64,000 nt of DNA from an uncultured Actinomycetota bacterium (lineage in GTDB: Bacteria > Actinomycetota > Actinomycetes > Actinomycetales > CAWJMD01). The stretch lies in contig OY970255.1 in the NCBI GenBank assembly GCA_963715595.1, positions 155,796-219,795 of the forward strand. The letters run 5' to 3'. Positions 1-64,000 of this stretch are shown here, in pieces. The position numbers were made by a program, and so were the translations under genes. Within the stretch, counting starts at the first letter, position 1, and each line of letters starts with the position of its first letter. The notes under the pieces were generated by a model. The model saw nothing but the letters and a program-made list of their open reading frames with translations, had not been told where the DNA came from and did no database searches.

Positions 1-151
1 GGCCCTCGCTCCAGGGGATGTAGTCGTGCGGCATCCAGTCCTTGGCGATCGCGATGTGCCGCTCGAGGTTCTCGGAGACGACCGGCTCGAGGTCGATGAG
101 CATCCGGGTCTGCAGCTCGGCCTGCCGGTCCTGGTCGTCCAGGGTGGTCAT
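1..151 (-). CDS. acyl-ACP desaturase (DesA type), first ~50 codons only; gene runs off the left edge
   Basis: Reverse-complement translation from the ATG at 151-149 gives MTTLDDQDRQAELQTRMLIDLEPVVSENLERHIAIAKDWMPHDYIPWSEG. The LEPVV...HDYIPWS[DE]G block matches the N-terminus of mycobacterial DesA1/DesA2-type soluble desaturases. Absent from the ORF track because it is truncated. Confidence 0.65.
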   Translation of the reverse strand, partial: MTTLDDQDRQAELQTRMLIDLEPVVSENLERHIAIAKDWMPHDYIPWSEG

Positions 152-277
152 GACGCCTCCCAGCGGTTCCGTCGCCCGCGCGCGGCGCGCACGTCGTTGA
201 CTACGCCACCGTAACCTACGTGTGCGTAAGCGACGAGCCCGTCGCCGACCGCCCCTGGCAGACTGCGGCCCCAGCAG

Positions 278-351
278 TCCCCCGTCGTCCAACGGCAGGA
301 CAGCGGTCTTTGGAACCGCGAATCGAGGTTCGAGTCCTCGCGGGGGAGCCA
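278..351 (+). tRNA. tRNA-Gln (anticodon UUG), CCA encoded
   Basis: Hand-folded cloverleaf. Acceptor tcccccg/cggggga, D stem gtcc/ggac, anticodon stem gcggt/accgc with loop cTTTGga (anticodon TTG), T arm cgagg-ttcgagt-cctcg, discriminator g, then cca. 74 nt. Confidence 0.85.
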
Positions 352-428
352 CCGGGGGTACCCCGCCGCGCGGGTACAGTCGGCGCCTCGGTCCACCCTC
401 CGCCCCCGCCCACGAGGAGACCGAACGC

Positions 429-1952
429 GTGCGCCCCAGCCGTCCGGCAGCCGCCGTGGTCCTCGCCGCCGGCGAGGGCACCAGGATGAAGTCGTCGACC
501 CCCAAGGTGCTGCACGCGATCGGGGGGCGCTCCCTGCTCGGGCACGCGCTGGCCGCCGCCGCGTCGACCGACCCCGAGCACCTGGTCGTGGTGGTGCGGC
601 ACGGACGCGACGCGGTCGCCGCGCACGTCGGCGAGGTCGCGCCGGCAGGCGGTCGTCGCCGACCAGGACGACGTGCCCGGGACCGGCCGCGCGGTGCAGT
701 GCGGGCTGGAGGCGCTGGCCCGGACCGCCGAGGGCGCGGGCGCGTCCGGCACGGTGCTGGTCACCTACGGCGACGTCCCGCTGCTGGACGGCGCGACCCT
801 GCGCGACCTGGTCGCCGTGCACGAGGCCGGCGGCCACGCGGTCACCGTCGTCACGGCCGAGGTCGACGACCCCACGGGCTACGGCCGGGTGCTGCGCGAC
901 GAGCAGGGCGGCGTCACCGGCGTCGTCGAGCACAAGGACGCCGACGAGGCGCAGCGCGCCGTCCGCGAGATCAACTCCGGCATCTACGCCTTCGACGGCG
1001 CGGTCCTGGCCGACGCCCTCTCCCGGGTGGGCCGCGACAACGCGCAGGGCGAGATGTACCTCACCGACGTGCTGCGGCTGGCCCGCGACGGCGGGGGCAG
1101 CGTCGCCGCGCACCGCGTCGACGACGTCTGGCAGACCGAGGGCGTCAACGACCGGGTGCAGCTCGCGCGGATGGGCGCCGAGCTGAACCGGCGGCTGGTC
1201 GAGGGCTGGATGCGCGAGGGCGTCACCGTCGTCGACCCCGCCACCACCTGGGTCGACGCCGACGTCGTCCTGGCGCGCGACGTCACCCTGCTGCCGGGCA
1301 CCCAGCTGCTCGGCGCGACGGCCGTGGCCGAGGGCGCGGCCGTCGGCCCCGACAGCACCCTGCGCGACTGCGAGGTGGGGGAGGGCGCGTCGGTCGTGCG
1401 CTCGCACGCCGAGGGCGCGCGCATCGGCGCCGGTGCCACCGTCGGCCCGTTCAGCTTCCTGCGCCCCGGCACGGTGCTCGGCGCCAGGGGCAAGATCGGC
1501 GCCTTCGTCGAGACCAAGAACGCCGAGATCGGCGACGGCGCCAAGGTGCCGCACCTCACCTACGCCGGCGACGTGCGGATCGGCGAGGGCGCCAACATCG
1601 GCGCCGGCACGATCTTCGCCAACTACGACGGCGTGGCCAAGCACCGCACCACGGTCGGACGCCACAGCTTCGTCGGCTCCGACTCGGTGCTCGTCGCGCC
1701 GGTCGCGGTCGCCGACGGCGCCTACGTCGCCGCCGGGTCCACGATCACGCAGGACGTGCCCGGCCGGCGCGATCGCCGTCGCCCGCGGGCAGCAGCGCAA
1801 CGTGGCCGGGCTGGGTCGCGCGCCGCCGCGCCGGCACCGCCACCGCCGAGGCCGCCCGCCAGGCGGTCGAGCAGCAGGCGGGCGACGAGCAGGCCACCGA
1901 GCAGCAGGACCCGCACCCCCACCAGCACGCCCAGGAAGAGGCACAGCGATGA
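429..1952 (+). CDS. glmU: bifunctional GlcNAc-1-P uridyltransferase / GlcN-1-P acetyltransferase GlmU; frame broken by about 3 single-nt indels
   Basis: N-terminus [17 protein letters not shown] is in frame 3 from the GTG at 429. The body (GTGRAV, LbH hexapeptide repeats, NYDG) is in frame 1. The tail [14 protein letters not shown] is in frame 2 and WVARRRAG...EEAQR* in frame 3. Shifts lie near 644, 1765 and 1808. The stop overlaps the prs start (ATGA). Confidence 0.9.
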
Positions 1953-2923
1953 CCGGCATCACCACCACGGGCGAGAAGCGCCTCGTCCTGATCAGCGGCC
2001 GGGCGCACCCCGACCTGGCCGCCGAGGTCGCCTCCGAGCTGGGCGTCGAGCTGGTGCCCACCAGCGCGTACGACTTCGCCAACGGCGAGATCTACGTGCG
2101 CTACGGCGAGAGCGTGCGCGGGTGCGACGCGTTCGTGCTGCAGAGCCACACCGCGCCGATCAACCAGTGGCTCATGGAGCAGCTGATCATGTGCGACGCG
2201 CTCAAGCGCGCCTCGGTCAAGCGCACCACGGTGGTCGCGCCGTTCTTCCCCTACGCCCGCCAGGACAAGAAGCACCGCGGGCGCGAGCCGATCTCGGCCC
2301 GCCTGGTCGCCGACCTGTACAAGACCGCCGGCGCCGACCGGCTGATCAGCGTCGACCTGCACGCGGCGCAGATCCAGGGGTACTTCGACGGCCCGGTCGA
2401 CCACCTGTGGGCCCTGCCGCTGCTCGCCGACTACGTGCGCACGCGGGTCGACCGCTCCCGCCTGACGGTCGTCTCCCCGGACGCCGGCCGCGTCCGCGTC
2501 GCCGACCTGTGGTCCGACCGGCTCGGCGCCCCGCTGGCGATCATCCACAAGCGGCGCGACCCCAACGTGCCGAACCAGGTGAAGGTGCACGAGGTCGTCG
2601 GCGACGTCGACGGCCGGATCTGCCTGCTGGTCGACGACATGATCGACACGGCCGGGACGATCGTGCAGGCCGCCGAGGCGCTCAAGGAGAACGGCGCGGC
2701 CGACGTGATCGTCGCCGCCACCCACGCGGTGCTGTCGGGCCCGGCGGTCGACCGGCTGAAGAACGGCCCGATCTCCGAGGTCGTCGTCACCAACACCCTC
2801 CCGATCCCCGAGGAGCGGATGTTCCCGTCGCTGACGGTGCTGTCGATCGCGCCGCTGCTCGCCCGGGCGATCCGCGAGGTCTTCGACGACGGCTCGGTCA
2901 CCAGCCTGTTCGAGGACCACTGA
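1949..2923 (+). CDS. prs: ribose-phosphate pyrophosphokinase
   Basis: Intact [20 protein letters not shown]...PYARQDKK...[11 protein letters not shown]... with the PRPP synthetase signature and PRPP-binding loop. It sits in the classical glmU-prs pair. Confidence 0.95.
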
Positions 2924-2946
2924 CGGATCGGTCGGGACGGCGCGCG

Positions 2947-3399
2947 ATGAGGCTCACCGCACGGGTCGACTACGCCCTGCGAGCCGCGTGCGCGCTGGCG
3001 GCGGCCGAGCGCGACGCGCCGGGCAGCTGGAGCACCAGCGACCACGTGGCGGTCGCCGAGGGAGTGCCCCAGCGCTTCCTGGAGGCGATCCTGCGCGACC
3101 TGCGCCGCGCGGGCGTCGTCGACTCCCGCCGCGGCCAGGACGGCGGGCACCGGCTCGCGGTCGACGCCGGCGCGGTCTCGCTCGCCGACCTGATCCGGGC
3201 CGTCGACGGGCCGCTCGCCCTGGTGCGCGGCACCCGCCCCGAGAACCTGGACTACCAGGGGGCCAGCGTGCACCTGCAGCAGGTGTGGGTGGCGCTGCGC
3301 GCCGCCGAGCGACGCATCCTCGAGGGCACCACCCTCGCCCACGTCATCGCGGCCGACGGCCTCCCGGACGACGTCCGCGCGCTCGTCGGCGACGCCTGA
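2947..3399 (+). CDS. Rrf2-family transcriptional regulator
   Basis: MRLTARVDYALRAACALAAAE...VAVAEGVPQRFLEAILRDLRRAGVVDSRRGQDGGHRLA is the typical Rrf2 winged-HTH N-terminal domain. About 150 aa. It is the only transcription factor in the window. Confidence 0.8.
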   Translation: MRLTARVDYALRAACALAAAERDAPGSWSTSDHVAVAEGVPQRFLEAILRDLRRAGVVDSRRGQDGGHRLAVDAGAVSLADLIRAVDGPLALVRGTRPENLDYQGASVHLQQVWVALRAAERRILEGTTLAHVIAADGLPDDVRALVGDA

Positions 3400-3584
3400 G
3401 CGCACCCCCACCCGCGCGCAGGAGCGCCACTGACCCGCCCGGGTGAGACGGCGTCCCGCGGGGTGGGAATCCGCCCTGGACGGCTGGACCGAGCTCCCTC
3501 CTCGTGCCAGAGTCGCCAAGTCCGACCGAACTGGTCGACTTCATCGGACCGCGCTCCGCGCGCGGTCGAGAGGGGATCGCGCTC

Positions 3585-4519
3585 ATGCGTCGGTGGATCG
3601 TGCTGGCACTGGTGGGGCTGGCGGCACAGCTGGTCGACGGCAGCCTGGGGATGGCCTACGGCGTCACCTCGACCACCCTGCTGCTCGCGGCCGGCACGGC
3701 CCCGGCGATGGCGTCGGCGTCGGTGCACCTCGCGGAGGTCGGCACGACCCTGGCGTCGGGGGCCTCGCACTGGAGGCTCGGCAACGTCGACTGGTCGGTG
3801 GTGCGCCGGATCGCCCTCCCCGGTGCGATCGGCGCGTTCCTCGGCGCCACCGTGCTGTCGCACCTCAGCACCGAGTGGGCCGCGCCGTGGATGTCGGCCC
3901 TGCTGCTCGGCGCTCGGCGTCTACGTCCTGGTGCGGTTCACCTTCGGCAGCATCGCCCGCCGCGCCGGGCGGGTCCGCTCGCGCTTCCTGGTCCCCGTCG
4001 GCCTCGTCGGCGGCTTCATCGACGCCAGCGGCGGCGGCGGCTGGGGCCCGGTGGCCACGCCCGCGCTGCTGAGCAGCGGCAGGATGGAGCCCCGCACGGT
4101 GATCGGCACCGTCGACACGTCCGAGTTCGCGGTGTCGGTCGCCGCCAGCCTGGGCTTCTTCCTCGGCCTCGGCTCGGAGGTGCTCGACCTGCAGGTCGTC
4201 ACGGCGCTGCTCGCCGGCGGCGTCGTCGCGGCGCCCGATCGCCGCCTGGCTGGTGCGCCTGGTGCCGCCGCGCCTGCTCGGTGCCGCCGTGGGCGGGCTG
4301 ATCGTCCTGACGAACTCGCGCACGATCCTGCGGTCCTTCGACCTCGAGGCCGACCTCGGCTGGACCGTCTACGCCCTCGTGGTGGTGCTGTGGGCCACCG
4401 CGCTGGCCGTCGCCCTGCGCAGGCACCGCGCCGAGCGGGCCGTGGCGGCGGGCGCCGACGCCGGTCCGGCCGAGCGCGACGACGACCGCGACGACGACCG
4501 GGTCCCCGACCCCGTCTAG
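3585..4519 (+). CDS. TauE/SafE-family anion (sulfite/sulfonate-type) permease; 2 frameshifts
   Basis: Multi-TM protein MRRWIVLALVGLAAQLVDGSLGMAYGV...GGGGWGP...LLAGGVVAAP...LVPPRLLGAAVGGLIVL. Segments lie in frames 3, 1 and 2, with shifts near 3912 and 4237. The family call rests on the glycine-rich TM motifs. Confidence 0.7.
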
Positions 4520-4762
4520 GCGCCGCAGCCGGTTTCGTGCCGCGAGGCCGCGACGGCTACACTCTCCCGGTTGCCTCGGCGAGGGAGGTGGCACGGACCG
4601 AGCCCACGGCTCGGACCGGCCGCTCCGTGATCGACGCGGTGGGTCCGTCCCCCACGGTCGGTGCGCGCGCCTGCCGTGCCGCGTCCCGCGTCGAGGCCGT
4701 CCGCACCACCGGACCGCGTCGTGAGACGTCCCGGACCCGCCACGACCGAGGAGCCTCCCCGC

Positions 4763-5465
4763 ATGTCCGAGATCAAGCTGTCCGCCCAGGCCCGTACCGA
4801 GTTCGGCAAGGGCGCCGCCCGCCGCATCCGCCGCGCCGACCAGATCCCGGCCGTCGTCTACGGCCACGGCAGCGACCCGCAGCACATCGCCCTGCCGGGC
4901 CACGACACGATGCTGGCGCTGAAGAACTCCAACGCCCTGCTGTCGATCGTGGTCGGCGACGCCAAGCCCGTCCTGGCCCTGGCCAAGGACGTCCAGCGCG
5001 ACCCGGTCCGGCAGGTCATCGAGCACGTCGACCTCGTCATCGTCCGCCGCGGCGAGAAGGTCCAGGTCGACGTCTCCGTCCACGTCGTCGGGCGAGGCCG
5101 CGCCCCGAGACCGTCGTCACGGTCGAGAACCAGACCCTGCTGCTCGAGGTCGAGGCCACCCACATCCCCGAGCAGGTCGAGGTCTCCGTCGAGGGGCTGC
5201 GCGCCGGCACCCAGGTGCATCGCCAGCCAGCTCACCCTCCCCGAGGGCGCCGTCGCTCGTGACCGAGGACGACCTGCTCGTCGTGAACGTCACCCAGCAG
5301 ATCACCGCCGAGGCCCTGGAGGCCGAGCTCGCCGAGGCCGAGGCCGAGGCCGGCATCGAGCGCGAGGAGTCCGACGAGGAGCAGGCCGAGGCCGAGGCCG
5401 CCGAGGGCGAGAGCACCGAGGGCGAGGGCGGCGACGCCTCCGAGGGCGACGCCGGCACCGAGTGA
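4763..5465 (+). CDS. rplY: 50S ribosomal protein L25 / general stress protein Ctc; several frameshifts
   Basis: [36 protein letters not shown]...[15 protein letters not shown] is the L25 N-domain, followed by a Ctc-type C-domain and an acidic tail. Single extra bases in homopolymer runs at 5090 (ggg) and 5106 (cccc), plus shifts near 5218 and 5255, move the frame 2>3>1>2>3. Confidence 0.85.
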
Positions 5466-6106
5466 GCGGCGCCACCGCCACCCCGCCGGGACCCACGACG
5501 AGCAGCCGCACCCCGGCCCGTTCCTCGTCGTGGGCCTCGGCAACCCGGGGCCGCAGTACGCCGGCAACCGGCACAACGTCGGGCAGATGGTGCTCGACGA
5601 CGTGGTCGCCTCCGCGCGCGAGCAGTGGCGCACCCACAAGTCGCGGGCCGCGGTGGCCGAGGCTGCGTCTCGGCACCCTGCCCGGCGGCGCGCCCGGCCC
5701 CAAGGTCGTGCTGGCCAAGCCGTCGTCCTACATGAACGTCTCGGGCGGCCCGGTCGCCGGCCTGGCCCAGTTCTTCTCGATCGCCGCCGAGCAGGTGCTG
5801 GTCGTCCACGACGAGCTCGACCTGCCGTTCGGCACCGTGCGGCTCAAGCGCGGGGGCGGCGAGGGCGGCCACAACGGGCTGCGCGACATCAGCAAGGCGC
5901 TGGGCAGCAAGCAGTACGTCCGCGTCCGGGTCGGCATCGGGCGCCCGCCCGGACGGATGGACCCGGCCGACTTCGTGCTGCGAGACTTCAGCCCGACCGA
6001 GCGCAAGGAGCTGCCGTTCCTGCTCGGCGACGCCGCCGACGCGGTCGAGCTGGTCGTCCTGCGCGGCCTGGTGGCCGCCCAGCAGGTCGTGCACCGCCCG
6101 ACCTGA
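5462..6106 (+). CDS. pth: peptidyl-tRNA hydrolase; two compensating frameshifts
   Basis: [21 protein letters not shown] and YMNVSG...[13 protein letters not shown] are Pth signatures. The likely start is the GTG at 5462, which overlaps the rplY stop (GTGA) in frame 2. The core motif is in frame 1 and returns to frame 2 near 5685. The start is uncertain; the track ORF starts at 5530. Confidence 0.8.
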
Positions 6107-6118
6107 CACCCTTTGGTT

Positions 6119-6160
6119 GCCCCGGTGAGGTGACGGGGCCACCCGGGGACCCCCGGGTGG
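6119..6160 (+). terminator. two adjacent GC hairpins downstream of pth
   Basis: Hairpin 1 is gccccg-gtgaggtga-cggggc (6119-6139). Hairpin 2 is the near-perfect palindrome ccacccgggg-ac-ccccgggtgg (6139-6160). There is no U tract, as is usual in high-GC actinobacteria. Confidence 0.4.
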
Positions 6161-6339
6161 ACCAACAGCGGCCGTACCGTCTCCCGGTTCCGGTGACCGC
6201 CGACTACCCTTCGGAGCACCGGACGGGTCCAACGGGTGGGCCGGCCGGGACGAACTGGGGGCACACCAGGTGGTAACCGAGCACGGGACACGGATCGGCG
6301 ACGCGCGTCGCCGACGTCGCATCCCTCGAGCGTCCCGAC

Positions 6340-7880
6340 GTGATCGACCTCGAGGCCGCGCACCGCGAGATCGAGCGACGAGGAGCACCCTCGCGCGAGC
6401 GCCAGTCCTGGGCGACCGGTCTGCCGTTCGTCGGTCGAGGGACCCGACCAGGTCGTCGCGCGCGCCGCCGAGCGGCGCGCCGCCCGCACCGCCCGGGTGC
6501 TGCGCCGGGTGGTCGCCACCGACCTGGTGCTCGCCGCCGCCGTCATGACGGTGACGCCTCGTCGGCCTCCTCGGCGGTGGCGCCGCCGCCGTCCTCGGCC
6601 TGGCCGCCGGCACCGCGTGGGTGGCGCTGCTCGCCCTGCTGCGCGGGTACGACCGCCGCCGCGTCGGCGACGGCCCGGAGGAGTTCCAGTCGCCGTGCTG
6701 CGCGGCGGCCGTCATCGCGGTCGCCGCGTCGGGCCTCGCTCGCCTACCGCCTCGAGCTGTTCCTGCCGCGCCGCGTCGTGCTCGTCGCGATCCCGCTGAT
6801 CGGCCGCGCTGACGCTGATCGGGCGCTACGCCTGGCGCCGGTGGCTGCACACCCGCCGCGCGCCCGGCGTCGACGTCGCCCGCACCCTGGTCGTCGGCGA
6901 CGGCCCGGCCGTGGCCGAGGTCGTCCGCGACCTGCGCCGCGAGCCGTACCACGGCCTCGTCCGTCGTCGGCGCCTGCGTGCCCGCGTACGCGGCTCCGAC
7001 GTCGACGAGACCGCCGGCGCCGCCGATGCTCGGCGTCATCTCCGAGGTGCCGCAGGTCGTGCGTCGACCACGACGATCGACACCGTGATCGTCGTCGGCT
7101 CCCAGCTCACCGGGCAGCCGCTGCGGCGCCTGTCGTGGGCGCTGGAGCACACCGGCGCCGAGCTGATGGTCGCCCCCGGCCTGGTCGAGGTCACCGGCCC
7201 CAACGTCGACCCTGCACCCCGCCGCGGGCCTGTCGCTGCTGCGGGTCGAGCGACCTGCCGCGCGCTCCGGCCGGCTGGCTCGCCAAGTCGGCCCTCGACC
7301 GCGGCCTCGGCGGCTGCTGCTGTTCCTCGCGGCCGCTCCCGGTCATCGGTGTCGCCGCGCTCGCTGGTCCGGGCCACGAGCCCCGGCCCGGCCTTCTACG
7401 CCCAGCAGCGGGTCGGTCGCGACGGCGCCGAGTTCACGATGTGGAAGCTGCGCAGCATGGTGGTCGACGCCGACCAGCTGCGTCGACCGAGCTGGCCGAC
7501 GCAGGACGAGGGCGACGGGCTGCTGTTCAAGATGCGCAGCGACCCGCGGGTCACCGCCGGTGGGCCGGGTGCTGCGCCGGCTCTCGCTCGACGAGCTGCC
7601 GCAGCTGTGGAACGTGGTGACGCGGCGACATGTCGCTCGTCGGCCCGCGTCCGCCGCTGCCGCAGGAGTACGCCCAGTACCACGACGACGGTGCACCGCC
7701 GGCTGCGGGTGCAAGCCCGGCCTCACCGGCCTGTGGCAGGTCAGCGGGCGCTCCGACCTGTCGTGGGAGGAGTCGATCCGGCTCGACCTGCGCTACGTCG
7801 ACAACTGGTCGGCGGCGATGGACCTGCAGATCCTGTGGAAGACGGCCCGCGCCGTCGTCTCGGGTGCCGGCGCCTACTGA
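6340..7880 (+). CDS. exopolysaccharide polyprenyl glycosylphosphotransferase (WbaP/bacterial sugar transferase family); heavily frameshifted
   Basis: The C-terminal catalytic domain reads SPGPAFYAQQRVGRDGAEFTMWKLRSM...DGLLFKMRSDPRVT...LRRLSLDELPQLWNVV...MSLVGPRPPLPQEY...KPGLTGLWQVSGRSDLSWEESIRLDLRYVDNWS. The upstream CoA-binding-like region (TLVVGDGPAVAEVVRDL...IDTVIVVGS) and TM segments are spread over all three frames, with at least 6 shifts. The start is uncertain. Confidence 0.8.
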
Positions 7881-7972
7881 CGGCGTCACGCCAGCACTAC
7901 CGAACGGGCCTGTCCGGGGTCGTCCCCGGGCCGGCCCGTTCGGTCGTCCCGGCGCACGGGTACGGTCCCCGG

Positions 7973-8554
7973 ATGACCCAGGCACCCGTCGACCCTGCGC
8001 CGGGCGCGGGCCGCGCACCGGCACGGACCGGGCTGGGGGCGTTCCTGGTCGCCGGCGGTGTGGTGTGGGCGCTCACGGCGGCCCTGGCGGTGGTGGCCGC
8101 GGTCGTGCTGTCGTCGAGCTCGGACGTGGCGGCGACCTCGACGTTCGGTGCCGGTCAGACGGTGGTGGCTCCGGAGCCGGACGGGGTGCGCGGCCCGCTG
8201 GTCGTGTACGGGCAGGACGTGCCGGTGCGGGGGTCGAGGACGCTCGCGGCCGGGTGCGAGGTCGTCAGCCCGCGCGGCGGCGAGCGGATCGTGACGAGCG
8301 CACGCGGCGCGGACCCGATCACGGTCGACGGGGTCGACCTGGTCCCGCTGGTGCAGACGAGCGGGTGGCGACCGGGTGACTCGGTGACGTGCTCGGGTGA
8401 GGGCGCGTCGGCGCTGGCACCGTTCGCCGCGGTGCCGACGGGTGCGCCCGGGACGGCCCGGGCGGTCGCGGTCGCGCTGGCGGTCCTGGGCGCACTGGGC
8501 GCGGCGGTGTTCCTCGTGGGCGGCGCAGCGGTCCTGCGTCGTCGTCGCAGTTGA
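7973..8554 (+). CDS. hypothetical membrane protein (N- and C-terminal TM helices flanking an extracytoplasmic domain)
   Basis: Intact ORF from the ATG at 7973: MTQAPVDP...GLGAFLVAGGVVWALTAALAVVAAVVL...AVAVALAVLGALGAAVFLVGGAAVLRRRRS*. No recognisable family. Confidence 0.5.
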   Translation: MTQAPVDPAPGAGRAPARTGLGAFLVAGGVVWALTAALAVVAAVVLSSSSDVAATSTFGAGQTVVAPEPDGVRGPLVVYGQDVPVRGSRTLAAGCEVVSPRGGERIVTSARGADPITVDGVDLVPLVQTSGWRPGDSVTCSGEGASALAPFAAVPTGAPGTARAVAVALAVLGALGAAVFLVGGAAVLRRRRS

Positions 8555-8576
8555 CGGCACCGGTGCCCGGACGCGC

Positions 8577-8609
8577 GAGACCCCCGCCGGCAGGGCCGAC
8601 GGGGGTCTC
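8577..8609. terminator. bidirectional hairpin between convergent genes
   Basis: gagacccccg (8577-8586) pairs with cgggggtctc (8600-8609). This is a 10-bp perfect stem with a 13-nt loop, lying between the stops at 8554 (+) and 8628 (-). Confidence 0.55.
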
Positions 8610-8627
8610 TACGAGGAACGGGGTGGG

Positions 8628-8906
8628 TCAGGCGCGGCGGTTGCCCTGGGTGCGCGAGACGCGGTGCAGGAGGATGCCGCCACCGACGAGCGCGGCACCG
8701 ACGCCGGCCCCGAGGCCGAGCTCGGCACCGGTGAAGGCCAGCGCGCGGTTCTCGGTGCGGTCGGCGACCCGGGTCGCCGGGGCCACCGTGCTGCTGGTGG
8801 GCTCGACCGAGGTGGGCGGGTACGTGGCGGCGAGCGCCGGGGCGCCGCCGACGGCGGTGAGGCCGGCCACGAGGGCGGCAGAAGCGAGAACTCGGCGGTA
8901 CTTCAT
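8628..8906 (-). CDS. small secreted sortase substrate (LAFTG cell-wall sorting signal)
   Basis: MKYRRVLASAALVAGLTAVGGAPALA|ATYPPTSVEPTSS...LAFTG-AELGLGAGVGAALVGGGILL-HRVSRTQGNRRA*. This is a signal peptide, a short P/T/S-rich mature region, an LAxTG motif, a hydrophobic helix and a basic tail. An AGGGGG Shine-Dalgarno lies upstream of the ATG. Confidence 0.6.
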   Translation of the reverse strand: MKYRRVLASAALVAGLTAVGGAPALAATYPPTSVEPTSSTVAPATRVADRTENRALAFTGAELGLGAGVGAALVGGGILLHRVSRTQGNRRA

Positions 8907-9037
8907 GGACGAACCCCCTACGCCGCCTTCGCGGCCGTGATGCCTGGAGGACTGGTCCCCGGCACGAGTCTTGGCGCCGGGCGGTTCACCCGACGTGCAA
9001 ACGGTAACAGCATGTAGGTACCCGGCCCCACCGAATC

Positions 9038-9063
9038 GAGCAGGACGGCACCCCGTCCTGCTC
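9038..9063 (-). terminator. hairpin downstream of the DUF4012 gene
   Basis: gagcaggacgg-cacc-ccgtcctgctc is an 11-bp perfect stem with a 4-nt loop. It begins about 84 nt after the stop at 9147. Confidence 0.55.
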
Positions 9064-9146
9064 AGCAGTGCCGGAACGGGTGAACGCACCGTCGTCCCCA
9101 CGGCGGCGAGGTGACCCGATCGGAGGACGGCCGGCGCGCAGGCCCC

Positions 9147-10931
9147 TCAGCCGCAGGTGCGTCCGGCGGCGTCCTGCGCGCCGTCGACCGGCCGCACCAG
9201 CGGCTGCACCTGCACCCGGGGCACGTCCGGGTCGCCGGCCAGGCGGGCGACCAGCGTGGTCGTGGTGCCCGGTGCGAGGTCGACGCTGGTGCGCACCACC
9301 TGCCACCCGCGCAGGGGGTCGACGGCGACGTCCTGGGTGGCGCCGTCGACGGTCAGCCCGGCCAGGCCGCGGGTGGGCGGCAGCAGCAACGACAGCGTCA
9401 CCCGGTGCGAGAAGGGGTCGAGCCCGTCGAGGTGGCTCTGCGCGTAGTCGGGGAGCGTGGGCGGCGGGGCGTAGTCGAGCGACACCTCGACGAGCGGCCC
9501 GTCGTCGCACCGGGCGGCCACGGCGACCCGCAGGTACTGGTCGAGCTTGGACGCGTCGATGTTGGTGAGGTGCAGCCGCACCTGGTCGGTCGCCACGTCG
9601 GCGTCGGGCAGGTGCCCGGCGACGCCGGCGCCGACCAGCGCCTCCTGGACCTGCGGGTCAGCCGACCACAGCTGCACGTGCCGGTCGACCAGCGACCGGC
9701 CGACGGCCTGCCCCACGGCGGGGTCGCCCCAGTCGGCCTCGAGCAGCGAGTCGAAGACGCCGACCATGACGGCGGACAGGTAGGCGCGCCGGGCGGCGTC
9801 GTCGTCGGCGAAGGTGCGGTAGGCGTCGGCCTGGACGACCTGGACGAGGTTCTCGCGGGTCAGGGGCGGGCCGCCCGGCACCTCGACCGAGCCGGTGGCG
9901 CCGAGCACCCGGGCCAGGGCCACGACGTCGATGCCGACCACGCCGTCCGGTGCGGGCCGGCCCTGCGCGGTCCAGACCTCGCTCAGCAGCCCGGCCGCCA
10001 CCGGGAAGTCGGGGACGAGGTTGACGTTCGGGCTGAGCGCGAGGTCCTGGCCGTACAGCGCCAGCACCTCCTCGGGCAGCTCGGGCAGGCGGCCGCGCAA
10101 CGACTCCAGGTCGTCGTTGGCCCCGGTCTCGAGCAGCGACACCGCGCCGCCGTCGACCTCCAGCAGCGCCCAGCTGCCCACGATGCCGCCGGTCGGACGC
10201 GCCTCCGCCAGGTTCTGGGCGGCGAGCAGGTACGAGCGGGGGCCGTCGGCGCCGAGCGCGCCGGGCAGCACGGCGAGCAGGCCGTCGGCGCGCCGCACCT
10301 GGTCGTCGAGCTCGACCAGCGCGGCGACGGCGTCGAGGGTGCGCTGCTCCAGCGGCGGCACCATCGCGGTGGCGTCGACGCCCTCGACGTCGGCGCGCAG
10401 CCGCGCGCTGGTCGCCGCCGCACCGGCCACGACGTCGCCCGCCCCCCGCAGCGCGACCAGGTCGACGGCGCCCGCCGGGGCCTGCTCCTGGGCGGCGAGG
10501 AAGGCGCGGGCGGCGCCGAGGGACGGGACGACGACCTCCGCGGCCGCCGCGTGGGAGGAGGTGGCGAGGGTGCGGACGCCGCGGACGTCGTCGCCGACGA
10601 CCGGCACGAGCGAGGCCACGGCGAACGGGACGCTTCCGGCCGCGCCGTCGGCCCGCTCGAGGTGCTCGGCCGCCTGCTGGGCGCGGGAGTGGGCCAGGTC
10701 GAGGTCGCGCGCCGCCAGGGCGGCGCGGGCGCCGGTGAGCTCCTGCTCGCCGGCCCGTGCCTCGCGCGCCAGGACGTAGGCCTCCCAGCCGCCCCAGACG
10801 CCGAGCACCAGCACCGCCAGCAGCACCGCCTGCAGGCCGCGGCGCACCCAGGTGCGGGTCGCGCCCTCGGCCGGGCGCGTCGCGCTCTCGTCCGGTCGGG
10901 GTGCACCGCCGACGGTGTCGTGCTCCGTCAC
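9147..10931 (-). CDS. DUF4012 domain-containing membrane protein (typical of actinobacterial cell-envelope glycan loci)
   Basis: Intact ORF. It has an N-terminal TM (GLQAVLLAVLVLGVWGGW), a coiled region and the block YLLAAQNLAEARPTGGIVGSWALLEVDGGAVSLLETG, characteristic of DUF4012. GTG at 10931 is chosen as the start; the track ORF extends to 11012. Confidence 0.7.
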   Translation of the reverse strand: MTEHDTVGGAPRPDESATRPAEGATRTWVRRGLQAVLLAVLVLGVWGGWEAYVLAREARAGEQELTGARAALAARDLDLAHSRAQQAAEHLERADGAAGSVPFAVASLVPVVGDDVRGVRTLATSSHAAAAEVVVPSLGAARAFLAAQEQAPAGAVDLVALRGAGDVVAGAAATSARLRADVEGVDATAMVPPLEQRTLDAVAALVELDDQVRRADGLLAVLPGALGADGPRSYLLAAQNLAEARPTGGIVGSWALLEVDGGAVSLLETGANDDLESLRGRLPELPEEVLALYGQDLALSPNVNLVPDFPVAAGLLSEVWTAQGRPAPDGVVGIDVVALARVLGATGSVEVPGGPPLTRENLVQVVQADAYRTFADDDAARRAYLSAVMVGVFDSLLEADWGDPAVGQAVGRSLVDRHVQLWSADPQVQEALVGAGVAGHLPDADVATDQVRLHLTNIDASKLDQYLRVAVAARCDDGPLVEVSLDYAPPPTLPDYAQSHLDGLDPFSHRVTLSLLLPPTRGLAGLTVDGATQDVAVDPLRGWQVVRTSVDLAPGTTTTLVARLAGDPDVPRVQVQPLVRPVDGAQDAAGRTCG

Positions 10932-11142
10932 GGCGATGCCCCCCTGCGTCGTCCGGCGACGGTTGCGCCGGTCGGGCCAGGATAGGTGCCCGTCCGGGCG
11001 ACGATGGAGCAACGGGTCACCCCGACGTCCCCGGGGGGCCTAGCCTGGCAGCGGCGCGCGGCACCGCTGCCCGCGCCAGCGCTCCCGGTGGTCCACTCCC
11101 CGGGGCGCCCGACGAACCCGACGAACGCAGGGAGGGACCCCC

Positions 11143-11955
11143 GTGCGCCCAGACGAGCAGCCCGGACCCGGTGCCGCGACCGACCACGCGAGCGACCACG
11201 CGCTGGCGCGCGAGCTGGCGGCGCGTGCGGGGGAGGAGCTGGTGCGGGTGCGCGCCGAGCTCGAGGCGGCCGGGACCCCCGCGGCCGAGGTCAAGGACCG
11301 TGGCGACGCGGTGTCGCAGGAGCTGCTCGCGCGGCTGCTGGCCGAGCACCGTCCGGGCGACGCCGTGCTGAGCGAGGAGAGCACCGACGACCCCGTCCGG
11401 CTGCAGGCCGACCGGGTCTGGATCATCGACCCGCTCGACGGGACCCGGGAGTTCTCCGAGCCGGGCCGCACCGACTGGGCCGTGCACGTCGCCCTCTGGT
11501 CGCGCGGCGAGCTGGTGGCCGGCGCCGTCGGTCTGCCGGCGGCCGGCCTGGTGCTCGCCACCGACGACCCGCCGCCGGTGCCCCGGCGTCCGCAGGCACG
11601 GCTCCGCCTGGCGGTCAGCCGCTCCCGCCCGCCCGCCTTCGTCGACGAGCTGGCGACGCTGCTCGACGCCGAGCTGGTGCCGATGGGCTCCGCCGGGGTC
11701 AAGGCGGTCTCGGTGCTGCGCGGCGACGCCGACGCCTACGTGCACGCCGGCGGCCAGTACGAGTGGGACAACGCCGCCCCCGCCGCCGTCGCGGCCGCGT
11801 CGGGCCTGCACACCAGCCGCGTCGACGGCTCGCCGCTGCGCTACAACCAGCCCGACCCGAGCCTGCCGGACCTGCTGGTGTGCCGTCCGCAGGACGCGTC
11901 CGTCATCCTGGACGCCGTCCGCAGCATCGCCGACCGAGGGGCCGTCCGCGCATGA
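11143..11955 (+). CDS. cysQ: 3'(2'),5'-bisphosphate nucleotidase (PAP phosphatase)
   Basis: Intact ORF with IMPase-fold motifs LSEES, WIIDPLDGTREF and YEWDNAAP. The stop overlaps the cysD start (ATGA). Confidence 0.8.
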   Translation: MRPDEQPGPGAATDHASDHALARELAARAGEELVRVRAELEAAGTPAAEVKDRGDAVSQELLARLLAEHRPGDAVLSEESTDDPVRLQADRVWIIDPLDGTREFSEPGRTDWAVHVALWSRGELVAGAVGLPAAGLVLATDDPPPVPRRPQARLRLAVSRSRPPAFVDELATLLDAELVPMGSAGVKAVSVLRGDADAYVHAGGQYEWDNAAPAAVAAASGLHTSRVDGSPLRYNQPDPSLPDLLVCRPQDASVILDAVRSIADRGAVRA

Positions 11956-12863
11956 CCGACGTCTCGCAGTACCAGCTCACGCACCTGCAGGCCCTGGAGT
12001 CCGAGGCCGTCTTCGTCTTCCGCGAGGTCGTCTCCGAGCTCGAGAAGCCCGTGCTGCTGTTCTCCGGCGGCAAGGACTCGATCGTGATGCTGCACGTGGC
12101 GCGCAAGGCGTTCCACCCCGCACCCATCCCGTTCCCCGTGCTGCACGTCGACACCGGGCACAACTTCGCCGAGGTGCTCGAGCACCGCGACGCGACCGCC
12201 AGCGCCCTGCGCGTGCAGCTGCACGTCGCCAGCGTCCAGGACGCCATCGACCGCGGCCTCGTGCACGAGCCGCCGGACGGCACGCGCAACCGGATCCAGA
12301 CCCCGGTGCTGCTCGACGCGCTCGAGAAGCACCAGTTCACAGCGATCTTCGGCGGCGCGCGCCGCGACGAGGACAAGGCCCGCGCCAAGGAGCGGATGTT
12401 CTCGTTCCGCGACGAGTTCGGCCAGTGGGACCCGAAGAACCAGCGTCCCGAGCTGTGGAACCTCTACAACGGGCACATCCACGTCGGCGAGAGCATCCGG
12501 GTGTTCCCGCTGTCGAACTGGACCGAGCTCGACATCTGGCGGTACATCCAGCAGGAGCAGATCGACCTGCCGAGCATCTACTTCGCCCACGAGCGCGAGG
12601 TGTTCGACCGCGGCGGCATGCTCTACGGGGTGCACGAGGTCTGCCGCCCGCGCCCGAACGAGACCGTCTTCACCGAGACCGTGCGGTACCGCACCGTCGG
12701 TGACGCGAGCCTCACCGCGGCCGTGCGCTCCGACGCCGACACGATCGAGAAGATCATCGACGAGATCGCCACCACCCGCATCACCGAGCGCGGGCAGACC
12801 CGCGGCGACGACAAGTTCAGCGAGGCCTCCATGGAGGACCGCAAGCGCGAGGGGTACTTCTGA
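11952..12863 (+). CDS. cysD: sulfate adenylyltransferase subunit 2
   Basis: Intact ORF: LLFSGGKDSIVMLHVA (PP-loop), FGGARRDEDKARAKERMFSFRD, YFAHEREV, VGDASLT. Full-length CysD. Confidence 0.95.
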   Translation: MTDVSQYQLTHLQALESEAVFVFREVVSELEKPVLLFSGGKDSIVMLHVARKAFHPAPIPFPVLHVDTGHNFAEVLEHRDATASALRVQLHVASVQDAIDRGLVHEPPDGTRNRIQTPVLLDALEKHQFTAIFGGARRDEDKARAKERMFSFRDEFGQWDPKNQRPELWNLYNGHIHVGESIRVFPLSNWTELDIWRYIQQEQIDLPSIYFAHEREVFDRGGMLYGVHEVCRPRPNETVFTETVRYRTVGDASLTAAVRSDADTIEKIIDEIATTRITERGQTRGDDKFSEASMEDRKREGYF

Positions 12864-14116
12864 TGGACCTTCTGAGGTTCGCCACGGCCGGCTCGGTCGA
12901 CGACGGCAAGAGCACGCTCATCGGCCGGCTCCTCTACGACACCAAGAGCGTCCTGCAGGACCAGCTCGAGGCCGTCGAGCGGGTCAGCCGCGAGCGCGGC
13001 GACGAGTACGTCAACCTGGCGCTGCTCACCGACGGGCTGCGCGCCGAGCGCGAGCAGGGCATCACCATCGACGTCGCCTACCGGTACTTCTCCACGGCGC
13101 GGCGCAACTTCATCATCGCCGACACCCCCGGGCACATCCAGTACACCCGCAACATGGTGACCGGGGCCTCGACCGCCGACCTCGCGCTCGTCCTGGTCGA
13201 CGCCCGCAAGGGCATGCTCGAGCAGAGCCGCCGGCACGCGTTCCTGGCCACCCTGCTGCAGGTGCCGCACCTGGTGCTGTGCGTCAACAAGATGGACCTG
13301 GTCGGGTACGACCAGCAGGTCTTCGAGCAGATCCGCAGCGAGTTCCGCGCGTTCGCCGCCAAGCTGCAGGTGCCCGACCTGGTCGTCATCCCGGTCTCGG
13401 CGCTCGCGGGCGACAACGTCGTCACGCGCTCGGAGAACATGCCCTGGTACGAGGGCTCGAGCCTGCTGCACCACCTCGAGAACGTGCACGTCGCCAGCGA
13501 CCGCAACCTGATCGACGCGCGGCTGCCGGTGCAGTGCGTGATCCGGCCGCAGTCGGGCACGCACCTGGACTACCGCGGCTACGCGGGCCAGGTCGCGGGC
13601 GGGGTGCTGAAGCCCGGTGACGAGGTGATGGTGCTGCCGTCCGGCTTCACCTCGCGCATCGCGGCGATCGACACCGCCGACGGCCCGGTCGACGAGGCCT
13701 TCCCGCCGATGTCGGTCACCGTCCGGCTCGAGGACGAGCTCGACGTCTCGCGCGGCGACGTGATCTGCCGTCCGCACAACGCGCCGACGCCGACCCAGGA
13801 CGTCGACGCGATGCTGTGCTGGATGGACGAGCAGAGCACGCTCGAGCCGCGCCGCAAGTACCTGGTCAAGCACACCACGCGCACCGCGCGGGCGATGGTC
13901 AAGGACCTGCAGTACGTGCTCGACGTCAACACGCTGCACCGCGACGAGAAGGCGACGTCGTTGGGGCTCAACGAGATCGGCCGGGTGCAGCTGCGCACGA
14001 CGCAGCCGCTGCTGGTCGACGAGTACCGCCGCAACCGCACCACGGGGGCCTTCATCCTCATCGACGAGGCCACCCACCGCACCGTCGCGGCGGGCATGAT
14101 CACCTCGACGGCGTGA
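12863..14116 (+). CDS. cysN: sulfate adenylyltransferase subunit 1 (GTPase), without a fused APS kinase domain
   Basis: Intact ORF: FATAGSVDDGKSTLIGRLL (G1), DTPGH (G3), NKMD (G4). 417 aa. The start overlaps the cysD stop (TGATG). Confidence 0.95.
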   Translation: MDLLRFATAGSVDDGKSTLIGRLLYDTKSVLQDQLEAVERVSRERGDEYVNLALLTDGLRAEREQGITIDVAYRYFSTARRNFIIADTPGHIQYTRNMVTGASTADLALVLVDARKGMLEQSRRHAFLATLLQVPHLVLCVNKMDLVGYDQQVFEQIRSEFRAFAAKLQVPDLVVIPVSALAGDNVVTRSENMPWYEGSSLLHHLENVHVASDRNLIDARLPVQCVIRPQSGTHLDYRGYAGQVAGGVLKPGDEVMVLPSGFTSRIAAIDTADGPVDEAFPPMSVTVRLEDELDVSRGDVICRPHNAPTPTQDVDAMLCWMDEQSTLEPRRKYLVKHTTRTARAMVKDLQYVLDVNTLHRDEKATSLGLNEIGRVQLRTTQPLLVDEYRRNRTTGAFILIDEATHRTVAAGMITSTA

Positions 14117-15637
14117 GCCCCGCGGCGACCGAGCCGCCGGCCGAGCCCGGGCCGCGCCGGTCGGGCCTGCTGCGCAACTCCCTGATCTCGGTCGGGGCGA
14201 GCTTCGTGCTGCCGCTGACGGCGCTGATCACGGGTCCGCTCCTGGCGCGGGTGCTGGGGCCGGAGGGCCGCGGCCAGCTGGTCACGGTGCTCGCGCCGAT
14301 CATGATCATGAGCTTCGTCGCGTCGACCGGCGTGCTCGACGCCACCATCTTCAGCATCGGACGCCGGGGCGTCCCGTACGCGAAGGTGACGCGGGCCGCG
14401 TCCGGCCTGCTGCTCGCCTACGGCGTGGTCGGCGTGGCCGTGCTGTGGCTGGTCGCGCCGCTGCTCGCGCGCCAGGACCCCTCGCTCGTCGACGACATCA
14501 GGATCGCCGCGCTCGCCCTCCCGCTGCTGATGCTCGCGCTGATGCAGCGGTTCGCCCTCAACGGGCAGCGCTGGTACCGGCTGGCCAACCTCGAGCGGGT
14601 CAGCGCGGCGCTGCTGCGGCTGGCCGCCCTGGTGACCCAGGCGGCGCTCGGGGTGCTGACCGTCGTCGCCGCGGCCTGGGCGAACATCGGGTCCTCGATC
14701 GCGGCCGCCCTGCTGCTGCTGGTGATCAGCCGCCGCCGGCTGCGGCGCGAGGCCGGCACCGGCGCCGCCGCCGAGACGGCGGCCACGACCGAGGCCACCG
14801 CCGTCGTCCCGGACGTCGCCGGCGACGACGCGGCCGCACCGCCGCCGCGCGACGCGAGGCGACGACGCGAAGACCGACGACGCGAAGACCGACGACGCGA
14901 AGGCCGACGACGCGAAGGCCGACGGCCGGGGCGAGACCGCCTTCCTGGCCCGGTACGGGCTGCGCGCCTGGGGCTCGGTGCTGGGCAACCTGGTGAACTG
15001 GCGCGTCGACCAGGCCCTGCTCGCGCTGATGATCGCGCCCCGCCACGTCGGGTACTACGCGGTCGCGGTCAGCCTGTCGGAGCTGCCGGGCGCGGCGGCG
15101 GGCGTGGTGAAGAACGTGATCTTCGCCGAGGGGTCCACCCGGGACGACCCGCTGGTGGCGGCCCGCGCGGCGCGCACCATCGGCGCCGTGCTCGCGGTGT
15201 GCGCCGTCGGCGGCGTGCTCGTCGCGGGCCCCGCGGTGATCCTGCTGTTCGGGGAGCCGTTCCGGCCCGCGATCCCGCTGGCCCAGGTGCTGTTCGTGGC
15301 CACCGTCCCGTTCGTGGTCGAGCAGGCCGTCGGCGCGGGCCTGCTCGCGGCCGGGCGCCCCGGGCTGCGGACCATCGGGCAGCTGGTCTCGGCGACGATC
15401 ACGGTGGTCGCCCTGCTGCTGCTGGTGCCGCTGATCGGGGCGATGGGCGCCGCGGTCACGAGCCTGCTGGCCTACACCGTCAACGCCGCGCTGGCGGTGG
15501 CGTTCTTCCACCGCGTCTCGGGCCTGGCGGTGCACCGGATCGTCGTGGTGCGTCGCGAGGACGTGCAGGCGCTGCTGCGCCCGCTGCGCCGGTTGGGCAG
15601 CCGACGACCGCGCAGGCGTGACGACGATGCCGGCTGA
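14113..15637 (+). CDS. Wzx-like polysaccharide flippase (MOP superfamily) with a repeat-containing central loop; 1 frameshift inside the repeat
   Basis: The GTG at 14113 overlaps the cysN stop (GTGA). The N-half (about 6 TM, frame 1) reads LLRNSLISVGASFVLPLTALITGPLLARVLGPEGRG. The C-half (about 6 TM, frame 2) reads FLARYGLRAWGSVLGNLVNWRVDQALLALMI. The frame changes within 14851-14860. Confidence 0.7.
14851..14925 (+). repeat. 15-bp coding tandem repeat, 4 full units plus degenerate flanking units
   Basis: gacgacgcgaagacc x2 (14861-14890), then gacgacgcgaaggcc x2 (14891-14920), encoding DDAKT DDAKT DDAKA DDAKA in frame 2. The preceding partial unit gacgcgaggc is 2 nt shorter than gacgcgaaggcc, which is where the flippase frame breaks. 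Confidence 0.85.
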
Positions 15638-15740
15638 CCTCACCCGAACGGACCACATGGGGCACAACCGGTCACCCAGCGCGACCACCGCCGGTTACGC
15701 TGGGACCGGCTCGGGGACCGACGTCAGGACGGCAGGAACC

Positions 15741-18670
15741 ATGCAGCACACCACCGAGGGCCGACGCGGTCGCGCCGGCTCGCTCGTCCGTCCGCTCGTC
15801 GTCGCCGCCGCGGCCGCGGCGCTCGTCCTCGGGGCGGTGCCGGCGGCCGCCCCCGCCCAGGCGGCGTCGACGGTCGACTTCCTCGTGAACAACGCCGGCG
15901 ACGCCGGCGACGCCCGCATCGACGGCGTCTGCGCCACGTCGACGCGGGTGTGCACGCTGCGAGCCGCCATGCAGGAGGCCAACCAGCACCCTGCCCACGC
16001 GGTCATCGGCTTCGACCTGCCCGCGGGCAGCACCATCGCCGTCGGCTCGCGGTTGCCGGCGATGCTCAACCCGGCGGGCACCACCATCGACGGCTACACC
16101 CAGCCCGGTGCGGCACCGAACACCGCCGCCCACGGCAGCAACGCGGTCCTCGACGTGCGCGTGCGGGGCAGGGGCGCGGCGGCCTTCCACGGCCTGGTCG
16201 TGCAGTCCCCGGGCAACGTCGTGCGCGGCATCGCCATCTACGACTTCCGCATCGCGATCCAGATCACCGGCCCGACGGTCACCGGCACCGTCCTGACGGG
16301 CAACTTCATCTGCACCGACCCGGCCGGCACCTTCGGTGCCGCGGCGCTCAACGGCGGCGCCGCAGGGGTGGTCATCAACGACGCGGCGCACGCGAACACG
16401 ATCGGCGGCCCGCTCCTCACGGACCGCAACGTCATCTCGGGCTGCGCCCACCGCGGCGTGATCATCAGCTACACCGGCGCCGACGACAACGTCGTGCAGA
16501 ACAACGTCGTGGGCCTGACCCCGAGCGGCGACGCCGCGCTGCCCAACCTGTCGCACGGCCTCGACGTCAACTACACGGCCCAGGACAACCTGTTCATCGG
16601 CAACGTGGTGTCCGGCAACGTCGGCAACGGCATCGAGATCTCCCACGGCAACGCCAACCGCCGCAACGACGTCGTCGACAACCTCGTCGGCACCACGGTC
16701 GACGGCACCGGCGTCGCCCCGTGGACGGCGAACCAGACCTACGGCGTGCGGCTCGAGGGCAACTACCCGTGCGACGCGCCGTGCCCGCCGAACTCCGGCT
16801 ACTCGACCGTCACCGGCAACGTGATCGTGAACAACGTCGGCGGCGGTTTGTTCATCGACAAGGGCAACTCCTTCAACCAGGTGAGGGACAACCGGATCGG
16901 CGTCCTGGCCGACGGCACCCCGGCGGGCAACCCCGAGTTCGGCGTCCGCATCGAGTACGGCTCGTCCGGCAACGTCATCGGCCCCGGCAACGAGATCGCC
17001 TACAACCAGCGTGGTGTGCAGATGGTCGCGACGGGGAGCCAGCCGCCCAGCGGGGGAGTCACCTCGGTCGTGCGCGGCAACACCCTGACCCGCAACAGCC
17101 TGCACGACAACGAGCGGCTCGGGATCGACCTCGCGCCCGCTGACCAGCGGTCAACGTCGGCGGGGTCGGTGACGACCAGGTGCAGGACGCCGTCCAGGCG
17201 CCGACGATCACGCTCGCCACGTCCAGCGTCGTGGAGGGCACCGCGTGCGCGGGGTGCACGGTCGAGGTCTTCGGGTCCGACGCCGCCACGGTCACCGGCA
17301 CCCCGTCTCCCGACAACTTCGGCGAAGGACGCGACTACGTCGGCACCGCCGTCGCGGGGTCCGACGGCCGGTGGTCGGTCGTCCCGTCGGGCGTCGGGGC
17401 GGCTGCAGGTCGGCTGGTGACGGCGAACGCCACCACCCCGCCGGTCCGGCCGATGCCCGGCAGCACCTCGGAGTTCTCCCGCAACGTCGTCGTCGCCGCG
17501 CCCGCCGGCGCGCCCGTGCTGCAGTCGACCACGCCCGCCGACGGCGCCACCGTCGCCTCCGCCGACTCCGTCGTGCTGACCTTCGACCGGGCGCTCGACG
17601 CCTCGTCGTCGGCCCAGCTGTCGCGCACCGGCGGTGGCGACGTGGCCACCCAGGTCTCGGTCGGCGGCGACGGCCGGTCGCTGGTGCTGGTCCCCGAGGC
17701 CGCCCTCCCCGACGGCGCCTACCAGGTGCAGGCGAGTGCCGTCGCCGCCGGCGGTGGCGCCGCGACCCAGGTGAGCACGGGCTTCACGGTGCGCACGACG
17801 CCTGCCGAGACCGCCGCGCCGACGGTCGACGCGCCCGCCGTGGTCGACGCCGCGGCCGACGGGCAGCTCGTCGTCTCCGGCGGCGCGACGGCCGGTGCCC
17901 TGGTCACCGTCACGGCGAGCGACGGGTCGCGGCAGGTCGTGGGCTCCGCCTCGGCGGACGGCGGCGGCCGGTGGAGCACGACGCTCGACCTGCGCACCCT
18001 CGCCGACGGGACGGTGGGCCTGACCGCCGTCGCCGAGGCGGGAGGCGCCACCTCGTCCCCCACCAGCGCCAGCACCGAGAAGTGGTCGGTGCTGCCGGGC
18101 GCCCCGACGATCGTCCAGATCCCGACCACCGCGTCGAGGGCGACCGTGTCGTGGACCGCCCCCGACCTGGGCGGGGCCCCGCTCGACGCCTACCGGGTGC
18201 AGGTGACCGGCACGCTCAGCGGCACCCGCCAGCTGTCGACGGCCTCGACCCAGCTCACGGTCTCCGGGCTCACCGCGGGCGACCAGCTCACCGTCACGGT
18301 GCAGGCGGTCACCCGGGCCGGTGCGGGACCGGCCTCCGCGCCCGTGTCGGCGTTCGTCGGCTCGACCGCCGCCCGCACCCGCATCAGCCGAGGCCTGAGC
18401 GCCTCGAGCGTCCCGGCGGGCGGGACGGTGACGATGTCGGGCCAGCTCGTCCACGCCGACAGCGGACGCCCCGTGGCCGGCGCACGGGTCGAGGTGTTCC
18501 GCGAGGGCGTCGCAGCGGCCGTGGCCGGTCCGGTGCGCACGGCGGCCGACGGCACCTACTCCATCCCGTTCACGGTGCCGTCCTCGGGTCGGTACTACGC
18601 GAAGTCGCTGCCCGGCAACGGGTTCGCCGGCGCCAAGTCGCCGTTGACGTCGACCGTCAGGGCGACCTGA
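15741..18670 (+). CDS. secreted right-handed beta-helix protein (CSLREA-type N-terminus) with Ig-like, FN3 and prealbumin-like C-terminal domains; 1 frameshift
   Basis: Signal peptide MQHTTEGRRGRAGSLVRPLVVAAAAAALVLGAVPAAAPAQA. CTLRAAMQEAN motif. Many parallel beta-helix repeats (NVVxGN, GIEIS, VxNN). LGIDLAP...GVNVGGVGDD block, with the frame shift 3>2 near 17148. An FN3-like segment ATVSWTAPDLGGAPLDAYRVQVTG follows. Confidence 0.7.
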
Positions 18671-18685
18671 GTGGTGGGCGCAGCG

Positions 18686-19747
18686 ATGCGGGTCACCTAC
18701 GTGGTGCCGAGAGCGGGGGGCCACGGCGGCATCCAGCAGTTCGCGCACGGCGTCGAGCCGCTGCTCGGCGACGACGTGCGGGTGCGGGTCGAGAGCTGGG
18801 CGGCGCCCGGCCGGCTCGCCCGCGCGCGCGCCGTCGCCGAGGAGGTCGGGCGCCGTCGCGTCCCGGTGGCCCCGCCGGGCGCCGGCGCCGCCGACCTGGT
18901 GCACCACTGGCACGTGCGCGCCGCCCTCGGTCGCACCGACCGGCGCACCGTCGTCACGTGCCACGGCACGGAGGTGATGCCGGCGGGGCTGCCGCGCTGG
19001 GAGCGCGCCGCCGTCCGCTCGGTGCTCGCGCGCGCCGACGCCGTCGTCGCCAACAGCACCTGGACCCGCGACCTGCTGCTGCGCGAGCACGCCCTCGACC
19101 CCGGCCGGGTGCGCCTGGTGCACCCGGGCGTGGCGCCGTCGCCGCACGGACGGGTGCGTCCGGCGTCCTCCCGCCCGGTGGTCGGGACGCTGACGCGCCT
19201 GGTGCCGCGCAAGAACGTCGGGGTGGTGGTCGAGGCGGTGCGCCACCTCGTCCACGACCGCGGGGTCGACCTGGTCTACCGCCTGGCCGGCGACGGCCCG
19301 CAGCGCGAGGACATCCTGCGCGGGCTCGAGGCGGCCGACGTCGACCACGAGTACCTCGGGCCCGTCACCGAGGAGCGCAAGACGGCCGAGTTCTACCCCG
19401 GCCTGGACGTCTTCGTGCTGCCGGCGCTCGAGACGGCCACGGACGTCGAGGGGTTCGGCATCGTCTACCTCGAGGCCAACGCCGCCGGTACCCCGGTCGT
19501 GGCGGCGCCCACCGGCGGTGTCGTCGACGCCGTGCAGGACGGGCAGAGCGGGCTGTTCTCCGACCCGCACGACCCGCACGACGTCGCGCGCGCGGTGCTC
19601 GAGGTGCTCGAGGACCGCGAGGCCTACAGCCGCGGGTCGCTGGCGTGGGCCGAGGCCAATTCGGTGAAGGCCAGTGCAGCGGGCTTCCGGGCTCTCTACG
19701 ATGAGATCGTGGTGGGGTCGAGCAGCAGCGTGGACGGGGGGGCGTAG
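18686..19747 (+). CDS. GT4-family glycosyltransferase
   Basis: Intact ORF: MRVTYVVPRAGGHGGI...GTLTRLVPRKNV...EGFGIVYLEANAAGTPVVAAPTGGVVDAVQDGQSGL (the E-x7-E region of retaining GT-B enzymes). Confidence 0.8.
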   Translation: MRVTYVVPRAGGHGGIQQFAHGVEPLLGDDVRVRVESWAAPGRLARARAVAEEVGRRRVPVAPPGAGAADLVHHWHVRAALGRTDRRTVVTCHGTEVMPAGLPRWERAAVRSVLARADAVVANSTWTRDLLLREHALDPGRVRLVHPGVAPSPHGRVRPASSRPVVGTLTRLVPRKNVGVVVEAVRHLVHDRGVDLVYRLAGDGPQREDILRGLEAADVDHEYLGPVTEERKTAEFYPGLDVFVLPALETATDVEGFGIVYLEANAAGTPVVAAPTGGVVDAVQDGQSGLFSDPHDPHDVARAVLEVLEDREAYSRGSLAWAEANSVKASAAGFRALYDEIVVGSSSSVDGGA

Positions 19748-19750
19748 TCG

Positions 19751-20705
19751 ATGTCCGGACAGGTGCAGGAGGGTCAGGTCCCGCCGTCGACCGGCGAGGG
19801 CCGACGACCCGACTTCCTCATCGTGGGGTCGTTCAAGTCGGGGTCGACCTCGCTCGTCTCCTACCTGAACCAGCACCCCGACGTCTTCCTGCCCTGGCTG
19901 CAGGAGCCGGCCTTCTTCGCCTCGCCGCGGTTCTCGATGGAGCGCGGCGGCGACCCGCGCCCGCAGCGCGCCGCCGAGAGCGCCTACGGCCGGCTGCGCA
20001 CCGAGACGATCGACCAGTACGAGGCGCTGTTCGCCGACGCCCCCGCCGGCGCGGTGCTGCGGGGAGTCCTCGCCGCAGTACATGCGCGAGCCGCGAGGCG
20101 TGCGAGCGGATCGCCGCGCGTGCTGCCCGACGTCAAGCTGCTCGCCGTGCTGCGCCAGCCCGCCAAGCGCGCGTACTCCGACTACTCGATGTTCGTCCGC
20201 GACGGGCTCGAGAAGTCGAGCTTCGCCGAGGCCGTCGCCCGCCCGCCGGGCCGCCGCCCCCCGTTCCACTACGTCGAGACCGGCTTCTACGGCCGCCAGC
20301 TGCGCGCCGTTCTACGAGGCGTTCGGGCGCCGACCAGATCAAGGTGGTGCTGTTCGACGACCTCACCACCCGCACCGCCGAGACCGTCCGCGACGTCTAC
20401 GCCTGGCTCGGCGTCGACGCCGGGTTCGAGCCCGACGTGTCCGACGTGCTCAACGTGGCCGGGCATGCCCGAGCAACGCCCTGGTGGCGGCCACGTACAA
20501 GGTGCGGCGCCGGCTCCAGCCGGTGCTCAAGCCCGTCGTGCCGCAGCAGCTGGGCCGCTCCGCCGACCGGGTCCTGCGCCGCGGCCTGGTCAAGGACGCG
20601 CCCGACGCGGCGCTGATGGCCGAGCACCTCACCGAGCGGTACGCCGACGACATCCGGCTGCTGGCACGGCTCTCGGGTCACGACCTCGACCACTGGCTGG
20701 GGTGA
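19751..20705 (+). CDS. sulfotransferase 1 (class A: carbohydrate-type PSB/PB motifs); at least 4 frameshifts
   Basis: PDFLIVGSFKSGSTSL is the 5'-phosphosulfate-binding loop and KLLAVLRQPAKRAYSDY is the 3'-phosphate-binding motif. The segments are distributed over three frames between about 20060 and 20470 and end at ...HDLDHWLG*. Confidence 0.75.
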
Positions 20706-20799
20706 CCCGCGGTGGACTCGGTCCGCCGGGAGCTGTGGCCCACCGTGGCCGGGCGTCCGGTGCCGCCCTCGGTCGTGCGCGCGGGCAGGGCCACCTTCC

Positions 20800-21640
20800 G
20801 TGGCTTACGGCGCGGCCACCGCCGCGGTCCGGCCGCTGCCGGAGTTCCTCCTGATCGGCGCCAAGCGCGCGGGGACGACCTCGTTCTTCTTCGACCTGCT
20901 GGCCCACCCCGGGGTGCTGCCGCTGTTCCCGTCCGCGCGGCTGCTGCCCAAGCAGCGTGACGGCAAGGGCCCGCACTTCTTCGACAGCGAGTACGCGCGC
21001 GGGCTGCGCTGGTACCGGGGGCACTTCCCGTCCCGGGTCGAGCGCGCCCGGGTGGCCCGCACCGCCGGCCCGGTGCTCACCGGGGAGGCCTCGCCGTACT
21101 ACCTGTACCACCCGCTCGCTCCTGCGCGGGCCGCGACGGTGGTGCCCGACGCCAAGCTGCTCGTGCTGCTGCGCGACCCCGTCGAGCGCACCTTCTCGCA
21201 CTGGCGCGAGCAGGTGCGCAACGGCGTCGAGACGCTCGGCTTCGAGGCCGCGCTCGAGGCCGAGGCCTCGCGGGTCGGCGACGACGAGCAGCGGCTGCGC
21301 AGCGGCGAGCATCACCCGCAGCTTCGCGCACGAGCAGCAGTCGTACGCGGCCCAGAGCGAGTACGACGCCGGGCTGGCCCGCTGGCTCGAGCACTACCCG
21401 CGCGACCAGGTGCACGTGATGGTGAGCGAGGACTACTACCGCGACCCGGCGCAGGTCTGCGACGGCGCGCTGCGCTTCCTCGGCCTCGAGCCGCTGGGGG
21501 AGCGCACGGGCAAGACCCTGAACGCCGCGCCCGGCGCGCGCCTGGAGCCCGCCACCCGCACCATGCTCACCGAGCGCTTCACCCCGTCGGTGCGCCGGGT
21601 CGAGGACCTGTGCGGACGGACGTTCCCGTGGCTGCGGTAG
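20800..21640 (+). CDS. sulfotransferase 2 (class A); 1 frameshift
   Basis: PEFLLIGAKRAGTTSF and KLLVLLRDPVERTFSHW. The frame goes 1>2 near 21305 and the protein ends ...GRTFPWLR*. The start may instead be the GTG at 20712 with another indel. Confidence 0.75.
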
Positions 21641-22701
21641 CCGTACCGGTGCAGCGCGAGGTCGACGACGCCGCGGGTGCGGCCGCGCAGGCGTGCGTCC
21701 GGCTCGGCGTCCCCGGTGCGCCGGCCCGGCGGCTGACGGCCGGCAGCACCAGCGCCGTGTTCGACGTCCCGGACGCCACCGCCGTCCTGAGCGTGCTGCC
21801 GGTCGGCACCACCCCGGCGGCCGCGGCCGCGCGGCTGCGCGCGGCCGCGGTGCTGTCCGACCGGCTGGCGTTCGTGCACCCGCACGAGGGCGGCAGCGAG
21901 CCGCTGGTCACCGCAGCGGGCCGGGTCGTGCTCGCGTGGCACCGCGAGGACGTCCTCGCGTCGCCGGTCGACTGGCGCGGCGTCGGGCGCTCGCTGCGCG
22001 CGCTGCACGAGACCCCGCCCGCCGAGCTCGGCGACCCCCCGCCGCTGCGCCCCACCCCCGAGGTGGTCGACGACCTGCTCGGTCGGCTCGCGCCGTCCGC
22101 GGTCGGCCCCGCCGACCGCGCCGTGCTGCGCGGCGTGGCCCACCGCCTCGACGACGAGGTGCGGGTCCTGGGGGAGCCCGTCGTGCTGGTGCACGGCGAC
22201 CCCCACGGCGAGAACGTGCTCAGCACCGGCCGGGGCCCGGTGCTCTGCGACACCGACGAGATCGGGCTGGCCCCGGCGGGCTGGGACCTCGCCTTCCTCG
22301 TCGACCCGGCCCGCCCCGGACGCCTGGACGCACGCGAGCGGGCCGCGTTCGAGGCCGGGTACGGGGGCCCGCTGCCCGGCGTCGGACCGGTGCGCACCTG
22401 GGCGCGCTCGGCGCACCTGCGGCGCACGCTGCAGGACCTCGAGCGCGCCGGCACCTCGGTGCGCGACCGGTGGTGGGTGCGGGCCCGGCTCGACGCCTGG
22501 ACCCGGATGCTGCAGGACTGGGACCTCGACCTGCAGCCCGTGCTGGGCCAGTCGCGCGGCCGGCACCTCGTCCGGCTGGGACGACGCGTCCGGGTCGCGG
22601 CGCGCAGGAGCGTGCCCGGCGTCGGCGTGCCCGACCGCGGGCTGGACGACCGCGCCGTGCGGCCTCGCACGGTGCAGGACCGAGAGGCGGAGGACCGATG
22701 A
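21628..22701 (+). CDS. aminoglycoside-phosphotransferase-fold (APH/ChoK-like) kinase
   Basis: Intact ORF with the catalytic-loop motif LVHGDPHGENVL and the downstream CDTDEIG (metal-binding Asp). The start is uncertain (GTG at 21628 or 21649). Confidence 0.6.
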   Translation: MAAVAVPVQREVDDAAGAAAQACVRLGVPGAPARRLTAGSTSAVFDVPDATAVLSVLPVGTTPAAAAARLRAAAVLSDRLAFVHPHEGGSEPLVTAAGRVVLAWHREDVLASPVDWRGVGRSLRALHETPPAELGDPPPLRPTPEVVDDLLGRLAPSAVGPADRAVLRGVAHRLDDEVRVLGEPVVLVHGDPHGENVLSTGRGPVLCDTDEIGLAPAGWDLAFLVDPARPGRLDARERAAFEAGYGGPLPGVGPVRTWARSAHLRRTLQDLERAGTSVRDRWWVRARLDAWTRMLQDWDLDLQPVLGQSRGRHLVRLGRRVRVAARRSVPGVGVPDRGLDDRAVRPRTVQDREAEDR

Positions 22702-23993
22702 ACCAGCGCAGGCCGCACGCGGGCGTGCCCCCGACCGGCCGGCGGCTGCGGGTGGTGTACCTCGACCACTGCGCCCGGCTCTCCGGCGGCGAGATCGCGA
22801 TGTCGCGGCTGCTGCCGTGGCTGCGCGACAGCCGTCGACCCGCTCGTGGTGCTCGGCGAGCACGGGACCTGGTCGCCGAGCTGGAGCGCCAGGGCACCGC
22901 CGGTGCTGGTGCTTCCGATGGACGACGCGGCCCGCGACGTCCGCAAGGACACCGTCGCGCCCGGCGGGGTGGGCCTGGTGCCGTTCCTGCACCACCGCGG
23001 TCTACGTCGTGCGGCTGCGCGCGCCTGCTGCGCCGGCTGCGGCCCGACCTGGTGCACACCAACAGCCTCAAGGCGGCGCTGTACGGCGGCGTCGCCGGTC
23101 GGCTCGCCGGCGTGCCGGTGCGTCTGGCACGTGCGCGACCGGATCGCGCCGACTACCTGCCGCGGCCCGCGGTCAGCCTGGTGCGGCTGCTCTCCCGGGT
23201 GCTGCCGCACGCCGTCGTGGCCAACTCCGCACGCGACGCTCGCCACGCTGCCGCCCGAGGTGACCGGCGCGGTCGTGCTCAACCCGGTGGTGCACGAGTC
23301 GGTGCACGCCCCGGTCGACCGTGCGCGCGGAGCGACCCCGCGCTGCGCATCGGCTCGGTGTCGTCGGCCGGCTGGCGCCCTGGAAGGGTCAGCACGTCTT
23401 CCTCGAGGCGTTCGCGCAGGCGTTCGGCGCACGGCGACGCCGAGGCCCGCCTGATCGGCAGTGCGATGTTCGGCGAGGAGGAGTACGAGCAGCGCCTTCA
23501 CGCCCAGGTCGACGCGCTCGGACTCGGCGACCGGGTGGTGTTCCGCGGGCTTCCGCGCCGACGTCTGCGAGCGAGCTGGCCGAGCTCGACGTGCTGGTGC
23601 ACTGCTCGGTCACCGCCCGAGCCGTTCGGCCAGGTCGTCCTGGAGGGCATGGCCGCCGGGCTGCCGGTGATCGCCAGCGACGAGGGCGGCCCGCCCGAGG
23701 TGATCACGCACGGGGTCGACGGCCTGCTGGTGCGGCCCGACGACCCGACCGAGCTGGCGCGCGTGCTCGCCGAGGTGGCGGCCGACCCGCAGCTGCGGCG
23801 GCGGCTCGGTGAGGAGGGTCGGCGCACGGCCGCCCGGCACGGCCCCAAGGACAGCGCGTCCAAGGTGGTGACGATCTACCGCGAGACGCTGGCGAACCGG
23901 CGGCAGGTCTCGGTGGCCGACCTCACCGGCTTCGTCCGCGACCTGATGTCGGCCGGCGAGCGCGACGTCAGGGAGCCAGCACGACCGCGGTGA
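22698..23993 (+). CDS. GT4-family glycosyltransferase; at least 6 frameshifts
   Basis: RLRVVYLDHCARLSGGEIAM...LVHTNSLKAALYGG...WHVRDRI...VANS...EPFGQVVLEGMAAGLPVIASDEGGPPEVITHGVDGLLV, reassembled from all three frames. Confidence 0.75.
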   Translation: MNQRRPHAGVPPTGRRLRVVYLDHCARLSGGEIAMSRLLPWLRDSRRPARGARRARDLVAELERQGTAGAGASDGRRGPRRPQGHRRARRGGPGAVPAPPRSTSCGCARLLRRLRPDLVHTNSLKAALYGGVAGRLAGVPVRLARARPDRADYLPRPAVSLVRLLSRVLPHAVVANSARDARHAAARGDRRGRAQPGGARVGARPGRPCARSDPALRIGSVSSAGWRPGRVSTSSSRRSRRRSAHGDAEARLIGSAMFGEEEYEQRLHAQVDALGLGDRVVFRGLPRRRLRASWPSSTCWCTARSPPEPFGQVVLEGMAAGLPVIASDEGGPPEVITHGVDGLLVRPDDPTELARVLAEVAADPQLRRRLGEEGRRTAARHGPKDSASKVVTIYRETLANRRQVSVADLTGFVRDLMSAGERDVREPARPR

Positions 23994-25243
23994 CCGTGGC
24001 GCCGACCTCGACCCGCAGCGGGTCGGCGCGACCCACCACCTCGCGCCGCGGGTCGGGCGCCCGCGGGTCGCCGACCACCAGGGCCCGCAGGTCGTCCTGC
24101 GGGACGAGGGAGGCCTCGTGCCGCTCCACCTCGCCGTCCTCGCGGGCCGGGTGCGGCTCGTCGGTCCACAGCAGCACCAGCAGCGAGCCGTCCTCGCGCC
24201 GCAGCGCCAGGTGGTGCACCGCGTCGTCGGCGCGCAGGTCGACCGCTCCCACCCGGGCGCCGGCCGAGGTCGCCTGGCGCCCGGACGCGAGGCAGAGCAG
24301 CCGCGACAGCGCGAGGTAGGAGCCCTTCGGGCGCATCCGGTCGTCGAGCAGGCCGAACTGCAGCGGGTCGCGCGACCGGCCGGGTCGTCGAGCAGGTCGT
24401 AGACGTAGGTGCGCGGGGTGCCGTCGGCGAAGGCGGCCAGGACGGTGCGCGGCAGGTAGGCCGCCTGCTGGCGGCGGGTGACCGACGGCTGCCCGTTCTG
24501 GTCGTGCCCGCTGGTCTGGTAGCCCGTCTCGGTCAGCCAGACCGGCGCGTCGCCGACGAGTGCGCGGGCGTCTGCGGCCTGGGTCGGCGGCCCGCCCGGG
24601 CGGCCGTGCGGACGGGTAGTCGTGGTCGGACGCGACGTCGGCGACCTCGGACAGGTCACCCAGGTCGCGCCGTCGCTCGCTGCGCGCGGTCGAGGGGGCG
24701 ACGACGACCACCTCGGACCCCCACTGCGCGCGCACCCCGGCGGCGAGGTCCTCCTGGTAGGCGCGGACCTCCTCGCACCCAGTCGTCCCCGCCGCGGTTG
24801 TCCCACTCGTTGGCACCCTCGACAGCGGTCACCGGAACCGGCGCCAGGTCGTTCTCGCGCAGCCAGTCGACGGTGCGCCCGGCCTCGCTCAGGGTGTCGC
24901 GCCGGCCCACCGACCCGCTGACGACGAGGACCTCGACGCCGTCGTCGGCCAGGTCGGCGTACCGGCGGGCGAGCTGCCGGTCGGGCTCGGCGGGCACGTT
25001 GTCGCGGACGTGCTGCACGCACATCCTCCGCAGGGCCGCACGGACCTCGTCGAACCGCGCGTAGTTGGTGTCGTCGTAGGACAGGTGCACGTTGACCCCG
25101 ACGGAGTCGACGAACGACTCGGCCGCGACGGGCTCGAGCCGGACCTGCTCGGCGGGTGCGGTGCCGGCCTGGGCGAACGGCGGTCCGGCGACGGCGGAGG
25201 CGGCGACGAACGCGGCCAGGCGCCGCCCGACCGCCCGCCTCAC
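23968..25243 (-). CDS. secreted clan-GH-A-like glycoside hydrolase paralog (short form); about 3 frameshifts
   Basis: Signal peptide VRRAVGRRLAAFVAASAVAGPPFAQA. VGVNVHLSYDD...VQHVRDNV...VEGANEWD (acid/base NE) and VWLTETGY (nucleophile TE). It aligns with the genes at 30036, 32310 and 37368. The GTG overlaps the upstream wzz stop (GTGA). Confidence 0.6.
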
Positions 25244-26649
25244 GGGATGCTGGTCGTCGCGGCGCGGGCCTCGCGGCGACGCGCCCGGCGTCCGCCGGAG
25301 CGGACGGCGACCACGCGGCCGACGTCGAGGCCGACGCCACCGAGCGCGTCGACGGCCTTGCGGGCCGAGCGCAACCGGGTGCGGCCCGAGGTGGCGACGA
25401 GCACGCCGGGCCACCGGCCCGCGACGTCGAACGGCGCCGACCGCACGCTGGCGCTGCTGCCGGCGACGAGCAGGAGCACGCCGTGCCGGTCGAGGTCGGA
25501 GCGCAGCGTGGCGAGCTCGGAGCGCTGGCGCACCGCCGACGACCCGGACAGGTCGACCACGTCGATCTCCGCCGCCCCCTTCTCCCAGCCGTCGGCGGCG
25601 TCGGACAGCAGGGACACCGAGTCGGGGTGGCGCCGCAGCCCGGTCAGCTCGGTGCCGGACATGGCGCCGTCGAGGTCGACGAGCACCGGGCGGTACCCGT
25701 GCCGGTTGAGGGACTGCGCCATCCGCAGCGCGACGAGCGAGGTCGGGTCGGTGGTGGTGGCCCCCACGACGGCGGCGGCGGCGGCCGTGCCGTTGCGCGG
25801 GGCGAGGGCGCGCAGGCTGTCGTCGAGCTGCTGGTGCTGCTCGGCGGTGAGCGAGGTGGCCTCGGGCGCGACGTCGAGGACGGTGGTCGGCACCAGCGGG
25901 GCGACCTCGTCGTGGCGTCCGCGCACGCGCGAGGCGAGCCCGTCGGTGAGCACGGCGAGCGCGGCACCGAGGACCAGCCCGAGCAGCAGCCCGACCAGGC
26001 CGAGGGTCGCGGTGGGACGCGGGACCTGCGAGCTCGTCGGCGCCGAGATGACGAACGGGTCGGCGTCGGAGAGCGCCTGCTCCTCGTCGATGGCCGCGAG
26101 CCGCACCCTCAGCTCGGTGCGCTCGGCGAGCAGGGCGCGCTGGGACTCGTCGGAGGTGTCGCCGATGGCGGCGTTCAGCTCGGCCAGGCTGCTCGTGATG
26201 AGGGCGCGCGCCGCCTCGAGCTGCTGCTGCCGGTCGGCGGTGCGCCGCTCCACGTAGGTGCTGGCGAGGGTGCCGGCCGCCTGCTCCGCCGCGACGGCCG
26301 TGCCCGCGACCGCCTCGATGCGGGCGACGTCGCTGTCGGGCAGCAGGGCCGCCTGCAGGGTGATCTGCTCGCCGACGGCGTCGACCACGGACTGCACGCT
26401 CTGCGGGCTGGTGAGCGCCGCCATCTCGTTGGCCGCGGCGCGGGCGCTGGTCTGGGGGTTGTTCGCCCCCGAGTCCTGGGCGAGCCGCAGGTCGGCCACC
26501 GCCTCGAACTGGGCCGGCAGGGCCTGCGCGGCGGCCGCGCCCAGACCTGCCCCGAGGAGGCCGACCACCACCACGAGGACGGCGTGACGACGCACCAGAC
26601 CGGACCAGCGTGAGTGGTCCAGCGCGATCTCGGTGCGACTTGCAGGCAT
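25240..26649 (-). CDS. Wzz-type polysaccharide co-polymerase fused to a degenerate BY-kinase-like domain
   Basis: Intact ORF from the ATG at 26649. TM1 (HAVLVVVVGLLGAGLGAAAA), a long periplasmic coiled region and TM2 (LGLVGLLLGLVLGAALAVL). A P-loop-NTPase-like domain follows in which the Walker A position reads VVGATTTDPTS (no GK[ST]). There is no C-terminal Tyr cluster. Confidence 0.7.
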   Translation of the reverse strand: MPASRTEIALDHSRWSGLVRRHAVLVVVVGLLGAGLGAAAAQALPAQFEAVADLRLAQDSGANNPQTSARAAANEMAALTSPQSVQSVVDAVGEQITLQAALLPDSDVARIEAVAGTAVAAEQAAGTLASTYVERRTADRQQQLEAARALITSSLAELNAAIGDTSDESQRALLAERTELRVRLAAIDEEQALSDADPFVISAPTSSQVPRPTATLGLVGLLLGLVLGAALAVLTDGLASRVRGRHDEVAPLVPTTVLDVAPEATSLTAEQHQQLDDSLRALAPRNGTAAAAAVVGATTTDPTSLVALRMAQSLNRHGYRPVLVDLDGAMSGTELTGLRRHPDSVSLLSDAADGWEKGAAEIDVVDLSGSSAVRQRSELATLRSDLDRHGVLLLVAGSSASVRSAPFDVAGRWPGVLVATSGRTRLRSARKAVDALGGVGLDVGRVVAVRSGGRRARRREARAATTSIP

Positions 26650-26925
26650 GTGACAAGGGTAGGTGACCTGCGGGGCCGCCCGTGACCGGTCGCGGGCATC
26701 CGCCGCACGACCTCCGGCCGGAGGATGCGCCCTGCGCCGTACGGGTGGCACGGTGACGCACGCACGTGGCCCGACCGCCCGGTTGCCCGTCCGCACCAGC
26801 GAGCACCACCCGGACGGCCCAGCGGTGGTCACGCGAAGCGAGGACGCCGAGGGTCGCGAGACCTACTCTTGACCTCGGGTCGACCGTGGAGCCGGCCCGT
26901 CGCGAGCAGGGACGAGGAGACGGTT

Positions 26926-29841
26926 GTGGCGACGATCGCGACGACGGGCACGAGCGGCGAGCGGGGACGACGGGCGGGACGCACCGCCCTGGTGGCGGTG
27001 CTGGCGGGTCTCGGGCTGGTGCTCGCCGGGCTGGTCGCCCCGGCCTCGGCCACCCGGGTCGAGCAGCCGACGCTGGTGAGCGAGGTCCCCTCGATCGCGA
27101 CGCCGATGGTGCGCGAGGGGACGGTGCAGGCGCTCGCCCAGGTCGGCGACGTCATCGTCTTCGGCGGGACCTTCACCAAGGTCGCCGACCGCGGCCGCCC
27201 CGACACCACCTACACCGGCCTGGCCGCCTACGACCGCCGCACCAGCAAGCTGGTGCCGGGCTTCGTGCCGCAGCTCAACGGCGAGGTGCGCGCGCTGCTC
27301 GCCGGCCCCACCCCCGGCACCGTCTACGCGGCGGGCAGCTTCAGCCGCGTCAACGGCACCGTGGCCAACCGCGTCGTGCTGCTCGACGTCATGACCGGCC
27401 AGCGGGTCGCGGCCTTCCGCGGCACCGGCATCAACGGGCCGGTGAACACCCTGGGTCGCGTCGGCAACCGGCTCTACATCGGCGGCACCTTCACCCTCGT
27501 CGCCGGCCAGACCCACCGCGGCCTCGCCGCCCTCAACGCCACGAGCGGCTTCCGCGACGCGGCCGTCACCAACTCCTTCACCGAGAACCACAACTACGGC
27601 CGGGTGGCGGGCTCGTCCAAGAGCCCGGTCGGCGTCACGGACCTCGACATCACCCCCGACGGCACCCAGATGACCGCCATCGGCAACTTCCGCACCGTCG
27701 ACGGCCTGCTGCGCGACCAGGTGGTCGTGCTGGACCTGACCGGCAGCGGGCCCGTCGTGCGCCCCGACTGGTCGACCACGAACTTCACCCACGCCTGCTA
27801 CTCCTGGGCCTTCGACTGGTGGGTGCGCGACGTCGACTACTCGCCCGACGGCTCGTACTTCGTGATCGGCTCCACCGGCGGCGGCATCAACGACCTGTGC
27901 GACGACGTCGCGCGGTTCGAGACCTCCGCCCGCGGCACGAACGTGCAGCCCACCTGGGTCGCCAGCACCGGCGGCGACTCCGTCTACACCGTGGCGGCCA
28001 CCGGGCCGGCCATCTACGCCGGCGGGCACTTCCGCTGGTTCAACAACCCGATGGCCAACGACCGCGCCGGCGCCGGCGCCGTCCCGCGGCCCGGCATCGC
28101 CGCGCTCGACCCCGACACCGGCATGCCGCTGAGCTGGAACCCGGGGCGTCACCCGCGCGACAAGGGCGTCTTCGCGATGCTGGCCACCGACCGCGAGCTG
28201 GTGCTCGGCACCGACACGGCCTGGTTCGGCCACCAGGAGTACTTCACCCCCAAGCTGGTCAGCATCCCCCTGGCCGGCGGCGCCGCGGCGCTGACCAAGG
28301 CCACGCCGGCGCTGCCGGGGTCGCTGAACGCCGTACGGGGCTCGACCTCGCAGCCCGCGGTCGCCTCGCGGCTGCTCACCGACGCGGGAACCGGGGCGGC
28401 GCTGCCGCCTCCGACCCTGCCGGGCGGCGTCGACGTGCGCGGCGCGTTCGTGGTCGACGACGAGCTCTTCGTCGTCGGCTCCGACGGCACCATGCACCGT
28501 CGCGCCTACGGCGACGACGGCTCGATCGGCGCCACGTCCGAGGTCGTCGACCCCTACAACGACCCCTACTGGTCGACCGTGCTCACCGGCCTGCGCAACA
28601 ACACCGAGACCTACCGGGGCATCTCCTCCGGCCTCGGCAACCGGCTGCGCACCGCGACGTCGCTGTTCTTCCACGACGACCGGCTCTACTACACCCTGTC
28701 CGGCTCCTCGCAGCTGTACTCGCGGGTGTTCGAGCCCGGCTCCGGCACCAGCTACCCGACCGAGGTGGTCGTCCCGGGCGTGAGCCTGCCGTCGCTGTCC
28801 GGCGGCACCTACGCGGCCGGCCACCTCTACTACGCGGTGGCCTCCACCGGGCAGCTGGTGCGCCAGCCCTTCGACGGCCGCACCGTCGGCACCCCGGTCG
28901 TCGTGGGCGGCCCCGCCGTCGACGGCACCGACTGGCGCGCCAAGGCGCTGTTCGTCGGCAACGGCGCCCCCCGGACCGTCGACGTCGCGATCGGCTCCGC
29001 GCCGGCCGTGACCGCGGCGAACCACACCGCGTGGCCGCTGTCCGGTACCGCCGAGGCGGGTGCGGCGATCTCGGTGCACGTCGGCGCGGCGGTCGGGACG
29101 GCCACGGCCGCCACGACGGCGCTCGGCGACGGCACCTGGTCGGTCGGGGTCGACGTCTCGGGCCTGCCCGACGGCGACCTCGCGCTGACCGTCGGCGCCA
29201 CCGCCCCCACGGGGGCGACCTCGCAGGCGACGGCCACGGCCACCAAGAGCACCCGTCCGGGAGCGCCGGTCATCACCGGCTCGGCGGGGTCGACGGGCAC
29301 GGTCTCGGCGCAGTTCGACGCGCCGGCCGAGACCGGCGGCGTGCCGCTGACCGGGTTCGAGGTCACGCTGGTGGCGCCGGACGGCTCCTCGAGCACGACG
29401 GCACTGGCGCCCGAGGCGCGCTCGTTCAGCGCAGAGGGTCTGCCGCTCGCGGGCACCTACACCGTGTCGGTGGTCGCGCTGAACCCGGCCGGTCCGGGCC
29501 CCGCGGCCTCGACCACGGTGAGCACCCGGGGCGAGGCGCGGCTGGTGTTCACGCCGGACCGGTACGCGGTCACGGCCGGTGAGCAGGTCACGTTCACCGG
29601 CACCCTCACCGACCGCACCAGCGGCGCGCCGCTGGCCGGCCGCACCGTGCTGGTCTACTCCCGCGCCGACAACGGCACCCGGGTGCGCCTCGACACCGGT
29701 CAGGTGGTGACGGCGGCCGACGGCAGCTGGAGCTACCAGCACGCGCCGACCGCCAGCCTGCGCTACCAGGCCGACGTGCTCGCCGCCGACGGCTACGGCT
29801 TCGTGCGCAGCACCCTCACGCGGGTGATCGAGGTCCGCTGA
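26926..29841 (+). CDS. secreted beta-propeller-like repeat protein with C-terminal Ig/FN3/prealbumin-like module
   Basis: Intact 2.9-kb ORF. Signal/TM LVAVLAGLGLVLAGLVAPASA. Repeats such as VIVFGGTFTKV, VYAAGSFSRVNG, LYIGGTFTLVAG and IYAGGHFRWF recur every roughly 45-55 aa. The C-terminal 288 aa are shared with the next gene. Confidence 0.6.
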   Translation: MATIATTGTSGERGRRAGRTALVAVLAGLGLVLAGLVAPASATRVEQPTLVSEVPSIATPMVREGTVQALAQVGDVIVFGGTFTKVADRGRPDTTYTGLAAYDRRTSKLVPGFVPQLNGEVRALLAGPTPGTVYAAGSFSRVNGTVANRVVLLDVMTGQRVAAFRGTGINGPVNTLGRVGNRLYIGGTFTLVAGQTHRGLAALNATSGFRDAAVTNSFTENHNYGRVAGSSKSPVGVTDLDITPDGTQMTAIGNFRTVDGLLRDQVVVLDLTGSGPVVRPDWSTTNFTHACYSWAFDWWVRDVDYSPDGSYFVIGSTGGGINDLCDDVARFETSARGTNVQPTWVASTGGDSVYTVAATGPAIYAGGHFRWFNNPMANDRAGAGAVPRPGIAALDPDTGMPLSWNPGRHPRDKGVFAMLATDRELVLGTDTAWFGHQEYFTPKLVSIPLAGGAAALTKATPALPGSLNAVRGSTSQPAVASRLLTDAGTGAALPPPTLPGGVDVRGAFVVDDELFVVGSDGTMHRRAYGDDGSIGATSEVVDPYNDPYWSTVLTGLRNNTETYRGISSGLGNRLRTATSLFFHDDRLYYTLSGSSQLYSRVFEPGSGTSYPTEVVVPGVSLPSLSGGTYAAGHLYYAVASTGQLVRQPFDGRTVGTPVVVGGPAVDGTDWRAKALFVGNGAPRTVDVAIGSAPAVTAANHTAWPLSGTAEAGAAISVHVGAAVGTATAATTALGDGTWSVGVDVSGLPDGDLALTVGATAPTGATSQATATATKSTRPGAPVITGSAGSTGTVSAQFDAPAETGGVPLTGFEVTLVAPDGSSSTTALAPEARSFSAEGLPLAGTYTVSVVALNPAGPGPAASTTVSTRGEARLVFTPDRYAVTAGEQVTFTGTLTDRTSGAPLAGRTVLVYSRADNGTRVRLDTGQVVTAADGSWSYQHAPTASLRYQADVLAADGYGFVRSTLTRVIEVR
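28978..29841 (+). repeat. copy 1 of the 864-bp shared C-terminal module (partner 31359-32222)
   Basis: Colinear with 31359-32222 at a constant offset of 2381 nt, with no indels. The two are similar but clearly not identical overall, and include a stretch of about 135 nt with no differences (gcggtcgggacggccacggcc...acgggggcgacctcgc). Confidence 0.85.
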
Positions 29842-29846
29842 CGCCT

Positions 29847-29896
29847 GACGACGACGCCCCGTGGGTCCCGATCGGGAACCACGGGGCGTCGTCGTC
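29847..29896 (+). terminator. long hairpin after the propeller gene
   Basis: gacgacgacgccccgtgg (29847-29864) pairs with ccacggggcgtcgtcgtc (29879-29896), an 18-bp perfect stem. The loop contains the palindrome tcccgatcggga. Confidence 0.6.
29867..29876. promoter_or_regulatory. CCCGATCGGG palindrome, site 1
   Basis: Perfect 10-nt palindrome (12 nt as tcccgatcggga) in non-coding DNA, 160 nt upstream of the GH-FN3 start codon. See findings. Confidence 0.3.
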
Positions 29897-29948
29897 CGGG
29901 ATCGGGGTCGGTCAACGGGTGGGGTGACGCGACGTCGACACGCATCCA

Positions 29949-30035
29949 TGTCACGGTGCGTGAGGCGTTGGGCCAGTCGTACTAACTGTCCGTCACCGAC
30001 TACGGTCCGTAGTCCACGGATCCGATCCCTGATCC
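29949..30035 (+). promoter_or_regulatory. conserved 87-nt upstream leader, copy 1 (partner 37281-37367)
   Basis: tgtcacgGtgcgtgaggcgttggGccagtcgtaCTaacTgtccgtcaccgActacggtccgt aligns with 37281 onward at the same 7332-nt offset as the CDS, with about 6 mismatches in the first 62 nt. It ends in a GATCC-rich inverted repeat that includes the GTG start. Confidence 0.45.
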
Positions 30036-32222
30036 GTGTCCACCTCCACCCCTCACCCCCGCCTCCGCCGCCTGCTCGGTCTCGCCCTCGCGACCGCGCT
30101 CGTCGGCCCCCTCGTCACACCTGCGCTCCTGAACGGCACCGCCTCGCCCGCGGCCGCCACCACCCTGACCCTGCGCCAGCCGATGCCCGCCGACGCGGTC
30201 GTCGACATGGTCGGCATCAACGTGCACACCGCGAGCCGTGAGCACTACGGCGACAAGGCCCGCGTCACCGCGGCGCTGCGCGAGCTGGGTGTGCGGCACG
30301 TGCGCGACCGCGTGTACACCAATCGCCCGGACCAGTACGACCGGCTGCGGGCGCTCGGCGCGGAGGGCATCGGCCTGAACGTCATCGCCGGCGACCCGAC
30401 CCTGGCCGGCGGGACGCCCGAGGCGATCGTGCAGACCGCCGTCCGCGAGCTGCCGGGCATGGTCGAGAGCTACGAGGGCGCCAACGAGTGGAACCTCAAG
30501 CGCCGCCCCAACTGGGCCGCCGAGCTGCGCGCGCACCAGACCCGCCTGTACGGGGCCGTGCGCGCCAACCCGGTGCACTCCCGCGTGCCCGTGATGGCGC
30601 CGGCGCTCGGCCAGCGCGAGGGCCGCGAGGAGCTCGGCTCCCTCGCCGGCATCGCCGACCTGGGCAACAACCACCTCTACATGGGCGGCCGCGAGCCGTC
30701 GTGGCTGGTCGACCAGGAGCTGACCCGCGAGCGCGCCCTGAAGGTCCCGAACAAGCAGGTCGTGGTGACCGAGGCCGGCTACCACGACGCGATGGTCGAC
30801 CCGACCACCCACTTCCCGACCCCGCAGGACGTCTCGGCCGACTACCTGCCGCGCTGGGTGATGGAGTACGCCAAGCGCGACGCCCTGACCCACCAGGTCT
30901 ACCTCTACCAGCTGATGGACGAGGGCACGAACAACGCCGACCGCGAGGACAAGTTCGGCCTCGTGCGACCGGACTTCACCCGCAAGCCCGGCTTCACCGC
31001 GCTGAAGAACACCCTGGCCCTGTTCGAGGACCCGGGCGGCTACCAGCCCCAGCCCACCCCGCTCGCGCTCGGCGTCACCTCCACCGCCACCGACGTGCAG
31101 ACCCTGGTCACCCAGCGCCGCGACGGCAGCTACGTCCTGGCCGTCTGGCGACGCACCAGCTCCTGGCAGCAGAAGGACGAGGTGCGCCTGGCCGTCCCCG
31201 CGGTGCCGGTCACCCTCGACCTGGCCACCGCGATGGACGCCGCGGTGCACACCCCCACCACCTCCGCCACGCCCCGCTCGACCGCGACCCGCACCACCCG
31301 GGTCAACCTCTCGGTCGGCAACGGCCTGCAGGTCGTCAAGCTCACCGCCCCGGTCGCGGTCGACGTCGCGATCGGCTCGGCGCCGCCGGTCACCGCGGCG
31401 AACCACACCGCGTGGCAGCCGTCGGGCACCGCCGAGCCCGGCGCAGCCGTCTCGGTGCAGGTCGCCGCCGCGGTCGGGACGGCCACGGCCGCCACGACGG
31501 CGCTCGGCGACGGCACCTGGTCGGTCGGGGTCGACGTCTCGGGCCTGCCCGACGGCGACCTCGCGCTGACCGTCGGCGCCACCGCCCCCACGGGGGCGAC
31601 CTCGCGGGCGACCGCCACGGTCGCCAAGACCACCCGCCTGGGAGCGCCGGTGATCACCGGCTCGACAGGGTCGACGGGCACGGTCTCGGTGCAGTTCGAC
31701 GCGCCGGCCGAGACCGGCGGAGTACCGCTCACCGGGTTCGAGGCCACCCTGGTCGCGCCCGACGGCTCCTCGAGCGTGACGGCACTGGCCCCCGAGACCC
31801 GCTCGTTCAGCGCGCAGGACCTGCCGCTCGCGGGCACCTACGTGGTCTCGGTGGTCGCGCTGAACCAGGTCGGCACCGGCCCCGCCGCGTCCACCGCGGT
31901 GGCCACCCGGGGCGAGGCCCGGGTGGTGCTCACGCCGGACCGGTACGCGGTCACGGGGGGCGGGTCGGTCACGTTCACCGGCACCCTCACCGACCGCACC
32001 AGCGGCGCTCCGCTGGCCGGCCGCACCGTGCTGGTCTACTCCCGCGCCGACGACGGCACCCGGGTGCGCCTCGACCGGGGCCAGGTGGTGACGGCGGCCG
32101 ACGGCAGCTGGAGCCACCGGCACACCCCGACCGCCGGCCTGCGCTACCAGGCCGACGTGCTGGCTGCCGACGGCTACGGCTTCGCGCGCAGCACGCCCAC
32201 CCGGGTGATCGAGGCGCGCTGA
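30036..32222 (+). CDS. secreted clan-GH-A-like glycoside hydrolase fused to Ig/FN3/prealbumin-like module
   Basis: Intact ORF (GTG start) with signal peptide RLRRLLGLALATALVGPLVTPALL. VGINVHTASREHYGD...VRHVRDRV...YEGANEWN...VVVTEAGYHD are the clan GH-A acid/base and nucleophile contexts. A C-terminal module shared with 26926-29841 follows. Confidence 0.7.
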   Translation: MSTSTPHPRLRRLLGLALATALVGPLVTPALLNGTASPAAATTLTLRQPMPADAVVDMVGINVHTASREHYGDKARVTAALRELGVRHVRDRVYTNRPDQYDRLRALGAEGIGLNVIAGDPTLAGGTPEAIVQTAVRELPGMVESYEGANEWNLKRRPNWAAELRAHQTRLYGAVRANPVHSRVPVMAPALGQREGREELGSLAGIADLGNNHLYMGGREPSWLVDQELTRERALKVPNKQVVVTEAGYHDAMVDPTTHFPTPQDVSADYLPRWVMEYAKRDALTHQVYLYQLMDEGTNNADREDKFGLVRPDFTRKPGFTALKNTLALFEDPGGYQPQPTPLALGVTSTATDVQTLVTQRRDGSYVLAVWRRTSSWQQKDEVRLAVPAVPVTLDLATAMDAAVHTPTTSATPRSTATRTTRVNLSVGNGLQVVKLTAPVAVDVAIGSAPPVTAANHTAWQPSGTAEPGAAVSVQVAAAVGTATAATTALGDGTWSVGVDVSGLPDGDLALTVGATAPTGATSRATATVAKTTRLGAPVITGSTGSTGTVSVQFDAPAETGGVPLTGFEATLVAPDGSSSVTALAPETRSFSAQDLPLAGTYVVSVVALNQVGTGPAASTAVATRGEARVVLTPDRYAVTGGGSVTFTGTLTDRTSGAPLAGRTVLVYSRADDGTRVRLDRGQVVTAADGSWSHRHTPTAGLRYQADVLAADGYGFARSTPTRVIEAR
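30165..31355 (+). repeat. near-identical 1.19-kb duplication, copy 1 (partner 37497-38687)
   Basis: Constant offset of 7332 nt with no indels. Reading the two copies side by side I find only about 6-7 substitutions, for example ccccaactgg/cccgaactgg, ctgtacggggccgtg/ctctacggggcggtg and gagctgacccgc/gagctgagccgc. Confidence 0.9.
31359..32222 (+). repeat. copy 2 of the 864-bp shared C-terminal module
   Basis: See 28978-29841. Confidence 0.85.
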
Positions 32223-32233
32223 CCCCGCACCAC

Positions 32234-32284
32234 GACGACGACGCCCCGCGGGTCCCTTACCGGGACCCGCGGGGCGTCGTCGTC
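32234..32284. terminator. bidirectional long hairpin between convergent GH genes
   Basis: gacgacgacgccccgcgggtccc (32234-32256) pairs with gggacccgcggggcgtcgtcgtc (32262-32284), a 23-bp perfect stem with loop ttacc. The stem sequence is related to the 29847 hairpin. Confidence 0.65.
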
Positions 32285-32309
32285 AGCGCTGACGTGGCGC
32301 GGTCGCGCC

Positions 32310-33599
32310 TCAGGCGTCGATCGCGATGATCTGCAGGTCGCCGGTGAGGTCGACGGTCGTCGACGCGGCGCGCACCGTGCGCACGGCGCCCTCGGTCACC
32401 GACGGCCGGTAGACGCTCAGCAGCCGCGACTGCGGCAGCGAGAGCGTCACCCGCCGGGCCGGGGCGGCCTTGGCGCGGTTCGCGATCGGGTCCCAGATCT
32501 CGACGTCCTGCCACAGCGCGAGCAGGAAGCGGCCGTCGCGGCGCTGCATCAGCAGGCTCGAGGTCAGGTCGTCGGTGCCGGAGAGCCCGTAGGTCAGGCT
32601 GCGCAGCGGGTACGCCGGACCCGGGTCGCGCATCAGGTCGAGCATGCGACGGATCGCCACGAACGCGGGCTTGCGCGAGCGGTCCGAGCGCATCAGGCCG
32701 AACGACAGCTCGCGGTCGGAGCTCGAGCGTCCCTGGTCGATCAGCTCGTAGCTGTACACCCGCTGCACGCCGCGCTTGGCGTGCTCCATCAGCAGCCGCG
32801 GCATGTAGACCGCGGTGGCCGCCTCGGAGGTCGGCAGGTGCGTGGTGGGGTCGTTGAGGGCGTTGTGGTACCCCGACTCGGTGAAGTGGACCAGCTCGGA
32901 GCCGCTGACGGTGCGGGCCTTGGCGATCTCCTGGTCGATGTACCGGCTCGGCACCCGTCCGCCGCAGTAGAGGTGGTTGTTGCCGCGGTCGAGGTAGTCG
33001 GTCATGTTCCCCAGCCGCTCGTGGTCCTTGCGCTGACCGAGCGAGGGGCCGAGCACCGGGATCGAGCCGAGCGTCGAGCTGTTCTTGGCCGCGGTGTAGA
33101 GGCGGCGCTGGTGCATCCGCACCTCGTTCACCCAGTTCGGGCGGCGCTTGAGGTTCCACTCGTTGGTGCCCTCGAAGCTCGTCACCGAGCCCGCGCAGTT
33201 GCGGCTCAGGTCGTTCACGAGCTCCTCGGGCGTGCCGCCGACGAAGGTCGGGCGCCCCATCACGACGTTGATCTTCACGCCGCGCGAGCCGAGCAGGTTG
33301 AACGCCTTCCAGATGTCCGGGCGGCCCTTCCAGACGGCGTCGCGGACGTGGAGCAGGCCGAGCTCATCCAGCGCGCCGGCGACGAAGCCCGCGTCGGAGT
33401 ACCCGGCGAGGTCGTACCCGCACTTGATGTTGGTGCCGAAGGTGCGCCGGACGTGCTCGGACGAGCGGGCCCGGCGGGTGGTGAACGCCGCGGCGTCCGC
33501 GCGGGGCGCCGTGAGGGCGACGCCTGCCGCCGCGGCGCCGCCGAGGAGCAGCGAGCGGCGCGCGAGGGCGGGCACGGAGGAGGGGGGTGTGGAGGTCAC
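32310..33599 (-). CDS. Tat-secreted clan-GH-A-like glycoside hydrolase paralog (catalytic domain only)
   Basis: Intact ORF. The twin-arginine signal is ARRSLLLGGAAAAGVALTAPRADA. FGTNIKCGYD...LLHVRDAV...FEGTNEWN...VHFTESGYHN is colinear with the other paralogs but much more diverged. Confidence 0.7.
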   Translation of the reverse strand: MTSTPPSSVPALARRSLLLGGAAAAGVALTAPRADAAAFTTRRARSSEHVRRTFGTNIKCGYDLAGYSDAGFVAGALDELGLLHVRDAVWKGRPDIWKAFNLLGSRGVKINVVMGRPTFVGGTPEELVNDLSRNCAGSVTSFEGTNEWNLKRRPNWVNEVRMHQRRLYTAAKNSSTLGSIPVLGPSLGQRKDHERLGNMTDYLDRGNNHLYCGGRVPSRYIDQEIAKARTVSGSELVHFTESGYHNALNDPTTHLPTSEAATAVYMPRLLMEHAKRGVQRVYSYELIDQGRSSSDRELSFGLMRSDRSRKPAFVAIRRMLDLMRDPGPAYPLRSLTYGLSGTDDLTSSLLMQRRDGRFLLALWQDVEIWDPIANRAKAAPARRVTLSLPQSRLLSVYRPSVTEGAVRTVRAASTTVDLTGDLQIIAIDA

Positions 33600-33656
33600 G
33601 AGGGGAAACGCCTTCGATCGAGTAGTGGTGCTCTGTCATCCCCCCCGCCGCGGGGA

Positions 33657-33685
33657 AACGTAGACAGTTCACCCGATCGGGTCAA
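33657..33685 (-). promoter_or_regulatory. sigma-70 (HrdB-like) promoter with overlapping palindromic operator candidate
   Basis: On the minus strand: TTGACC (33685-33680), a 17-nt spacer, then TACGTT (33662-33657, fits actinobacterial TANNNT). This is about 58 nt upstream of the GTG at 33599. The spacer and -35 contain the perfect palindrome acccgatcgggt (33671-33682). Confidence 0.5.
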
Positions 33686-33743
33686 GTCACCCGGCGCGTC
33701 CTCGTCCGGGGCGCCCGGGCGCCTCGTGCTCCGGGGGCGGGTC

Positions 33744-34823
33744 TCAGGACGGCCCGGCGAGCGCGATCTCGCGCAGCCGGTCGCAGAACGCGCGGGCCGA
33801 GAAGCGAGCCGCGTGCTCGACGACGTCGCCCTCGTCCTCCACCTCGGCAAGGCACCGGCGCACCCCCGCCGCGACGGTGCGCGGCTCACGGTCGTCGACC
33901 AGCACGCCGTTGGTGCCGTCGACCACGGTGTCGAGGTAACCTCCTGCACGCAGCGCGACCACCGGACGGCCGAACGCGTTCTGCTCCAACGGTGTCAGGC
34001 CGAAGTCCTCGTCGCCGACGGCCACGAGCGCGATGCTGTTCGCGTACAACCAGCGCAGCTCGGCGTCGGTGACCCGGCCGAGGTGCAGCACCTGGCCGTC
34101 GAGGGCGTCGCCGGCCTGCGCGGTGGCGGGGTCGGAGCCGACGACGACGAGCCGGTGCTCGGGCAGGTGGGCCATCGCGGCGATGACGGCCTCGGTGCGC
34201 TTGTACCCGCGCGGGCGGCCGACGGTGAGCAGGTAGCCCGGCTCGATGCCCGCGACCGGCTCCTGCGGGTCGGTGGCGTCGAGCAGCAGCGGCGGGTGCA
34301 GCACCTGCGCGGTGATGCCGTACGCGTCGGCGATGCGGGCGGAGACGCCGCGGGAGTTGCCGAGGTAGGTGGTGCGGGGTCCGTGCGCGGCCCTGCGGTC
34401 CCACCGGCGCAGCGCCGGGCCGGCCGCCCGCAGCGCCGCCCGCACCGGCAGCGGCTGGCCGACGAGGTAGTCGTGCGGCTGGTACAGCCAGCGGGCGGGG
34501 TTGTTGCAGTAGACGACCTTGTGCCCGCTCACGTGCACACCGTGCGACCAGCCGGTGCTGCTGCAGATGACCGCCTCCTCGTCGAGGTGCACGCGGCCGA
34601 AGGCCGTCGCGAGGAACGGCAGCGCCCGGCGCGGGTCCTCGCGCAGCCAGCGCACCCGGTCGATCGGCAGCGTGCGCACGTCGAGCCCGGCCGCCTCGGG
34701 GAACGTGCCGGCCGGGTCGAAGAACGAGGTGAGCAGGCGGCCTCCGGACAGCTCGCGCGCCATCAGCAGCGCGAGCCGCTCGCCGCCGCCCTGCTGGGTC
34801 AGGTAGTCGTGGACGACGAGCAC
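33744..34823 (-). CDS. GT4-family glycosyltransferase
   Basis: Intact ORF: VLVVHDYLTQQGGGERL...YLLTVGRPRGYKR...DEDFGLTPLEQNAFGRPVVALRAGGYLDTVVDGTNGVLV. Confidence 0.8.
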   Translation of the reverse strand: MLVVHDYLTQQGGGERLALLMARELSGGRLLTSFFDPAGTFPEAAGLDVRTLPIDRVRWLREDPRRALPFLATAFGRVHLDEEAVICSSTGWSHGVHVSGHKVVYCNNPARWLYQPHDYLVGQPLPVRAALRAAGPALRRWDRRAAHGPRTTYLGNSRGVSARIADAYGITAQVLHPPLLLDATDPQEPVAGIEPGYLLTVGRPRGYKRTEAVIAAMAHLPEHRLVVVGSDPATAQAGDALDGQVLHLGRVTDAELRWLYANSIALVAVGDEDFGLTPLEQNAFGRPVVALRAGGYLDTVVDGTNGVLVDDREPRTVAAGVRRCLAEVEDEGDVVEHAARFSARAFCDRLREIALAGPS

Positions 34824-36276
34824 GTCGCCTCCTCCTCGGTGCCGGTGCGAGCGGGGACGGGGTCCTGCTCGGGGGTGGACGGGACCCGGCGAGCGGGCGG
34901 ACGTGCCCGACGACGCCGACGGCGAGCCACAGCAGGGCGCCGTAGACCGACTTGTAGGTGCTGGTGAACAGCAGGGCGACGGTGAGCGCGGTGAGCACCG
35001 CGGCCGCCCCGGGGTCGGCGAGGCCCCGCCGGGCCAGCAGCACGGCCGAGCCGGCGGCCACGACGGTCGCGACCAGCAGCAGCCCGCCCGCGGGCAGCCC
35101 GAGGGCGACGACCGACTCGAACACGCCGCTGTCGACGCTCTGCAGGGCCGGCTGCAACCCGGCCTCGAGCTGGGTGGCGAGCCCGGTGGCGCCCAGGCCG
35201 CGGCCCCACGGGTCGACGACGACCTCGGTGAAGAGCTGGGCCTGCAGGTCGAGCCGCTCCTGCAGGCTGTAGTCCTGGGCGCCCGCCTCGAGCGACGCGG
35301 TCACCCGCTCGGTGACGGAGCCCAGCACGGGGCCGCCGAACAGCAGCAGCGCGGCCGTGCCCGGCACCGCGACGGCCAGCAGCCGGGTGAGGCGCACCCG
35401 CCCGGCGAGCACCAGGACGGCGAGGGCGACCAGGTGGCAGATCCAGGCTGCACGCACCAGCGACAGGCCCAGGGCGAGGTAGCCGAGCACGAGCAGGGGC
35501 ACCTGCACGACCAGCCGGGTGCGCAGCGTGCTCGCCAGGTGCAGCAGCAGCAGGGCCGACAGCGTGTGCGCGTAGGGGCCGGCGGTGTTGAGGGTGCCGA
35601 AGACCCGCACCTCCTGGGCCTCGGCCCGCCCGACCGAGTTGATCCCGGACTGCTCGATCCACAGCGCGTCCCACGGCGGGAGCACGAGGAACTGCAGCAG
35701 GCCGTACCCGGCCAGGACCGGGACGGCCCACCGGGCCAGCCGCGGCAGGACGCGCGCGACGGCCGACCCGTCGTGGGTGAGCACGACGTACCCGAGCACG
35801 AACGGCGCGACCAGCTCGACGGCCCCCGCGGCCACCGGCAGCAGGCCCCACTGCGGCAGGCCGACGACCGACCCGTAGAGCACCGCGAGCAGCAGCGCGC
35901 CCGCCATCGCCGCCGCGGTCCGGGTGGCGCGCGAGCCGCGCCCGCGCAGCAGCACGGCCGCCGCCGCGAGCGAGCCCGCCACCGGGGCCAGGAGCACGGG
36001 GCTGACCTCGTGGTAGGTGCTCAGCCAGTCGACGACGCGGCGGACGAACGGCGAGAGCAGCCACAGCCACAGCACCAGCGCGACGACGTCGGTGGTGCGC
36101 GAGCGCAGCGCCAGCAGCAAGGCGTAGACCCCGGCGGCCGCCGGCGCGGCGTACCCGGCCAGCCGCGCGTCCAGGACGGCGATCGCCACCGTGGCGGCGC
36201 AGATGATCAGGGCGCCGAGGGTGCCTCGCCACAGCGACGGCTCCTCCTCGGCGCTCAGCTCGCCGGGCTGCACCAC
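34799..36276 (-). CDS. O-antigen ligase / Wzy-like polymerase family membrane protein; probable frameshift in the C-terminal tail
   Basis: About 10-12 TM segments with a large loop GINSVGRAEAQEVRVFGTLNTAGPYAHTL (Wzy_C-like). The GTG GTG start at 36276/36273 overlaps the upstream sulfotransferase stop. As given, the frame runs on into the GT4 gene; a 1-nt shift near 34880 gives the stop at 34799. Confidence 0.65.
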
Positions 36277-37196
36277 AGGCCGACCAGGTCGCGACCCACG
36301 AGCCGGCCGAGCGCGTCGATCTCGGGCCGCATCTGCGCGAGCAGGCGCGCGCGCAGCTCGGGGTCCATCCGCGCGCCGGCGACCGGGGCCGCGTTCAGGC
36401 GGTAGAGCAGCTTCCAGGCGCCGTCGCGCCACACGGCGGTGCGCAGGCGGGCCGGCACGGCCCGGCGGACCAGCGCGCGTCCGGGCGGGTCGCGCAGCAC
36501 GTCACGCAGCACCGCGCTGCGCGAGCGGCTGCGCTGCTTCTCGACCGTCGTGCCCGGCCGGTGGGTGTCGTCGAGATCGAGGAAGCGCAGCAGGGCGGCG
36601 TGGGTGCCCTCCGGGTCGTCGCGCAGGTCGTCGAAGACCACGACGTGGGTGCGCTCGGGCCCGAACACGTCCAGGAAGCGGGCGACCTGCGGGCTCAGGG
36701 TCGCGGCGTCGACGTAGCCCACGCCGGGCGGGAACGGCGCGCGGGGCGGGCGCCGGCCCGGCTCGCCGTCGCGCTCGAGCGCCTCGGCGAAGTCCTCGAG
36801 GTCCTCCTCGCCGGTGAACAGCCGCATGCCGTGCAGCGAGAACATCATGTCGACGGGGTTGCGGACCGCGACCACCACGCGCGCCTGCGGCGAGAAGGAC
36901 GCGATCTCCTGCGCGGCGGTCGCGGAGCGCAGGTACCAGGCCGACGCCTCCAGCAGCCGCGCCTCCTCGCGCGCGCCCGAGAACAGGTCGAGGTACTCCT
37001 GCTCGGAGCGGTCCGACAGCGGCAGGTCGCGGCCGAAGAAGTTGGGCTCCTTCAGCGGGCAGGCGAACACGTCGGGGTGCGCGGCGAGCCGGGAGTACAG
37101 CGTGGTCGTGCCGCACTTGGCCGCGCCGACGACGAAGGTGTCGGGTCGGCGCGCTGCGGCGGCCCGGACGGCCCGCCCCGAGGTCACGGGCTCCAC
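36255..37196 (-). CDS. sulfotransferase 3 (class A)
   Basis: Intact from the GTG at 37196: DTFVVGAAKCGTTTLY (PSB loop), RVVVAVRNPVDMMFSLH (PB motif). Confidence 0.8.
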   Translation of the reverse strand: MEPVTSGRAVRAAAARRPDTFVVGAAKCGTTTLYSRLAAHPDVFACPLKEPNFFGRDLPLSDRSEQEYLDLFSGAREEARLLEASAWYLRSATAAQEIASFSPQARVVVAVRNPVDMMFSLHGMRLFTGEEDLEDFAEALERDGEPGRRPPRAPFPPGVGYVDAATLSPQVARFLDVFGPERTHVVVFDDLRDDPEGTHAALLRFLDLDDTHRPGTTVEKQRSRSRSAVLRDVLRDPPGRALVRRAVPARLRTAVWRDGAWKLLYRLNAAPVAGARMDPELRARLLAQMRPEIDALGRLVGRDLVGLWCSPAS

Positions 37197-37280
37197 CCCT
37201 CGAGGATAGGTGGCCCGCGACCGGCGTGGGCCCCGGTTGGGCGTGCTGCCCGGGCGGGCCCGGACGTCGGCACGCCTCGC

Positions 37281-37367
37281 TGTCACGCTGCGTGAGGCGT
37301 TGGTCCAGTCGTAGCAACCGTCCGTCACCGGCTACGGTCCGTGCGGTCTGGACCCGATCCAGGATCG
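37281..37367 (+). promoter_or_regulatory. conserved upstream leader, copy 2
   Basis: See 29949-30035. It contains acccgatcc-a-ggatcgg, which abuts the GTG start. Confidence 0.45.
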
Positions 37368-39725
37368 GTGTCCACCGCCACTCCCGTCTCCCGCCGCCGT
37401 CGTCTGCTCGGTCTCGCCCTCGCGACCGCGCTCGTCGGACCGCTGGTCACCCCCCTGGTCCTGGGCGGAACCGCAGCACCCTCCGCCGCCGCGACGCTGA
37501 CCCTGCGCCAGCCGATGCCCGCCGACGCGGTCGTCGACATGGTCGGCATCAACGTGCACACCGCGAGCCGTGAGCACTACGGCGACAAGGCCCGCGTCAC
37601 CGCGGCGCTGCGCGAGCTGGGTGTGCGGCACGTGCGCGACCGCGTGTACACCAATCGCCCGGACCAGTACGACCGGCTGCGGGCGCTCGGCGCGGAGGGC
37701 ATCGGCCTGAACGTCATCGCCGGCGACCCGACCCTGGCCGGCGGGACGCCCGAGGCGATCGTGCAGACCGCCGTCCGCGAGCTGCCGGGCATGGTCGAGA
37801 GCTACGAGGGCGCCAACGAGTGGAACCTCAAGCGCCGCCCGAACTGGGCCGCCGAGCTGCGCGCGCACCAGACCCGCCTCTACGGGGCGGTGCGCGCCAA
37901 CCCGGTGCACTCCCGCGTGCCCGTGATGGCGCCGGCGCTCGGCCAGCGCGAGGGCCGCGAGGAGCTCGGCTCCCTCGCCGGCATCGCCGACCTGGGCAAC
38001 AACCACCTCTACATGGGCGGCCGCGAGCCGTCGTGGCTGGTCGACCAGGAGCTGAGCCGCGAGCGCGCCCTGAAGGTCCCGAACAAGCAGGTCGTGGTGA
38101 CCGAGGCCGGCTACCACGACGCGATGGTCGACCCGACCACCCACTTCCCGACCCCGCAGGACGTCTCGGCCGACTACCTGCCGCGCTGGGTGATGGAGTA
38201 CGCCAAGCGCGACGCCCTGACCCACCAGGTCTACCTCTACCAGCTGATGGACGAGGGCACGAACAACGCCGACCGCGAGGACAAGTTCGGCCTCGTGCGA
38301 CCGGACTTCACCCGCAAGCCCGGCTTCACCGCGCTGAAGAACACCCTGGCCCTGTTCGAGGACCCGGGCGGCTACCAGCCCCAGCCCACCCCGCTCGCGC
38401 TCGGCGTCACCTCCACCGCCACCGACGTGCAGACCCTGGTCACCCAGCGCCGCGACGGCAGCTACGTCCTGGCCGTCTGGCGACGCACCAGCTCCTGGCA
38501 GCAGAAGGACGAGGTGCGCCTGGCGGTCCCCGCGGTGCCGGTCACCCTCGACCTGGCCACCGCGATGGACGCCGCCGTGCACACCCCCACCACCTCCGCC
38601 ACGCCCCGCTCGACCGCGACCCGCACCACCCGGGTCAACCTCTCGGTCGGCAACGGCCTGCAGGTCGTCAAGCTCACCGCCCCGGTCAGCACGCCGCCGC
38701 CGACCACGCCGCCGCCGACCACGCCGCCGCCGACCACGCCGCCGCCGACCACGCCGCCGCCGACCACGCCGCCGCCGACCACGCCGCCGCCGACCACGCC
38801 GCCGCCGACGTCCCCGACGACGCCGCCGACGACGTCCCCGACGACCCCCTCGACGCCCGCCCCGTCCCCGTCCCCCTCCCCGACGGGTGACGTCGTCGCG
38901 CCGAGCTCGCGGCTGGCGCTGTCGGCCACCGCGACCGGCAGCGGCGACCTGGTGGCGGTGGGCGCCAAGGGCGTCCCGAACCACCTGGAGTGGTCCGCCG
39001 AGGAGGGCCTCGGCCGGCCGCGCGCCCTCAGCGGCCAGACCGACTACGCACCGGCCCTGACCCGGGCCCCCGACGGCAGCCTCGACGCCCTCGTCGTCGG
39101 CACCAACGGCGCCCTGTACTCCAGCCGCCAGGCCGCGGGCTCGTCGTCCTGGAGCCCGTGGACGCGCGTCGGCGGCGCCCTGGTCGGGCGCCCGGCGGCG
39201 ACCACCTGGCCCGACGGCACCCTGCAGGTCTTCGCGGCCGGCACCGACCGCGCCGTGTGGCAGACCTGGCGCACCCCGCAGGGCCGGTGGGCCGGCTGGC
39301 ACAAGACCGGTGGCCTGGTGGCCGCGGGCACCGGCGTCTCGGTGTCGTCGGCCCCCGACCGGACGCTGACCGTGGCCGTCCACGGCGCCGACCACGCGGT
39401 CTGGACGACCGGCTGGCGTCCGGGCGGCGGCTGGCAGCGGGGCTGGACCTCCCTCGGCGGCGCCCTGCTCGGTGACCCGGCCGTGGCGGTCGACGGCGCG
39501 AGCGGCCGCGCGGTCGTGGTGGTGCGCGGCACCGACCACGTCGCCTACGCCCGCGACGTCAGCGGACCCGGCGCCGCCGGGTGGACCCGCCTCGGCGGCG
39601 TCCTCGGCGGGTCGCCCGCGGTCTCGACCGTGCCCGGTGCCGGCGTGGACGTCGTGGTGGTCGCCCCCGGCGACCGGCTGCTGCACCTGACCCGCACCCG
39701 CGGCTCCTGGTCGGCCTGGAGCTGA
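37368..39725 (+). CDS. secreted clan-GH-A-like hydrolase + (PPPTT)n linker + PLL/DUF346-like 5-bladed lectin-type beta-propeller
   Basis: Intact ORF. The catalytic domain is almost identical to 30036. A Pro/Thr linker follows, then repeats with W-x2-W-x2-[LV]GG spacing (WSPWTRVGG, WAGWHKTGG, WQRGWTSLGG, AGWTRLGG, SWSAWS*). The start is placed at the GTG at 37368 by homology; the track ORF begins at 37341. Confidence 0.7.
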   Translation: MSTATPVSRRRRLLGLALATALVGPLVTPLVLGGTAAPSAAATLTLRQPMPADAVVDMVGINVHTASREHYGDKARVTAALRELGVRHVRDRVYTNRPDQYDRLRALGAEGIGLNVIAGDPTLAGGTPEAIVQTAVRELPGMVESYEGANEWNLKRRPNWAAELRAHQTRLYGAVRANPVHSRVPVMAPALGQREGREELGSLAGIADLGNNHLYMGGREPSWLVDQELSRERALKVPNKQVVVTEAGYHDAMVDPTTHFPTPQDVSADYLPRWVMEYAKRDALTHQVYLYQLMDEGTNNADREDKFGLVRPDFTRKPGFTALKNTLALFEDPGGYQPQPTPLALGVTSTATDVQTLVTQRRDGSYVLAVWRRTSSWQQKDEVRLAVPAVPVTLDLATAMDAAVHTPTTSATPRSTATRTTRVNLSVGNGLQVVKLTAPVSTPPPTTPPPTTPPPTTPPPTTPPPTTPPPTTPPPTTPPPTSPTTPPTTSPTTPSTPAPSPSPSPTGDVVAPSSRLALSATATGSGDLVAVGAKGVPNHLEWSAEEGLGRPRALSGQTDYAPALTRAPDGSLDALVVGTNGALYSSRQAAGSSSWSPWTRVGGALVGRPAATTWPDGTLQVFAAGTDRAVWQTWRTPQGRWAGWHKTGGLVAAGTGVSVSSAPDRTLTVAVHGADHAVWTTGWRPGGGWQRGWTSLGGALLGDPAVAVDGASGRAVVVVRGTDHVAYARDVSGPGAAGWTRLGGVLGGSPAVSTVPGAGVDVVVVAPGDRLLHLTRTRGSWSAWS
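37497..38687 (+). repeat. near-identical 1.19-kb duplication, copy 2
   Basis: See 30165-31355. Confidence 0.9.
38691..38810 (+). repeat. perfect 15-bp tandem repeat x8 encoding (TPPPT)8
   Basis: acgccgccgccgacc is repeated 8 times head to tail; only the final base of unit 8 differs. Degenerate P/T/S codons continue to about 38886. Confidence 0.95.
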
Positions 39726-39755
39726 CCCGCACGACCCGCACACCCGCTCGACCAC

Positions 39756-39788
39756 CCGACCGGCCCGCCCACCAGGCGGGCCGGTCGG
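39756..39788. terminator. bidirectional hairpin between convergent genes
   Basis: ccgaccggcccgcc (39756-39769), loop cacca, ggcgggccggtcgg (39775-39788). This is a 14-bp perfect stem. Confidence 0.6.
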
Positions 39789-39828
39789 CTGCGTCGGGGG
39801 GACGCCGCCCACGCGCGGGACGGGCGCC

Positions 39829-40797
39829 TCAGCGCGAGGTGTCGTCGGCCTTCTCGGCGGTGGCGTCCGGCTGGGCGGCGCGCTGGGCGCGCCGCTCGGC
39901 CGCGAAGGTGAGCGGCAGGCCGTGCCGGCGCCGCACCAGCGCCCAGACGAGGGGGCCGGCGACGAACGCGGCGAGCAGGGCCACGCCGAGCTCGACGTTG
40001 CCGACCCCGAGCAGCTTCAGCGCCGAGGCGAGCAGCACGTAGACCAGGGCCCAGCGCACCAGCCGCCCGTTCACCCGGGACGACACGGCCGCGCCGACCA
40101 GCACGCCGGGGATGCCGCCGATCAGGATGCCGGCGGCGATGTCGAGCTGGAAGTCGCCGAGCAGCAGGTGGCCGAGGGCGGCCGCGGCCACCAGGGGCAC
40201 CGCCTGGGTGAGGTCGGTGCCGACGAGCTTGTTCATCTTCAGCATCGGGTACAGCGCGAGCAGGGCGACGATGATGAGCGAGCCGGACCCGACCGAGGTG
40301 ACGCCGACGACCAGGCCGCCGACGGCGCCGACGAGCACGGTCGGCAGGCGGCGCACCTGCACCCGCGCCGGGACGTCCTCGTCGCTGACGGCCGTGCCGT
40401 TCACCCGCTCGCGCAGCCGCACGTAGGCGCGCGCGGCCAGCCCGGCGACCGCGAGCAGCAGGGCGACGCCGAGGGCGATCTGGATCAGGTCCTGCACGTC
40501 CTGGCCGTCGCCGAGCGAGCGCGCGAGCAGCACCCCGAGGAAGGCGGACGGCACCGACCCGACGCACAGCCAGCCGACGAGCGGCAGGTCGACGGTGCCG
40601 CGGCGCAGGTGCACGCCCGCCCCGAACGGCTTCATCACCGCCGTGGCGACCAGGTCGCTGCTCACGGCCGCCAGCGGGGGGATGCCGAAGAAGATGACCA
40701 GCATGGGCGTCATCAGGGCGCCACCGCCCATGCCGGTGAGGCCGATGACGATGCCCACGCCGAACGCGCTGAGCACGAGGAGCAGCTCGGTGCCCAC
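39829..40797 (-). CDS. TauE/SafE-family anion permease
   Basis: Intact ORF: MGTELLLVLSAFGVGIVIGLTGMGGGALMTPMLV...VGVTSVGSGSLIIVALL..., about 8 TM. It starts 9 nt downstream of the cysC stop, so it is probably in the same operon. Confidence 0.8.
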   Translation of the reverse strand: MGTELLLVLSAFGVGIVIGLTGMGGGALMTPMLVIFFGIPPLAAVSSDLVATAVMKPFGAGVHLRRGTVDLPLVGWLCVGSVPSAFLGVLLARSLGDGQDVQDLIQIALGVALLLAVAGLAARAYVRLRERVNGTAVSDEDVPARVQVRRLPTVLVGAVGGLVVGVTSVGSGSLIIVALLALYPMLKMNKLVGTDLTQAVPLVAAAALGHLLLGDFQLDIAAGILIGGIPGVLVGAAVSSRVNGRLVRWALVYVLLASALKLLGVGNVELGVALLAAFVAGPLVWALVRRRHGLPLTFAAERRAQRAAQPDATAEKADDTSR

Positions 40798-40806
40798 GTC
40801 GACCTC

Positions 40807-42109
40807 CTAGAGGGCGCCGGCCGCGCGCACCGCGTCGAGCACGGCGGCGGCGGCCTCGTCGGTGGACGTCGTGGAGGTGTCCACGACGAGGTCGGCGTCG
40901 ACGGGCGCCTCGTAGGGGTCGTCGATGCCGGTGAAGCCGGTGATCTCGCCGCGGCGCGCGGCCGCGTACAGGCCCTTGCGGTCGCGCTGCTCGCACACCT
41001 CGAGCGGGGTGCTGACGTGCACGAGGACGAACCGGGCCCCGACCTGCTCGGCCATGGCGCGCACGTCGTCGCGCACCGAGGCGTAGGGCGCGATGGGGGC
41101 TGCCACGGCCAGGCCGCCGTGCCGGGCCACCTCGGCCGCGACGTACCCGATGCGGCGCACGTTCAGGTCGCGGTCCTCGCGGGAGAAGCCGAGACCGGCC
41201 GAGAGCAGGCGGCGCACGTCGTCGCCGTCGAGCAGCGTGACGGTGCGTCCGGCCGAGCGCAGCAGGTCGGTGACCGCGCGGGCCACGGTCGACTTGCCCG
41301 AGCCGGACAGGCCGCTGAGCAGCACGACGGCGCCGGGACGCTGCACCGGCGCGGCGTCGTCCTCACCGGGCTCGGGGTCGGGCAGCGCGAGCAGCTCCAC
41401 GCCGGTCGCGGTCAGGGCCGTCGCGGTGGGGGCCGTCGCGGTGGGGGCGTCGGCGCCGGCCGCGGTCACCAGGGCGGCCGCCTGCGCGCCGTGCCCGCGC
41501 GCGAGCACCAGCTCGCGCACCGCCGCGGGGACGGCGCAGGTGGCCGCGGGGGCGGGCAGCGGGACGGCCCGCACGTCCTCGGACGCGGGCCCGGCCAGCC
41601 GCAGCACGGCCGGCACCAGCCGCTCGGGCGGCTCGGCGCCGGGACGCCCGGAGCCGGTGAGCACCAGCCAGGTCAGGGGCAGGCCGCGCTCGCGGGCCCG
41701 CGCGCGCAGCGCCTGCACCTGGTTCGGGGCCGGGAGGGTGTCGACCACCGCGACCAGGCGGGGCGCGTCGTCGCCCGGACCGCGGACGAGGTCGTGGAAC
41801 GCGTGCCGGCCGAAGGGGCGCAGCCAGTCGAGCCGGCCGTGCACCGAGCAGCCGGCCGGGTCGGCCGCCGCCGGCGCCAGGACGTGCAGCACCGCCAGCA
41901 CGGTGCCCTCGGGATCGGCCAGCGCGACGCGGTCGCCGGGTCCGACGGCGTCGGGCGCGAGCGGCAGCCGCTGGCGGTGCGCGCCGGGCGGGCCGTCGTC
42001 GAGCGCGTCGAGCCTCGGCGGACAGGTCGAGGGAGGCGAGGGCGAGGTCGTCCAGGCACGGGCCGTCGAGGACGACGTGGGACGAGGGCGCCGCGGGGTC
42101 GGCGGTCAT
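40807..42109 (-). CDS. cysC: APS kinase with N-terminal degenerate ATP-sulfurylase-like domain; 1 frameshift
   Basis: The C-terminal domain is VVLLSGLSGSGKSTVA...LLDGDDVRRLLSAGLGFSREDRDLNVRRIGYVAAE...PYEAP (CysC). The N-terminal roughly 200 aa (HVVLDGPCLDDLALASLDL...GDRVALADPEGTVLAVLHV...) resemble the PUA-like and early catalytic part of Sat but lack the QTRNP and HRAH motifs. The frame shifts near 42012. Confidence 0.8.
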
Positions 42110-42114
42110 GGTGG

Positions 42115-42432
42115 TCAGTGCCGGGTCCGGCGTGCCGACACCGACATCGCGGTGCCACCGCCGACGAGCAGCAGCCCGACGCCGGCCCAGCCGGCCGCCT
42201 GCACACCGGTGCGGGGCAGCTGCAGGCCGAGCACGTCGACGTGGGAGTTGACCGTCACGCGGGGGCCGGTGCGCGGGGCGTCCTGCTCGGTGACGCTGCC
42301 GACGGACGGGACGGGGGTCGACGGCGGGTAGGTCGCGGCGGCGGCGGGCGTCGCGGCGGCGGCGAGGGCGCCGGCCAGCACGCACGCGGCAGCGAGACCG
42401 CGCAGCCTGCGTACCGCACCCACCACGACCAC
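42115..42432 (-). CDS. small secreted sortase substrate (LPRTG), paralog of 8628-8906
   Basis: It occupies the last ~105 codons of the long shadow ORF 42115-45981. VVVVGAVRRLRGLAAACVLAGALAAAATPAAA|ATYPPSTPVPS...LQLPRTG-VQAAGWAGVGLLLVGGGTAM-SVSARRTRH*. A GGGGAGGGG Shine-Dalgarno lies upstream of the GTG at 42432. The stop is 5 nt before the cysC start. Confidence 0.55.
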   Translation of the reverse strand: MVVVGAVRRLRGLAAACVLAGALAAAATPAAAATYPPSTPVPSVGSVTEQDAPRTGPRVTVNSHVDVLGLQLPRTGVQAAGWAGVGLLLVGGGTAMSVSARRTRH

Positions 42433-42543
42433 TGCCCCTCCCCGTGGGTCCCACCCGGACCCGTCCGGCACCCAGCGTAGGGGCCGTCCACCCCCGGCGT
42501 CGCCCGTTCCGCCCAGCGCGGCGGGGCGGCGGGCGCCGCGTAC

Positions 42544-42553
42544 CCCGATCGGG
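42544..42553. promoter_or_regulatory. CCCGATCGGG palindrome, site 3
   Basis: ccccgatcgggt lies in the divergent intergenic region between the LPRTG-cysC-TauE operon (start 42432) and mfd (start 42598). Confidence 0.3.
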
Positions 42554-42597
42554 TGCGGCGGACCACCCGTCCGCGGGGACCTACCCTGGAGCACGAC

Positions 42598-46212
<3,615 letters not shown>

Positions 46213-46305
46213 CCTCGTTCACCACGTTCAGTCGGCGATCACCTACCGAACGTGGCGTGCGAGCCTCGTGGAGTAGGTGCTCACCTCGCCAGGTGCAGCC
46301 GGGTC

Positions 46306-47548
46306 CTAGCGCACCAGCGCCGCCGCCACGTGCTCGCCGATGAGCAGCGACGCCGTGGCCGCGGGGGAGGGCGCGTTCAGCACGTGCACGACCGGGCCCT
46401 GGCGCCGCAGCGCGAAGTCGTCGTGCAGCCGGCCGTCGCGGCGCACCGCCTGGGCGCGCACCCCGGCCGGGGACGGGACGAGGTCGTCGGCCCGCAGGTC
46501 GGGCAGGAGCCGCTGCACGGCCCGCACGAACAGCACGTCGGACGCCGCGCGCGCCACCTCGGCCGCGCCGTACCGCCAGTGCCGCCGGGCCAGCCGCCAC
46601 GCGCCCGGGAAGCGCAGCGTCGCGGCGAGGTCGGACGCCGAGACCTCGCGCCGGCGGTAGCCCTCGCGGGCCAGCGCCGGCACCGCGTTCGGGCCGACGT
46701 GGACGTGCCCGTCGACGCCCCGGGTGAGGTGCACGCCCAGGAACGGCAGGTCGGGGTCCGGCACCGGGTAGACCAGGCCGCGGACGAGGTGCTCGGCGCC
46801 CGGCGCCAGCGCGCGGTACTCGCCGCGGAACGGCAGCACGCGCAGGTCCTCGGCGGGGTCGTCGTCGCGCGCCGCGGCGCCCGCGAGCCGGTCGGCGTGC
46901 AGCCCCGCGCACACGGCGACGGCGTCGGCGTCGAGCACCCACCGTCCGTCGCCGTCGTCGACGAGCAGCTGGGCGCCGTCGCCGTGCGGGCGCAGCCCGA
47001 GCACCCGCGTCCCGAGCCGCAGCTCGGCCCCCGCGTCGTGCAGCAGGCCGGCGAGCCGGTGCGCGAGCGCGGAGTAGTCGCAGACCCCGGTGGTCGCCAC
47101 GTGCAGCGCCGCCACGCGAGCGCACGTGCGGCTCGTGCTCGCGCGCCCGGTCCGGTGAGAGTCGCTGCACGGGAACGCCGTTCGCCTCCCCGCGTCGGGC
47201 CAGCTCAGCCAGGCGCGGCAGCTCGCGCTCGTCTGCGGCCACCACCAGCTTGCCCGTGGTGCGGTACGGCACGTCGTGCTCGGCGCAGAACGCCGCCAGC
47301 CGCTCGACCGCCCGCGGCGTCAGGCGCGCCTTGAGCGAGCCGGGCGCGTAGTACAGGCCGGAGTGCACGACACCGGAGCTGTGCCCCGACTGGTGCTGCG
47401 CCCAGCCCTCCTCCTTCTCGAGCACGACGACGTCGCGGCCGGCGCGCACCAGCGCCCACGCCGCGGCCAGCCCGACCAGGCCGCCGCCCACCACCACCGT
47501 CCGACCCACGCGTCCACCGTAGGCGGCGGCCCGTAGGGTCGCCCGCAT
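46306..47548 (-). CDS. lhgO: L-2-hydroxyglutarate oxidase-like FAD oxidoreductase; 1 frameshift
   Basis: VVVGGGLVGLAAAWAL...VVLEKEEGWAQHQSGHSSGVVHSGLYYAPGSLKA is the LhgO/YgaF signature. The frame shifts near 47115. The start ATG at 47548 or a nearby GTG is uncertain. Confidence 0.7.
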
Positions 47549-48564
47549 GGCGCAGGGTGCGAACGGGCTGGTGCTGCTGCACGTCGCGGCGCAGGTGCCC
47601 GCGGGGCTGCTGACCCGCGACGGCTGGCAGGCCCTCGACCAGGCCGACGAGGTGCTCGCCCGCGAGGTGCCGGACGGCTGGGGCCCTGCGCTCGAGGCGG
47701 CCGGCGTCGCCGTGCACCCGGTCGACGGCACGCCCGACGAGGTGGCCACGCGGCTGCTGACCGCCGCCGCGTCCGGACGGGTGGTCTGGCTCGTCCCCGC
47801 CGGTGACGACGGCGGCGTGGCACGCGCACTGACCCAGGCCCTGGTGCGGGGCGCGGGACCCGCTGCGCCGCAGGTGGAGTCGCTGCTCGGCTCGTGGGAG
47901 GTCCCCGGGTCGACGCTGCTCGAGCTGGTGCAGGTCATGGACGTGCTGCGCTCGCCCGGCGGCTGCCCGTGGGACGCCGAGCAGACCCACGCGTCGCTGC
48001 TGCCGTACGCGCTCGAGGAGGCGTTCGAGCTCGCCGAGGCGGTCGAGACCGGCGACCGCGAGCACCTGGTCGAGGAGCTCGGCGACCTGCTGCTCCAGGT
48101 CGTGTTCCACGCCCGGGTCGCGCAGGACGACGCCGACGAGCCCTTCGACGTCGACGCCGTGGCCGGCGGCATCGTGCGCAAGCTGCGCCGGCGCCACCCG
48201 CACGTGTTCGGCGACGTCGACGCGCCGACCGCGGCGCACGTCGAGGCGAACTGGGAGCAGATCAAGAAGGCCGAGAAGGGCCGGGAGTCGGTGCTCGACG
48301 GCGTCCCGGTGGCGCTGCCCGCGCTCGCCCGCGCCGACAAGGTGCTCGGCCGCGTCGCCCGCACCGGTCTCGACGTCCCGCTCGGCTCCGCGGACGGCTC
48401 GACCGGCGAGCGGCTGCTCGCCGAGGCCGTGCGCGCCCGCGGCCGCGGCGAGGACCCGGAGGCGGCGCTGCGCGCGTCGGTGCGCGCGCTGGAGGCCCGC
48501 GCGCGCGCGGCCGAGGCCGGACGACCGGCACCCAGCACGTGGCTGCGCGCGGTGCCGTCGTCGA
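47547..48564 (+). CDS. mazG: MazG nucleoside triphosphate pyrophosphohydrolase (long actinobacterial form); no stop codon before the next gene
   Basis: LRSPGGCPWDAEQTHASLLPYALEEAFELAEAV...EELGDLLLQVVFHA...RRHPHVFGD...WEQIKKAEK. It reads straight into the downstream nucleotidyltransferase in the same frame, so the end coordinate is nominal. Confidence 0.75.
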
Positions 48565-49383
48565 TGGACGCCGCCGTGGTGACCCAGATCGACGAGCGGC
48601 TCGCCGCGGTCGCGCGCGAGGAGGGCGTCGCGATCCCGCTGGCGATCGAGAGCGGCAGCCGCGCCTGGGGGTTCCCGTCGCCCGACAGCGACTACGACTG
48701 CCGGTTCGTCTACCTGCGCGCCACTGACGACTACCTCTCGCCGTGGCTGCCGCGCGACGTCCTGGAGACCCCGCTCGACGGGCTGCTCGACGTCGGCGGC
48801 TGGGACCTGCGCAAGGCGGTGCAGCTGCTGGTGCGCGGCAACGCCGTCGTGCTGGAGTGGCTGCGCTCGCCGATCGCCTACGGCGTCGACACCGCGTTCC
48901 GCGACTCCTTCCTCGAGCTGGCCGAGCAGGTGGCCGACCCCGACCTGCTGCGCCGCCACCACCTGCACGTCGGCCGCGGCCAGTGGGAGAAGGTGGCCGC
49001 CGCGGTCGAGCACGACGCCGGGGCGGTGCCGCTCAAGCGGCTGTTCTACGCGCTGCGTCCGGCCCTGACGCTGCGCTGGCTCGACCAGCACCCCGGCCTG
49101 GTCGTGCCCCCGATGGACCTGCCCGGCCCTGGTCACCGGCACCGAGCTGCCCGCCGGCGTGGCCGACGCGGTCGCAGAGGCGGTGGCGCGCAAGGCGGTC
49201 AGCCGCGAGGCCGAGGCCGGCCAGGTGCCGGCGGCGGTGCTCGGGCTCGTCCGCGACACCCTGGCCCGCGACGACCCGGCCCCGGCGGCGCCCGACGAGC
49301 GACGCGCGGACGAGGCCCGTCGGCAGGTGGCCGGCTGGTTCCGGGGTGCCGTCGCGCGCTGGGCGCCCGACCCCGCGCCCTGA
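48565..49383 (+). CDS. pol-beta-superfamily nucleotidyltransferase domain protein (RlaP-like); 1 frameshift
   Basis: MDAAVVTQIDERLAAVAREEGVAIPLAIESGSRAWGFPSPDSDYDCRFVY carries the GS...D.D nucleotidyltransferase motif. The frame shifts near 49125 and the protein ends ...RWAPDPAP*. Confidence 0.55.
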
Positions 49384-49479
49384 TCGTCCGACCTGACCGC
49401 AGCGCGCGCCGCGACGCGACGGTGCACCTCGAGGGCGGCCGCGTGGTCGGCCCGGACCCGTCCGCGCCCCCGCCGTAGG

Positions 49480-51492
49480 GTGTCGGCCGTGAGCGTCCCG
49501 GAGCACGACGACCACCGTCCGCTGCGGATCGCGATGGTGGGGCAGAAGGGCCTCCCGGCCACCTGGGGCGGCATCGAGCACCACGTCGAGCAGGTGGGGC
49601 GGCGGCTCGCCGAGCGCGGCCACGAGGTCACGGTCTACTGCCGCGGCACCTACGGCGAGCAGATCCCGGACGAGCACCTCGGCATGCGGCTGCGCCGCAC
49701 CTCGACCCTCGGCACCAAGAGCCTGGACGCCATCGTGCACAGCGCGACGTCCTCGCTCGCCGCGGTCGCCGCGCGCGCCGACGTGGTGCACTACCACGCG
49801 ATCGGGCCGGGCCTGGTGGCCCCGCTGCCGCGGTACCTGACGTCGGCGGGCGTCGTGCTCACCGTGCACGGGCTCGACCACGCCCGCGACAAGTGGGGCC
49901 GGGCCGGACGCGCCGCGCTCGGCGCCGCCCACCTGATGAGTCCCCGCGTGCCGCACGAGCTGGTGGTGGTCTCGCAGGCGCTGCAGCAGCACTACCGCAG
50001 CCGGTTCGGCCGCGAGACCGTGCACGTGCCCAACGGCGTCACGCTGCGCGACCTGCCGGCCGACCCGACCGCGGTGCTCGACCGGCTCGGGCTGCGCGCC
50101 GGCGGCTACGCCCTGTTCGTCGGACGGCTGGTGCCCGAGAAGCGACCCGACCTGCTGCTGCGCGCGTTCGCCCGGGTCCCCACCGACAAGCGGCTGGTGC
50201 TGGCCGGCGACTCCTCGTTCACCGACGACTACGTGGCCGGGCTGACCGCGGCGACCTCGCGCGACCCGCGGGTGGTGATGGCCGGGTTCACCGTCGGCGA
50301 CGACCTCGCGGCGCTGTACGCGGGCAGCGGCGCGGTCGTGCAGCCGTCCTCGCTGGAGGGGTTGCCGCTGACCCTGCTGGAGGCGATCGGGCACGACGCC
50401 CCGGTGGTGGCGTCCGACATCGCCCCGCACGTCGAGGTGCTCGGCGCGGGCTCGCCGCGCCACCTGCTGTTCCCGGTCGACGACGAGGACGCCCTGGTCG
50501 CGGCGCTCACCCGCGTGCTCGCCGACCCGGGCAGCGCGGCGGGCGCCGACGCCCGACGCTGCGCGACGACGTGCTCGCCCGGTACAGCTGGGACGCGGCC
50601 ACGACCCGCCTCGAGGACGTCTACCGCCGGGTGGCCGGGCGGGCGGCCGGCCAGGAGCGACGCGAGCGCCTCGTGCACGGGGCCCGCAGCCGCTCCCGGT
50701 CGGTGGTGCGCGCGGCGCGCCGGCGCGCACGCCGTCCGGACGAGCGGCCCCTGCCCGACTTCCTGGTCGTCGGCGCGATGCGCAGCGGCACCACCTCGCT
50801 GTACGCCGACCTGGCGCGCCACCCGCAGGTGCGTGCCCCGCTCGCCAAGGAGCTGCACTACTTCACGCTGCACCACGACCGCGGCACCGACTGGTACCGG
50901 CGCTGCTTCCCGCTGCTGGCCGAGGGCCAGCAGACCTTCGAGGCCACGCCGTACTACCTCTACGACCCGCAGGTGCCCGCCCGGGTGGCGGCGACGCTGC
51001 CGGACGCCCGCTTCGTGGTGGTGCTGCGCGATCCCGTCGACCGGGCCGTCTCGCACTACCTGCACACCCGCCGCACCGGTGAGGAGCCGCTCGCGCTCGC
51101 CGAGGCGCTGGCCGCCGAGCCCGAGCGCCTCGCCTGCGGCGGCGGACGCGTCCCCCCACCGGCGGCACGAGGCGGTGCGCCGGTACTCCTACCTGGCGCG
51201 CAGCCGGTACGGCGAGCAGCTGGCGCGCTGGTTCGACCACGTCGACCGCGACCGGGTGCTGGTGCTGCGCACCGAGGACCTCGCGCAGCGCCCGCAGGAG
51301 GTGCTCGACCGCGTCCACGAGCACGTCGGTCTGCCCGCGTGGCGCGCGGACGGTTTCACCCGGCACACCCGCCGGCGCGAGGTGGCCGGCACCGACGTCC
51401 CGGACGACCTGGTGGCCGCGCTGCGCGCCGAGCTCGAGCCGGACGTGGCGCGGCTGACCTCGCTGCTCGGGTGGGAGCGCGGCTGGTGGTGA
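49480..51492 (+). CDS. GT4 glycosyltransferase fused in-frame to sulfotransferase 4 (class A); 2 frameshifts
   Basis: The GT4 part is RIAMVGQKGLPATWGGIEHHVE...FVGRLVPEKR...EGLPLTLLEAIGHDAPVVASD...LARYSWDAATTRLEDVYRRV. An Arg-rich linker of about 40 aa follows, then PDFLVVGAMRSGTTSL and RFVVVLRDPVDRAVSHY. There is no stop in any of the three frames between 50580 and 50770. Shifts lie near 50555 and 51140. Confidence 0.7.
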   Translation: MSAVSVPEHDDHRPLRIAMVGQKGLPATWGGIEHHVEQVGRRLAERGHEVTVYCRGTYGEQIPDEHLGMRLRRTSTLGTKSLDAIVHSATSSLAAVAARADVVHYHAIGPGLVAPLPRYLTSAGVVLTVHGLDHARDKWGRAGRAALGAAHLMSPRVPHELVVVSQALQQHYRSRFGRETVHVPNGVTLRDLPADPTAVLDRLGLRAGGYALFVGRLVPEKRPDLLLRAFARVPTDKRLVLAGDSSFTDDYVAGLTAATSRDPRVVMAGFTVGDDLAALYAGSGAVVQPSSLEGLPLTLLEAIGHDAPVVASDIAPHVEVLGAGSPRHLLFPVDDEDALVAALTRVLADPGSAAGADARRCATTCSPGTAGTRPRPASRTSTAGWPGGRPARSDASASCTGPAAAPGRWCARRAGAHAVRTSGPCPTSWSSARCAAAPPRCTPTWRATRRCVPRSPRSCTTSRCTTTAAPTGTGAASRCWPRASRPSRPRRTTSTTRRCPPGWRRRCRTPASWWCCAIPSTGPSRTTCTPAAPVRSRSRSPRRWPPSPSASPAAADASPHRRHEAVRRYSYLARSRYGEQLARWFDHVDRDRVLVLRTEDLAQRPQEVLDRVHEHVGLPAWRADGFTRHTRRREVAGTDVPDDLVAALRAELEPDVARLTSLLGWERGWW

Positions 51493-51499
51493 CGGGCGG

Positions 51500-52420
51500 T
51501 CAGGGGACGGCGTAGCCCCGGCGGCGCAGCGCGGGCCCGATCGCGGCCTCGACGTCGGCCACCTGCGCGGGCGTGAGCTCGCGGCGGTAGGCGTCGACCC
51601 GCCCGGCGCCCAGGCTGTGGCGCGCCACCCCCGCCTCGAACCGCGGGTCGGGGTCGAGCCCGGCGAGGTCGAGCAGGCCGCGCACCGCGGCGGCGGGGTC
51701 GGCGAGCAGGTCCTCGTAGCGCAGGTCGAGCCAGGCCCCGGCCGGGTGGCGCTCGCGCGCCTGCTCGGCCGCCTCGACCAGCAGCTGCCAGCCGAGCGCC
51801 GCCAGCACCGGGAACGAGCGGCCCGACCGCTCCCACACCTGCTGCAGGGCAGGCGGCAACGGGCCGAAGAGCCACCGGTCGGGGCCCTGCCAGCCGTCCC
51901 ACCAGCCCATCTGGAGCCACGAGCTGGCGACCGCGCGGCCGTCGCGCACCACCTCGACCACCCGCAGGTCGGGCAGGGCGGCCCGCAGGAAACCCGTCCG
52001 GGGCCACCCGGTCACGTGCAGCACGAGCACGTCGGCGCGCTGGGCCTCGAGCCGCTGCTCGACGAAGTCGCGCAGCCGGCGCTCGACGTGCGGGGTCATG
52101 TCCTCGGCGACCAGGTCGCGGACGGGGCGCGACCACCCGGCGACGACGTGCCGGTCGAGCAGGTCGTACGCCTCGGACGGGCGGACGCCGATCCGCCCGC
52201 GCTGCAGGACCCCGACCGCCTCGGACCAGGCCCGCAGGGCGGGCGGACGCGGTGCGGTGGCGTGCCGGTACAGGGGACCGTTCCAGCGGCCGCGCAGCCC
52301 GAGGCGGGAGAGCCTGTCGTCCAGGCCGGAGACGAACGCGGTGCGGGGGTGGCGCGCGAGCAGCTCGGTGACGACCGTCGTGCCGCTGCGTCCGGTGCCC
52401 GCCACGACGACCACCCTCAC
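51500..52420 (-). CDS. sulfotransferase 5 (class B: G-x-x-RSGT[TS] P-loop type)
   Basis: Intact from the GTG at 52420 (GTGA overlap with the upstream stop): VRVVVVAGTGRSGTTVV...VEVVRDGRAVASSW...LRYEDLLADP. Confidence 0.75.
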   Translation of the reverse strand: MRVVVVAGTGRSGTTVVTELLARHPRTAFVSGLDDRLSRLGLRGRWNGPLYRHATAPRPPALRAWSEAVGVLQRGRIGVRPSEAYDLLDRHVVAGWSRPVRDLVAEDMTPHVERRLRDFVEQRLEAQRADVLVLHVTGWPRTGFLRAALPDLRVVEVVRDGRAVASSWLQMGWWDGWQGPDRWLFGPLPPALQQVWERSGRSFPVLAALGWQLLVEAAEQARERHPAGAWLDLRYEDLLADPAAAVRGLLDLAGLDPDPRFEAGVARHSLGAGRVDAYRRELTPAQVADVEAAIGPALRRRGYAVP

Positions 52421-53508
52421 CCCGGTGGCCCCGCAGGTCCCCGGGCGGCGACGGCGGCGCGCTCCTCGACGGCGGCCAGGTCGAGGGTCGCGAGCTCGGC
52501 GTCGACCGGGTCGGGGGCCGCCACCACGGCGCGGCGGGCCCGGCGGGAGGCCGCGCGCCGGTCGGTCAGGCCGAGGACGGCGCGGGTGGGGGCGGTCATG
52601 GCCTGCACCAGCGCGCAGCGCCCGGCGCTCAGCCCGCCGCGCCACTCGCCGTCGTCACGGACCTCGACACGACCGGTCACGTGCCGCGAGGGGTTGCCGG
52701 CGACGGCGTGGGTGGTGGAGATGCGCAGCGTCGAGCGGTCGACGAAGGGCAGCGACCGCGCCGGCGCGCCGAGCCGCTCGAGCACCGGAGCCAACGCGGT
52801 CTCGGGGTCGCGCACGAGGTCCTCGTACCGCAGCCGCAGGTGCCGGTCGTCGCGCGGGCGCCAGGCCACGGCGGCCACCAGGTTCCACAGCAGCCACAGC
52901 GTGGCGCTCTTCAGCACCGGCTGGCGGTCCATCGGCGGGTCGTCGTCGCGCTGGCGGCTCGCCCGCGTCCGCAGCCACGAGTAGGCGGCGGCACGGGGGT
53001 CGCGCACCAGGTGCAGCACGGTGACCTCGACGCCGGGCAGCTCCTGCAGCAGCAGCCCGTACAGCGGCAGCTTCGAGGAGTCGACGACGACGTCGGCGCC
53101 GCTGCGCGCGCGCACCGCGCGGTACAGGTCGACCAGGAGCGCGTCGTCGGGGTGCGAGGGCAGCGGCGTGAGCCCGACCAGGGAGCGCAGCAGCACCTGG
53201 GGGACGCGACGGGCCCGGGTGCGGTGCCACAGCCGGGCGGCCACCCCCCGGGCCACGGGCCGCACCGGGCCGTCGGGGACGACGGCCGACATCACCGACC
53301 TCCACTCCGGGCAGGTGCTGAACGCGTGCCCGCAGCCGCAGCGCTCGTCCTGCACGGCTCCGCGCTGCCACAGGAAGCGCAGCTCGCCGGCGGACACGAC
53401 GCCGGGGACCTGGCCGAGGATGGTGGCGAGCAGCGTGCTGCCGCTGCGTCCGGTGCCCGCGACGAACAGGACGCGCACGGGGTCTCGGTGCGGTGCGTGC
53501 TCAGCCAC
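52417..53508 (-). CDS. sulfotransferase 6 (class B)
   Basis: Intact: VRVLFVAGTGRSGSTLL...CGCGHAFSTCPEW...VLHLVRDPRAAAYSW...LRYEDLVRDP. The start GTG at 53508 overlaps the upstream GT4 stop by 8 nt. Confidence 0.75.
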   Translation of the reverse strand: MAEHAPHRDPVRVLFVAGTGRSGSTLLATILGQVPGVVSAGELRFLWQRGAVQDERCGCGHAFSTCPEWRSVMSAVVPDGPVRPVARGVAARLWHRTRARRVPQVLLRSLVGLTPLPSHPDDALLVDLYRAVRARSGADVVVDSSKLPLYGLLLQELPGVEVTVLHLVRDPRAAAYSWLRTRASRQRDDDPPMDRQPVLKSATLWLLWNLVAAVAWRPRDDRHLRLRYEDLVRDPETALAPVLERLGAPARSLPFVDRSTLRISTTHAVAGNPSRHVTGRVEVRDDGEWRGGLSAGRCALVQAMTAPTRAVLGLTDRRAASRRARRAVVAAPDPVDAELATLDLAAVEERAAVAARGPAGPPG

Positions 53509-54730
53509 GCCCCACACCTTGGTAGAGGTCGGACAAGGTGTCCAGGTGCCGTCGGGCGGAGAAGTCCTCCAGGACTCGTGCGCAGCCCGTTCGGCCCATG
53601 GCCGTCACCCGTCCGGGGTCGGCCGAGCAGCGACCCCAGCGCCGCGGCCAGGGCGGCCGGGTCGTCGGGCTCGACGAGCAGCCCGTCGACCCCGTCGTCG
53701 ACCAGCTCGGGCAGCCCGCCCATCCGGGTCGCGACCACGGGCACCCCGAGCGCGTACGACTCCAGCACGGTCATCGGCTGGTTCTCGTACCAGCGGGACG
53801 GGACGAGGGTCGCGACGGCGCCGCGCAGCAGGTCGGCCACGCCCTCGCGGGTGAGCCGGCCGAGGAAGCGCACCCGTCCCGGGGCCACCTGCGTCGGCCA
53901 GCCGCTCGAGCGCGGCGCGCTCGGGCCCGTCGCCCGCCACGTCGAGGTGGGCGCCGGGCAGCATCGCGACCGCGCGGACAGCGGTGTCGACCCCCTTCTC
54001 GGCCGACAGCCGCCCGGCGACGGCGAACCGGCCCGGCACCGGCTCGCGGGGCGCCGGCGGACGGGGGCGGGTCGACGAAGTGCGGGACGACGTGGAGGCG
54101 GCCGTGGTCGACCCCGGCGTCGCGGACCACTCCGGCGAGGAACCGGCTGGGGCTCACCAGGGCGTCGACGCGGCCCCAGGCGCCGGTGAGCCGGTGCAGG
54201 CCGGACTCGACCGACAGCAGCGCGCTCGCCGGCAGGGAGCCGCCCTTGCAGCGCCGGCGGGCGGCCTGCAGCGCCCCGTGGTCGACGCACGCGCGGCAGG
54301 GCCGTCCGTGGTCCAGCATCTGGTAGCTGGGGCACGCGACCTTGTAGTCGTGCAGGGTGAGCACGGCGGGCACGCCGCCGCGCACCGAGGGCGCGAGCAC
54401 CGAGGGGGAGAGCTGGTGGTACACGTTGTGGAAGTGCACGGCGTCCGGACCGAACCGGCGCACGGCCTGCGCCAGGCGCGACGCCGCCTCGCGTGACCAG
54501 ACCATGCGGGCGGCGGCACGCAGGCCGGCCGCGCCGGACGGGGCAGGATCGAGCTCGACGAAGGAGGCGAACGTGTCGGCCAGAGGAAGGTCCGGGGGGT
54601 CCTCGGGGTGGCGCATGCCCCACACCTGCACCTCGTGCCCGTCGCGGCGCTGCAGGTCGGCGAGGTCGAGCAGGTACGACTCGGCACCGCCGCGGCGGTG
54701 CACGAACTTGTTGACGTGCAGGATCCGCAC
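53501..54730 (-). CDS. GT4-family glycosyltransferase; at least 3 frameshifts
   Basis: VRILHVNKFVHRRGGAESY...HFHNVYHQLSPSV...FAVAGRLSAEKGVD...SRWYENQPMTVLESYALGVPVVATRMGGLPELVDDGVDGLLV...LDTLSDLYQGVGRG*, reassembled from three frames. Confidence 0.75.
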
Positions 54731-54762
54731 CCGCGCAGTCCACCACACCGGCTCGCCCGCCC

Positions 54763-55698
54763 GTGCGGGCGGTCGCGGTGAGCGAGCAGCCCCGGGGGGC
54801 GTTGGCGTACGGGTGGCGCCGGGTGCGCCGGCACGTGCGCTGGGGCCGTGCCGAGGGCTGGGGGCGGCTGGTCGAGGAGGACCGGCTCGACCCGCGCGAG
54901 CGGGCGCGCACGGCCCTGGCCAAGCACCGCTGGCGCCGCCGGCACGGCGTCGCGCCGGGCACGGCGCGACCGGTCTACGTCGTCGGCCTGCAGCGCTCCG
55001 GCACGAACATGCTGACCCGCGGGCTCGACGGCGCGCCCGAGGTCGAGGTGCGGAACGAGAACGACCGCACCCTGTTCCGCCGGTTCCGGCTGCGCGAGGA
55101 CGACGTGCTCGTGCGCACGGTGCGGCGCAGCCGGCACCGCGTCGTCCTGGTCAAGCCGCTGTGCGACTCGCACCAGGTCGACCGGCTGCTCGACCTGCCG
55201 GACCTCCCGGGCGGACGCGCCCTGTGGGCGTTCCGCGAGCCGCACGCGCGGGCGCGCTCGGAGGTGGCGCGGTTCGGACCGGCGAACCTGCGTGCGCTGC
55301 AGGCGATCGCGGCCGGCGACACCGCCGGACGCTGGCAGGCCGCCCGGCTCGACGACGACGCCGTCGAGGAGGTGCGTCGGCTGCGGCCCGAGCGGCTCAC
55401 GCCGTACGAGGGCGCGCTCGCGTTCTGGGCCGTGCGCAACGCGCTGTGGTTCGACCTCGGTCTCGACGCCCGCGAGGACTGCCTGCTGGTCGACTACGAC
55501 GCGGTCGTCGCCGACCCCGCCCCCGCCGCCGAGCGCCTGTGCGCCTTCGTCGGCCTGCCCGCCCGCTCCGACCTGCTCGGCCACGTCGTGCCGCGCAGCA
55601 CCCACCACGACGACCACCCGGAGGTCGATCCGCTCGTGCTCGCCCTGACCGACCGCACCTGGGAGCGGCTGCGCGCCGCGGCGAGGACGGCGTCGTGA
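54763..55698 (+). CDS. sulfotransferase 7 (class B)
   Basis: Intact ORF: PVYVVGLQRSGTNMLT...RVVLVKPLCDSH...LVDYDAVVADP. Confidence 0.65.
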   Translation: MRAVAVSEQPRGALAYGWRRVRRHVRWGRAEGWGRLVEEDRLDPRERARTALAKHRWRRRHGVAPGTARPVYVVGLQRSGTNMLTRGLDGAPEVEVRNENDRTLFRRFRLREDDVLVRTVRRSRHRVVLVKPLCDSHQVDRLLDLPDLPGGRALWAFREPHARARSEVARFGPANLRALQAIAAGDTAGRWQAARLDDDAVEEVRRLRPERLTPYEGALAFWAVRNALWFDLGLDAREDCLLVDYDAVVADPAPAAERLCAFVGLPARSDLLGHVVPRSTHHDDHPEVDPLVLALTDRTWERLRAAARTAS

Positions 55699-57124
55699 GC
55701 GCCGCCGGCCGCCGCTGGAGGGTCGCCGCCGTCGGGCTCGTCGTCGCGGCGCTCGCCCTCGCCGGCTGCACCGACCCCGACGACGACCCGGCGCCCGACC
55801 CCACGGCCGCACCCTCTTTCACCGACGGCGAGGACGGCGGCGACGACGAGCCGCCCGCGGCGTTCGAGGGCGGCGTGCTCGGCGCCAAGTGGGACCAGGC
55901 GCGCACCGACGCGTTCGACCCCTACCTGCGCGAGCTCGGCACCGGCCCGACGTTCTCCGAGGTCGTGTGGTGCGAGATCGAGCCCACGCAGGGCGAGCGC
56001 GACTGGACCTCGCTCGACGCCTTCGTCGAGCGCGCCGACGAGCTGGCCGGCACGCTGCTGCTGAAGATCCGCGTGGGCCAGTGCTGGACGACGGGCCAGG
56101 CGCCGCAGCAGGTGCGCGGCAACAAGACCGAGTCGGGCGTCCCGCGCGACACCGACGAGTACCGCGACTTCGTCACCGAGCTGGTGACGCGCTACTCGGC
56201 GCAGGGCGTCAGCCGCTACGCCGTCGAGAACGAGGTGAACTCGCCGAGCTTCTGGGCCGGCACGCCGCAGGAGTACCGCGACCTCGTCGAGGTCGCGGCC
56301 GACGCGATCCGCGCCGCCGACCCCGCCGCGCTGGTGCTCGACTCCGGGCTGAGCAGCGTCTCGTACGGCGCCGGTGCGGCACGGCTCCTGCTCGACGAGG
56401 GACGCGACGACGACGCCGTGGCGGCGTGGAACACCTACTACGAGCGGCGGATCGGGACGCGCGGACGCAACATCGTCGAGGCCGCCGACGCCGAGGAGCT
56501 CGAGGCGCTGCTCGAGCGCGAGCAGGCGGCGCGCAACATCGAGCACCTCGAGCTCGGCGTCCGCGCTGGCGGACGACGGCGTGGTCGACGTCCGCCAGGT
56601 GCACTTCTACGAGACCTGGCGCGGCGTGCCCGTCCTGTTCGAGCTGCTGCGGGCCACCACTCCCGACGACGTGCCGCTCGAGCTGTGGGAGGTCGGCCTG
56701 TTCCGGCGGGGGCAGGAGGTACCGATCGACCAGGCGGCCGACGAGACGGTGCAGACCAGCGCGGCGCTGCTCGCGCAGGGCGCGGCGCTCGTGGTCTGGC
56801 TCCCGCTGGCGTTCAACCCGTCCGGGCGCAACCCGGACGAGCCGCGGACGGGCCTGCTGGAGCCCCAGGGCGAGGTGCGTCCCACCGGCGAGCGCTACGC
56901 CGAGCTCGCCGCGGCGGCGCGCGACGCCGTCCCGGTCGCGGTCGCCACCGACGACGTCGTCGGCGTCGTGCCTGGAGAGGCCGGAGGGGTCGACGGCCTT
57001 CGTGTGGTCGCTCGACGGCGACGTCGAGGCCCAGAACGCCGGCAGCGAGGTGCGCCTCACGACGGCACCCTCGCGGGTCGAGGTGGAGGGTTCGGTCGAG
57101 GACTTCGTGGCCGGCCTGCCGTGA
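55695..57124 (+). CDS. lipoprotein, glycoside-hydrolase-like TIM-barrel (clan GH-A-type ENE motif); 2 frameshifts
   Basis: The GTG overlaps the previous stop (GTGA). The lipobox is VVAALALAGC. EIEPTQGERDWTSLDAFVERA...VSRYAVENEVNSPSFW. Shifts lie near 56560 and 56975, and the protein ends ...SVEDFVAGLP*. Confidence 0.55.
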
Positions 57125-57955
57125 CGCACCACCTGGTGCTCGTCGGCGGGCTGCACCGCAGCGGCACCAGCCCGCTCGCCCGGGCGCTGGGCAGCCACCC
57201 GCAGGTGAGCGCGCTGACCGGCACCGGGGTGGTCGAGGACGAGGGGCAGCACCTGCAGGACGTGTACCCGGTCGCCAAGACCTACGGCGGCTCAGGGCGT
57301 TTCGCTCTCGACCCCCGGTCGCACCTCACCGAGGCGTCGCCGCTCGCGACGCCCGACGCGGGGGCCCGGCTGCGGGCGGCCTGGGACCCGTTCTGGGACC
57401 TGTCCCGGGGCTGGCTGGTCGAGAAGTCGCCACCGAACCTGGTGATGGGCCGGTTCCTGCAGCACGTGCTCCCCGGTCAGCTCGCTCGTCGTCGTGGTGC
57501 GCCACCCGGTCGTGGTCGCGCTGTCGACGAAGAAGTGGCGTGGCGTGCGCACTCTGCGGCCCGGCAAGTACGAGACGCTCGCCTCGCTGGTCGGCCACTG
57601 GGTGCGCGCGCACCAGGTGCTGCGCGACGACCTGGCGCACCTCGCGCGCGTGCACGTCGTGCACTACGAGCACCTGCTCGCCGACCCGCGCGCCGAGCTC
57701 GACGCCCTCGGCGGCTTCCTCGGGCTGCCCGGGCCGGTGCCCGACGACGCCTGCGTCGCGGCCACAGCGACCGGTACGAGCGGGCGTGGTCGCGGCTGGG
57801 GAACCGGCTGCACCCGCTGCACGCGGCGGCGTCGTGCGGTGCTGAGCCGGTACGCCGACGAGGTCGCCGACCTCGGGTACGACCTCGCCGACGTCGCGGC
57901 CCCGCCGCGACGGGTGCTCGCGGCACGGGCCGGGCACCCGGGCCCTCAGCGGTAG
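57121..57955 (+). CDS. sulfotransferase 8 (class B); about 3 frameshifts
   Basis: The GTG overlaps the previous stop (GTGA). HHLVLVGGLHRSGTSPLA...LVEKSPPNLV...VVVVRHPVVVALS...VVHYEHLLADP. Confidence 0.7.
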
Positions 57956-58760
57956 CCGAGCTCGCGCAGCAGCCGCCGGCTGGTCCACCACACCAGGACG
58001 CGACCGAGCGGGTCGAGCTCGCGGCGGTGCGCCCCGGCACGCCCGGCGTAGACGGCGGAGTCGGTGCCCTCGGCGCGGCGCCGGTCGCGGGCCTGGGCGT
58101 GGTAGCGCGGCGGCACGTCGTGCTGGTGCTCGTCGATGCGCAGCATCGCGGGGTCGAACTGCTCGCCGAGGAAGTCGGTGAGCCGGCGCACGGTGGCCTC
58201 CTGGTCGCAGACCAGGTCCTCGTAGCGCACCTCGTGGAACTGGTTCTGCGGCAGCGCACTCCTGCGCCGCCCGCACCGCCCGCACGTACCGCGGCCACTT
58301 CACCGCGGCCTTGAGGGCCGGCACGTAGCCGAACCGCTTGCGGTGGCTCACGACCACGTCGCGGCCGTCGCGCAGCACGTGCACGACCTGCGCGTCGGGG
58401 AAGAGCGGCGAGCACGAAGTCGAGCTGGAGGGCGTACCGCGGCGTCTTGTCGACCCAGCGGGCCTTGCCGCGGCGGGCGGCGTAGTCGGCGTGCACCCCG
58501 GCGAACATGCCCGCGATCCGCGCGAGCCACTCCTCGCGGCTGAACCCGAACCGCTCCAGCGCGCTCCCAGTCCTCGTGCACGACCCGGCGCAGGTCGACT
58601 CGAGGAAGCGGGTCTCGGGCCCGCAGCTGATCCGCGAGTGCGAGTCGAGCAGGAGCCGCACCAGGGTGGTGCCGGAGCGCTGGCAGCCGACGACGAAGAC
58701 CGGCGGCCCGCCCGGCTCCTCGACGGACCGGCGACCGGTCGGGCCGGGGTCGGCGGTCAC
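57946..58760 (-). CDS. sulfotransferase 9 (class B); at least 4 frameshifts
   Basis: PPVFVVGCQRSGTTLVRLLL...KARWVDKTPRYAL...VVHVLRDGRDVVVSH...VRYEDLVCDQEATVRRLTDFLG...LLRELGYR*. It converges on and overlaps the end of sulfotransferase 8 by 10 nt. Confidence 0.7.
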
Positions 58761-59811
58761 CGGCGGGCGGCCGCCACGTCGGCCGGCTCGCGGGGGTCGT
58801 CGACGGTCTGGTCCGCGTCCCGTCGACCGGCTGGTCCGCGGCGGACGTCTCCTCCCCGCGGCGGGGACGGCCGGCGCGACCGGCCGCCGTCCGGGACCGG
58901 GTGGCCTGGGCGAGCACCGAGGCCAGCAGCAGGCACAGCACCAGGGCCACCGCCGCGGCGACGGCGGCGGTGCGCGCGACCGTCATCAGCTGCGACTGCT
59001 CGACCGGACCCTCGACGAACACCACCTGGTCGGGGTCGGCCGCGGCGACCTGGCCGGTCGCGGCGTCCTGCCGGTCACGGGCGCGGTCGAGCCGGTCCTG
59101 GGCGGCGGAGCGGTCGGCGGAGAGCTGGTCGAACTCGGTCAGCAGCGGCACGTAGCCGGGCAGCGCCTGGCGGACCCGCTCGAGCTCCGCGGCGATCTCG
59201 GCCACCCGGGTCGCGTCGCCGGCCGCCACGGCCTCGACCCGGCGCGCGTCCAGGGTGTTCACCTGGCTCAGCAGCGCCTGGTAGGCGCGGCCGGGGTCGG
59301 CGACGCCGGCGCGGGTGCCGAACTCGGTGAGGGCGGCGTCGGCGGCCGCCACCTGCTCCTGGGCGCGCGCGACGGCCGACTCCGCCTGCGCCACCTCGCC
59401 CTGGAAGACCTGCTCGAGGGTGGACGCGGTGACGGCGCGCAGCACCGGCTCGACGTCGTCGCGGTCGGTGCCGGCGAACCGCACGACCAGGCCGGTGCTG
59501 TCGCCCGCGCGCGACACCTCGAGGTCGCGCGCCAGCCGTCCCGCCTGCACGCCCGTCTGGTCCGCGACGCGGTCGAGCATGGGCGCGCCCGTCGCGATCG
59601 CCTGGAAGGCCGAGACGTAGTCGTCGGGGTTGACGCCGCCCGAGCTCTGGGACGGGCTGGCACCGGTGACGACGGGCTGCACGGTCGCGGTGCCCGTCCA
59701 GGTCGGTGGCTGCTGCAGCACCCAGGCGCCACCGGCGGCGGCCGCCAGCAGCGGCACCAGCACGATCCACCACAGGTGACGCGCGCGCGTCACGTACTCG
59801 AGTGTCTCCAC
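58757..59811 (-). CDS. Wzz-type polysaccharide co-polymerase (no kinase domain); C-terminal end uncertain
   Basis: VETLEYVTRARHLWWIVLVPLLAAAAGGAWV (TM1), a coiled region, then TAAVAAAVALVLCLLLASVLA (TM2). As given, the frame stays open to 58348. The GTGA junction at 58757-58760 would be the natural stop if one more indel lies in the basic tail. Confidence 0.6.
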
Positions 59812-59923
59812 GTCCGTCCCCACCGTCGTCCTCGCGGTCCGCGCCGCACCGGTCCTCACGCTACCCGCCGGGCCGCGGCGGCCGTGCCGCGTCCGCGGGT
59901 GTCACCCGGTCCCGGCGCCCGCG

Positions 59924-64000
<4,077 letters not shown>

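What the first reader, a model, noticed from the sequence alone, without database searches (positions are those of the whole stretch)
6340..42432. 36-kb Wzx/Wzy glycan island with its own PAPS supply, inserted between pth and mfd
The flanking genes (glmU-prs, rplY-pth, mfd) are close neighbours in the mycobacterial reference arrangement (Rv1014c-Rv1020). Here about 36 kb sits between pth and mfd. It carries a complete Wzx/Wzy toolkit: a WbaP-like primer, a flippase, a Wzy-like polymerase, Wzz, three GT4 enzymes and DUF4012. It also carries cysQ-cysD-cysN, a separate APS kinase, a TauE permease, three sulfotransferases and a suite of secreted hydrolase, lectin and beta-helix proteins. No PAPS/APS reductase or sulfite reductase is in the window, so activated sulfate looks destined for sulfuryl transfer rather than cysteine synthesis. 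Sulfated cell-surface polysaccharides are barely characterised in Gram-positive bacteria. This gene combination is not a described system as far as I know. No integrase, transposase or flanking direct repeat is visible, so it does not look like a recent mobile insertion.
Basis: partly seen in the sequence, partly recalled or inferred. Interest (0 to 1): 0.85.

Follow-up and report, generated by a model that had tools for sequence, protein, structure and literature searches.

The report
Sulfated-polysaccharide gene clusters flanking mfd
A high-GC actinobacterium carries two neighbouring gene sets for building a surface or secreted polysaccharide, with nine sulfate-adding enzymes and the genes that make their sulfate donor; the type has been predicted before but never shown chemically in this bacterial group.

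Summary
Between pth (5462-6106) and mfd (42553-46212) lie a WbaP-type primer, DUF4012, cysQ-like/cysD/cysN, Wzx, three GT4s, three sulfotransferases, an APH-like kinase, a Wzy, a Wzz-like protein, TauE, a separate APS kinase and secreted proteins.

- A second Wzx/Wzy cluster (49480-62880, between mazG and eno) has six more sulfotransferase domains. The window holds nine, all with PAPS-binding motifs.
- cysC, TauE or sulfotransferase genes lie directly upstream of mfd in 13 of 67 related Micrococcales loci. The site is a recurrent variable glycan locus, not a one-off insertion.
- About 52 frame changes hit 21 genes, including glmU, rplY and pth. They are most likely assembly indels.

The secreted "hydrolases" are a rare family with a PslG-like fold. 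One carries a PLL-type lectin propeller.

Best explanation: repeat units are sulfated in the cytoplasm on the lipid carrier with locally made PAPS, then flipped, polymerised and trimmed.

It is not undescribed. Actinoplanes wps-1 (2026), Vibrio sulfated CPS (2024) and cyanobacterial xss (2021) are the same kind. I rate it a new variant of a known kind. No sulfate ester has been shown.

The parts
5462..6106 (+). pth (peptidyl-tRNA hydrolase), left conserved anchor; 1 frame change
   Evidence: Pept_tRNA_hydro, 207.7 bits, matched across the frame junction
6432..7880 (+). WbaP-type polyprenyl-phosphate hexose-1-phosphate transferase (primer); about 12 frame changes but catalytic motifs intact
   Evidence: Bac_transf, E 2.4e-58, 197 bits, profile positions 17-178 of 179, matched across four frame pieces
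7973..8554 (+). Small membrane protein of unknown function
   Evidence: Coding signal; no Pfam hit
8628..8870 (-). 80-aa secreted protein ending in LAFTG, a hydrophobic stretch and a basic tail (sortase-type sorting signal)
   Evidence: Translation; no Pfam hit
9147..10931 (-). DUF4012 membrane protein (EPS-locus associated)
   Evidence: PF13196, E 6.6e-37; DUF4012 is named in the paper that identifies the Bifidobacterium longum 105-A CPS/EPS locus (PMC5412050; passage not read)
11143..11955 (+). CysQ-like 3'(2'),5'-bisphosphate nucleotidase (PAP removal)
   Evidence: Inositol_P, E 5.8e-29; TIGR01331 scores only 94 bits against a 228.8 cut-off
11952..12863 (+). CysD, sulfate adenylyltransferase small subunit
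   Evidence: NF003587 447.7 bits and TIGR02039 441.3 bits, both above cut-off
12863..14116 (+). CysN, sulfate adenylyltransferase GTPase subunit, without a fused APS kinase
   Evidence: TIGR02034, 571 bits against a 336 cut-off; matches only positions 23-432 of the 632-position bifunctional model
14103..15637 (+). Wzx-type flippase 1 (1 frame change near 14855; DDAK(T/A) repeat loop)
   Evidence: Polysacc_synt, E 4e-13; an intact L081 homologue aligns across the frame switch
15618..18670 (+). Secreted right-handed beta-helix protein with CopC/Ig-like and fn3 domains (1 frame change near 17148)
   Evidence: NosD, Beta_helix, CopC, Big_5 and fn3 hits; 52% identical to the L081 beta-helix protein across the shift
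18671..19747 (+). GT4 glycosyltransferase
   Evidence: Glycos_transf_1, E 1.6e-28
19751..20705 (+). Sulfotransferase P (2 frame changes)
   Evidence: Sulfotransfer_3, E 6.6e-13; KSGST and RQP..R..S motifs; 54% identical to an L081 sulfotransferase
20800..21640 (+). Sulfotransferase Q (1 frame change)
   Evidence: Sulfotransfer_1, E 4.4e-9; motifs; 62% identical to an L081 sulfotransferase
21649..22701 (+). APH-family kinase-like protein, conserved next to the two sulfotransferases
   Evidence: PF01636, E 1.6e-13; 51% identical to the L081 homologue in the same position
22696..23993 (+). GT4 glycosyltransferase (about 8 frame changes)
   Evidence: Glycos_transf_1, E 4.9e-35 on the stitched product
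23968..25243 (-). PslG-like GH paralogue T (3 frame changes; the one near 24780 is a 1-nt extra base relative to L086, about 82% identical in DNA)
   Evidence: Aligns to the L081 family member in two frames; indel mapped
25240..26649 (-). PCP/Wzz-like protein with two membrane segments and a C-terminal degenerate P-loop domain
   Evidence: Wzz, E 0.0059, below the cut-off; architecture read from the translation
26926..29841 (+). Secreted beta-propeller protein with Ig-like and fn3 domains and a C-terminal module shared with W
   Evidence: Weak DUF5122, Big_13 and fn3 hits; more than 1285 actinobacterial homologues, often fused to PKD or malectin domains; found near cysC/TauE in 7 related mfd loci, and upstream of mfd in 4 more
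30036..32222 (+). PslG-like GH paralogue W with fn3. Its 5' end (the first ~300 nt plus the 80 nt upstream) is 88-89% identical to AB; a 300-nt stretch near its 3' end is 90% identical to V
   Evidence: Repeats D2, D3, D9; alignment A1
32310..33599 (-). PslG-like clan GH-A glycoside hydrolase X (429 aa, secreted)
   Evidence: AF2 pLDDT 88.6; Foldseek top hits PslG, E 3e-20, TM about 0.6; invariant N146-E147 and T240-E241; only 19 family members found
33744..34823 (-). GT4 glycosyltransferase
   Evidence: Glycos_transf_1, E 1.1e-17
34799..36271 (-). Wzy-type polymerase 1 (frame change near 34880, where the window lacks 13 nt relative to L085)
   Evidence: Wzy_C, E 4.2e-5, below the cut-off; an intact 490-aa homologue in L085 has a Wzy_C hit on record
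36255..37328 (-). Sulfotransferase AA (carbohydrate-sulfotransferase-like)
   Evidence: Sulfotransfer_3 and Sulfotransfer_1; PDB 3rnl E 1.8e-32, heparan sulfate 3-O-sulfotransferases E about 1e-6
37341..39725 (+). PslG-like GH domain, a Pro/Thr linker (15-nt tandem repeat) and a PLL-type beta-propeller lectin
   Evidence: A1; repeat D1; C-terminal 278 aa match Photorhabdus PHL/PLL lectins at E 6e-48
39829..40797 (-). TauE/SafE (TSUP) permease, candidate sulfate importer
   Evidence: PF01925, E 3.8e-41; lies next to cysC, just upstream of mfd, in L010, L027, L028, L031, L032, L045 and L058
40807..42105 (-). APS kinase CysC with a vestigial ATP-sulfurylase-like N-terminal extension (start uncertain, frame change near 42011)
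   Evidence: APS_kinase, E 4e-57; TIGR00455 188.7 bits against a 138.7 cut-off; best PDB hit 3cr8
42115..42432 (-). 105-aa secreted protein ending in LPRTG, a hydrophobic stretch and RRTRH (LPxTG sorting signal)
   Evidence: Translation
42553..46212 (+). mfd, the conserved anchor between the two clusters
   Evidence: TRCF, UvrB_inter, CarD_TRCF_RID, DEAD
49480..51492 (+). Cluster 2: apparent GT4-sulfotransferase fusion (2 frame changes; no stop between the domains)
   Evidence: GT4 domains plus Sulfotransfer_3 and Sulfotransfer_1 on the stitched product
51500..53478 (-). Cluster 2: two sulfotransferases (51500-52414; 52417-53478)
   Evidence: Sulfotransfer_3, E 1.9e-18 and 2.3e-16
53501..54760 (-). 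Cluster 2: GT4 glycosyltransferase (3 frame changes)
   Evidence: Glyco_trans_1_4, E 1.9e-31
54763..55698 (+). Cluster 2: sulfotransferase
   Evidence: Sulfotransfer_3, E 7e-13
55678..57124 (+). Cluster 2: lipoprotein with weak GH39/GH44/GH5 similarity
   Evidence: Pfam E 0.002-0.01, below the cut-offs
57117..58760 (.). Cluster 2: two sulfotransferases (57117-57955 on +; 57946-58760 on -)
   Evidence: Sulfotransfer_3, E 1e-18 and 2.2e-39
58757..62880 (-). Cluster 2: Wzz (58757-59859), Wzx/MOP flippase (59924-61468), Wzy_C polymerase (61453-62880)
   Evidence: Wzz 26.6 bits against a 25.5 cut-off; Polysacc_synt E 6e-16; Wzy_C E 8.7e-19

Best explanation
The window holds two adjacent Wzx/Wzy-dependent loci that make sulfated cell-surface or extracellular heteropolysaccharide(s). 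They sit at a variable glycan site anchored on conserved housekeeping genes: glmU-prs-rplY-pth | cluster 1 | mfd-mazG | cluster 2 | eno.

Proposed sequence of events:
1. Sulfate enters the cell, possibly through the TauE/TSUP permease. This step is inferred.
2. CysDN makes APS, the stand-alone CysC makes PAPS, and the CysQ-like phosphatase removes the PAP by-product. The identities of CysD, CysN and CysC are shown at curated-model level. CysQ is shown only at family level.
3. The WbaP-type transferase primes undecaprenyl phosphate and GT4 enzymes extend the repeat unit. The families are shown; the sugars are unknown. Neither cluster encodes nucleotide-sugar or uronic-acid synthesis genes, so sulfate may be the main source of negative charge. 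This is inferred.
4. Soluble sulfotransferases without signal peptides (three in cluster 1, six in cluster 2) sulfate the lipid-linked unit on the cytoplasmic face. This is inferred from PAPS being cytosolic, from GT4-ST-ST-kinase microsynteny, and from an apparent GT4-sulfotransferase fusion.
5. Wzx flips the unit, and Wzy polymerises it with a PCP/Wzz.
6. Secreted PslG-like hydrolases (five paralogues, one carrying a PLL lectin), a beta-helix protein and a beta-propeller protein bind, trim or release the polymer. The folds are shown; the role is inferred by analogy with PslG.

The many frame changes are most likely assembly indels, not decay of the locus.
For: - Domain content of both clusters.
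- CysD, CysN and the apsK domain score above NCBIfam cut-offs.
- All nine sulfotransferase domains exceed Pfam gathering scores and keep the 5'-PSB loop (K/R-x-G-S/T-T/S/N) and the 3'-PB R...S motif. They are only 19-39% identical to each other.
- Sulfotransferase AA matches a solved bacterial sulfotransferase (3rnl, E 1.8e-32) and heparan sulfate 3-O-sulfotransferases.
- An independent locus, L081, keeps the same core (Wzx, beta-helix, APH kinase, ST, ST, GT4, Wzy-like, X-family GH) at 36-62% protein identity. L083 has mfd-TauE-...-ST-ST-ST-GH-...-Wzy-...-ST-Wzx.
- 13 of 67 related mfd loci carry cysC, TauE or sulfotransferases directly upstream of mfd.
- The X family has a PslG-like fold with invariant N-E and T-E catalytic pairs.
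- From established knowledge: actinobacterial assimilation runs through APS reductase, so APS kinase and a PAP phosphatase point to sulfuryl transfer.
- Published precedent names PAPS genes plus sulfotransferases inside a polysaccharide cluster as a hallmark of sulfated polysaccharide synthesis (PMC11641403). Deleting the adjacent sulfate adenylyltransferase/APS kinase gene gave a severe sporangium-formation defect in Actinoplanes, and the two wps-1 sulfotransferases are also needed for normal sporangium formation (PMC13390465).
- For the indel reading: essential genes (glmU, rplY, pth) are broken too. Conserved catalytic motifs remain intact across the shifts in the primer gene. Intact homologues align straight across the shifts.
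Against: - No chemistry exists. No sulfate ester has been shown for any of these loci, or for the Actinoplanes locus.
- The substrate of the sulfotransferases is inferred from gene neighbourhood only.
- The cysDN/cysC genes may be the genome's only copies and may also serve assimilation. An APS or PAPS reductase elsewhere on the 3.8-Mb contig could not be looked for.
- Wzy 1 and Wzz 1 score below Pfam gathering cut-offs in the window.
- Cluster 2 has no primer of its own.
- Frame changes are strongly clustered (12 in the primer gene, 8 in one GT4) and are not enriched at homopolymers. Real inactivation of cluster 1 is therefore not excluded.
- No LCP ligase or export component was identified, so the final location of the polymer (free EPS, capsule or wall-linked) is unknown.
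Confidence: 0.7

Rival explanations
1. The cysQ-cysDN-cysC-TauE genes are the organism's ordinary sulfate-assimilation genes and happen to lie beside mfd in this lineage. Glycan genes have gathered around them, and activated sulfate mainly feeds cysteine synthesis.
For: L058 has cysQ-cysD-cysN-cysC-TauE next to mfd with no sulfotransferase within 10 kb. L010, L028 and L031 have cysC-TauE next to mfd, again with no sulfotransferase in range. An Rrf2 regulator with a sub-threshold match to CymR, together with a second TauE, sits between prs and rplY. The rest of the genome could not be searched for a second cysDN copy or a reductase.
Against: No APS/PAPS reductase or sulfite reductase is present in 64 kb. 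From established knowledge, APS kinase and a PAP phosphatase are unnecessary for APS-reductase-type assimilation in actinobacteria. Nine sulfotransferase domains lie in the same 64 kb. The PAPS genes bracket the glycan core instead of lying beside cysH or sir genes.
Confidence: 0.12
2. The locus, or at least cluster 1, is a decaying pseudogene array. The frameshifts are real and no polymer is made.
For: There are about 52 frame changes, concentrated in the primer gene (12) and one GT4 (8), while long genes such as mfd and V have none. The changes are not enriched at homopolymers. Some differences from a close relative are multi-base, for example -13 nt in Wzy.
Against: Essential genes glmU, rplY and pth are broken as well. 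No in-frame stop codons occur inside the coding frames, which were defined to exclude them, and catalytic motifs are intact across shifts. Bac_transf still scores 197 bits over profile positions 17-178 of 179. Intact homologues align directly across the shifts. One related metagenome-assembled contig (L083) also has a TauE gene split in two and an mfd cut short at 876 aa, which fits an assembly artefact.
Confidence: 0.08
3. The sulfated glycan is not a free Wzy-polymerised EPS. It is transferred to another acceptor: a wall-linked secondary polymer, or Ser/Thr-rich small sortase-anchored proteins through the Wzy_C-family proteins acting as O-oligosaccharyltransferases. That would give a proteoglycan-like surface layer.
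For: Two tiny secreted proteins with LAFTG and LPRTG sorting signals and Pro/Ser/Thr-rich mature parts bracket cluster 1. The cluster 2 Wzy_C protein has weak similarity to O-glycosylation ligases (PEP_O_lig_1 E 7e-10, TfpM E 4e-7, far below their cut-offs). Each cluster has only one Wzy_C-family protein.
Against: Each cluster has a Wzz/PCP, which implies polymerisation. The ligase hits are far below the cut-offs. The two small proteins are not clearly related to each other (E 0.04). No sortase or LCP gene is in the window.
Confidence: 0.07

Closest known systems
Actinoplanes missouriensis wps-1 cluster (AMIS_7280-7380) with adjacent AMIS_7390 (PMC13390465, 2026)
   Same: It is actinobacterial and Wzx/Wzy/Wzz-dependent. 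It has two sulfotransferases of different subfamilies, one of them heparan-sulfate-sulfotransferase-like. It also has a glycoside hydrolase, a protein-kinase-like gene and a neighbouring sulfate adenylyltransferase/APS kinase gene. A sulfated EPS is predicted but not verified chemically.
   Different: It is in a different order (Micromonosporales). It uses GT2 and GT26 glycosyltransferases and a GH26 hydrolase, not GT4s and PslG-like hydrolases. It has a methyltransferase and a DUF4262 protein. It has 2 sulfotransferases against 9 here, no CysQ or TauE is reported in the cluster, and it is not located at pth/mfd. Homology between its kinase-like WpsI and the APH-like protein here was not tested.
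Synechocystis PCC 6803 xss (synechan) cluster (PMC8205485)
   Same: It is Wzx/Wzy/PCP-dependent with two sulfotransferases embedded among glycosyltransferases. Genetics and chemistry show that its product is a sulfated EPS.
   Different: It is Gram-negative and plasmid-borne and needs an OPX protein. A search of the paper's text for PAPS and APS kinase found no mention, so no PAPS-synthesis genes are reported for the cluster. It has an XssQRS regulatory module that is absent here.
Vibrio sp. KMM 8419 sulfated capsule locus (PMC11641403)
   Same: The polysaccharide locus carries its own second copies of cysC, cysN and cysD together with three sulfotransferases. The authors call this combination a hallmark of sulfated polysaccharide synthesis. 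The sulfated structure was solved by NMR.
   Different: It is an ABC-transporter (Kps) pathway in a Gram-negative bacterium. It includes dTDP-rhamnose and UDP-glucose genes and mobile elements.
PslG of Pseudomonas aeruginosa (PDB 4zn2, 5bx9, 9g17)
   Same: It is the best structural match of the X family: a clan GH-A barrel plus a beta-sandwich, with the N-E acid/base and the E nucleophile conserved. It is encoded inside the EPS operon whose product it cleaves.
   Different: Sequence identity is only 17%. X has no Pfam GH39 hit. There are five paralogues here, several of them fused to fn3, Ig or lectin modules.
Mycobacterium tuberculosis CysDNC/CysQ/Stf sulfation system (from established knowledge; review PMC3141025 was listed but not read)
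   Same: It is an actinobacterial PAPS pathway that serves sulfotransferases acting on cell-envelope molecules. CysQ removes PAP.
   Different: In M. tuberculosis CysC is fused to CysN, the acceptors are glycolipids and menaquinone, and the genes are not embedded in a Wzx/Wzy locus.

Membership tests
Wzx/Wzy-dependent polysaccharide assembly locus | Initiating polyprenyl-phosphate glycosyl-1-phosphate transferase | tested here: met
   Bac_transf scores 197 bits against a 27-bit cut-off in cluster 1. None was found in cluster 2.
Wzx/Wzy-dependent polysaccharide assembly locus | MOP-family flippase (Wzx) | tested here: met
   Polysacc_synt scores 49.8 bits (cluster 1) and 59.1 bits (cluster 2) against a 28.2-bit cut-off.
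Wzx/Wzy-dependent polysaccharide assembly locus | Wzy-type polymerase (Wzy_C / O-antigen-ligase-like membrane protein) | tested here: met
   Cluster 2 scores 68.2 bits against a 31.7-bit cut-off. Cluster 1 scores 23.8 bits, below the cut-off, but the intact homologue in L085 has a Wzy_C hit on record.
Wzx/Wzy-dependent polysaccharide assembly locus | Polysaccharide co-polymerase (Wzz/PCP) | tested here: inconclusive
   Cluster 2 scores 26.6 bits against a 25.5-bit cut-off. Cluster 1 scores 17.3 bits, below the cut-off; its two-membrane-segment architecture was judged by eye only.
PAPS-dependent sulfotransferases (Sulfotransfer_1 / Sulfotransfer_3) | Profile match above the curated threshold | tested here: met
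   All nine domains exceed the gathering score of at least one of the two models.
PAPS-dependent sulfotransferases (Sulfotransfer_1 / Sulfotransfer_3) | 5'-phosphosulfate-binding loop and 3'-phosphate-binding R...S motif | tested here: met
   The alignment of the nine domains shows K/R-x-G-S/T-T/S/N and R-x-x-x-x-x-x-x-S in every one. AA aligns through both motifs to 3rnl and to heparan sulfate 3-O-sulfotransferase.
PAPS-dependent sulfotransferases (Sulfotransfer_1 / Sulfotransfer_3) | Sulfuryl transfer from PAPS to a carbohydrate acceptor | not testable with these tools
   This needs an enzyme assay. The acceptor is inferred from gene context only.
Sulfate activation pathway (CysD, CysN, CysC, CysQ) | CysD and CysN at curated-model level | tested here: met
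   CysD: NF009214 scores 427.7 bits against a 413 cut-off. CysN: TIGR02034 scores 571 bits against a 336 cut-off.
Sulfate activation pathway (CysD, CysN, CysC, CysQ) | APS kinase domain | tested here: met
   TIGR00455 scores 188.7 bits against a 138.7 cut-off. The best PDB hit is 3cr8 at E 7e-57, in the kinase domain only.
Sulfate activation pathway (CysD, CysN, CysC, CysQ) | CysQ PAP phosphatase at equivalog level | tested here: not met
   TIGR01331 scores 94 bits against a 228.8 cut-off. Only membership of the Inositol_P family is established. It may still act as a PAP phosphatase, because actinobacterial CysQ proteins are divergent (from established knowledge).
Dedicated (non-assimilatory) PAPS supply | A separate assimilatory cysDN/cysH set elsewhere in the genome, or no PAPS reductase at all | not testable with these tools
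   Only 64 kb of a 3.8-Mb contig is available. No reductase is present in the window.
GH39 / PslG-like glycoside hydrolases (clan GH-A) | (beta/alpha)8 barrel with a C-terminal beta-sandwich, closest to PslG | tested here: met
   The model has pLDDT 88.6. Foldseek top hits are PslG at E 3e-20, probability 1.00, TM 0.58-0.64, followed by GH39 enzymes.
GH39 / PslG-like glycoside hydrolases (clan GH-A) | Conserved acid/base (N-E) and nucleophile (E) residues | tested here: met
   N146, E147, T240 and E241 are invariant in 19 sequences. I did not superpose them on the PslG catalytic residues.
GH39 / PslG-like glycoside hydrolases (clan GH-A) | Sequence-profile membership of GH39 | tested here: not met
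   X, W, T and AB have no Pfam hit. phmmer against PslG gives only E 0.037. I therefore file the family as PslG-like in fold, not as GH39.
Mobile genomic island | Integrase or transposase, flanking direct repeats, tRNA target, atypical composition | tested here: not met
   No mobility domains were found. No flanking repeats were found. The only tRNA (Gln, 278-351) is separated from the locus by housekeeping genes. GC content matches the flanks.
PLL/PHL beta-propeller lectins | Repeated propeller blades matching solved PLL-family lectins | tested here: met
   The AB C-terminus matches 5mxe, 6rfz and 5c9o at E 6e-48 to 2e-43, in 4-6 repeated stretches.

The most novel reading that the evidence does not exclude
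Some Micrococcales make densely sulfated, uronic-acid-free surface polymers that resemble glycosaminoglycans. In this reading, up to six different sulfotransferases act on one short repeat unit, and the glycan is displayed on tiny sortase-anchored Ser/Thr/Pro-rich peptides. That would be a bacterial proteoglycan, remodelled by a private family of PslG-like hydrolase-lectin enzymes. The pth|mfd and mazG|eno sites would serve as a serotype-like variable locus for this chemistry.
Probability: 0.07. Interest if true: 0.85.

Novelty: new variant of a known kind. Interest (0 to 1): 0.55.

Why it matters
Among bacteria, sulfated polysaccharides have been demonstrated chemically in cyanobacteria and a few marine Gram-negatives. 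For actinobacteria, in the papers I read, there is only a genetic prediction from 2026.

This locus shows that a complete sulfation toolkit recurs at one chromosomal site across several Micrococcales families, including cultured Knoellia, Terrabacter, Cellulomonas and Phycicoccus strains. The toolkit comprises a candidate sulfate permease, APS and PAPS synthesis, PAP removal, many divergent sulfotransferases, Wzx/Wzy assembly and dedicated hydrolases.

The question [quoted passage not shown] therefore becomes directly testable. Sister species that lack the locus, such as Knoellia sinensis and Janibacter HTCC2649, can serve as natural controls.

The locus also offers nine divergent bacterial carbohydrate sulfotransferase candidates and a new PslG-like hydrolase family. 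These could be of use for making sulfated polysaccharides and for interpreting sulfated EPS reported in granular sludge (PMC10483923).

Tried and rejected
- Exact-sequence look-ups of three window proteins returned nothing, so the source contig is not in that index.
- A plain ORF list is unusable at 75% GC. A first GC3 filter and a greedy ORF caller missed frameshifted genes. I replaced them with a six-frame Viterbi segmentation.
- I tested whether frame changes sit at homopolymers. There is no enrichment: 9.6% of junctions against 10.6% of random positions have a run of 5 or more. Junction positions are only approximate.
- PDB sequence searches for the beta-propeller protein V and for DUF4012 gave nothing significant.
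- Pfam at E up to 5 found nothing for the lectin domain, the 192-aa membrane protein or the two small sorting-signal proteins.
- I tested whether the two small LPxTG/LAxTG proteins are paralogues marking island ends. The match is only a 14-residue stretch at E 0.04, so this is not supported.
- I considered a flanking direct repeat or an integrase. None was found; the long repeats are internal paralogues (W/AB, V/W, X).
- I considered that the N-terminal extension of CysC is a functional ATP sulfurylase. Only a 20-residue vestige aligns to 3cr8, and there is no Pfam ATP-sulfurylase or PUA_2 hit.
- Literature searches found no chemically characterised sulfated polysaccharide from Micrococcales.
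- The second structure-prediction job, the representative-library search and the third homologue search were left unused, because none would have changed the verdict.

Full report
**Gene calling.** The window is about 75% GC throughout, and a raw ORF list is meaningless at that composition. A codon-statistics Viterbi segmentation over six frames, checked against stop-codon distances, showed that many genes change frame internally. I stitched frame-corrected products and scanned them against Pfam and NCBIfam.

**Backbone.** The order along the window is:
- tRNA-Gln (278-351)
- glmU (448-1952)
- prs (1949-2923)
- an Rrf2 regulator (2947-3399)
- a TauE permease (3529-4519)
- rplY (4737-5465)
- pth (5462-6106)
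- cluster 1
- mfd (42553-46212)
- an FAD oxidoreductase (46306-47537, -)
- a MazG-RlaP ORF (47547 to about 49383)
- cluster 2
- eno (63049 onwards)

**Cluster 1 (6432-42432).**
- WbaP-type primer (Bac_transf, 197 bits).
- DUF4012.
- A CysQ-like Inositol_P protein, CysD and CysN. CysN is GTPase only.
- Wzx.
- A beta-helix/Ig/fn3 secreted protein.
- Three GT4s.
- Three sulfotransferases.
- An APH-family kinase-like protein.
- A Wzz-like protein (weak hit).
- A Wzy_C protein. It scores below the cut-off here, but its intact 490-aa homologue on a contig about 83% identical in DNA over this region has a Wzy_C hit on record.
- TauE.
- A stand-alone APS kinase.

CysD, CysN and the apsK domain exceed NCBIfam's curated cut-offs. 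CysQ does not (94 bits against 228.8), so only family membership is shown for it. The APS kinase is closest to the two-domain enzyme 3cr8. Only a vestige of the sulfurylase-like N-domain is detectable.

No reductase, sulfatase, integrase or transposase was found in the window. Apart from the housekeeping glmU, no nucleotide-sugar gene was found either. No flanking direct repeat or compositional break marks the segment.

An inverted repeat encoding two sulfotransferase P-loops (I4) led me past mfd. Positions 49480-62880 form a second Wzx/Wzy cluster. It contains:
- an apparent GT4-sulfotransferase fusion;
- five further sulfotransferases;
- a GT4;
- a GH-like lipoprotein;
- Wzz, a MOP flippase and a strong Wzy_C protein (E 9e-19).

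It has no primer of its own.

The window therefore holds nine sulfotransferase domains. All exceed a Pfam gathering score. All keep the 5'-phosphosulfate loop and the 3'-phosphate R...S motif. They share only 19-39% identity with each other, so they are not recent duplicates. Sulfotransferase AA matches a solved bacterial sulfotransferase (3rnl, E 1.8e-32) and then the heparan sulfate 3-O- and N-sulfotransferases. None has a signal peptide or membrane segment, judged by reading the translations.

**Frame changes.** I count about 52 frame changes in 21 genes. They are real features of the sequence:
- Profile matches run straight across the junctions, for example pth and Bac_transf.
- Intact homologues from L081 align in successive frames across Wzx, the beta-helix protein, both sulfotransferases and the T hydrolase.
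- One junction is a single extra base relative to L086, which is about 82% identical in DNA.

I read them as assembly indels for three reasons. The essential genes glmU, rplY and pth are hit too. Catalytic motifs stay intact across the shifts. One related metagenome-assembled contig (L083) also has a TauE gene split in two and an mfd cut short at 876 aa.

Two caveats remain. The changes are strongly clustered (12 in the primer gene, 8 in one GT4). They are also not enriched at homopolymers. Real inactivation therefore keeps a small probability.

**Organism and synteny.** The source contig is 3.80 Mb. The best Mfd matches are two uncultured Actinomycetota/Actinomycetales MAGs (85% and 83%). Cellulomonas, Kineosporia, Knoellia and others follow at about 70%.

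I compared all window proteins with 80 mfd loci. Of the 67 loci with at least 5 kb upstream:
- 13 carry cysC, TauE and/or sulfotransferases directly upstream of mfd. These include Cellulomonas sp. APG4, C. composti, Knoellia pratensis, Terrabacter aeriphilus, Phycicoccus jejuensis, P. sonneratiae, Actinotalea and Tetrasphaera MAGs, and L058, which also has cysQ-cysD-cysN.
- 20 have pth within 10 kb of mfd and no sulfation gene. Six of these have pth only 8-173 nt away, for example Knoellia sinensis and Janibacter HTCC2649.

Even the two closest MAGs differ in content. L001 has Wzy-TauE-ST-ST upstream of mfd and cysC between mazG and eno. L002 has nothing between mazG and eno. WbaP-like genes occupy the mazG|eno gap in L021, L028 and L048.

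The two gaps therefore behave like the variable polysaccharide loci held between conserved flanking genes in other bacteria. They do not look like a single recent insertion. A profile built from the nine sulfotransferases finds only one or two such genes within 10 kb of mfd in relatives. The count in this window is unusually high.

**Conserved core elsewhere.** The X protein (32310-33599) has only 19 detectable relatives among 5.8 billion proteins, and their contexts repeat the theme:
- L081/L082 carry X-family GH, Wzx, beta-helix, APH kinase, ST, ST, GT4 and a Wzy-like protein. Identity to the window proteins is 36-62%.
- L083 carries mfd-TauE-...-ST-ST-ST-GH-...-Wzy-GT4-ST-Wzx.
- L085 keeps ST-Wzy-GT4-X.

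**Secreted proteins.**
- The X family aligns with invariant N146-E147 and T240-E241. It models confidently (pLDDT 88.6). Its best structural matches are PslG (E 3e-20, TM about 0.6), the hydrolase encoded within the Pseudomonas Psl EPS operon, followed by GH39 enzymes. It has no Pfam GH39 hit, so I call it PslG-like in fold, not GH39. Paralogues are T, W, X and AB in cluster 1, and possibly the lipoprotein at 55678-57124.
- W and AB are 88-89% identical over the first ~300 nt and the 80 nt upstream of the start, and remain paralogous (about 70% DNA identity) further in. V and W share a 300-nt stretch near their 3' ends at 90%. This indicates recent duplication and domain shuffling.
- The V propeller belongs to a large actinobacterial family often fused to PKD or malectin domains. 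It lies near cysC/TauE in seven of the related mfd loci, and upstream of mfd in four more.

**Mechanism.** The best-supported model is cytoplasmic sulfation of lipid-linked repeat units with locally made PAPS, followed by Wzx flipping, Wzy/PCP polymerisation and extracellular trimming.
- Shown: the gene families, the PAPS-binding motifs, the hydrolase and lectin folds, and the conserved synteny.
- Inferred: the acceptor, the site of sulfation, sulfate import by TauE, the role of the kinase-like protein, and the fate of the polymer.

The lack of uronic-acid or nucleotide-sugar genes suggests that sulfate supplies the negative charge.

**Comparison with what is known.**
- The Actinoplanes missouriensis wps-1 cluster has Wzx/Wzy/Wzz, two sulfotransferases, GH26 and a kinase-like protein. 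The cluster is needed for normal sporangium formation, and deleting the adjacent sulfate adenylyltransferase/APS kinase gene gave a severe defect. It is predicted, but not shown, to make a sulfated EPS (PMC13390465).
- Vibrio KMM 8419 has a chemically defined sulfated capsule. Its locus carries second copies of cysC, cysN and cysD plus sulfotransferases, and the authors call that combination a hallmark (PMC11641403).
- Cyanobacterial xss is the genetically proven Wzx/Wzy case (PMC8205485).
- DUF4012 is named in the paper that identifies the Bifidobacterium longum 105-A CPS/EPS locus (PMC5412050; I did not read the passage).

This is a new variant, with these features:
- It is in Micrococcales.
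- It is a paired cluster around mfd-mazG.
- It integrates cysQ, cysDN, cysC and TauE.
- It has nine divergent sulfotransferases.
- It has a private PslG-like hydrolase family.

**Verdict.** I give the sulfated-polysaccharide reading about 0.7 confidence. The finding is of moderate to high interest, because it makes an open chemical question testable in cultured strains. It is not categorically new.

Noticed in passing
window 49480-62880: A second Wzx/Wzy cluster lies between mazG and eno. It has six sulfotransferase domains, two GT4s, Wzz, Wzx, Wzy and a GH-like lipoprotein, but no primer gene. It lies outside the finding's coordinates.
   Followed up: yes
window 49480-51492: An apparent GT4-sulfotransferase fusion. 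The GT4 C-terminal helix and the sulfotransferase N-terminus lie in the same frame with no stop between them, but two frame changes (near 50553 and 51134) make this uncertain. The relatives L027 and L045 have the two parts as separate genes.
   Followed up: partly
whole window; densest at 6432-7880 and 22696-23993: About 52 internal frame changes in 21 genes, including glmU, rplY, pth and a TauE. They are clustered (12 in the primer gene, 8 in one GT4) and not enriched at homopolymers. They are most likely assembly indels, but the clustering is unexplained.
   Followed up: partly
window 29931-30317 vs 37263-37649; 28965-29264 vs 31346-31645: Recent internal duplications. W and AB share the first ~300 nt at 89% plus 80 nt of upstream sequence at 88% (a shared promoter?). 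V and W share a 300-nt stretch near their 3' ends at 90%. Hydrolase and display modules are being shuffled.
   Followed up: partly
window 8628-8870 (-) and 42115-42432 (-): Two tiny secreted proteins with sortase sorting signals (LAFTG and LPRTG) and an 'ATYPP(T/S)' start to the mature part bracket cluster 1. Similarity between them is marginal (E 0.04). They could be glycan acceptors.
   Followed up: partly
window 38690-38880: A 15-nt tandem repeat encodes (TPPPT)n, a Pro/Thr linker between the hydrolase and lectin domains of AB. It is the kind of linker that is often O-glycosylated in actinobacteria.
   Followed up: no
window 14800-14920: A DDAK(T/A) tandem peptide repeat lies in a loop of flippase Wzx 1, right at the frame change.
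   Followed up: no
window 2947-4519: An Rrf2-family regulator (weakly CymR/IscR-like, below cut-offs) and a second TauE/TSUP permease are inserted between prs and rplY. They may be a sulfur-responsive regulator and transporter pair linked to the sulfation loci.
   Followed up: no
window 47547-49478: MazG is fused to an RlaP (DNA-polymerase-beta-family nucleotidyltransferase) domain in one ORF. The true C-terminus is probably in another frame, with a stop at 49383. The two closest MAGs (L001, L002) also show a long MazG-RlaP match.
   Followed up: no
window 21649-22701; L081 13076-14035: An APH-family kinase-like gene is conserved immediately after the ST-ST pair in an unrelated locus (51% identity). 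The Actinoplanes wps-1 cluster also has a protein-kinase-like gene, WpsI. This may be a conserved but unexplained component of actinobacterial sulfated-glycan clusters.
   Followed up: partly
window 40807-42137: The APS kinase carries an N-terminal extension of about 190-230 aa. Only a 20-residue vestige resembles the PUA-like part of ATP sulfurylase, as in the two-domain enzyme 3cr8. The true start and one frame change are unresolved.
   Followed up: partly

Follow-up and report, generated by a model that had tools for sequence, protein, structure and literature searches.

The window, the whole stretch of 64,000 nucleotides analysed here from an uncultured Actinomycetota bacterium, contains exactly nine PAPS-type sulfotransferase (ST) genes. 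Scanning all six frames for the 5'-phosphosulfate-binding (PSB) loop gave nine in-frame matches, at 19826, 20857, 50772, 54985 and 57145 on the plus strand and at 37127, 52399, 53457 and 58688 on the minus strand, and no further convincing one. As HMM and phmmer searches of every ORF in the six frames of the window gave matches confined to the same nine loci, the number and positions of STs proposed in the initial annotation were confirmed. After frame stitching, all nine proteins gave full-domain matches to Pfam Sulfotransfer_3 and Sulfotransfer_1, rather than to another P-loop family, and contained both PAPS-binding motifs (the PSB loop and the R...S 3'-phosphate motif). None of the nine fitted a curated NCBIfam family. 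The genes of the window relevant to polysaccharide synthesis and sulfation are as follows.

6445-8551 (+): WbaP-like priming phosphoglycosyl transferase, heavily frame-broken (Bac_transf, 7e-54 on the stitched model)
11044-11955 (+): cysQ, PAP phosphatase (Pfam Inositol_P)
11949-12863 (+): cysD (Pfam PAPS_reduct)
~12861-14116 (+): cysN (Pfam GTP_EFTU and C-terminal domains)
14102-15637 (+): Wzx1 flippase (Pfam)
15603-18670 (+): secreted beta-helix and Ig/fn3 proteins (Pfam)
18671-19747 (+): GT4a (Pfam)
19751-20705 (+): A1, class A, heparan-sulfate-ST-like (full Sulfotransfer_3/1 match on the stitched model)
20712-21640 (+): A2, class A, start approximate (PSB loop, stitched Pfam match)
21636-22701 (+): APH-like kinase (aminoglycoside-phosphotransferase fold), encoded separately from A2 and downstream of it (orthologs)
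22697-23993 (+): GT4b, many frame breaks (Pfam)
23968-26862 (-): PCP-like protein with a secreted domain either fused or next to it (by eye only)
33744-34827 (-): Glycos_transf_1 glycosyltransferase (Pfam)
34887-36275 (-): Wzy1 (Pfam)
36255-37187 (-): A3, class A, intact (Pfam; start per the source's own gene call)
39829-40797 (-): TauE/SafE-family permease (Pfam TauE, 4e-41)
40807-42382 (-): cysC, APS kinase with a long N-terminal extension (Pfam APS_kinase, 9e-57)
49480-51492 (+): GT4 glycosyltransferase-ST A4 fusion, ST domain ~50700-51492 (Glycos_transf_1/Glyco_transf_4 and Sulfotransfer_1/3 on the stitched protein)
51500-52420 (-): B1, intact (Pfam Sulfotransfer_3, 4.6e-18; start at 52420, not 52645)
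52417-53517 (-): B2, intact (Pfam; start at 53478 in the source's own gene call)
53504-54755 (-): g23, GT4 glycosyltransferase, frame-broken (Pfam on the stitched model)
54778-55698 (+): B3, intact, most divergent of the nine (Pfam Sulfotransfer_3, 7e-13)
55695-57124 (+): g24, GH39/PslG-like lipoprotein, frame-broken (LAGC lipobox; ortholog profile against the PDB)
57121-57955 (+): B4 (Sulfotransfer_3, 3e-19 on the stitched model)
57946-58760 (-): B5, TPST-like (Sulfotransfer_3, 5e-37 on the stitched model)
58762-59811 (-): Wzz2 (Pfam Wzz)
59927-61469 (-): Wzx2 (Pfam Polysacc_synt)
61471-62880 (-): Wzy2 (Pfam Wzy_C)

By Pfam, the window holds Bac_transf, five standalone GT4-type glycosyltransferases plus the GT4 domain of the fusion, two Wzx, two Wzy, Wzz, cysQ, cysD, cysN, cysC and two TauE genes. 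The STs are divided between two islands, A1-A3 in island 1 and A4 with B1-B5 in island 2, as had been described (class A mostly in island 1, class B exclusively in island 2).

The window is ~75% G+C and contains many frame switches. A1 has at least three breaks, comprising a compensated pair at ~20054-20115 and others at ~20313 and ~20465, and is 85% identical over 314 aa to its intact ortholog in the related locus L085. A2 switches frame at ~20800 and ~21310; more than 1700 homologs cover 99% of the stitched query (best 81%), and the intact L085 ortholog is 308 aa. The open reading frame 20800-22701 of the initial annotation is A2 plus the separate kinase gene, and its 49480 is a genuine GT4-ST fusion that is intact (667 aa) in the relative L001 and has two frame switches here, at ~50555 and ~51080-51160 (tblastn frames 1/3/1). 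B4 is broken at ~57471, ~57758 and ~57837, and B5 at ~58255 and ~58406. The earlier gene limits of A1, A2, the fusion, B4 and B5 and the start of B1 had to be corrected. If the frameshifts were genuine, the loci would be decaying, and A1, A2, A4, B4 and B5, together with several glycosyltransferase and Wzx genes, would be pseudogenes in this strain; five of nine STs and several partner genes are indeed frame-broken in the sequence as given. However, similar breaks occur in glmU, the ribosomal protein L25 gene, pth and the priming transferase, whose Pfam domains are complete only once stitched. Moreover, protein identity to orthologs is 82-98% on either side of each break, GC3 stays above 0.9 across the breaks, some of them form closely spaced compensating pairs, and every gene, all nine STs included, is intact in related assemblies. 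As essential genes are hit alike and the nine genes are intact elsewhere, the breaks are most likely indel errors, and we consider gene decay very unlikely.

Class A is one coherent family resembling heparan-sulfate (HS) 3-O- and N-sulfotransferases (3-OST/NDST-like), which bears out its earlier assignment to the carbohydrate type. Mutual profile-profile scores were 183-449. In sequence searches of the PDB, A3 matched the bacterial protein 3RNL at 1e-32 and HS 3-OST/NDST at 1e-6 to 1e-4, and the best folds for its AF2 model (pLDDT 90.3) were 3RNL, 3-OSTs and NDST1; identity of A3 over the fold-search alignments was 16-28%. The ST domain of A4 matched 3-OST-3A1 at 1e-23 with KELHYF and RDPVxRAxSHY aligned, and equivalents of the 3-OST-3 catalytic residues were present in the alignment. 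Class A shares with 3RNL, the 3-OSTs and the NDST N-sulfotransferase domain the fold, the PSB loop (FLIVGSFKSGSTS in A1) and the RDPxxRxxSxY 3'-phosphate motif. The Glu-x-His-Phe/Tyr-Phe catalytic segment is common to A1, A3 and A4, whereas A2 is without the Glu. The class A acceptor here cannot be HS as such, and A4 differs from these enzymes by its GT4 fusion. The motifs used earlier to separate the classes are approximate: all nine proteins have a PSB loop, but in A2 (GAKRAGTT) and A4 (GAMRSGTT) the Lys required by the class A motif is replaced by Arg, and the A4 loop satisfies the class B pattern.

Class B consists of five mutually distant orthogroups from the TPST/CurM-ST/NoeE-like part of the superfamily. 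It had been treated as a single class, but mutual profile-profile scores of 47-119 were no better than those of some cross-class pairs (B4-A4, 90; B5-A3, 88). The RYE[DH]L..DP block ascribed to it is not kept in B3 (VDYDAV), B4 (VHYEHL) or B5 (..CDQ), and the R-x-P...S motif ascribed to class A is common to both classes. B1, whose GTG start overlaps the B2 stop, is 92% identical to its L001 ortholog and has orthologs in 63 of 82 loci; by sequence it had no PDB match below E = 0.18. For B2 (loop RSGS; 1042 homologs; Cys47/49/56 invariant in the family), the AF2 model (pLDDT 89.2) gave CurM ST, OLS ST and TPST1/2 as best folds. Almost all of the 50 listed PDB neighbours of these confident A3 and B2 models are STs, the lone exception being retinol dehydratase, which shares the fold and binds PAP. 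B3 is 91% identical to its L001 ortholog, its family comprises 96 clusters at E<=1e-30, and by sequence it had no PDB match below E = 0.016. B4 is 82% identical to an intact 273-aa ortholog and matched TPST2 at 3e-5, and B5 matched TPST1/2 at 5e-13, with equivalents of Arg78, Glu99 and Lys158 aligned in the TPST2 comparison, and NoeE at 9e-14. TPST1/2, CurM/OLS, mycobacterial Stf1/Stf9 and rhizobial NoeE share the G-x-x-R-S-G-T/S loop with class B and are nearest to B5, B4 and B2 by sequence and to B2 by fold, but class B occurs in a glycan-assembly context rather than one of polyketide or peptide modification. Of the two affinities suggested before, TPST was borne out, class B being nearer to TPST and CurM ST than to 3-OSTs, and Stf0 was not: there was no PF09037 match and no sequence match to 1TEX, and Stf0 ranked 34th by fold. 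Both classes belong to one PAPS-dependent superfamily, in which they form two deep branches that share their cofactor motifs. Each gene scored 250-440 bits against orthologs in other Actinomycetota families and 18-45 bits or nothing significant against its class B neighbours, which argues against paralogs arising by local duplication. Two acceptor chemistries would be an undercount, as the pattern of conservation suggests as many as nine distinct ST specificities.

Island 2 is an old, widely conserved and uncharacterised multi-ST cassette of many actinomycetes. Species-representative genomes contain 357 relatives of B2. The core order is g24, B5, B3, GT4, B2, B1; of 80 actinobacterial loci sampled, at least 71 contain g24, GT4, B2 and B3, and 72 have four or more ST genes no further than 10 kb from the B2 homolog. 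The g23 ortholog, intact in L001 (408 aa), lies beside B2 in 79 of 82 loci, and g24 was found in 76. A Pfam search with g24 gave no match; its ortholog profile matched the glycoside hydrolase 8FA4 (3e-6), GH39 xylosidases (1.5e-5) and PslG (5e-3) in the PDB. In being a conserved, exported, hydrolase-like protein encoded within a biosynthetic cassette, g24 recalls the GH39-like PslG of the Pseudomonas psl exopolysaccharide operon, although it resembles GH39 enzymes and PslG weakly, over partial regions (1e-5 to 5e-3), and is a lipoprotein of a Gram-positive organism. Frequent additions are a class A ST (fused to GT4 here), B4, Wzx/Wzy/Wzz and cysQDN, with Wzx, Wzy or Wzz in 49 of 65 full-length loci, cysN in 14 of the 65 and cysQDN linked to the cassette in 12-14 loci. 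In the window the Wzz2-Wzx2-Wzy2 export and polymerisation block spans 58762-62989 (-) and is intact in L001; Wzx and Wzy have 12-13 hydrophobic segments.

Island 1, a second Wzx/Wzy locus, contains a conserved GT4-A1-A2-kinase-GT4 module and has A3 beside Wzy1. In L085 and L086, Wzx1, the secreted proteins and GT4a have the same neighbours, the ST-ST-APH-GT4 order is kept and the kinase orthologs match PF01636 (APH); the window copy of the kinase had no Pfam match. Nor did 23968-26862, whose PCP assignment is without profile support. The Glycos_transf_1 gene and Wzy1 are separate and intact in L002, the WbaP-like transferase adjoins cysQDN in relatives, and the TauE-CysC-Mfd order recurs beside the cassette in L015. 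In relatives the cassette lies between pth and mfd, the position of island 1 in this window. The two recruitment events suggested previously are better described as two different gene cassettes; island 2 itself holds a class A domain.

From these gene identities, folds, motifs, conservation and linkage we infer that two Wzx/Wzy surface-polysaccharide loci flank mfd and that the nine STs probably sulfate lipid-linked units in the cytoplasm before export. Both loci would share the one WbaP-like priming transferase and one local PAPS supply, in which CysDN would form APS, CysC would convert it to PAPS and CysQ would clear the by-product PAP; the two TauE-family permeases may transport sulfur oxyanions. 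A sequence scan detected no signal peptide, membrane or hydrophobic segment in the nine STs, so they are predicted to be cytoplasmic. They would act on undecaprenyl-diphosphate-linked sugars while the repeat unit is being assembled by GT4 enzymes, and each ST would place sulfate at a position of its own. The sulfated unit would then be flipped by Wzx and polymerised by Wzy to a length set by Wzz, and secreted hydrolase-like proteins, including g24, may trim the product. As island 2 has six different STs and two GT4 domains, an unusually densely sulfated unit is predicted. The GT4-A4 fusion, found here and in L001, and the Bac_transf-B3, B3-GT4 and B2-B3 fusions of the B3 family tie the STs to glycan assembly.

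The core could instead be a decoration module that glycosylates and multiply sulfates an existing wall glycopolymer, lipoglycan or glycolipid, comparable to mycobacterial sulfoglycolipids and rhizobial Nod-factor sulfation. In 16 of the 65 full-length loci it has no Wzx/Wzy/Wzz within 10 kb, and in L083 its flanks are unrelated genes; the core may thus act on a glycan synthesised elsewhere or produce a smaller sulfated glycoconjugate. A single GT4 alongside four STs in the core, the weak matches of B4 and B5 to the Nod-factor fucose sulfotransferase NoeE, and the relationship of B5 and B2 to mycobacterial Stf1 and Stf9 are consistent with this alternative. We nevertheless regard it as unlikely, as Wzx/Wzy/Wzz lie directly alongside, in fixed order, in the other 49 loci, a Bac_transf-B3 fusion exists, and the core holds a PslG/GH39-like lipoprotein typical of exopolysaccharide operons. 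The resemblance of B4 and B5 to protein-tyrosine STs also counts against the polysaccharide pathway. Together with TPSTs among the fold neighbours of B2 and secreted Ig/fn3 and DUF5122 proteins beside the cassette in several lineages, it would fit sulfation of protein or peptide tyrosines by class B, for instance in those secreted proteins, for which RaxST of Xanthomonas is a precedent. However, the same enzymes match the carbohydrate sulfotransferase NoeE, B2- and B3-type domains occur in fusions with one another, with GT4 and with a phosphoglycosyl transferase, and no conserved small peptide gene was seen. Linkage to GT4 and the glycoside hydrolase is invariant, whereas linkage to secreted proteins is limited to 15 of 82 loci. 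We consider tyrosine sulfation very unlikely.

Our preferred reading, sulfation during Wzx/Wzy-dependent polysaccharide synthesis, fits the published description of PAPS and ST genes co-occurring in one polysaccharide cluster as a hallmark of sulfated polysaccharide synthesis (PMC11641403). The cassette occurs in actinomycetes, a group in which sulfated polysaccharides have not been demonstrated (PMC13390465). Actinoplanes missouriensis wps-1 (PMC13390465, 2026) is likewise an actinomycete Wzx/Wzy/Wzz locus for which a sulfated polysaccharide was proposed, not shown; it has two STs of different families, one of heparan-sulfate type, a kinase-like protein and a glycoside hydrolase. The A2-kinase pairing of island 1 resembles WpsH-WpsI, compared by description rather than sequence, whereas the window has nine STs and adds two Wzx/Wzy sets, the GT4-ST fusion, cysQDN, cysC and TauE. 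The sulfated capsule loci of Vibrio sp. KMM 8419 and Cobetia (PMC11641403, PMC11766843), for which the sulfated product is proven, also carry cysNDC and ST genes inside a polysaccharide locus, but export is by ABC transporter, and they have 1-3 STs of other families and no conserved multi-ST cassette. The Synechocystis xss (synechan) and other cyanobacterial sulfated exopolysaccharide clusters (PMC8205485) follow the same logic, being Wzx/Wzy-dependent with cytoplasmic STs of distinct subfamilies that modify the repeat unit. They belong to another phylum, and the window is without the XssQRS regulator and has PAPS genes in the locus. Gene numbers in the synechan cluster match the sugar:sulfate stoichiometry (PMC8205485), and its eight glycosyltransferases and two STs are the inverse of the two GT4 domains and six STs of island 2.

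Scanning the six frames of the window for the 5'-phosphosulfate-binding (PSB) loop gave nine matches in the frame of high third-position G+C (GC3), and when every six-frame ORF was scanned with profiles and phmmer, the same nine places came up and nothing else. This agreement bears out the initial annotation, which had counted nine sulfotransferase (ST) genes in the region 19751-58760 and divided them into a class A (A1-A4) and a class B (B1-B5). As first read, all nine ORFs matched Pfam Sulfotransfer_3, several of them over only half of the domain; after frame stitching, 9/9 matched Sulfotransfer_3 and Sulfotransfer_1 over the full domain, with scores above gathering for PF13469 and/or PF00685. 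Every one carries the PSB loop (G-x-x-K/R-S/A/C-G-T/S-T/S after strand 1) and the 3'-phosphate motif (strand-Arg ... Ser helix), and these cofactor motifs align with those of 3-OST-3 and TPST2. Models of A3 (pLDDT 90) and B2 (pLDDT 89) have the sulfotransferase alpha/beta fold, which the profiles predict for the other seven. Apart from retinol dehydratase, an enzyme that binds PAP and shares the fold, the PDB neighbours listed for the two models were all STs. No search placed class B in a non-sulfotransferase P-loop family, and such a family is ruled out by the profile and fold neighbours, which are STs besides retinol dehydratase. None of the nine STs fell into a curated NCBIfam family, nor did the kinase of island 1, g24 or g14. 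We conclude that the nine predicted PAPS-dependent sulfotransferase genes are real and lie at these places.

The G+C content is 69-78% throughout the window, with long spurious ORFs in all frames, and the coding frame was followed by GC3 using a frame plot and a seven-state Viterbi model. Dozens of coding-frame switches were found inside plainly single genes, for example:

452-1949, glmU
4759-5462, gene for ribosomal protein L25
5463-6100, pth
6445-8551, WbaP-like gene
22697-23993, GT4b
59927-61470, wzx

Essential genes are among those switched. In glmU, the L25 gene, pth and the priming sugar transferase, the Pfam domains are complete end to end only once the pieces are joined. The pattern is as in an unpolished assembly with indel errors. 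Because of the switches inside single genes, ORF limits taken from the raw sequence, including those of the initial annotation, are unreliable.

Three comparison assemblies with related loci were available: L001, an 80.7-kb Logan contig with 87% DNA identity to window positions 49412-63013, and L002 and L085, two contigs of a second run that overlap island 1 in part. Across these contigs all of the STs are intact (A1, 314 aa; A2, 308; A3, 372; GT4-A4, 667; B1, 301; B2, 365; B3, 306; B4, 273; B5, 270). When the intact proteins of the relatives were searched against the window with tblastn, the frame changed exactly where the GC3 tracker has it change, with 82-98% identity on either side. Stitched window proteins aligned with the relatives' orthologs over their full length at 79-92% identity; in A1 the alignment exposed a 20-residue out-of-frame patch between two compensating indels. 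A 2-kb test stretch of the window had at most 13% of its words in any public run. Given the intact orthologs in relatives, the matching frame changes and the breaks in essential genes, the most likely explanation for the frame breaks is indel errors of the assembly, and the ORFs of the window should not be taken at face value in annotation without frame correction.

With frames corrected, A1 and A2 have the following limits:

19751-20705, A1
~20712-21640, A2

Beyond A2, what remains of ORF 20800-22701 of the initial annotation belongs to a gene of its own, for an APH-like kinase. B1 starts at a GTG at 52420 that overlaps the stop codon of B2 (GTGA, 52417-52420), which suggests translational coupling in a GT4-B2-B1 operon. 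Splitting the ORF at 49480 into two genes was ruled out, as L001 has a single 667-aa fusion; the predicted product is a genuine GT4-sulfotransferase fusion.

The gene order below was obtained with Pfam on the frame-corrected neighbours, and items recognized by eye without Pfam support are marked:

Block 1: glmU, prs, Rrf2-like gene (by eye), TauE, L25 gene, pth
Block 2: WbaP-like Bac_transf, DUF4012, cysQ, cysD, cysN
Block 3: Wzx1, secreted beta-helix and Ig/fn3 proteins, GT4a, A1, A2, APH-like kinase, GT4b
Block 4: PCP-like protein (by eye only), DUF5122/Ig protein, three secreted paralogs without Pfam match
Block 5: GT, Wzy1, A3, TauE, cysC
Block 6: mfd (by eye; used as phmmer query), lhgO, mazG-rlaP
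Block 7: GT4-A4, B1, B2, GT4, B3, g24, B4, B5, Wzz2, Wzx2, Wzy2
Block 8: eno (by eye)

Wzx/Wzy machinery is thus present in the two polysaccharide clusters that flank mfd (islands 1 and 2): Bac_transf, five GT4-type GTs plus the GT4 domain of the fusion, two Polysacc_synt, two Wzy_C and, in island 2, Wzz. The PAPS genes cysD, cysN, cysC and cysQ accompany the nine STs, and the same linkage was found in relatives. Hydrophobic segments were not found in any of the STs; g24, which encodes a GH39/PslG-like protein, has a lipoprotein signal. A profile of g24 orthologs gave weak matches to glycoside hydrolase 8FA4 (3e-6), GH39 xylosidases (1.5e-5) and PslG (5e-3). No relationship of g24 to the g13/g14/g16 family was detectable (hhalign probability 5%). 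In island 1, the GT4a-A1-A2-APH-GT4b module is intact in L085 and recurs at 67% identity in L086, a metagenomic contig that also encodes Wzx, Wzz and beta-helix/Ig proteins. A3 adjoins Wzy1, and A-type STs likewise adjoin Wzy in Terrabacter loci.

The assignment of class A to the carbohydrate-sulfotransferase type held up by sequence for A3 and A4 and by fold for A3. All-against-all BLASTP linked A1-A4 at E values of 1e-10 to 1e-43, with A2 and A4 39% identical, and A1 and A2 join the class by profile-profile scores of 183-449. Searches of PDB sequences matched A3 to the bacterial sulfotransferase 3RNL (1e-32) and to heparan-sulfate 3-OSTs and NDST (1e-6 to 1e-4), and the A4 domain to 3-OST-3A1 (1e-23) and NDST (1e-18). 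The solved structures closest to the AlphaFold model of A3 (pLDDT 90.3) were 3RNL, 3-OST-1/3/5 and NDST1. In 3-OSTs the Glu of an E-x-H-F/Y-F segment after the PSB loop is catalytic. This segment reads QEPAFF in A1, KEPNFF in A3 and KELHYF in A4, the last aligned to aEpHfF of 3-OST-3, as is RDPVxRAxSHY; in A2 (GKGPHFF) the Glu is absent and the His kept. From these comparisons we conclude that class A is one family, predicted to be heparan-sulfate 3-OST/NDST-like by sequence and fold. A2-type STs are very common in actinomycetes (>1700 matches) and A3-type STs much rarer (56 matches in a word-indexed search).

Class B did not survive as a single class. Its best internal BLASTP links were B1-B5 (3e-9), B1-B2 (2e-7) and B4-B5 (5e-6), B3 reached only ~1e-3, and cross-class values begin at 5e-4. 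Profile-profile comparison of the orthogroup alignments with hhalign scored 183-449 within A, 47-119 within B and 22-90 between A and B, and B4-A4 (90) and B5-A3 (88) outscored several B-B pairs. One family is ruled out by these two comparisons, and the predicted class B proteins are five distant lineages with general superfamily motifs in common. The class-specific motifs of the initial annotation did not separate the classes cleanly: the loop has Arg in A2 and A4 and reads RSGS in B2, the R-x-P...S motif assigned to class A is common to both classes, and B3, B4 and B5 depart from the RYE[DH]L..DP block assigned to class B. Cytosolic SULTs typically have a YED(L/M)..(D/N)P block too, which makes it a superfamily feature. 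Nor did the idea of paralogs arising by local duplication fare better. Orthologs elsewhere score 250-440 bits and the class B genes of the window 18-45 bits to one another, or show no match, so that these genes are old and separately conserved rather than local duplicates.

The initial annotation had also asked whether class B is closer to Stf0/TPST-like enzymes than to carbohydrate O-sulfotransferases; the TPST side stood for B5 and B4 by sequence and for B2 by fold, and the Stf0 side did not. In PDB sequence searches a B5 ortholog matched TPST1/2 (5e-13), followed by CurM/OLS ST domains and M. tuberculosis Stf1, and B4 matched TPST2 (E 3e-5). Arg78, Glu99 and Lys158 are the catalytic residues of TPST2, and B5 has their equivalents in GCQRSGTT, CGPETR and DKTP. 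B2 matched only OLS and CurM ST domains, its likeness to TPST being by fold alone; the closest folds to its model (pLDDT 89.2) were CurM ST, OLS ST and the TPSTs, with Stf9 at 2e-4 and 3-OSTs at ~1e-3. Neither B1 nor B3 had a significant TPST match in the PDB search, in which B1 had no significant match of any kind and B3 almost none. PF09037 (Stf0) was not matched at E<=0.01 by the ORFs as read or at E<=0.001 by the stitched proteins, and the Stf0 structure 1TEX was absent from the matches of six PDB sequence searches; together with its low place in the B2 fold search (rank 34, E 1.4e-3), this rules out the Stf0-like reading. B5 and B4 weakly matched the Nod-factor fucose sulfotransferase NoeE in the NCBIfam search. 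This likeness and the context (GT4, glycoside hydrolase and Bac_transf fusions) argue for sugar rather than protein-tyrosine acceptors for class B.

The B2 family has an insert after the PSB loop with three invariant cysteines, Cys47/49/56 (C-x-C-x6-C), and an invariant Trp59; residue numbers are those of the 353-aa gene call at 52417-53517 (-). The cysteines could be a metal site. No such insert was seen in the other STs of the window.

A search of one genome per species with a B2-family alignment gave 357 relatives, none of the loci having more than 55% identity to B2. The best 80 of the 357 were taken with 10-kb flanks, and proteins of the window and of L001 served to annotate their six-frame ORFs. 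Of these 80 loci, 72 had four or more ST genes, and g24, GT4, B2 and B3 occurred together in 71; the commonest ST sets were A4-like, B1, B2, B3 and B5 (31 loci) and B1, B2, B3 and B5 (16 loci). Micromonospora, Phytohabitans and Actinoplanes share the fixed order (Wzy-Wzz-Wzx-A)-g24-B5-B3-GT4-B2-B1. B4 is additional in Intrasporangiaceae, Dermatophilaceae and Nocardioidaceae, where the cassette lies between pth-WbaP-cysQDN-GT4 and TauE-cysC-mfd (e.g. L004, L008, L015 and L084). This pth-mfd site is the place held by island 1 in the window. The B3 family is small (1.84 billion representatives yielded 96 clusters at E<=1e-30), and its natural fusions include a B2-B3 double ST, B3-GT4 and Bac_transf-B3 (library entries P0307, P0310, P0355 and P0332).

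Sulfated polysaccharides are well known in animals, algae, cyanobacteria and a few marine Gram-negatives. A two-ST Wzx/Wzy cluster makes synechan in Synechocystis (PMC8205485), and marine Gram-negatives have sulfated capsule loci with cysNDC (PMC11641403). For actinomycetes such polymers are a 2026 hypothesis from the Actinoplanes wps-1 cluster, which combines a pair of STs from different families with a kinase-like protein and a GH, and whose sulfated polysaccharides await verification (PMC13390465). The window differs from known loci in ST number, ST:GT ratio, the GT-ST fusion and breadth of conservation; our literature search found no description of an actinobacterial multi-ST cassette or GT-ST fusion. 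The system is far richer than wps-1, one half being a cassette whose set of distinct STs stays fixed across several Actinomycetota families. Among the lineages that carry the cassette are Micromonospora, Actinoplanes, Phytohabitans, Intrasporangiaceae, Nocardioidaceae and the organism of the window. This organism is probably related to the Kineosporiaceae, since its Prs protein belongs to a cluster at 90% identity represented by Angustibacter speluncae of that family.

Identities, folds, motifs, location signals, linkage and fusions are the steps backed by computed results. The window STs would act on sugar acceptors, each enzyme serving one sulfate position, and sulfation would precede flipping and give a product rich in sulfate. 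The six-gene core (g24, B5, B3, GT4, B2 and B1) may instead decorate a glycan made elsewhere, a real alternative in keeping with the 16 of 65 full-length loci that have no Wzx, Wzy or Wzz within 10 kb (e.g. L083). The fusions of B3 with a B2-type ST, GT4 and Bac_transf tie the STs to lipid-linked glycan assembly. We consider it possible, rather than probable, that this uncharacterized actinomycete cassette (four to six mutually distant STs, one or two GT4s, a PslG-like hydrolase, Wzx/Wzy/Wzz and local PAPS supply) makes a polysulfated surface glycan of heparin-like charge density with TPST-like enzymes acting on lipid-linked sugars; this would be the first sulfated polysaccharide pathway in Gram-positives and would provide regiospecific carbohydrate STs. 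Conservation of the cassette makes the question of sulfated polysaccharides testable in tractable genera such as Micromonospora and Actinoplanes. If the product is densely sulfated, the cassette would be a panel of bacterial, soluble, regiospecific carbohydrate STs plus a GT-ST fusion, useful for heparin-like materials.

Several other features of the region were observed. L001 has an extra 4.4 kb (14043-18536) between the GT4-ST fusion and mazG that is absent from the window and encodes two ABC-transporter ATPases and a 988-aa protein without Pfam match. Four secreted paralogs with 30-43% mutual identity had no Pfam or NCBIfam match; their EGxNEW and TE[AS]GYH motifs suggest a TIM-barrel glycosidase, and no kinship of this family with g24 was detectable. 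These and other features are:

~14860-14930 (+), DDAK(T/A) repeat of Wzx1
~23968-25300 (-), secreted paralog
30036-32222 (+), secreted paralog
32310-33599 (-), secreted paralog
37341-39725 (+), secreted paralog
~38750-38950 (+), Pro/Thr-rich repeat linker (TPPPT units) of 37341-39725
40807-42382 (-), cysC APS kinase with a ~340-residue N-terminal extension without Pfam match and an apparent frame break near 42014-42138
47547-49478 (+), MazG pyrophosphohydrolase fused to an RlaP-type nucleotidyltransferase domain, a fusion also found in L001 (609 aa)

The TPPPT linker misled the GC3 frame tracker into a minus-strand segment (38582-38941). Direct duplications in the window pair 29931-31355 with 37263-38687 (1.4 kb, 96%) and 28969-29896 with 31348-32284 (0.94 kb, 89%). 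Gene 30036-32222 has a mosaic structure in which the first half is the twin of 37341-39725 and the last third that of the end of 26725-29841.

Follow-up and report, generated by a model that had tools for sequence, protein, structure and literature searches.

The window analysed here, a 64,000-nt stretch of DNA from an uncultured Actinomycetota bacterium, contains on its minus strand a 105-codon open reading frame (P0001) that lies between the divergent gene mfd and a cysC-like gene, itself followed by a gene for an anion permease (Table 1). P0001 lies within a shadow ORF of 1288 aa that runs antisense to mfd; its start is a GTG at 42432, and two more in-frame GTGs are found at 42426 and 42423. 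The DNA is 75.5% GC, and in the P0001 frame GC content reaches 0.95–1.00 at third and 0.45–0.65 at second codon positions, which is the pattern of real genes in this DNA and favors the minus strand over the co-phased plus-strand frame. By inspection, the leader of the predicted protein is of the Sec type, with a basic n-region (RRLR), a hydrophobic core of approximately 17 residues and, ahead of ATYPP, the cleavage motif A-A-A. The mature product is rich in P, T and S, begins with ATYPPSTPVPS and ends in an LPRTG sorting signal, a hydrophobic segment and a basic tail. These parts had all been named in the first-pass annotation of the locus; each of them is present, with a mature part of 43 residues in place of the approximately 45 claimed.

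Table 1. Positions of the genes and features discussed, in window coordinates.
Feature	Position	Strand	Details
Mini sortase substrate gene P0001	42115..42432	-	105 aa; translation, GC3 frame plot, orthologs P0002/P0003/P0007, dN/dS
Predicted signal peptide of P0001	42337-42432	-	cleavage site between AAA and ATYPP
Predicted mature anchored peptide of P0001	42208-42336	-	43 residues, A33 to T75
YPP motif of P0001	42322-42330	-
LPRTG of P0001	42205-42219	-
Hydrophobic segment of P0001	42133-42204	-	24 residues
Basic tail of P0001	42118-42132	-	RRTRH
Stop codon of P0001	42115-42117	-
Ribosome-binding site GGAGG	42437..42441	-	4 nt before GTG 42432, 10 nt before GTG 42426
Intergenic region shared with divergent mfd	42433..42597	.	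165 nt; DNA alignments
cysC-like gene, second in presumed operon	40807..42109	-	PF01583 6e-57; TIGR00455 188 bits; PDB APS-kinase matches
TauE/SafE-family anion permease gene, third in presumed operon	39829..40797	-	PF01925 3.8e-41
Paralog P0006	8628..8906	-	92 aa; signal peptide, ATYPPTSVEPT..., LAFTG, hydrophobic helix, basic tail
DUF4012 gene P0158	9147..10931	-	594 aa; PF13196
cysQ-like gene (Inositol_P)	11044-11955	+
cysD	~12048-12719	+
cysN	12704-14116	+

Searches with general domain models recovered little from P0001. Pfam gave no match, and the NCBIfam matches were all below threshold, consisting of a spurious one to PEP-CTERM PepA and one to the LPXTG model TIGR01167 (14.1 bits against a cut-off of 15.9; E 0.055). 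An internal APRTG in the mature part was considered as a second sorting motif and dismissed because it is not conserved in the orthologs described below.

Conservation of P0001 and its linkage to the cysC-like gene

We identified three metagenomic orthologs of P0001, namely P0002 (97% identity), P0003 (85%, over the mature part) and P0007 (62%). In codon alignments, these orthologs differ from P0001 only by substitutions (dN/dS 0.13–0.36) and by in-frame indels, all of them multiples of three, and the Sec signal peptide is kept. The conserved blocks are ATYPP[S/A]TPVPS, VNSH[V/L]DVLG[L/V]QLPRTG and the anchor, with a variable middle; LPRTG, the hydrophobic segment and the charged tail are identical or conservatively replaced in all three orthologs. 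On the DNA level, the ortholog on contig L016 presents a homologous GAGGAGG ahead of an ATG. The earlier description of an ORF inside a long shadow ORF thus held, as the ORF translates as described, shows coding-type GC3 and has orthologs under purifying selection.

That P0001 is a chance open frame in DNA of 75.5% GC, or the remnant of a gene, is scarcely credible. Long shadow ORFs are common in high-GC DNA, P0001 itself lies inside one, and its relatives are labelled "hypothetical protein" in public records; against this stand the frame-specific GC3, a dN/dS well below 1, indels confined to in-frame ones, conservation of the start region and its ribosome-binding site, a sorting signal with all three of its parts and hundreds of homologs that match it in length, and the conservation data already refute the chance-frame reading. 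Judged from its sequence, P0001 is very probably an expressed-type, selected gene, the product of which would be exported by Sec, cut after AAA and anchored by a sortase, leaving a 43-residue wall peptide. Because LPRTG, a hydrophobic helix and a basic tail stand at its C-terminus, the class E sortase of this genome should cleave P0001 and link it to peptidoglycan.

The gene order around P0001 (i.e., divergent mfd, mini gene, cysC-like gene) is the same on all three ortholog contigs (L017, L016 and L112). The mini stop codon precedes the cysC-like start by 5 nt in L017 and L112, and in L016 the start is called approximately 40 nt downstream. In the window, 5 nt separate the P0001 stop codon from the cysC-like ATG at 42109 and 9 nt separate the cysC-like stop at 40807 from the TauE start at 40797, both in agreement with the spacing reported in the first-pass annotation; from these gaps, P0001 is probably co-transcribed with the cysC-like gene and TauE. 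The cysC-like product consists of a canonical APS kinase behind an N-terminal domain of approximately 250 aa, which is recognized by neither Pfam nor NCBIfam. Compared to L017 and L016, the cysC-like gene of the window carries one extra base at approximately 42013-42014 (minus strand GAGGCTC versus GACCTC), so that the frame from the ATG does not run through and the gene splits into two frames, both of which keep coding GC3. The source genome is a single contig that is 79.7% "complete", and this low completeness is probably due to indels; on this ground, the extra base is read as an error of the assembly and is probably not a sign of gene decay.

Across the order, 43 of 151 genomes have the cysC-like gene, in many cases with TauE adjoining, and in four cases it diverges from mfd. 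No LPXTG-type ORF and no tblastn match to the mini protein was found at 29 other cysC-like loci of the order, which indicates that the mini gene entered an older mfd<>cysC-TauE arrangement as a lineage-specific insertion; the ancestral spacer of this arrangement is too short to hold the mini ORF. From these comparisons, P0001 is very probably a lineage-specific second copy of its family, placed between mfd and an ancestral cysC-like/TauE pair. As to conservation in relatives, which had been put forward as a check on the locus, the ORF and its linkage to cysC are kept in four lineages and the linkage is confined to this one clade, being absent from the 29 other loci. Two small proteins found elsewhere in the order (L101:1456-1962(-) in G005 and L102:1438-1800(+) in G040) carry a Tat-like RRxAL signal and are encoded directly upstream of mfd, beside a PqqD-like gene; small sortase substrates seem to recur in the region upstream of mfd.

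Three blocks of the spacer shared with mfd are common to the four lineages: CCCGATCGGG (42544-42553), GGGCGGAxCGGGCGACGCC and CCTACGCTGGGTGC. The CCTACGCTGGGTGC block is a candidate -10 region that could possibly serve either mfd or the mini gene. Three copies of the palindrome CCCGATCGGG are found in the window (29867-29876, 33672-33681 and 42544-42553), as compared to 0.15 expected occurrences; the spacer copy is kept in L017 and L016 and reads CCCGAACGGG, with one base different, in L112. This palindrome may represent a putative operator for genes of the island. A scan of 39600-42700 for consensus sigma-70 promoters and terminators found none, an expected outcome in 75% GC DNA, and an Rfam search over 42000-42700 gave no match to an RNA family.

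A family of mini sortase substrates beside DUF4012

A profile built from five such proteins recovered 502 cluster representatives at E ≤ 1e-3 among 1.8 billion proteins, nearly all of them 85–125 aa long (median approximately 100 aa). P0001 matches this profile with 85.3 bits (E 9e-24) over positions 3–94 of 97, and it shares the family's length, full-length profile match, signal peptide, YPP motif, P/T/S linker and L[PA]xTG. Residues Y35, P37, L72, T75 and G76 are invariant in an alignment of 35 sequences. Among the best 45 of the 502 representatives, YPP is present in 35, LPxTG in 25 and LAxTG in 15, and the median anchored peptide is approximately 41 residues long; the invariance of YPP is partly circular, and hence inflated, because the sequences were gathered with a profile that bears the motif. 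The conservation of ATYPP proposed in the first-pass annotation was confirmed in the orthologs, and YPP is near-invariant across this wider family. One member with a name is a "hypothetical protein" of Angustibacter speluncae, and most members have none. Taken by sequence, the mini proteins are an undescribed, uncharacterized but widespread actinobacterial family; what is new here is the placement of a family copy in a PAPS-supply operon, together with the evidence, given below, against a Tyr-sulfation reading.

The window also contains a paralog, P0006, directly downstream of a gene encoding a DUF4012 protein (P0158) and convergent with a gene for a priming glycosyl-phosphate transferase. To establish where the family is usually encoded, PF13196 and the family profile were run on 150–151 genomes of the order. 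Of the 14 genuine full-length members recovered, 12 have a DUF4012 domain at a distance of less than 2 kb (G001, G010, G096, G017, G029, G051, G071, G089, G106, G052, G013 and G150), and these represent six GTDB families; G001 and G029 carry the same DUF4012-then-mini-L[PA]xTG pair. Partial family matches in G102, G138, G076 and G058 also adjoin DUF4012. The profile matches in G005 and G040 were excluded as family members (Tat-like signal; no YPP; LPRTG or LAYTG) and are left out of the count of 14. P0001 itself is off the usual address, with mfd and the cysC-like gene as its neighbors and DUF4012 31 kb away.

On metagenomic contigs L113, L114, L116 and L118, the DUF4012-mini pair is found beside priming glycosyltransferases. 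In L118, DUF4012-mini-Bac_transf is flanked on one side by cysQ-cysD-cysN and sulfotransferases, an arrangement identical to that of the window; in L116/L117, the pair adjoins a cluster encoding UDP-glucose dehydrogenase, an epimerase and GT4, with no sulfate genes within 10 kb. The DUF4012-mini module is independent of sulfation. In both L118 and L116/L117, the module keeps a constant place at a chromosomal edge, close to pth, rplY, TauE, Rrf2, prs and glmU, and the polysaccharide genes that adjoin it vary, L118 having a sulfated version and L116 a non-sulfated one (Ugd, epimerases, GT4). In other genera (L048, L050, L053, L055, L056, L061 and L067), the gene after DUF4012 encodes an Ig-like protein of 180–230 aa with LPXTG or an LPxTG variant, and the slot is therefore not specific to minimal acceptor peptides. 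Convergent with P0006 in the window is a 193-aa ORF (7973-8554(+)) with an N-terminal membrane helix, a domain of approximately 120 aa, and AVPTGAPG followed by a hydrophobic helix and RRRRS; its product resembles a sorting-signal protein of a variant kind, the third at the DUF4012 locus, and the priming transferase gene upstream of it (6911 onward) appears to be frameshifted into this ORF.

The three papers in the literature that mention DUF4012 give no function for the domain. We modeled P0158 with AlphaFold2 (31 homologs; mean pLDDT 89.9), and the model presents an N-terminal membrane helix, approximately 200 residues of long helical hairpins, a core at approximately 229–437 that resembles LCP proteins, and a C-terminal beta-sandwich at approximately 446–594. 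Foldseek matched the model with probability 1.00 to the LCP entries 3pe5, 3okz, 8qty, 6uf3, 3tep and 2xxq, and VIA-align superposed residues ~229–437 on approximately 25 LCP structures with Z 8–12 and an rmsd of 3.7–4.5 Å over 160–180 residues, including Z 9.6 for the Actinomyces oris LcpA structure 5v8c; the DUF4012 core is thus LCP-like by predicted fold. The beta-sandwich resembles carbohydrate-binding or dextranase C-domains (Z 7–8). Within DUF4012, R245 is invariant and R381 nearly so. On the outer face, LCP enzymes transfer glycopolymers from undecaprenyl pyrophosphate to acceptors, and they attach such polymers to the wall. The source genome has its canonical LCP genes at 2.54 and 3.61 Mb, a long way from the window. 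Complex prediction for P0158 (24–594) and the mature peptide (31–78) gave scores of 0.12, 0.50 and 0.00 against a mark of 0.32.

Sortases, sulfate supply and comparable systems

Four PF04203 matches in the source genome represent one class E sortase (NF033747, 202.6 bits; cut-off 160) and three of class F, the genes for the latter being clustered within 18 kb (G000 C1:1052815-1070658), far from the window. The cysQ-like, cysD and cysN genes (11044..14116) diverge from the DUF4012 gene and would, as judged by their sequences, provide the island with APS and with PAP recycling. A search of the source genome for a Sat-type ATP sulfurylase (PF01747) gave no match, and APS must therefore come from CysDN. 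The sulfotransferase gene nearest to P0001 lies at 36255-37331, outside the P0001 operon, which contains none; the best PDB matches of its product are a bacterial sulfotransferase and heparan-sulfate 3-O- and N-sulfotransferases, suggesting a carbohydrate-type enzyme.

In Actinomyces oris, the sortase substrate GspA receives a glycan polymer from LcpA and is then anchored to the wall by SrtA (PMC6381275). GspA-LcpA-SrtA may be the closest functional analogue of the P0001 system, as both combine an actinobacterial sortase substrate, an LCP-fold enzyme and a housekeeping (class E-type) sortase, here predicted from genes and fold. However, GspA is a protein of approximately 25 kDa, as compared to approximately 43 residues for processed P0001; LcpA is a canonical PF03816 LCP protein, whereas DUF4012 is LCP-like by predicted fold; and the GspA gene is linked to an LCP gene, whereas P0001 is found beside PAPS-synthesis genes and its paralog P0006 beside DUF4012. 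The Streptomyces chaplins ChpA-C (PMC5148588) are likewise small and secreted, end in an L[AP]xTG signal followed by a hydrophobic helix and a basic tail, and are encoded in genomes with a class E sortase, but they contain a hydrophobic, amyloid-forming chaplin domain, whereas the YPP family has only a P/T/S-rich linker and is encoded in the context of polysaccharide clusters. In Bifidobacterium longum 105-A, the DUF4012 gene BL105A_0406 adjoins a priming glycosyl-phosphate transferase gene in an exopolysaccharide cluster (PMC5412050), an arrangement comparable to window positions 6911-10931. The description of that locus (PMC5412050) names neither an LPXTG partner nor a function for DUF4012, whereas the window has a mini substrate gene after DUF4012 and a second copy elsewhere in the island.

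Possible roles of the anchored peptide

We tentatively propose, with somewhat less than even confidence, that the P0001 peptide is a sortase-anchored carrier or stem for the sulfated polysaccharide of the island. One class E sortase, the minimal architecture of the mini proteins and an LCP-like partner in polysaccharide clusters make a route from polymer to peptide to wall the most economical reading, and since the family is normally encoded in polysaccharide clusters, a wall anchor for a sulfated polymer is more likely than a sulfated peptide. Under this proposal, a lipid-linked polymer sulfated with PAPS would reach the outer face, where the LCP-like DUF4012 protein would move it onto the mini peptide, the acceptor site probably being the invariant YPP[S/T] N-terminus; the sortase would then fix the glycopeptide to the wall, as in the LcpA/GspA/SrtA pathway of Actinomyces oris. 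The copy ahead of the APS kinase and permease genes would couple the supply of the anchor to that of the sulfate donor. We infer polymer transfer, the acceptor residue and co-transcription from predicted fold, gene linkage and precedent. That the peptide anchors the sulfated glycan had been raised in the first-pass annotation as one option, and it gains indirectly from the tie of the family to DUF4012 in polysaccharide clusters and from the LCP-like model of DUF4012; the P0001 copy, lying 31 kb from DUF4012, does not share in that tie. It is also conceivable that DUF4012 could join the polymer directly to peptidoglycan, in which case the mini protein would have another role. A more specific version of the carrier proposal, which we regard as unlikely, is a widespread "protein-stem" mode of capsule anchoring in which DUF4012 would link the polymer through a phosphate to the Tyr of YPP (or to a neighboring Ser/Thr), the class E sortase would couple the peptide of approximately 40 residues, and the stem gene would have been duplicated into the PAPS-supply operon.

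Possible, though on the doubtful side, is a wall-anchored peptide that carries no glycan and acts as a short hydrophilic surface spacer, modulates the housekeeping sortase or serves as its decoy, or partners DUF4012, with the copy upstream of cysC due to a neutral duplication or insertion. The linkage of the mini gene to cysC is limited to one clade and could therefore mark a neutral insertion site, the ancestral spacer being too short for the ORF; longer Ig-like LPXTG proteins fill the post-DUF4012 slot in other genera, and no modification enzyme adjoins P0001, all of which is consistent with such a role. It is opposed by purifying selection and by a mini-cysC junction preserved across four lineages, down to 62% identity, as well as by the repeated and strong co-location of the family with polysaccharide genes; in addition, a low-complexity peptide of 43 residues has little capacity for a fold-dependent function. 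Modification of the peptide by a general O-glycosylation system independent of the island (i.e., Pmt-type O-mannosylation of the P/T/S-rich N-terminus) appears decidedly unlikely. In Actinobacteria, Pmt typically acts on P/T/S-rich stretches that directly follow a Sec signal peptide, and the mature N-terminus of P0001 would fit, but a six-frame search of the whole genome (79.7% "complete") found no PF02366 (PMT) match.

Very unlikely, finally, is the reading by which the peptide itself is sulfated, either on the Tyr at mature position 3, in the manner of RaxX, or on Ser/Thr, with PAPS from the co-transcribed kinase. RaxX of Xanthomonas has a GG-type leader, leaves the cell through a peptidase-containing ABC exporter, is released and is sulfated by RaxST, a dedicated tyrosyl sulfotransferase encoded by an adjacent gene. 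P0001 resembles RaxX/RaxST in being a short secreted peptide with an important Tyr, encoded near sulfate-activation or sulfotransferase genes, and the co-operonic APS kinase gene, the many sulfotransferases of the island and the invariance of the Tyr would all suit sulfation. However, P0001 has a Sec leader (not a GG-leader with a peptidase-transporter) and a predicted wall anchor; its neighbors are mfd, the cysC-like gene and TauE, with no peptidase-containing exporter and no dedicated tyrosyl sulfotransferase among them. PAPS-dependent sulfotransferases act in the cytoplasm, before export, and the context of the Tyr is rich in PP and ST, not acidic. In family f20, none of seven genomes has an APS-kinase match at 1e-20, and five of the seven carry full-length, DUF4012-linked members with the Tyr, which is also conserved beside the non-sulfated cluster of L116. 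The Tyr is thus a family-wide trait, present where there is no APS-kinase match, and the argument for its sulfation, which the first-pass annotation had drawn by analogy with RaxX, loses its basis; the match of the nearest sulfotransferase to heparan-sulfate-type carbohydrate enzymes also speaks against a sulfated peptide.

If the peptide is only a bare wall decoration, the finding is that of an ordinary small LPXTG protein. To our knowledge, little is understood of the way in which capsules and exopolysaccharides are fastened to the cell in Actinobacteria other than the mycolate group, and the mini family with its LCP-like partner would offer a concrete attachment route, from polymer to peptide to wall. 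The P0001 copy, which links the family to sulfate activation, may be useful for studies of sulfated polysaccharides in bacteria, and with one Tyr and a few Ser/Thr it represents a small and easily mutated target.

Follow-up and report, generated by a model that had tools for sequence, protein, structure and literature searches.

A predicted glycosyltransferase-sulfotransferase fusion in an actinobacterial polysaccharide cluster, recorded with two likely indel errors

Introduction

Can a single bacterial polypeptide add a sugar and also sulfate it? The question is raised by an open reading frame in a 64,000-nt stretch of actinobacterial DNA, all of which we analysed and which we call the window. 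The frame spans 49480..51492 on the plus strand (670 aa) and is present and open. A sequence-only reading had described it as an in-frame fusion of a GT4 glycosyltransferase to a class A sulfotransferase, and had considered such an architecture unusual. At the window's 77% G+C, 37% of all 191-codon windows in its six frames are free of stop codons, so that the open frame at the junction is, alone, no evidence for a fusion.

The gene lies within a Wzx/Wzy-type cluster, together with several other sulfotransferase genes and with CysQ, CysD and CysN. Clusters of the Wzx/Wzy type that combine glycosyltransferases with sulfotransferases have been described in Actinoplanes missouriensis (wps-1; PMC13390465) and in Synechocystis (xss, for synechan; PMC8205485), each with a putative sulfated exopolysaccharide as its product. 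WpsH of wps-1 contains a heparan-sulfate-sulfotransferase domain, the two sulfotransferases of that cluster are separate gene products, and experimental proof of a sulfated polysaccharide from an actinomycete is still awaited (PMC13390465). Searching the text of the synechan paper turned up no reference to enzymes that are fused or bifunctional (PMC8205485), and our literature search for a described glycosyltransferase-sulfotransferase fusion found none.

Results

Three-frame translation reproduced the earlier claim that no stop codon occurs between 50580 and 50770 in any forward frame. Beyond the GT4 domain the sequence continues stop-free into the sulfotransferase (ST) domain by way of an Arg-rich stretch, and frame 3 (codons at 49482+3n) encodes the whole junction peptide (...YSWDAATTRLEDVYRRV-AGRAAGQERRERLVHGARSRSRSVVRAARRRARRPDERPLPDF-LVVGAMRSGTTSLY...) without a change of frame. 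The coding signal follows frame 1 to ~50555, frame 3 to ~51132, and then frame 1 again. Pfam finds the GT4 domain in frame 1 (aa 29-353) and the N-terminal two thirds of the ST in frame 3 (piece 50562-51131; PF13469, 53.9 bits against a cut-off of 27; PF00685, 34.9 against 22). Frame 1 holds only the C-terminal third of the ST, which by itself scores below both cut-offs (19.5 and 17.0 bits). Because the domain pieces are split between frames 1 and 3, there must be two frame switches, at ~50554-50558 and ~51131-51141.

The single-frame 670-aa translation is not the true fusion protein. As assembled, ~190 residues of the annotated product are out of frame, both PAPS-binding motifs among them; the junction of the proposed ORF is open as claimed, but the protein read from it is mistranslated over this stretch. 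The window as assembled thus provides no uninterrupted frame for both domains, which is most likely a matter of the record and not of the organism. At 77% G+C no stop arises from the shifts, and so the gene caller returned an intact-looking but wrong 667-aa protein. Translation likely starts at GTG 49489 and not at GTG 49480, judging by the relatives and the called protein P0003.

The predicted GT4 domain (GT-B, retaining-type) occupies 49489..50630 (+), in frame 1 to ~50555 and with its last ~25 codons (LRDDVLARYSWDAATTRLEDVYRR) in frame 3. Pfam recognises both Rossmann-like halves in the frame-1 translation (PF13439, 65.6 bits against a cut-off of 28.5; PF13579, 55.0 against 29.7; PF00534, 78.2 against 26.4; PF13692, 80.7 against 27), which would place the domain in CAZy family GT4 and in Pfam Glycos_transf_1 plus Glyco_transf_4. 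The EX7E motif, the mark of GT4 enzymes, reads E-GLPLTLL-E in frame 1 of the C-terminal half (50356..50382, +) and is invariant in the ortholog alignment. We took the structural evidence from an AlphaFold2 model of P0002, a fused ortholog 87% identical to the window's protein, and not from the window's broken product. The model displays a GT-B fold, for which Foldseek matches GlgM, BshA, MshA, PimA and WaaG with E-values from 1e-14 to 1e-19. No NCBIfam equivalog scored above its cut-off for GT4, the best being TIGR04047 with 110 bits against a cut-off of 260.

The putative PAPS-dependent carbohydrate ST domain spans 50742..51489 (+), in frame 3 to ~51132 and in frame 1 from ~51133. The label 'class A' given to it earlier matched no standard name; the domain itself is present, and its sequence identifies it as a heparan-sulfate 3-OST/NST-like member of Sulfotransfer_1/Sulfotransfer_3. 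Searched against the PDB, the orthologous ST domain matched 1T8T (3-OST-3) with an E-value of 8e-26 and NDST1 with 3e-18, and Foldseek returned 3RNL, 6XKG and 1T8T with TM-scores of about 0.7-0.8 on the target. The best matches among solved structures are 3-OST-3 (1T8T/6XKG), 3-OST-1 (1VKJ) and the bacterial 3RNL, at about 28% identity only. Unlike the 3-OSTs, the window protein is bacterial, predicted to be cytoplasmic, and fused to a GT4 domain.

Upon reading the domain in its correct frames, we found all catalytic motifs intact. The 5'-phosphosulfate-binding (5'-PSB) loop, GAMRSGTTS (50772..50798, +; frame 3), aligns with GVKKGGTRA of 3-OST-3 and has Arg in the position of the 3-OST Lys, a replacement also found in neighbouring bacterial ST genes (GRSGTT). 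KELHYF (50847..50864, +) aligns residue by residue with the AEPHFF segment of 3-OST-3 (1T8T), whose Glu and His are catalytic in 3-OSTs. The 3'-phosphate-binding (3'-PB) motif RDPVDRAVSHY (51027..51059, +; frame 3) aligns with RDPVTRAISDY of 3-OST-3, and no ortholog departs from the R, D, P, R and S of its RDPxxRxxS pattern. All three segments (5'-PSB loop, E-x-H and 3'-PB motif) align with 3RNL as well. A profile search of genome contigs with the ST alignment yielded only stand-alone Rubrobacteraceae sulfotransferases of about 40% identity.

The same fusion is carried by intact relatives. Uninterrupted GT4-ST orthologs of 665-669 aa fall into four independent 90%-identity clusters, represented by P0001 (667 aa), P0002 (665 aa), P0004 (669 aa, with one further member) and P0005 (truncated); full-length proteins thus occur in independent assemblies, and the orthologs are not always split. 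The P0002 cluster has nine members, six further ones being 665-667 aa long, and contains partial proteins of Angustibacter speluncae (WP_460435092.1 and WP_460435807.1), the sole organism name in the clade. The source names of the fused orthologs say only 'glycosyltransferase involved in cell wall biosynthesis'. In all four representatives both Pfam domain sets lie within one ORF, and the window's read-through protein is collinear with them, linker included, at 87% identity to P0001, 87% to P0002, 70% to P0004 and 64% to P0005. Compared over the full length, with the window read through both of its switches, the orthologs show 68-87% identity. They share with the window the two domains, the linker and the downstream ST, ST and GT4 genes on the opposite strand, and differ from it in having no frame breaks. 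In the ST tree the window groups with P0001 and P0002 (support 100/100), and the fused proteins form a monophyletic clade (89/89) whose sister group is the split STs. With intact relatives carrying the same architecture, the in-frame fusion proposed at this locus is real.

In the window the fused gene directly follows mazG-rlaP, whereas in the related loci L001 and L015 it is preceded by two ABC-transporter ATPase genes, and in L001 a 949-aa gene also lies upstream. The octamer CGTAGGGT (49474..49481, +), 7 nt before GTG 49489, is conserved before the fused gene in both of these loci. It has just two copies in the window, the second lying 7 nt before the mazG ATG at 47547, and may represent a -10-like element of a leaderless transcript.

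In four related but slightly more distant actinobacterial assemblies (L016-L019) the two domains are encoded by separate genes. A GT4 gene (409-422 aa; 64-65% identity to the window's GT4 domain) and a 292-aa ST gene (ST292; 67% identity) occupy one strand of the same cluster, separated by about 4.4 kb and with the same ST303(-), ST338(-) and GT4(-) genes downstream as at the fused locus. Between them, three of the four (L016-L018) carry a 766-771-aa beta-propeller-like gene and a 660-674-aa Fn3 gene. The split GT4 has its own 30-45-aa tail, and the split ST begins at its own GTG, preceded by a Shine-Dalgarno sequence, with an N-terminal leader homologous to the fusion's linker. Synteny and trees point to a single origin of the fusion in a small actinobacterial clade whose named member is A. 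speluncae (Kineosporiaceae). A rearrangement would have deleted the genes between the ancestral GT4 gene and the 292-aa ST gene, leaving the GT4 core fused at its end to the ST, with the join at or close to the ST start codon, so that the 'linker' would be the ST's own N-terminal leader.

Further fusions occur in the same ST family: a second GT4-ST pair, P0138 (673 aa) and P0167 (647 aa), and the GT2-ST proteins P0197 and P0310. All have the domain order of the window, with the basic leader of the ST serving as the linker and an ST domain 45% identical. The GT4 domain of P0138 and P0167 is only 27% identical and their ST domains lie elsewhere in the tree, the mark of a separate fusion event. 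The architecture held to be unusual is therefore rare, but it is not unique.

We next turn to the two frame switches themselves. At the first (50550..50560, +), from frame 1 to frame 3, the window is one base short of every intact relative. DNA alignment with L001 and L015 places the missing base at 50554, contigs of relatives have an additional base after 50552 or 50556, the tblastn HSPs pass from one frame to the other at 50559-50562, and the codon model switches at 50558/50559. At the second (51131..51141, +), where frame 3 gives way to frame 1 again, the window carries a surplus base: it is +1 against L015 and +7 (6+1) against L001 in the DNA alignment, contigs of relatives omit one base at 51131 or 51135, and the codon model switches at 51132/51133. 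The codon-usage Viterbi frame tracker behind this model mixes up strands at 77% G+C and was applied only to place the two switch points. Contigs from the runs of four relatives and three orthologous genes all have one base more at the first site and one base fewer at the second, and the remaining length differences in the gene are all multiples of 3. By these alignments, both indels are confined to the window's sequence.

The two indels are most likely errors of assembly or sequencing and not biology, because glmU, pth and rplY are broken in the same assembly, as are genes at ~12 other frame switches. Positions 5-72 and 86-439 of the GlmU profile are matched in different frames; the Pth profile (2-45 and 53-171) and the L25 (rplY) profile (3-113 and 119-154) are likewise divided between frames within the window. 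Comparison with the intact genes of L001 showed ~12 further frame switches in ~12 kb, all between 46 and 60 kb, and WbaP is spread across three frames. The breaks are patchy, and errors are thus unevenly distributed: tblastn recovered CysQ, CysD, CysN and two ST genes as one HSP apiece, and by the codon model alone a ~4-kb stretch (42.1-46.2 kb) stays in one frame.

Were the indels instead real mutations of this strain, the product would consist of the GT4 domain, ~190 out-of-frame Arg/Pro/Ala-rich residues and the last third of the ST; the ST half would be dead, and the gene would be decaying or have lost one function. Two observations count against sequencing error here: both indels fall within the two most variable loops of the protein, and neither site has a long homopolymer run, the usual place of indel errors in long reads. 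The frame breaks also cluster in the polysaccharide genes at 46-60 kb, which is readable as decay of an accessory cluster. Yet the same kind of break affects essential or near-essential genes (glmU, pth, rplY), which a living isolate could not tolerate, and outside the indels the codons of the ST are well conserved, with its motifs all intact and 84% identity to P0002 over the ST. We therefore regard genuine mutation as improbable, though it is the best surviving alternative. No public sequencing run contained this strain (the highest word share was 0.15 over the gene and 0.24 over 40-49 kb), and from two raw-read runs with the same species label no read was placed at 90% or above.

The Arg-rich linker, put at about 40 aa by the sequence-only reading, comprises ~37 codons of frame 3 (50631..50741, +) when fused and split orthologs are aligned, and its counterpart by homology is the basic N-terminal leader of the stand-alone orthologous ST. 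The P0002 model (pLDDT 90) consists of the GT-B domain, one long helix (residues 368-414) and the ST domain, with a pLDDT of about 60-80 in the linker; its pTM is 0.65, and the relative orientation of the two domains is therefore not predicted.

This junction bears on whether GT4 and ST could be separate proteins, with the ST initiated at GTG 50631 or GTG 50671 and the GT4 stop codon lost in assembly. In its favour, split orthologs exist, and in the alignment GTG 50631 coincides exactly with the codon at which their ST gene starts; we take it to be the ancestral ST start. In the fused genes, however, no Shine-Dalgarno-like sequence lies at a working distance before it, unlike in the split ST genes, where GAGGAGG or GGAAGGA precedes the GTG start. 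In L014 the codon is GCG, leaving no conserved internal start, and stop codons are absent from the junction in all relatives. The frame across it is open in four diverged, independently assembled clusters, with length changes that are only in-frame, and in the window 50580-50770 is stop-free in every frame. On this evidence we set the two-protein arrangement aside as very unlikely; some extra internal initiation beside the fusion could occur. Programmed ribosomal frameshifting (-1, then +1), which would yield the fusion from the sequence as it stands and might draw on the exact compensation of the two shifts that keeps the ORF open, can be dismissed, as every relative encodes the protein without a shift, no slippery site is evident at either switch, and like switches are scattered over unrelated genes.

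Discussion

We consider it highly probable that the locus encodes one bifunctional enzyme of ~667 aa and ~73 kDa, composed of GT4, basic helix and ST, and that the indels in its record are errors. In the predicted protein, the long basic helix joins an N-terminal GT4 domain to a C-terminal PAPS-dependent carbohydrate sulfotransferase of the 3-OST/NST type. The GT4 domain would work on the cytoplasmic side of the membrane, adding a sugar from an NDP-sugar to an undecaprenyl-diphosphate-linked repeat unit destined for a Wzx/Wzy-dependent surface polysaccharide. The tethered ST would then sulfate the added sugar or its neighbour, using PAPS supplied by the cluster's CysD/CysN (with an APS kinase), while CysQ would clear the by-product PAP.

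A conceptual parallel is NDST1 (PDB 1NST, 8CCY), the heparan sulfate N-deacetylase/N-sulfotransferase, a eukaryotic Golgi enzyme that likewise unites two successive polysaccharide-processing activities in one polypeptide and has a related C-terminal ST. Its partner domain is a deacetylase and not a glycosyltransferase, and the two fusions do not share a common ancestry.

Because fusion arose at least twice independently and the frame has been kept open across diverged members, the comparison argues that this GT4 and this ST act on the same intermediate. The fusion would thereby tie one sulfation to one step of sugar addition in a cluster whose other sulfotransferases are of unknown order. As a single polypeptide it would lend itself to being the first enzyme expressed and assayed, with the question of sulfated polysaccharide in actinobacteria still open (PMC13390465), and it is a possible tool for the enzymatic synthesis of sulfated glycans. 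For the record itself, the annotated 667-aa product is wrong over ~190 residues. Many frame errors in this genome are silent, hidden from gene callers by the high G+C, and so any 'novel' long ORF or fusion in it needs a homology check.

A further proposal, which we offer tentatively and think somewhat doubtful, is substrate channelling: the basic helix, lying on the membrane, would hold the ST over the product of the GT4, so that each sugar is sulfated on addition, giving a densely sulfated, glycosaminoglycan-like surface polysaccharide in Kineosporiaceae. If this is true, then together with the cluster's STs and CysQ/CysD/CysN it would point to a class of polymer still lacking experimental demonstration in Actinobacteria, and the fusion would be a 'Rosetta stone' linking the GT4 gene with the ST292 gene in those other actinobacteria whose clusters are split.

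The GT4-ST fusion is real and lineage-specific

The forward-strand open reading frame at 49480-51492, which joins a GT4 glycosyltransferase domain to a PAPS-dependent sulfotransferase (ST) domain, runs for 670 codons without a stop. Upon three-forward-frame translation and a Pfam scan, we noticed that its coding signal changes frame. The GT4 domain lies in frame 1 (PF13439, PF13579, PF00534 and PF13692, each far over the cut-off). Frame 3 takes in the final ~25 GT4 codons (…LRDDVLARYSWDAATTRLEDVYRR), the stretch rich in Arg and the first two thirds of the ST (PF13469, 53.9 bits, and PF00685, 34.9 bits, for the ST piece), and the C-terminal third of the ST is in frame 1 again. The translation bears out the sequence-only reading in that the GT4 end, linker and ST start are contiguous in one frame and that 50580-50770 has no stop in any forward frame. 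An open frame has little meaning here because the region is 77% G+C and 37% of 191-codon windows, across all six frames of the window, are stop-free. The window's own called product (P0003; 667 aa, start GTG 49489, on a 3.80-Mb contig) carries only GT4 Pfam domains.

A homolog search with a 669-aa conceptual protein, made by joining the three in-frame pieces, recovered three full-length, uninterrupted proteins, P0001 (667 aa) and P0002 (665 aa), both 87% identical to the query, and P0004 (669 aa, 68%), as well as a truncated copy, P0005. The fusion was to fall if orthologs were always split; these one-ORF orthologs instead establish it as real and specific to a lineage. Counting P0002 itself, its cluster (≥90% identity) contains seven proteins of 665-667 aa, whose contigs reach 81 kb, and also two Angustibacter speluncae NCBI proteins tagged partial, on separate short contigs; the P0004 cluster has one more member. 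Downstream of the fused gene, the relatives' contigs L001 and L015 and the window all continue with ST(-), ST(-), GT4(-).

The two frame switches are probably assembly errors

In a gene-level DNA alignment with L001, L015 and a third relative's contig, L014, the window is one base short at ~50554 and has one base in excess at ~51135-51141 (+1 against L015; +7, that is 6+1, against L001), and all remaining length differences in the gene are multiples of three. The same two differences appear against contigs from four relatives' sequencing runs (~90-94% identical). According to tblastn with the L001 protein and to a model of codon usage, the switch points fall at 50558/50559 and 51132/51133.

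We consider it likely that both indels are assembly errors because the same window breaks genes needed for life. The GlmU NCBIfam profile matches in two pieces from different frames, 5-72 and 86-439 (glmU, ~450-2000), the L25 profile is divided between 3-113 and 119-154 (rplY, 4763-5300) and the Pth profile between 2-45 and 53-171 (pth, 5497-6094), and wbaP (6618-7877) is also broken across frames. These genes span two or three frames without stops, which indicates leftover indel errors in the assembly. With the intact genes of syntenic L001 as the reference, the 46.3-59.8 kb interval needs ~12 frame switches: one each in an lhgO-like oxidase and mazG-rlaP, two in GT4-ST, three in the divergently oriented GT4 gene at 53504-54730 (-; 408 aa in L001), two in a 472-aa unannotated cluster gene (a Wzy candidate by position only), and one and two in two further STs. 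A genuine strain-specific lesion in GT4-ST keeps a small share of the probability because the spread of errors is patchy, with a single HSP each for CysQ, CysD and CysN and one ORF for prs. The error load of this genome record is the chief practical lesson of the case.

Split orthologs and other ST-family fusions

The best GT4-only matches (64-65% identity) come from clusters with separate GT4 and ST, ordered L25, Pth, WbaP, CysQ, CysD, CysN, GT4 (409-422 aa), propeller-like (766-771 aa), Fn3 (660-674 aa), ST (292 aa), ST(-), ST(-), GT4(-). The 292-aa ST (ST292) shares 67% identity with the ST domain of the fusion; it and the stand-alone GT4 are split orthologs of the fusion. The basic leader of ST292 (~45 aa) aligns with the linker of the fusion (50631-50741), and the C-terminal tail of the stand-alone GT4 is absent from the fusion.

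The start codon of ST292 falls opposite the Val of 'YRRV', whose codon in the window, GTG 50631, had been named as a possible separate ST start. A conserved internal start in the fused genes is unlikely because they lack, at working distance before the equivalent codon, a site like the GAGGAGG or GGAAGGA that occupies the Shine-Dalgarno position in the split genes, and because L014 has GCG in place of GTG. A tree of ST domains groups the fused proteins in a single clade (89/89), with the split STs as its sister group (88/85). The next branch outside is a stand-alone Pseudokineococcus ST. The two intervening genes (propeller-like and Fn3) have no clear orthologs in the window. All this is most simply read as a single fusion event that came with a rearrangement.

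The architecture is not unique: other fusions in this ST family emerged from an exhaustive, profile-free search using the ST half and from Pfam scans. P0138 and P0167 are GT4-ST proteins, collinear with the fusion, whose GT4 is only 27% identical and whose ST lies elsewhere in the tree; sequence comparison marks them as an independent fusion. Public collections also hold P0160, P0197, P0267, P0307, P0310, P0312-P0315, P0317 and P0319, in which the ST is joined to GT2 (P0197, P0310), an NTP_transf_5 nucleotidyltransferase (P0160), Wzx-type flippases with the ST at the N-terminus (P0267, P0307 and others) or a DUF4915/TPR protein. Rubrobacteraceae homologs (L002-L013) are stand-alone STs of ~40% identity with a Lys/Arg/Glu-rich, coiled-coil-like N-terminal extension of 100-150 aa. 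The shorter basic leader of actinobacterial STs, the linker of the fusion, may be a remnant of this element.

Domain structure and upstream element

The ST half matches heparan-sulfate 3-O-sulfotransferase-3 (3-OST-3; 1T8T, E 8e-26), the bacterial ST 3RNL and the NDST1 ST domain. The 5'-PSB loop GAMRSGTTS aligns with its 3-OST-3 counterpart with Arg in place of Lys, KELHYF aligns with AEPHFF and RDPVDRAVSHY with RDPVTRAISDY; all three are intact in frame 3. An AlphaFold2 model of P0002 (mean pLDDT 90, pTM 0.65) shows a GT-B domain, a single long helix predicted with lower confidence at residues 368-414, and the ST domain. Foldseek matched one half to GT4 enzymes and the other to 3-OST/3RNL, with no single chain spanning both. 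No NCBIfam equivalog names the GT4 donor sugar.

The upstream neighbor (47547-49478, +) is a 643-aa ORF encoding a MazG-RlaP (nucleotidyltransferase) fusion; in L001 it is one 611-aa gene (PF03819 and PF10127), and the window copy needs a frame switch near 49105-49124. The octamer CGTAGGGT occurs twice in the window (47532-47539 and 49474-49481, +; ~0.9 copies expected by chance), each exactly 7 nt upstream of a start codon (mazG ATG 47547; GT4-ST GTG 49489). L001 and L015 keep it upstream of their fused genes, and a similar GTAGGGT lies ~33-38 nt upstream of ST292 in the split contigs L016 and L018. CGTAGGGT may act as a -10 element of the TANNNT type from which leaderless transcripts arise.

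Discussion

Public protein collections contain the GT4-ST architecture, though not under a name of its own, and we rate it among the multi-domain enzymes of polysaccharide biosynthesis. Among the papers searched, none describes a glycosyltransferase-sulfotransferase fusion. At least seven further ST genes or paralogs, with CysQ, CysD and CysN, lie in the window, at 51506-52420 (-), 52477-53493 (-), 54778-55671 (+), 57121-57922 (+), 57949-58715 (-), 20758-21369 (+), 36570-37145 (-) and 11194-14104 (+). The cluster also includes WbaP, a Wzz homolog and GT4 genes; L001 has Wzz and flippase genes. A 2026 paper on Actinoplanes missouriensis, working from a cluster whose STs are separate and include one of heparan-sulfate type, proposed that actinomycetes make sulfated exopolysaccharide; according to its authors, experimental proof is still awaited (PMC13390465). 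By its gene content, the region studied here looks like a large actinobacterial cluster for making a surface polysaccharide that carries sulfate. In it, the GT4 domain would extend a repeat unit linked to undecaprenyl-PP, the ST tethered to this domain would then sulfate that unit with PAPS from the cluster's Cys enzymes, and export would proceed via the nearby Wzx/Wzy/Wzz genes.
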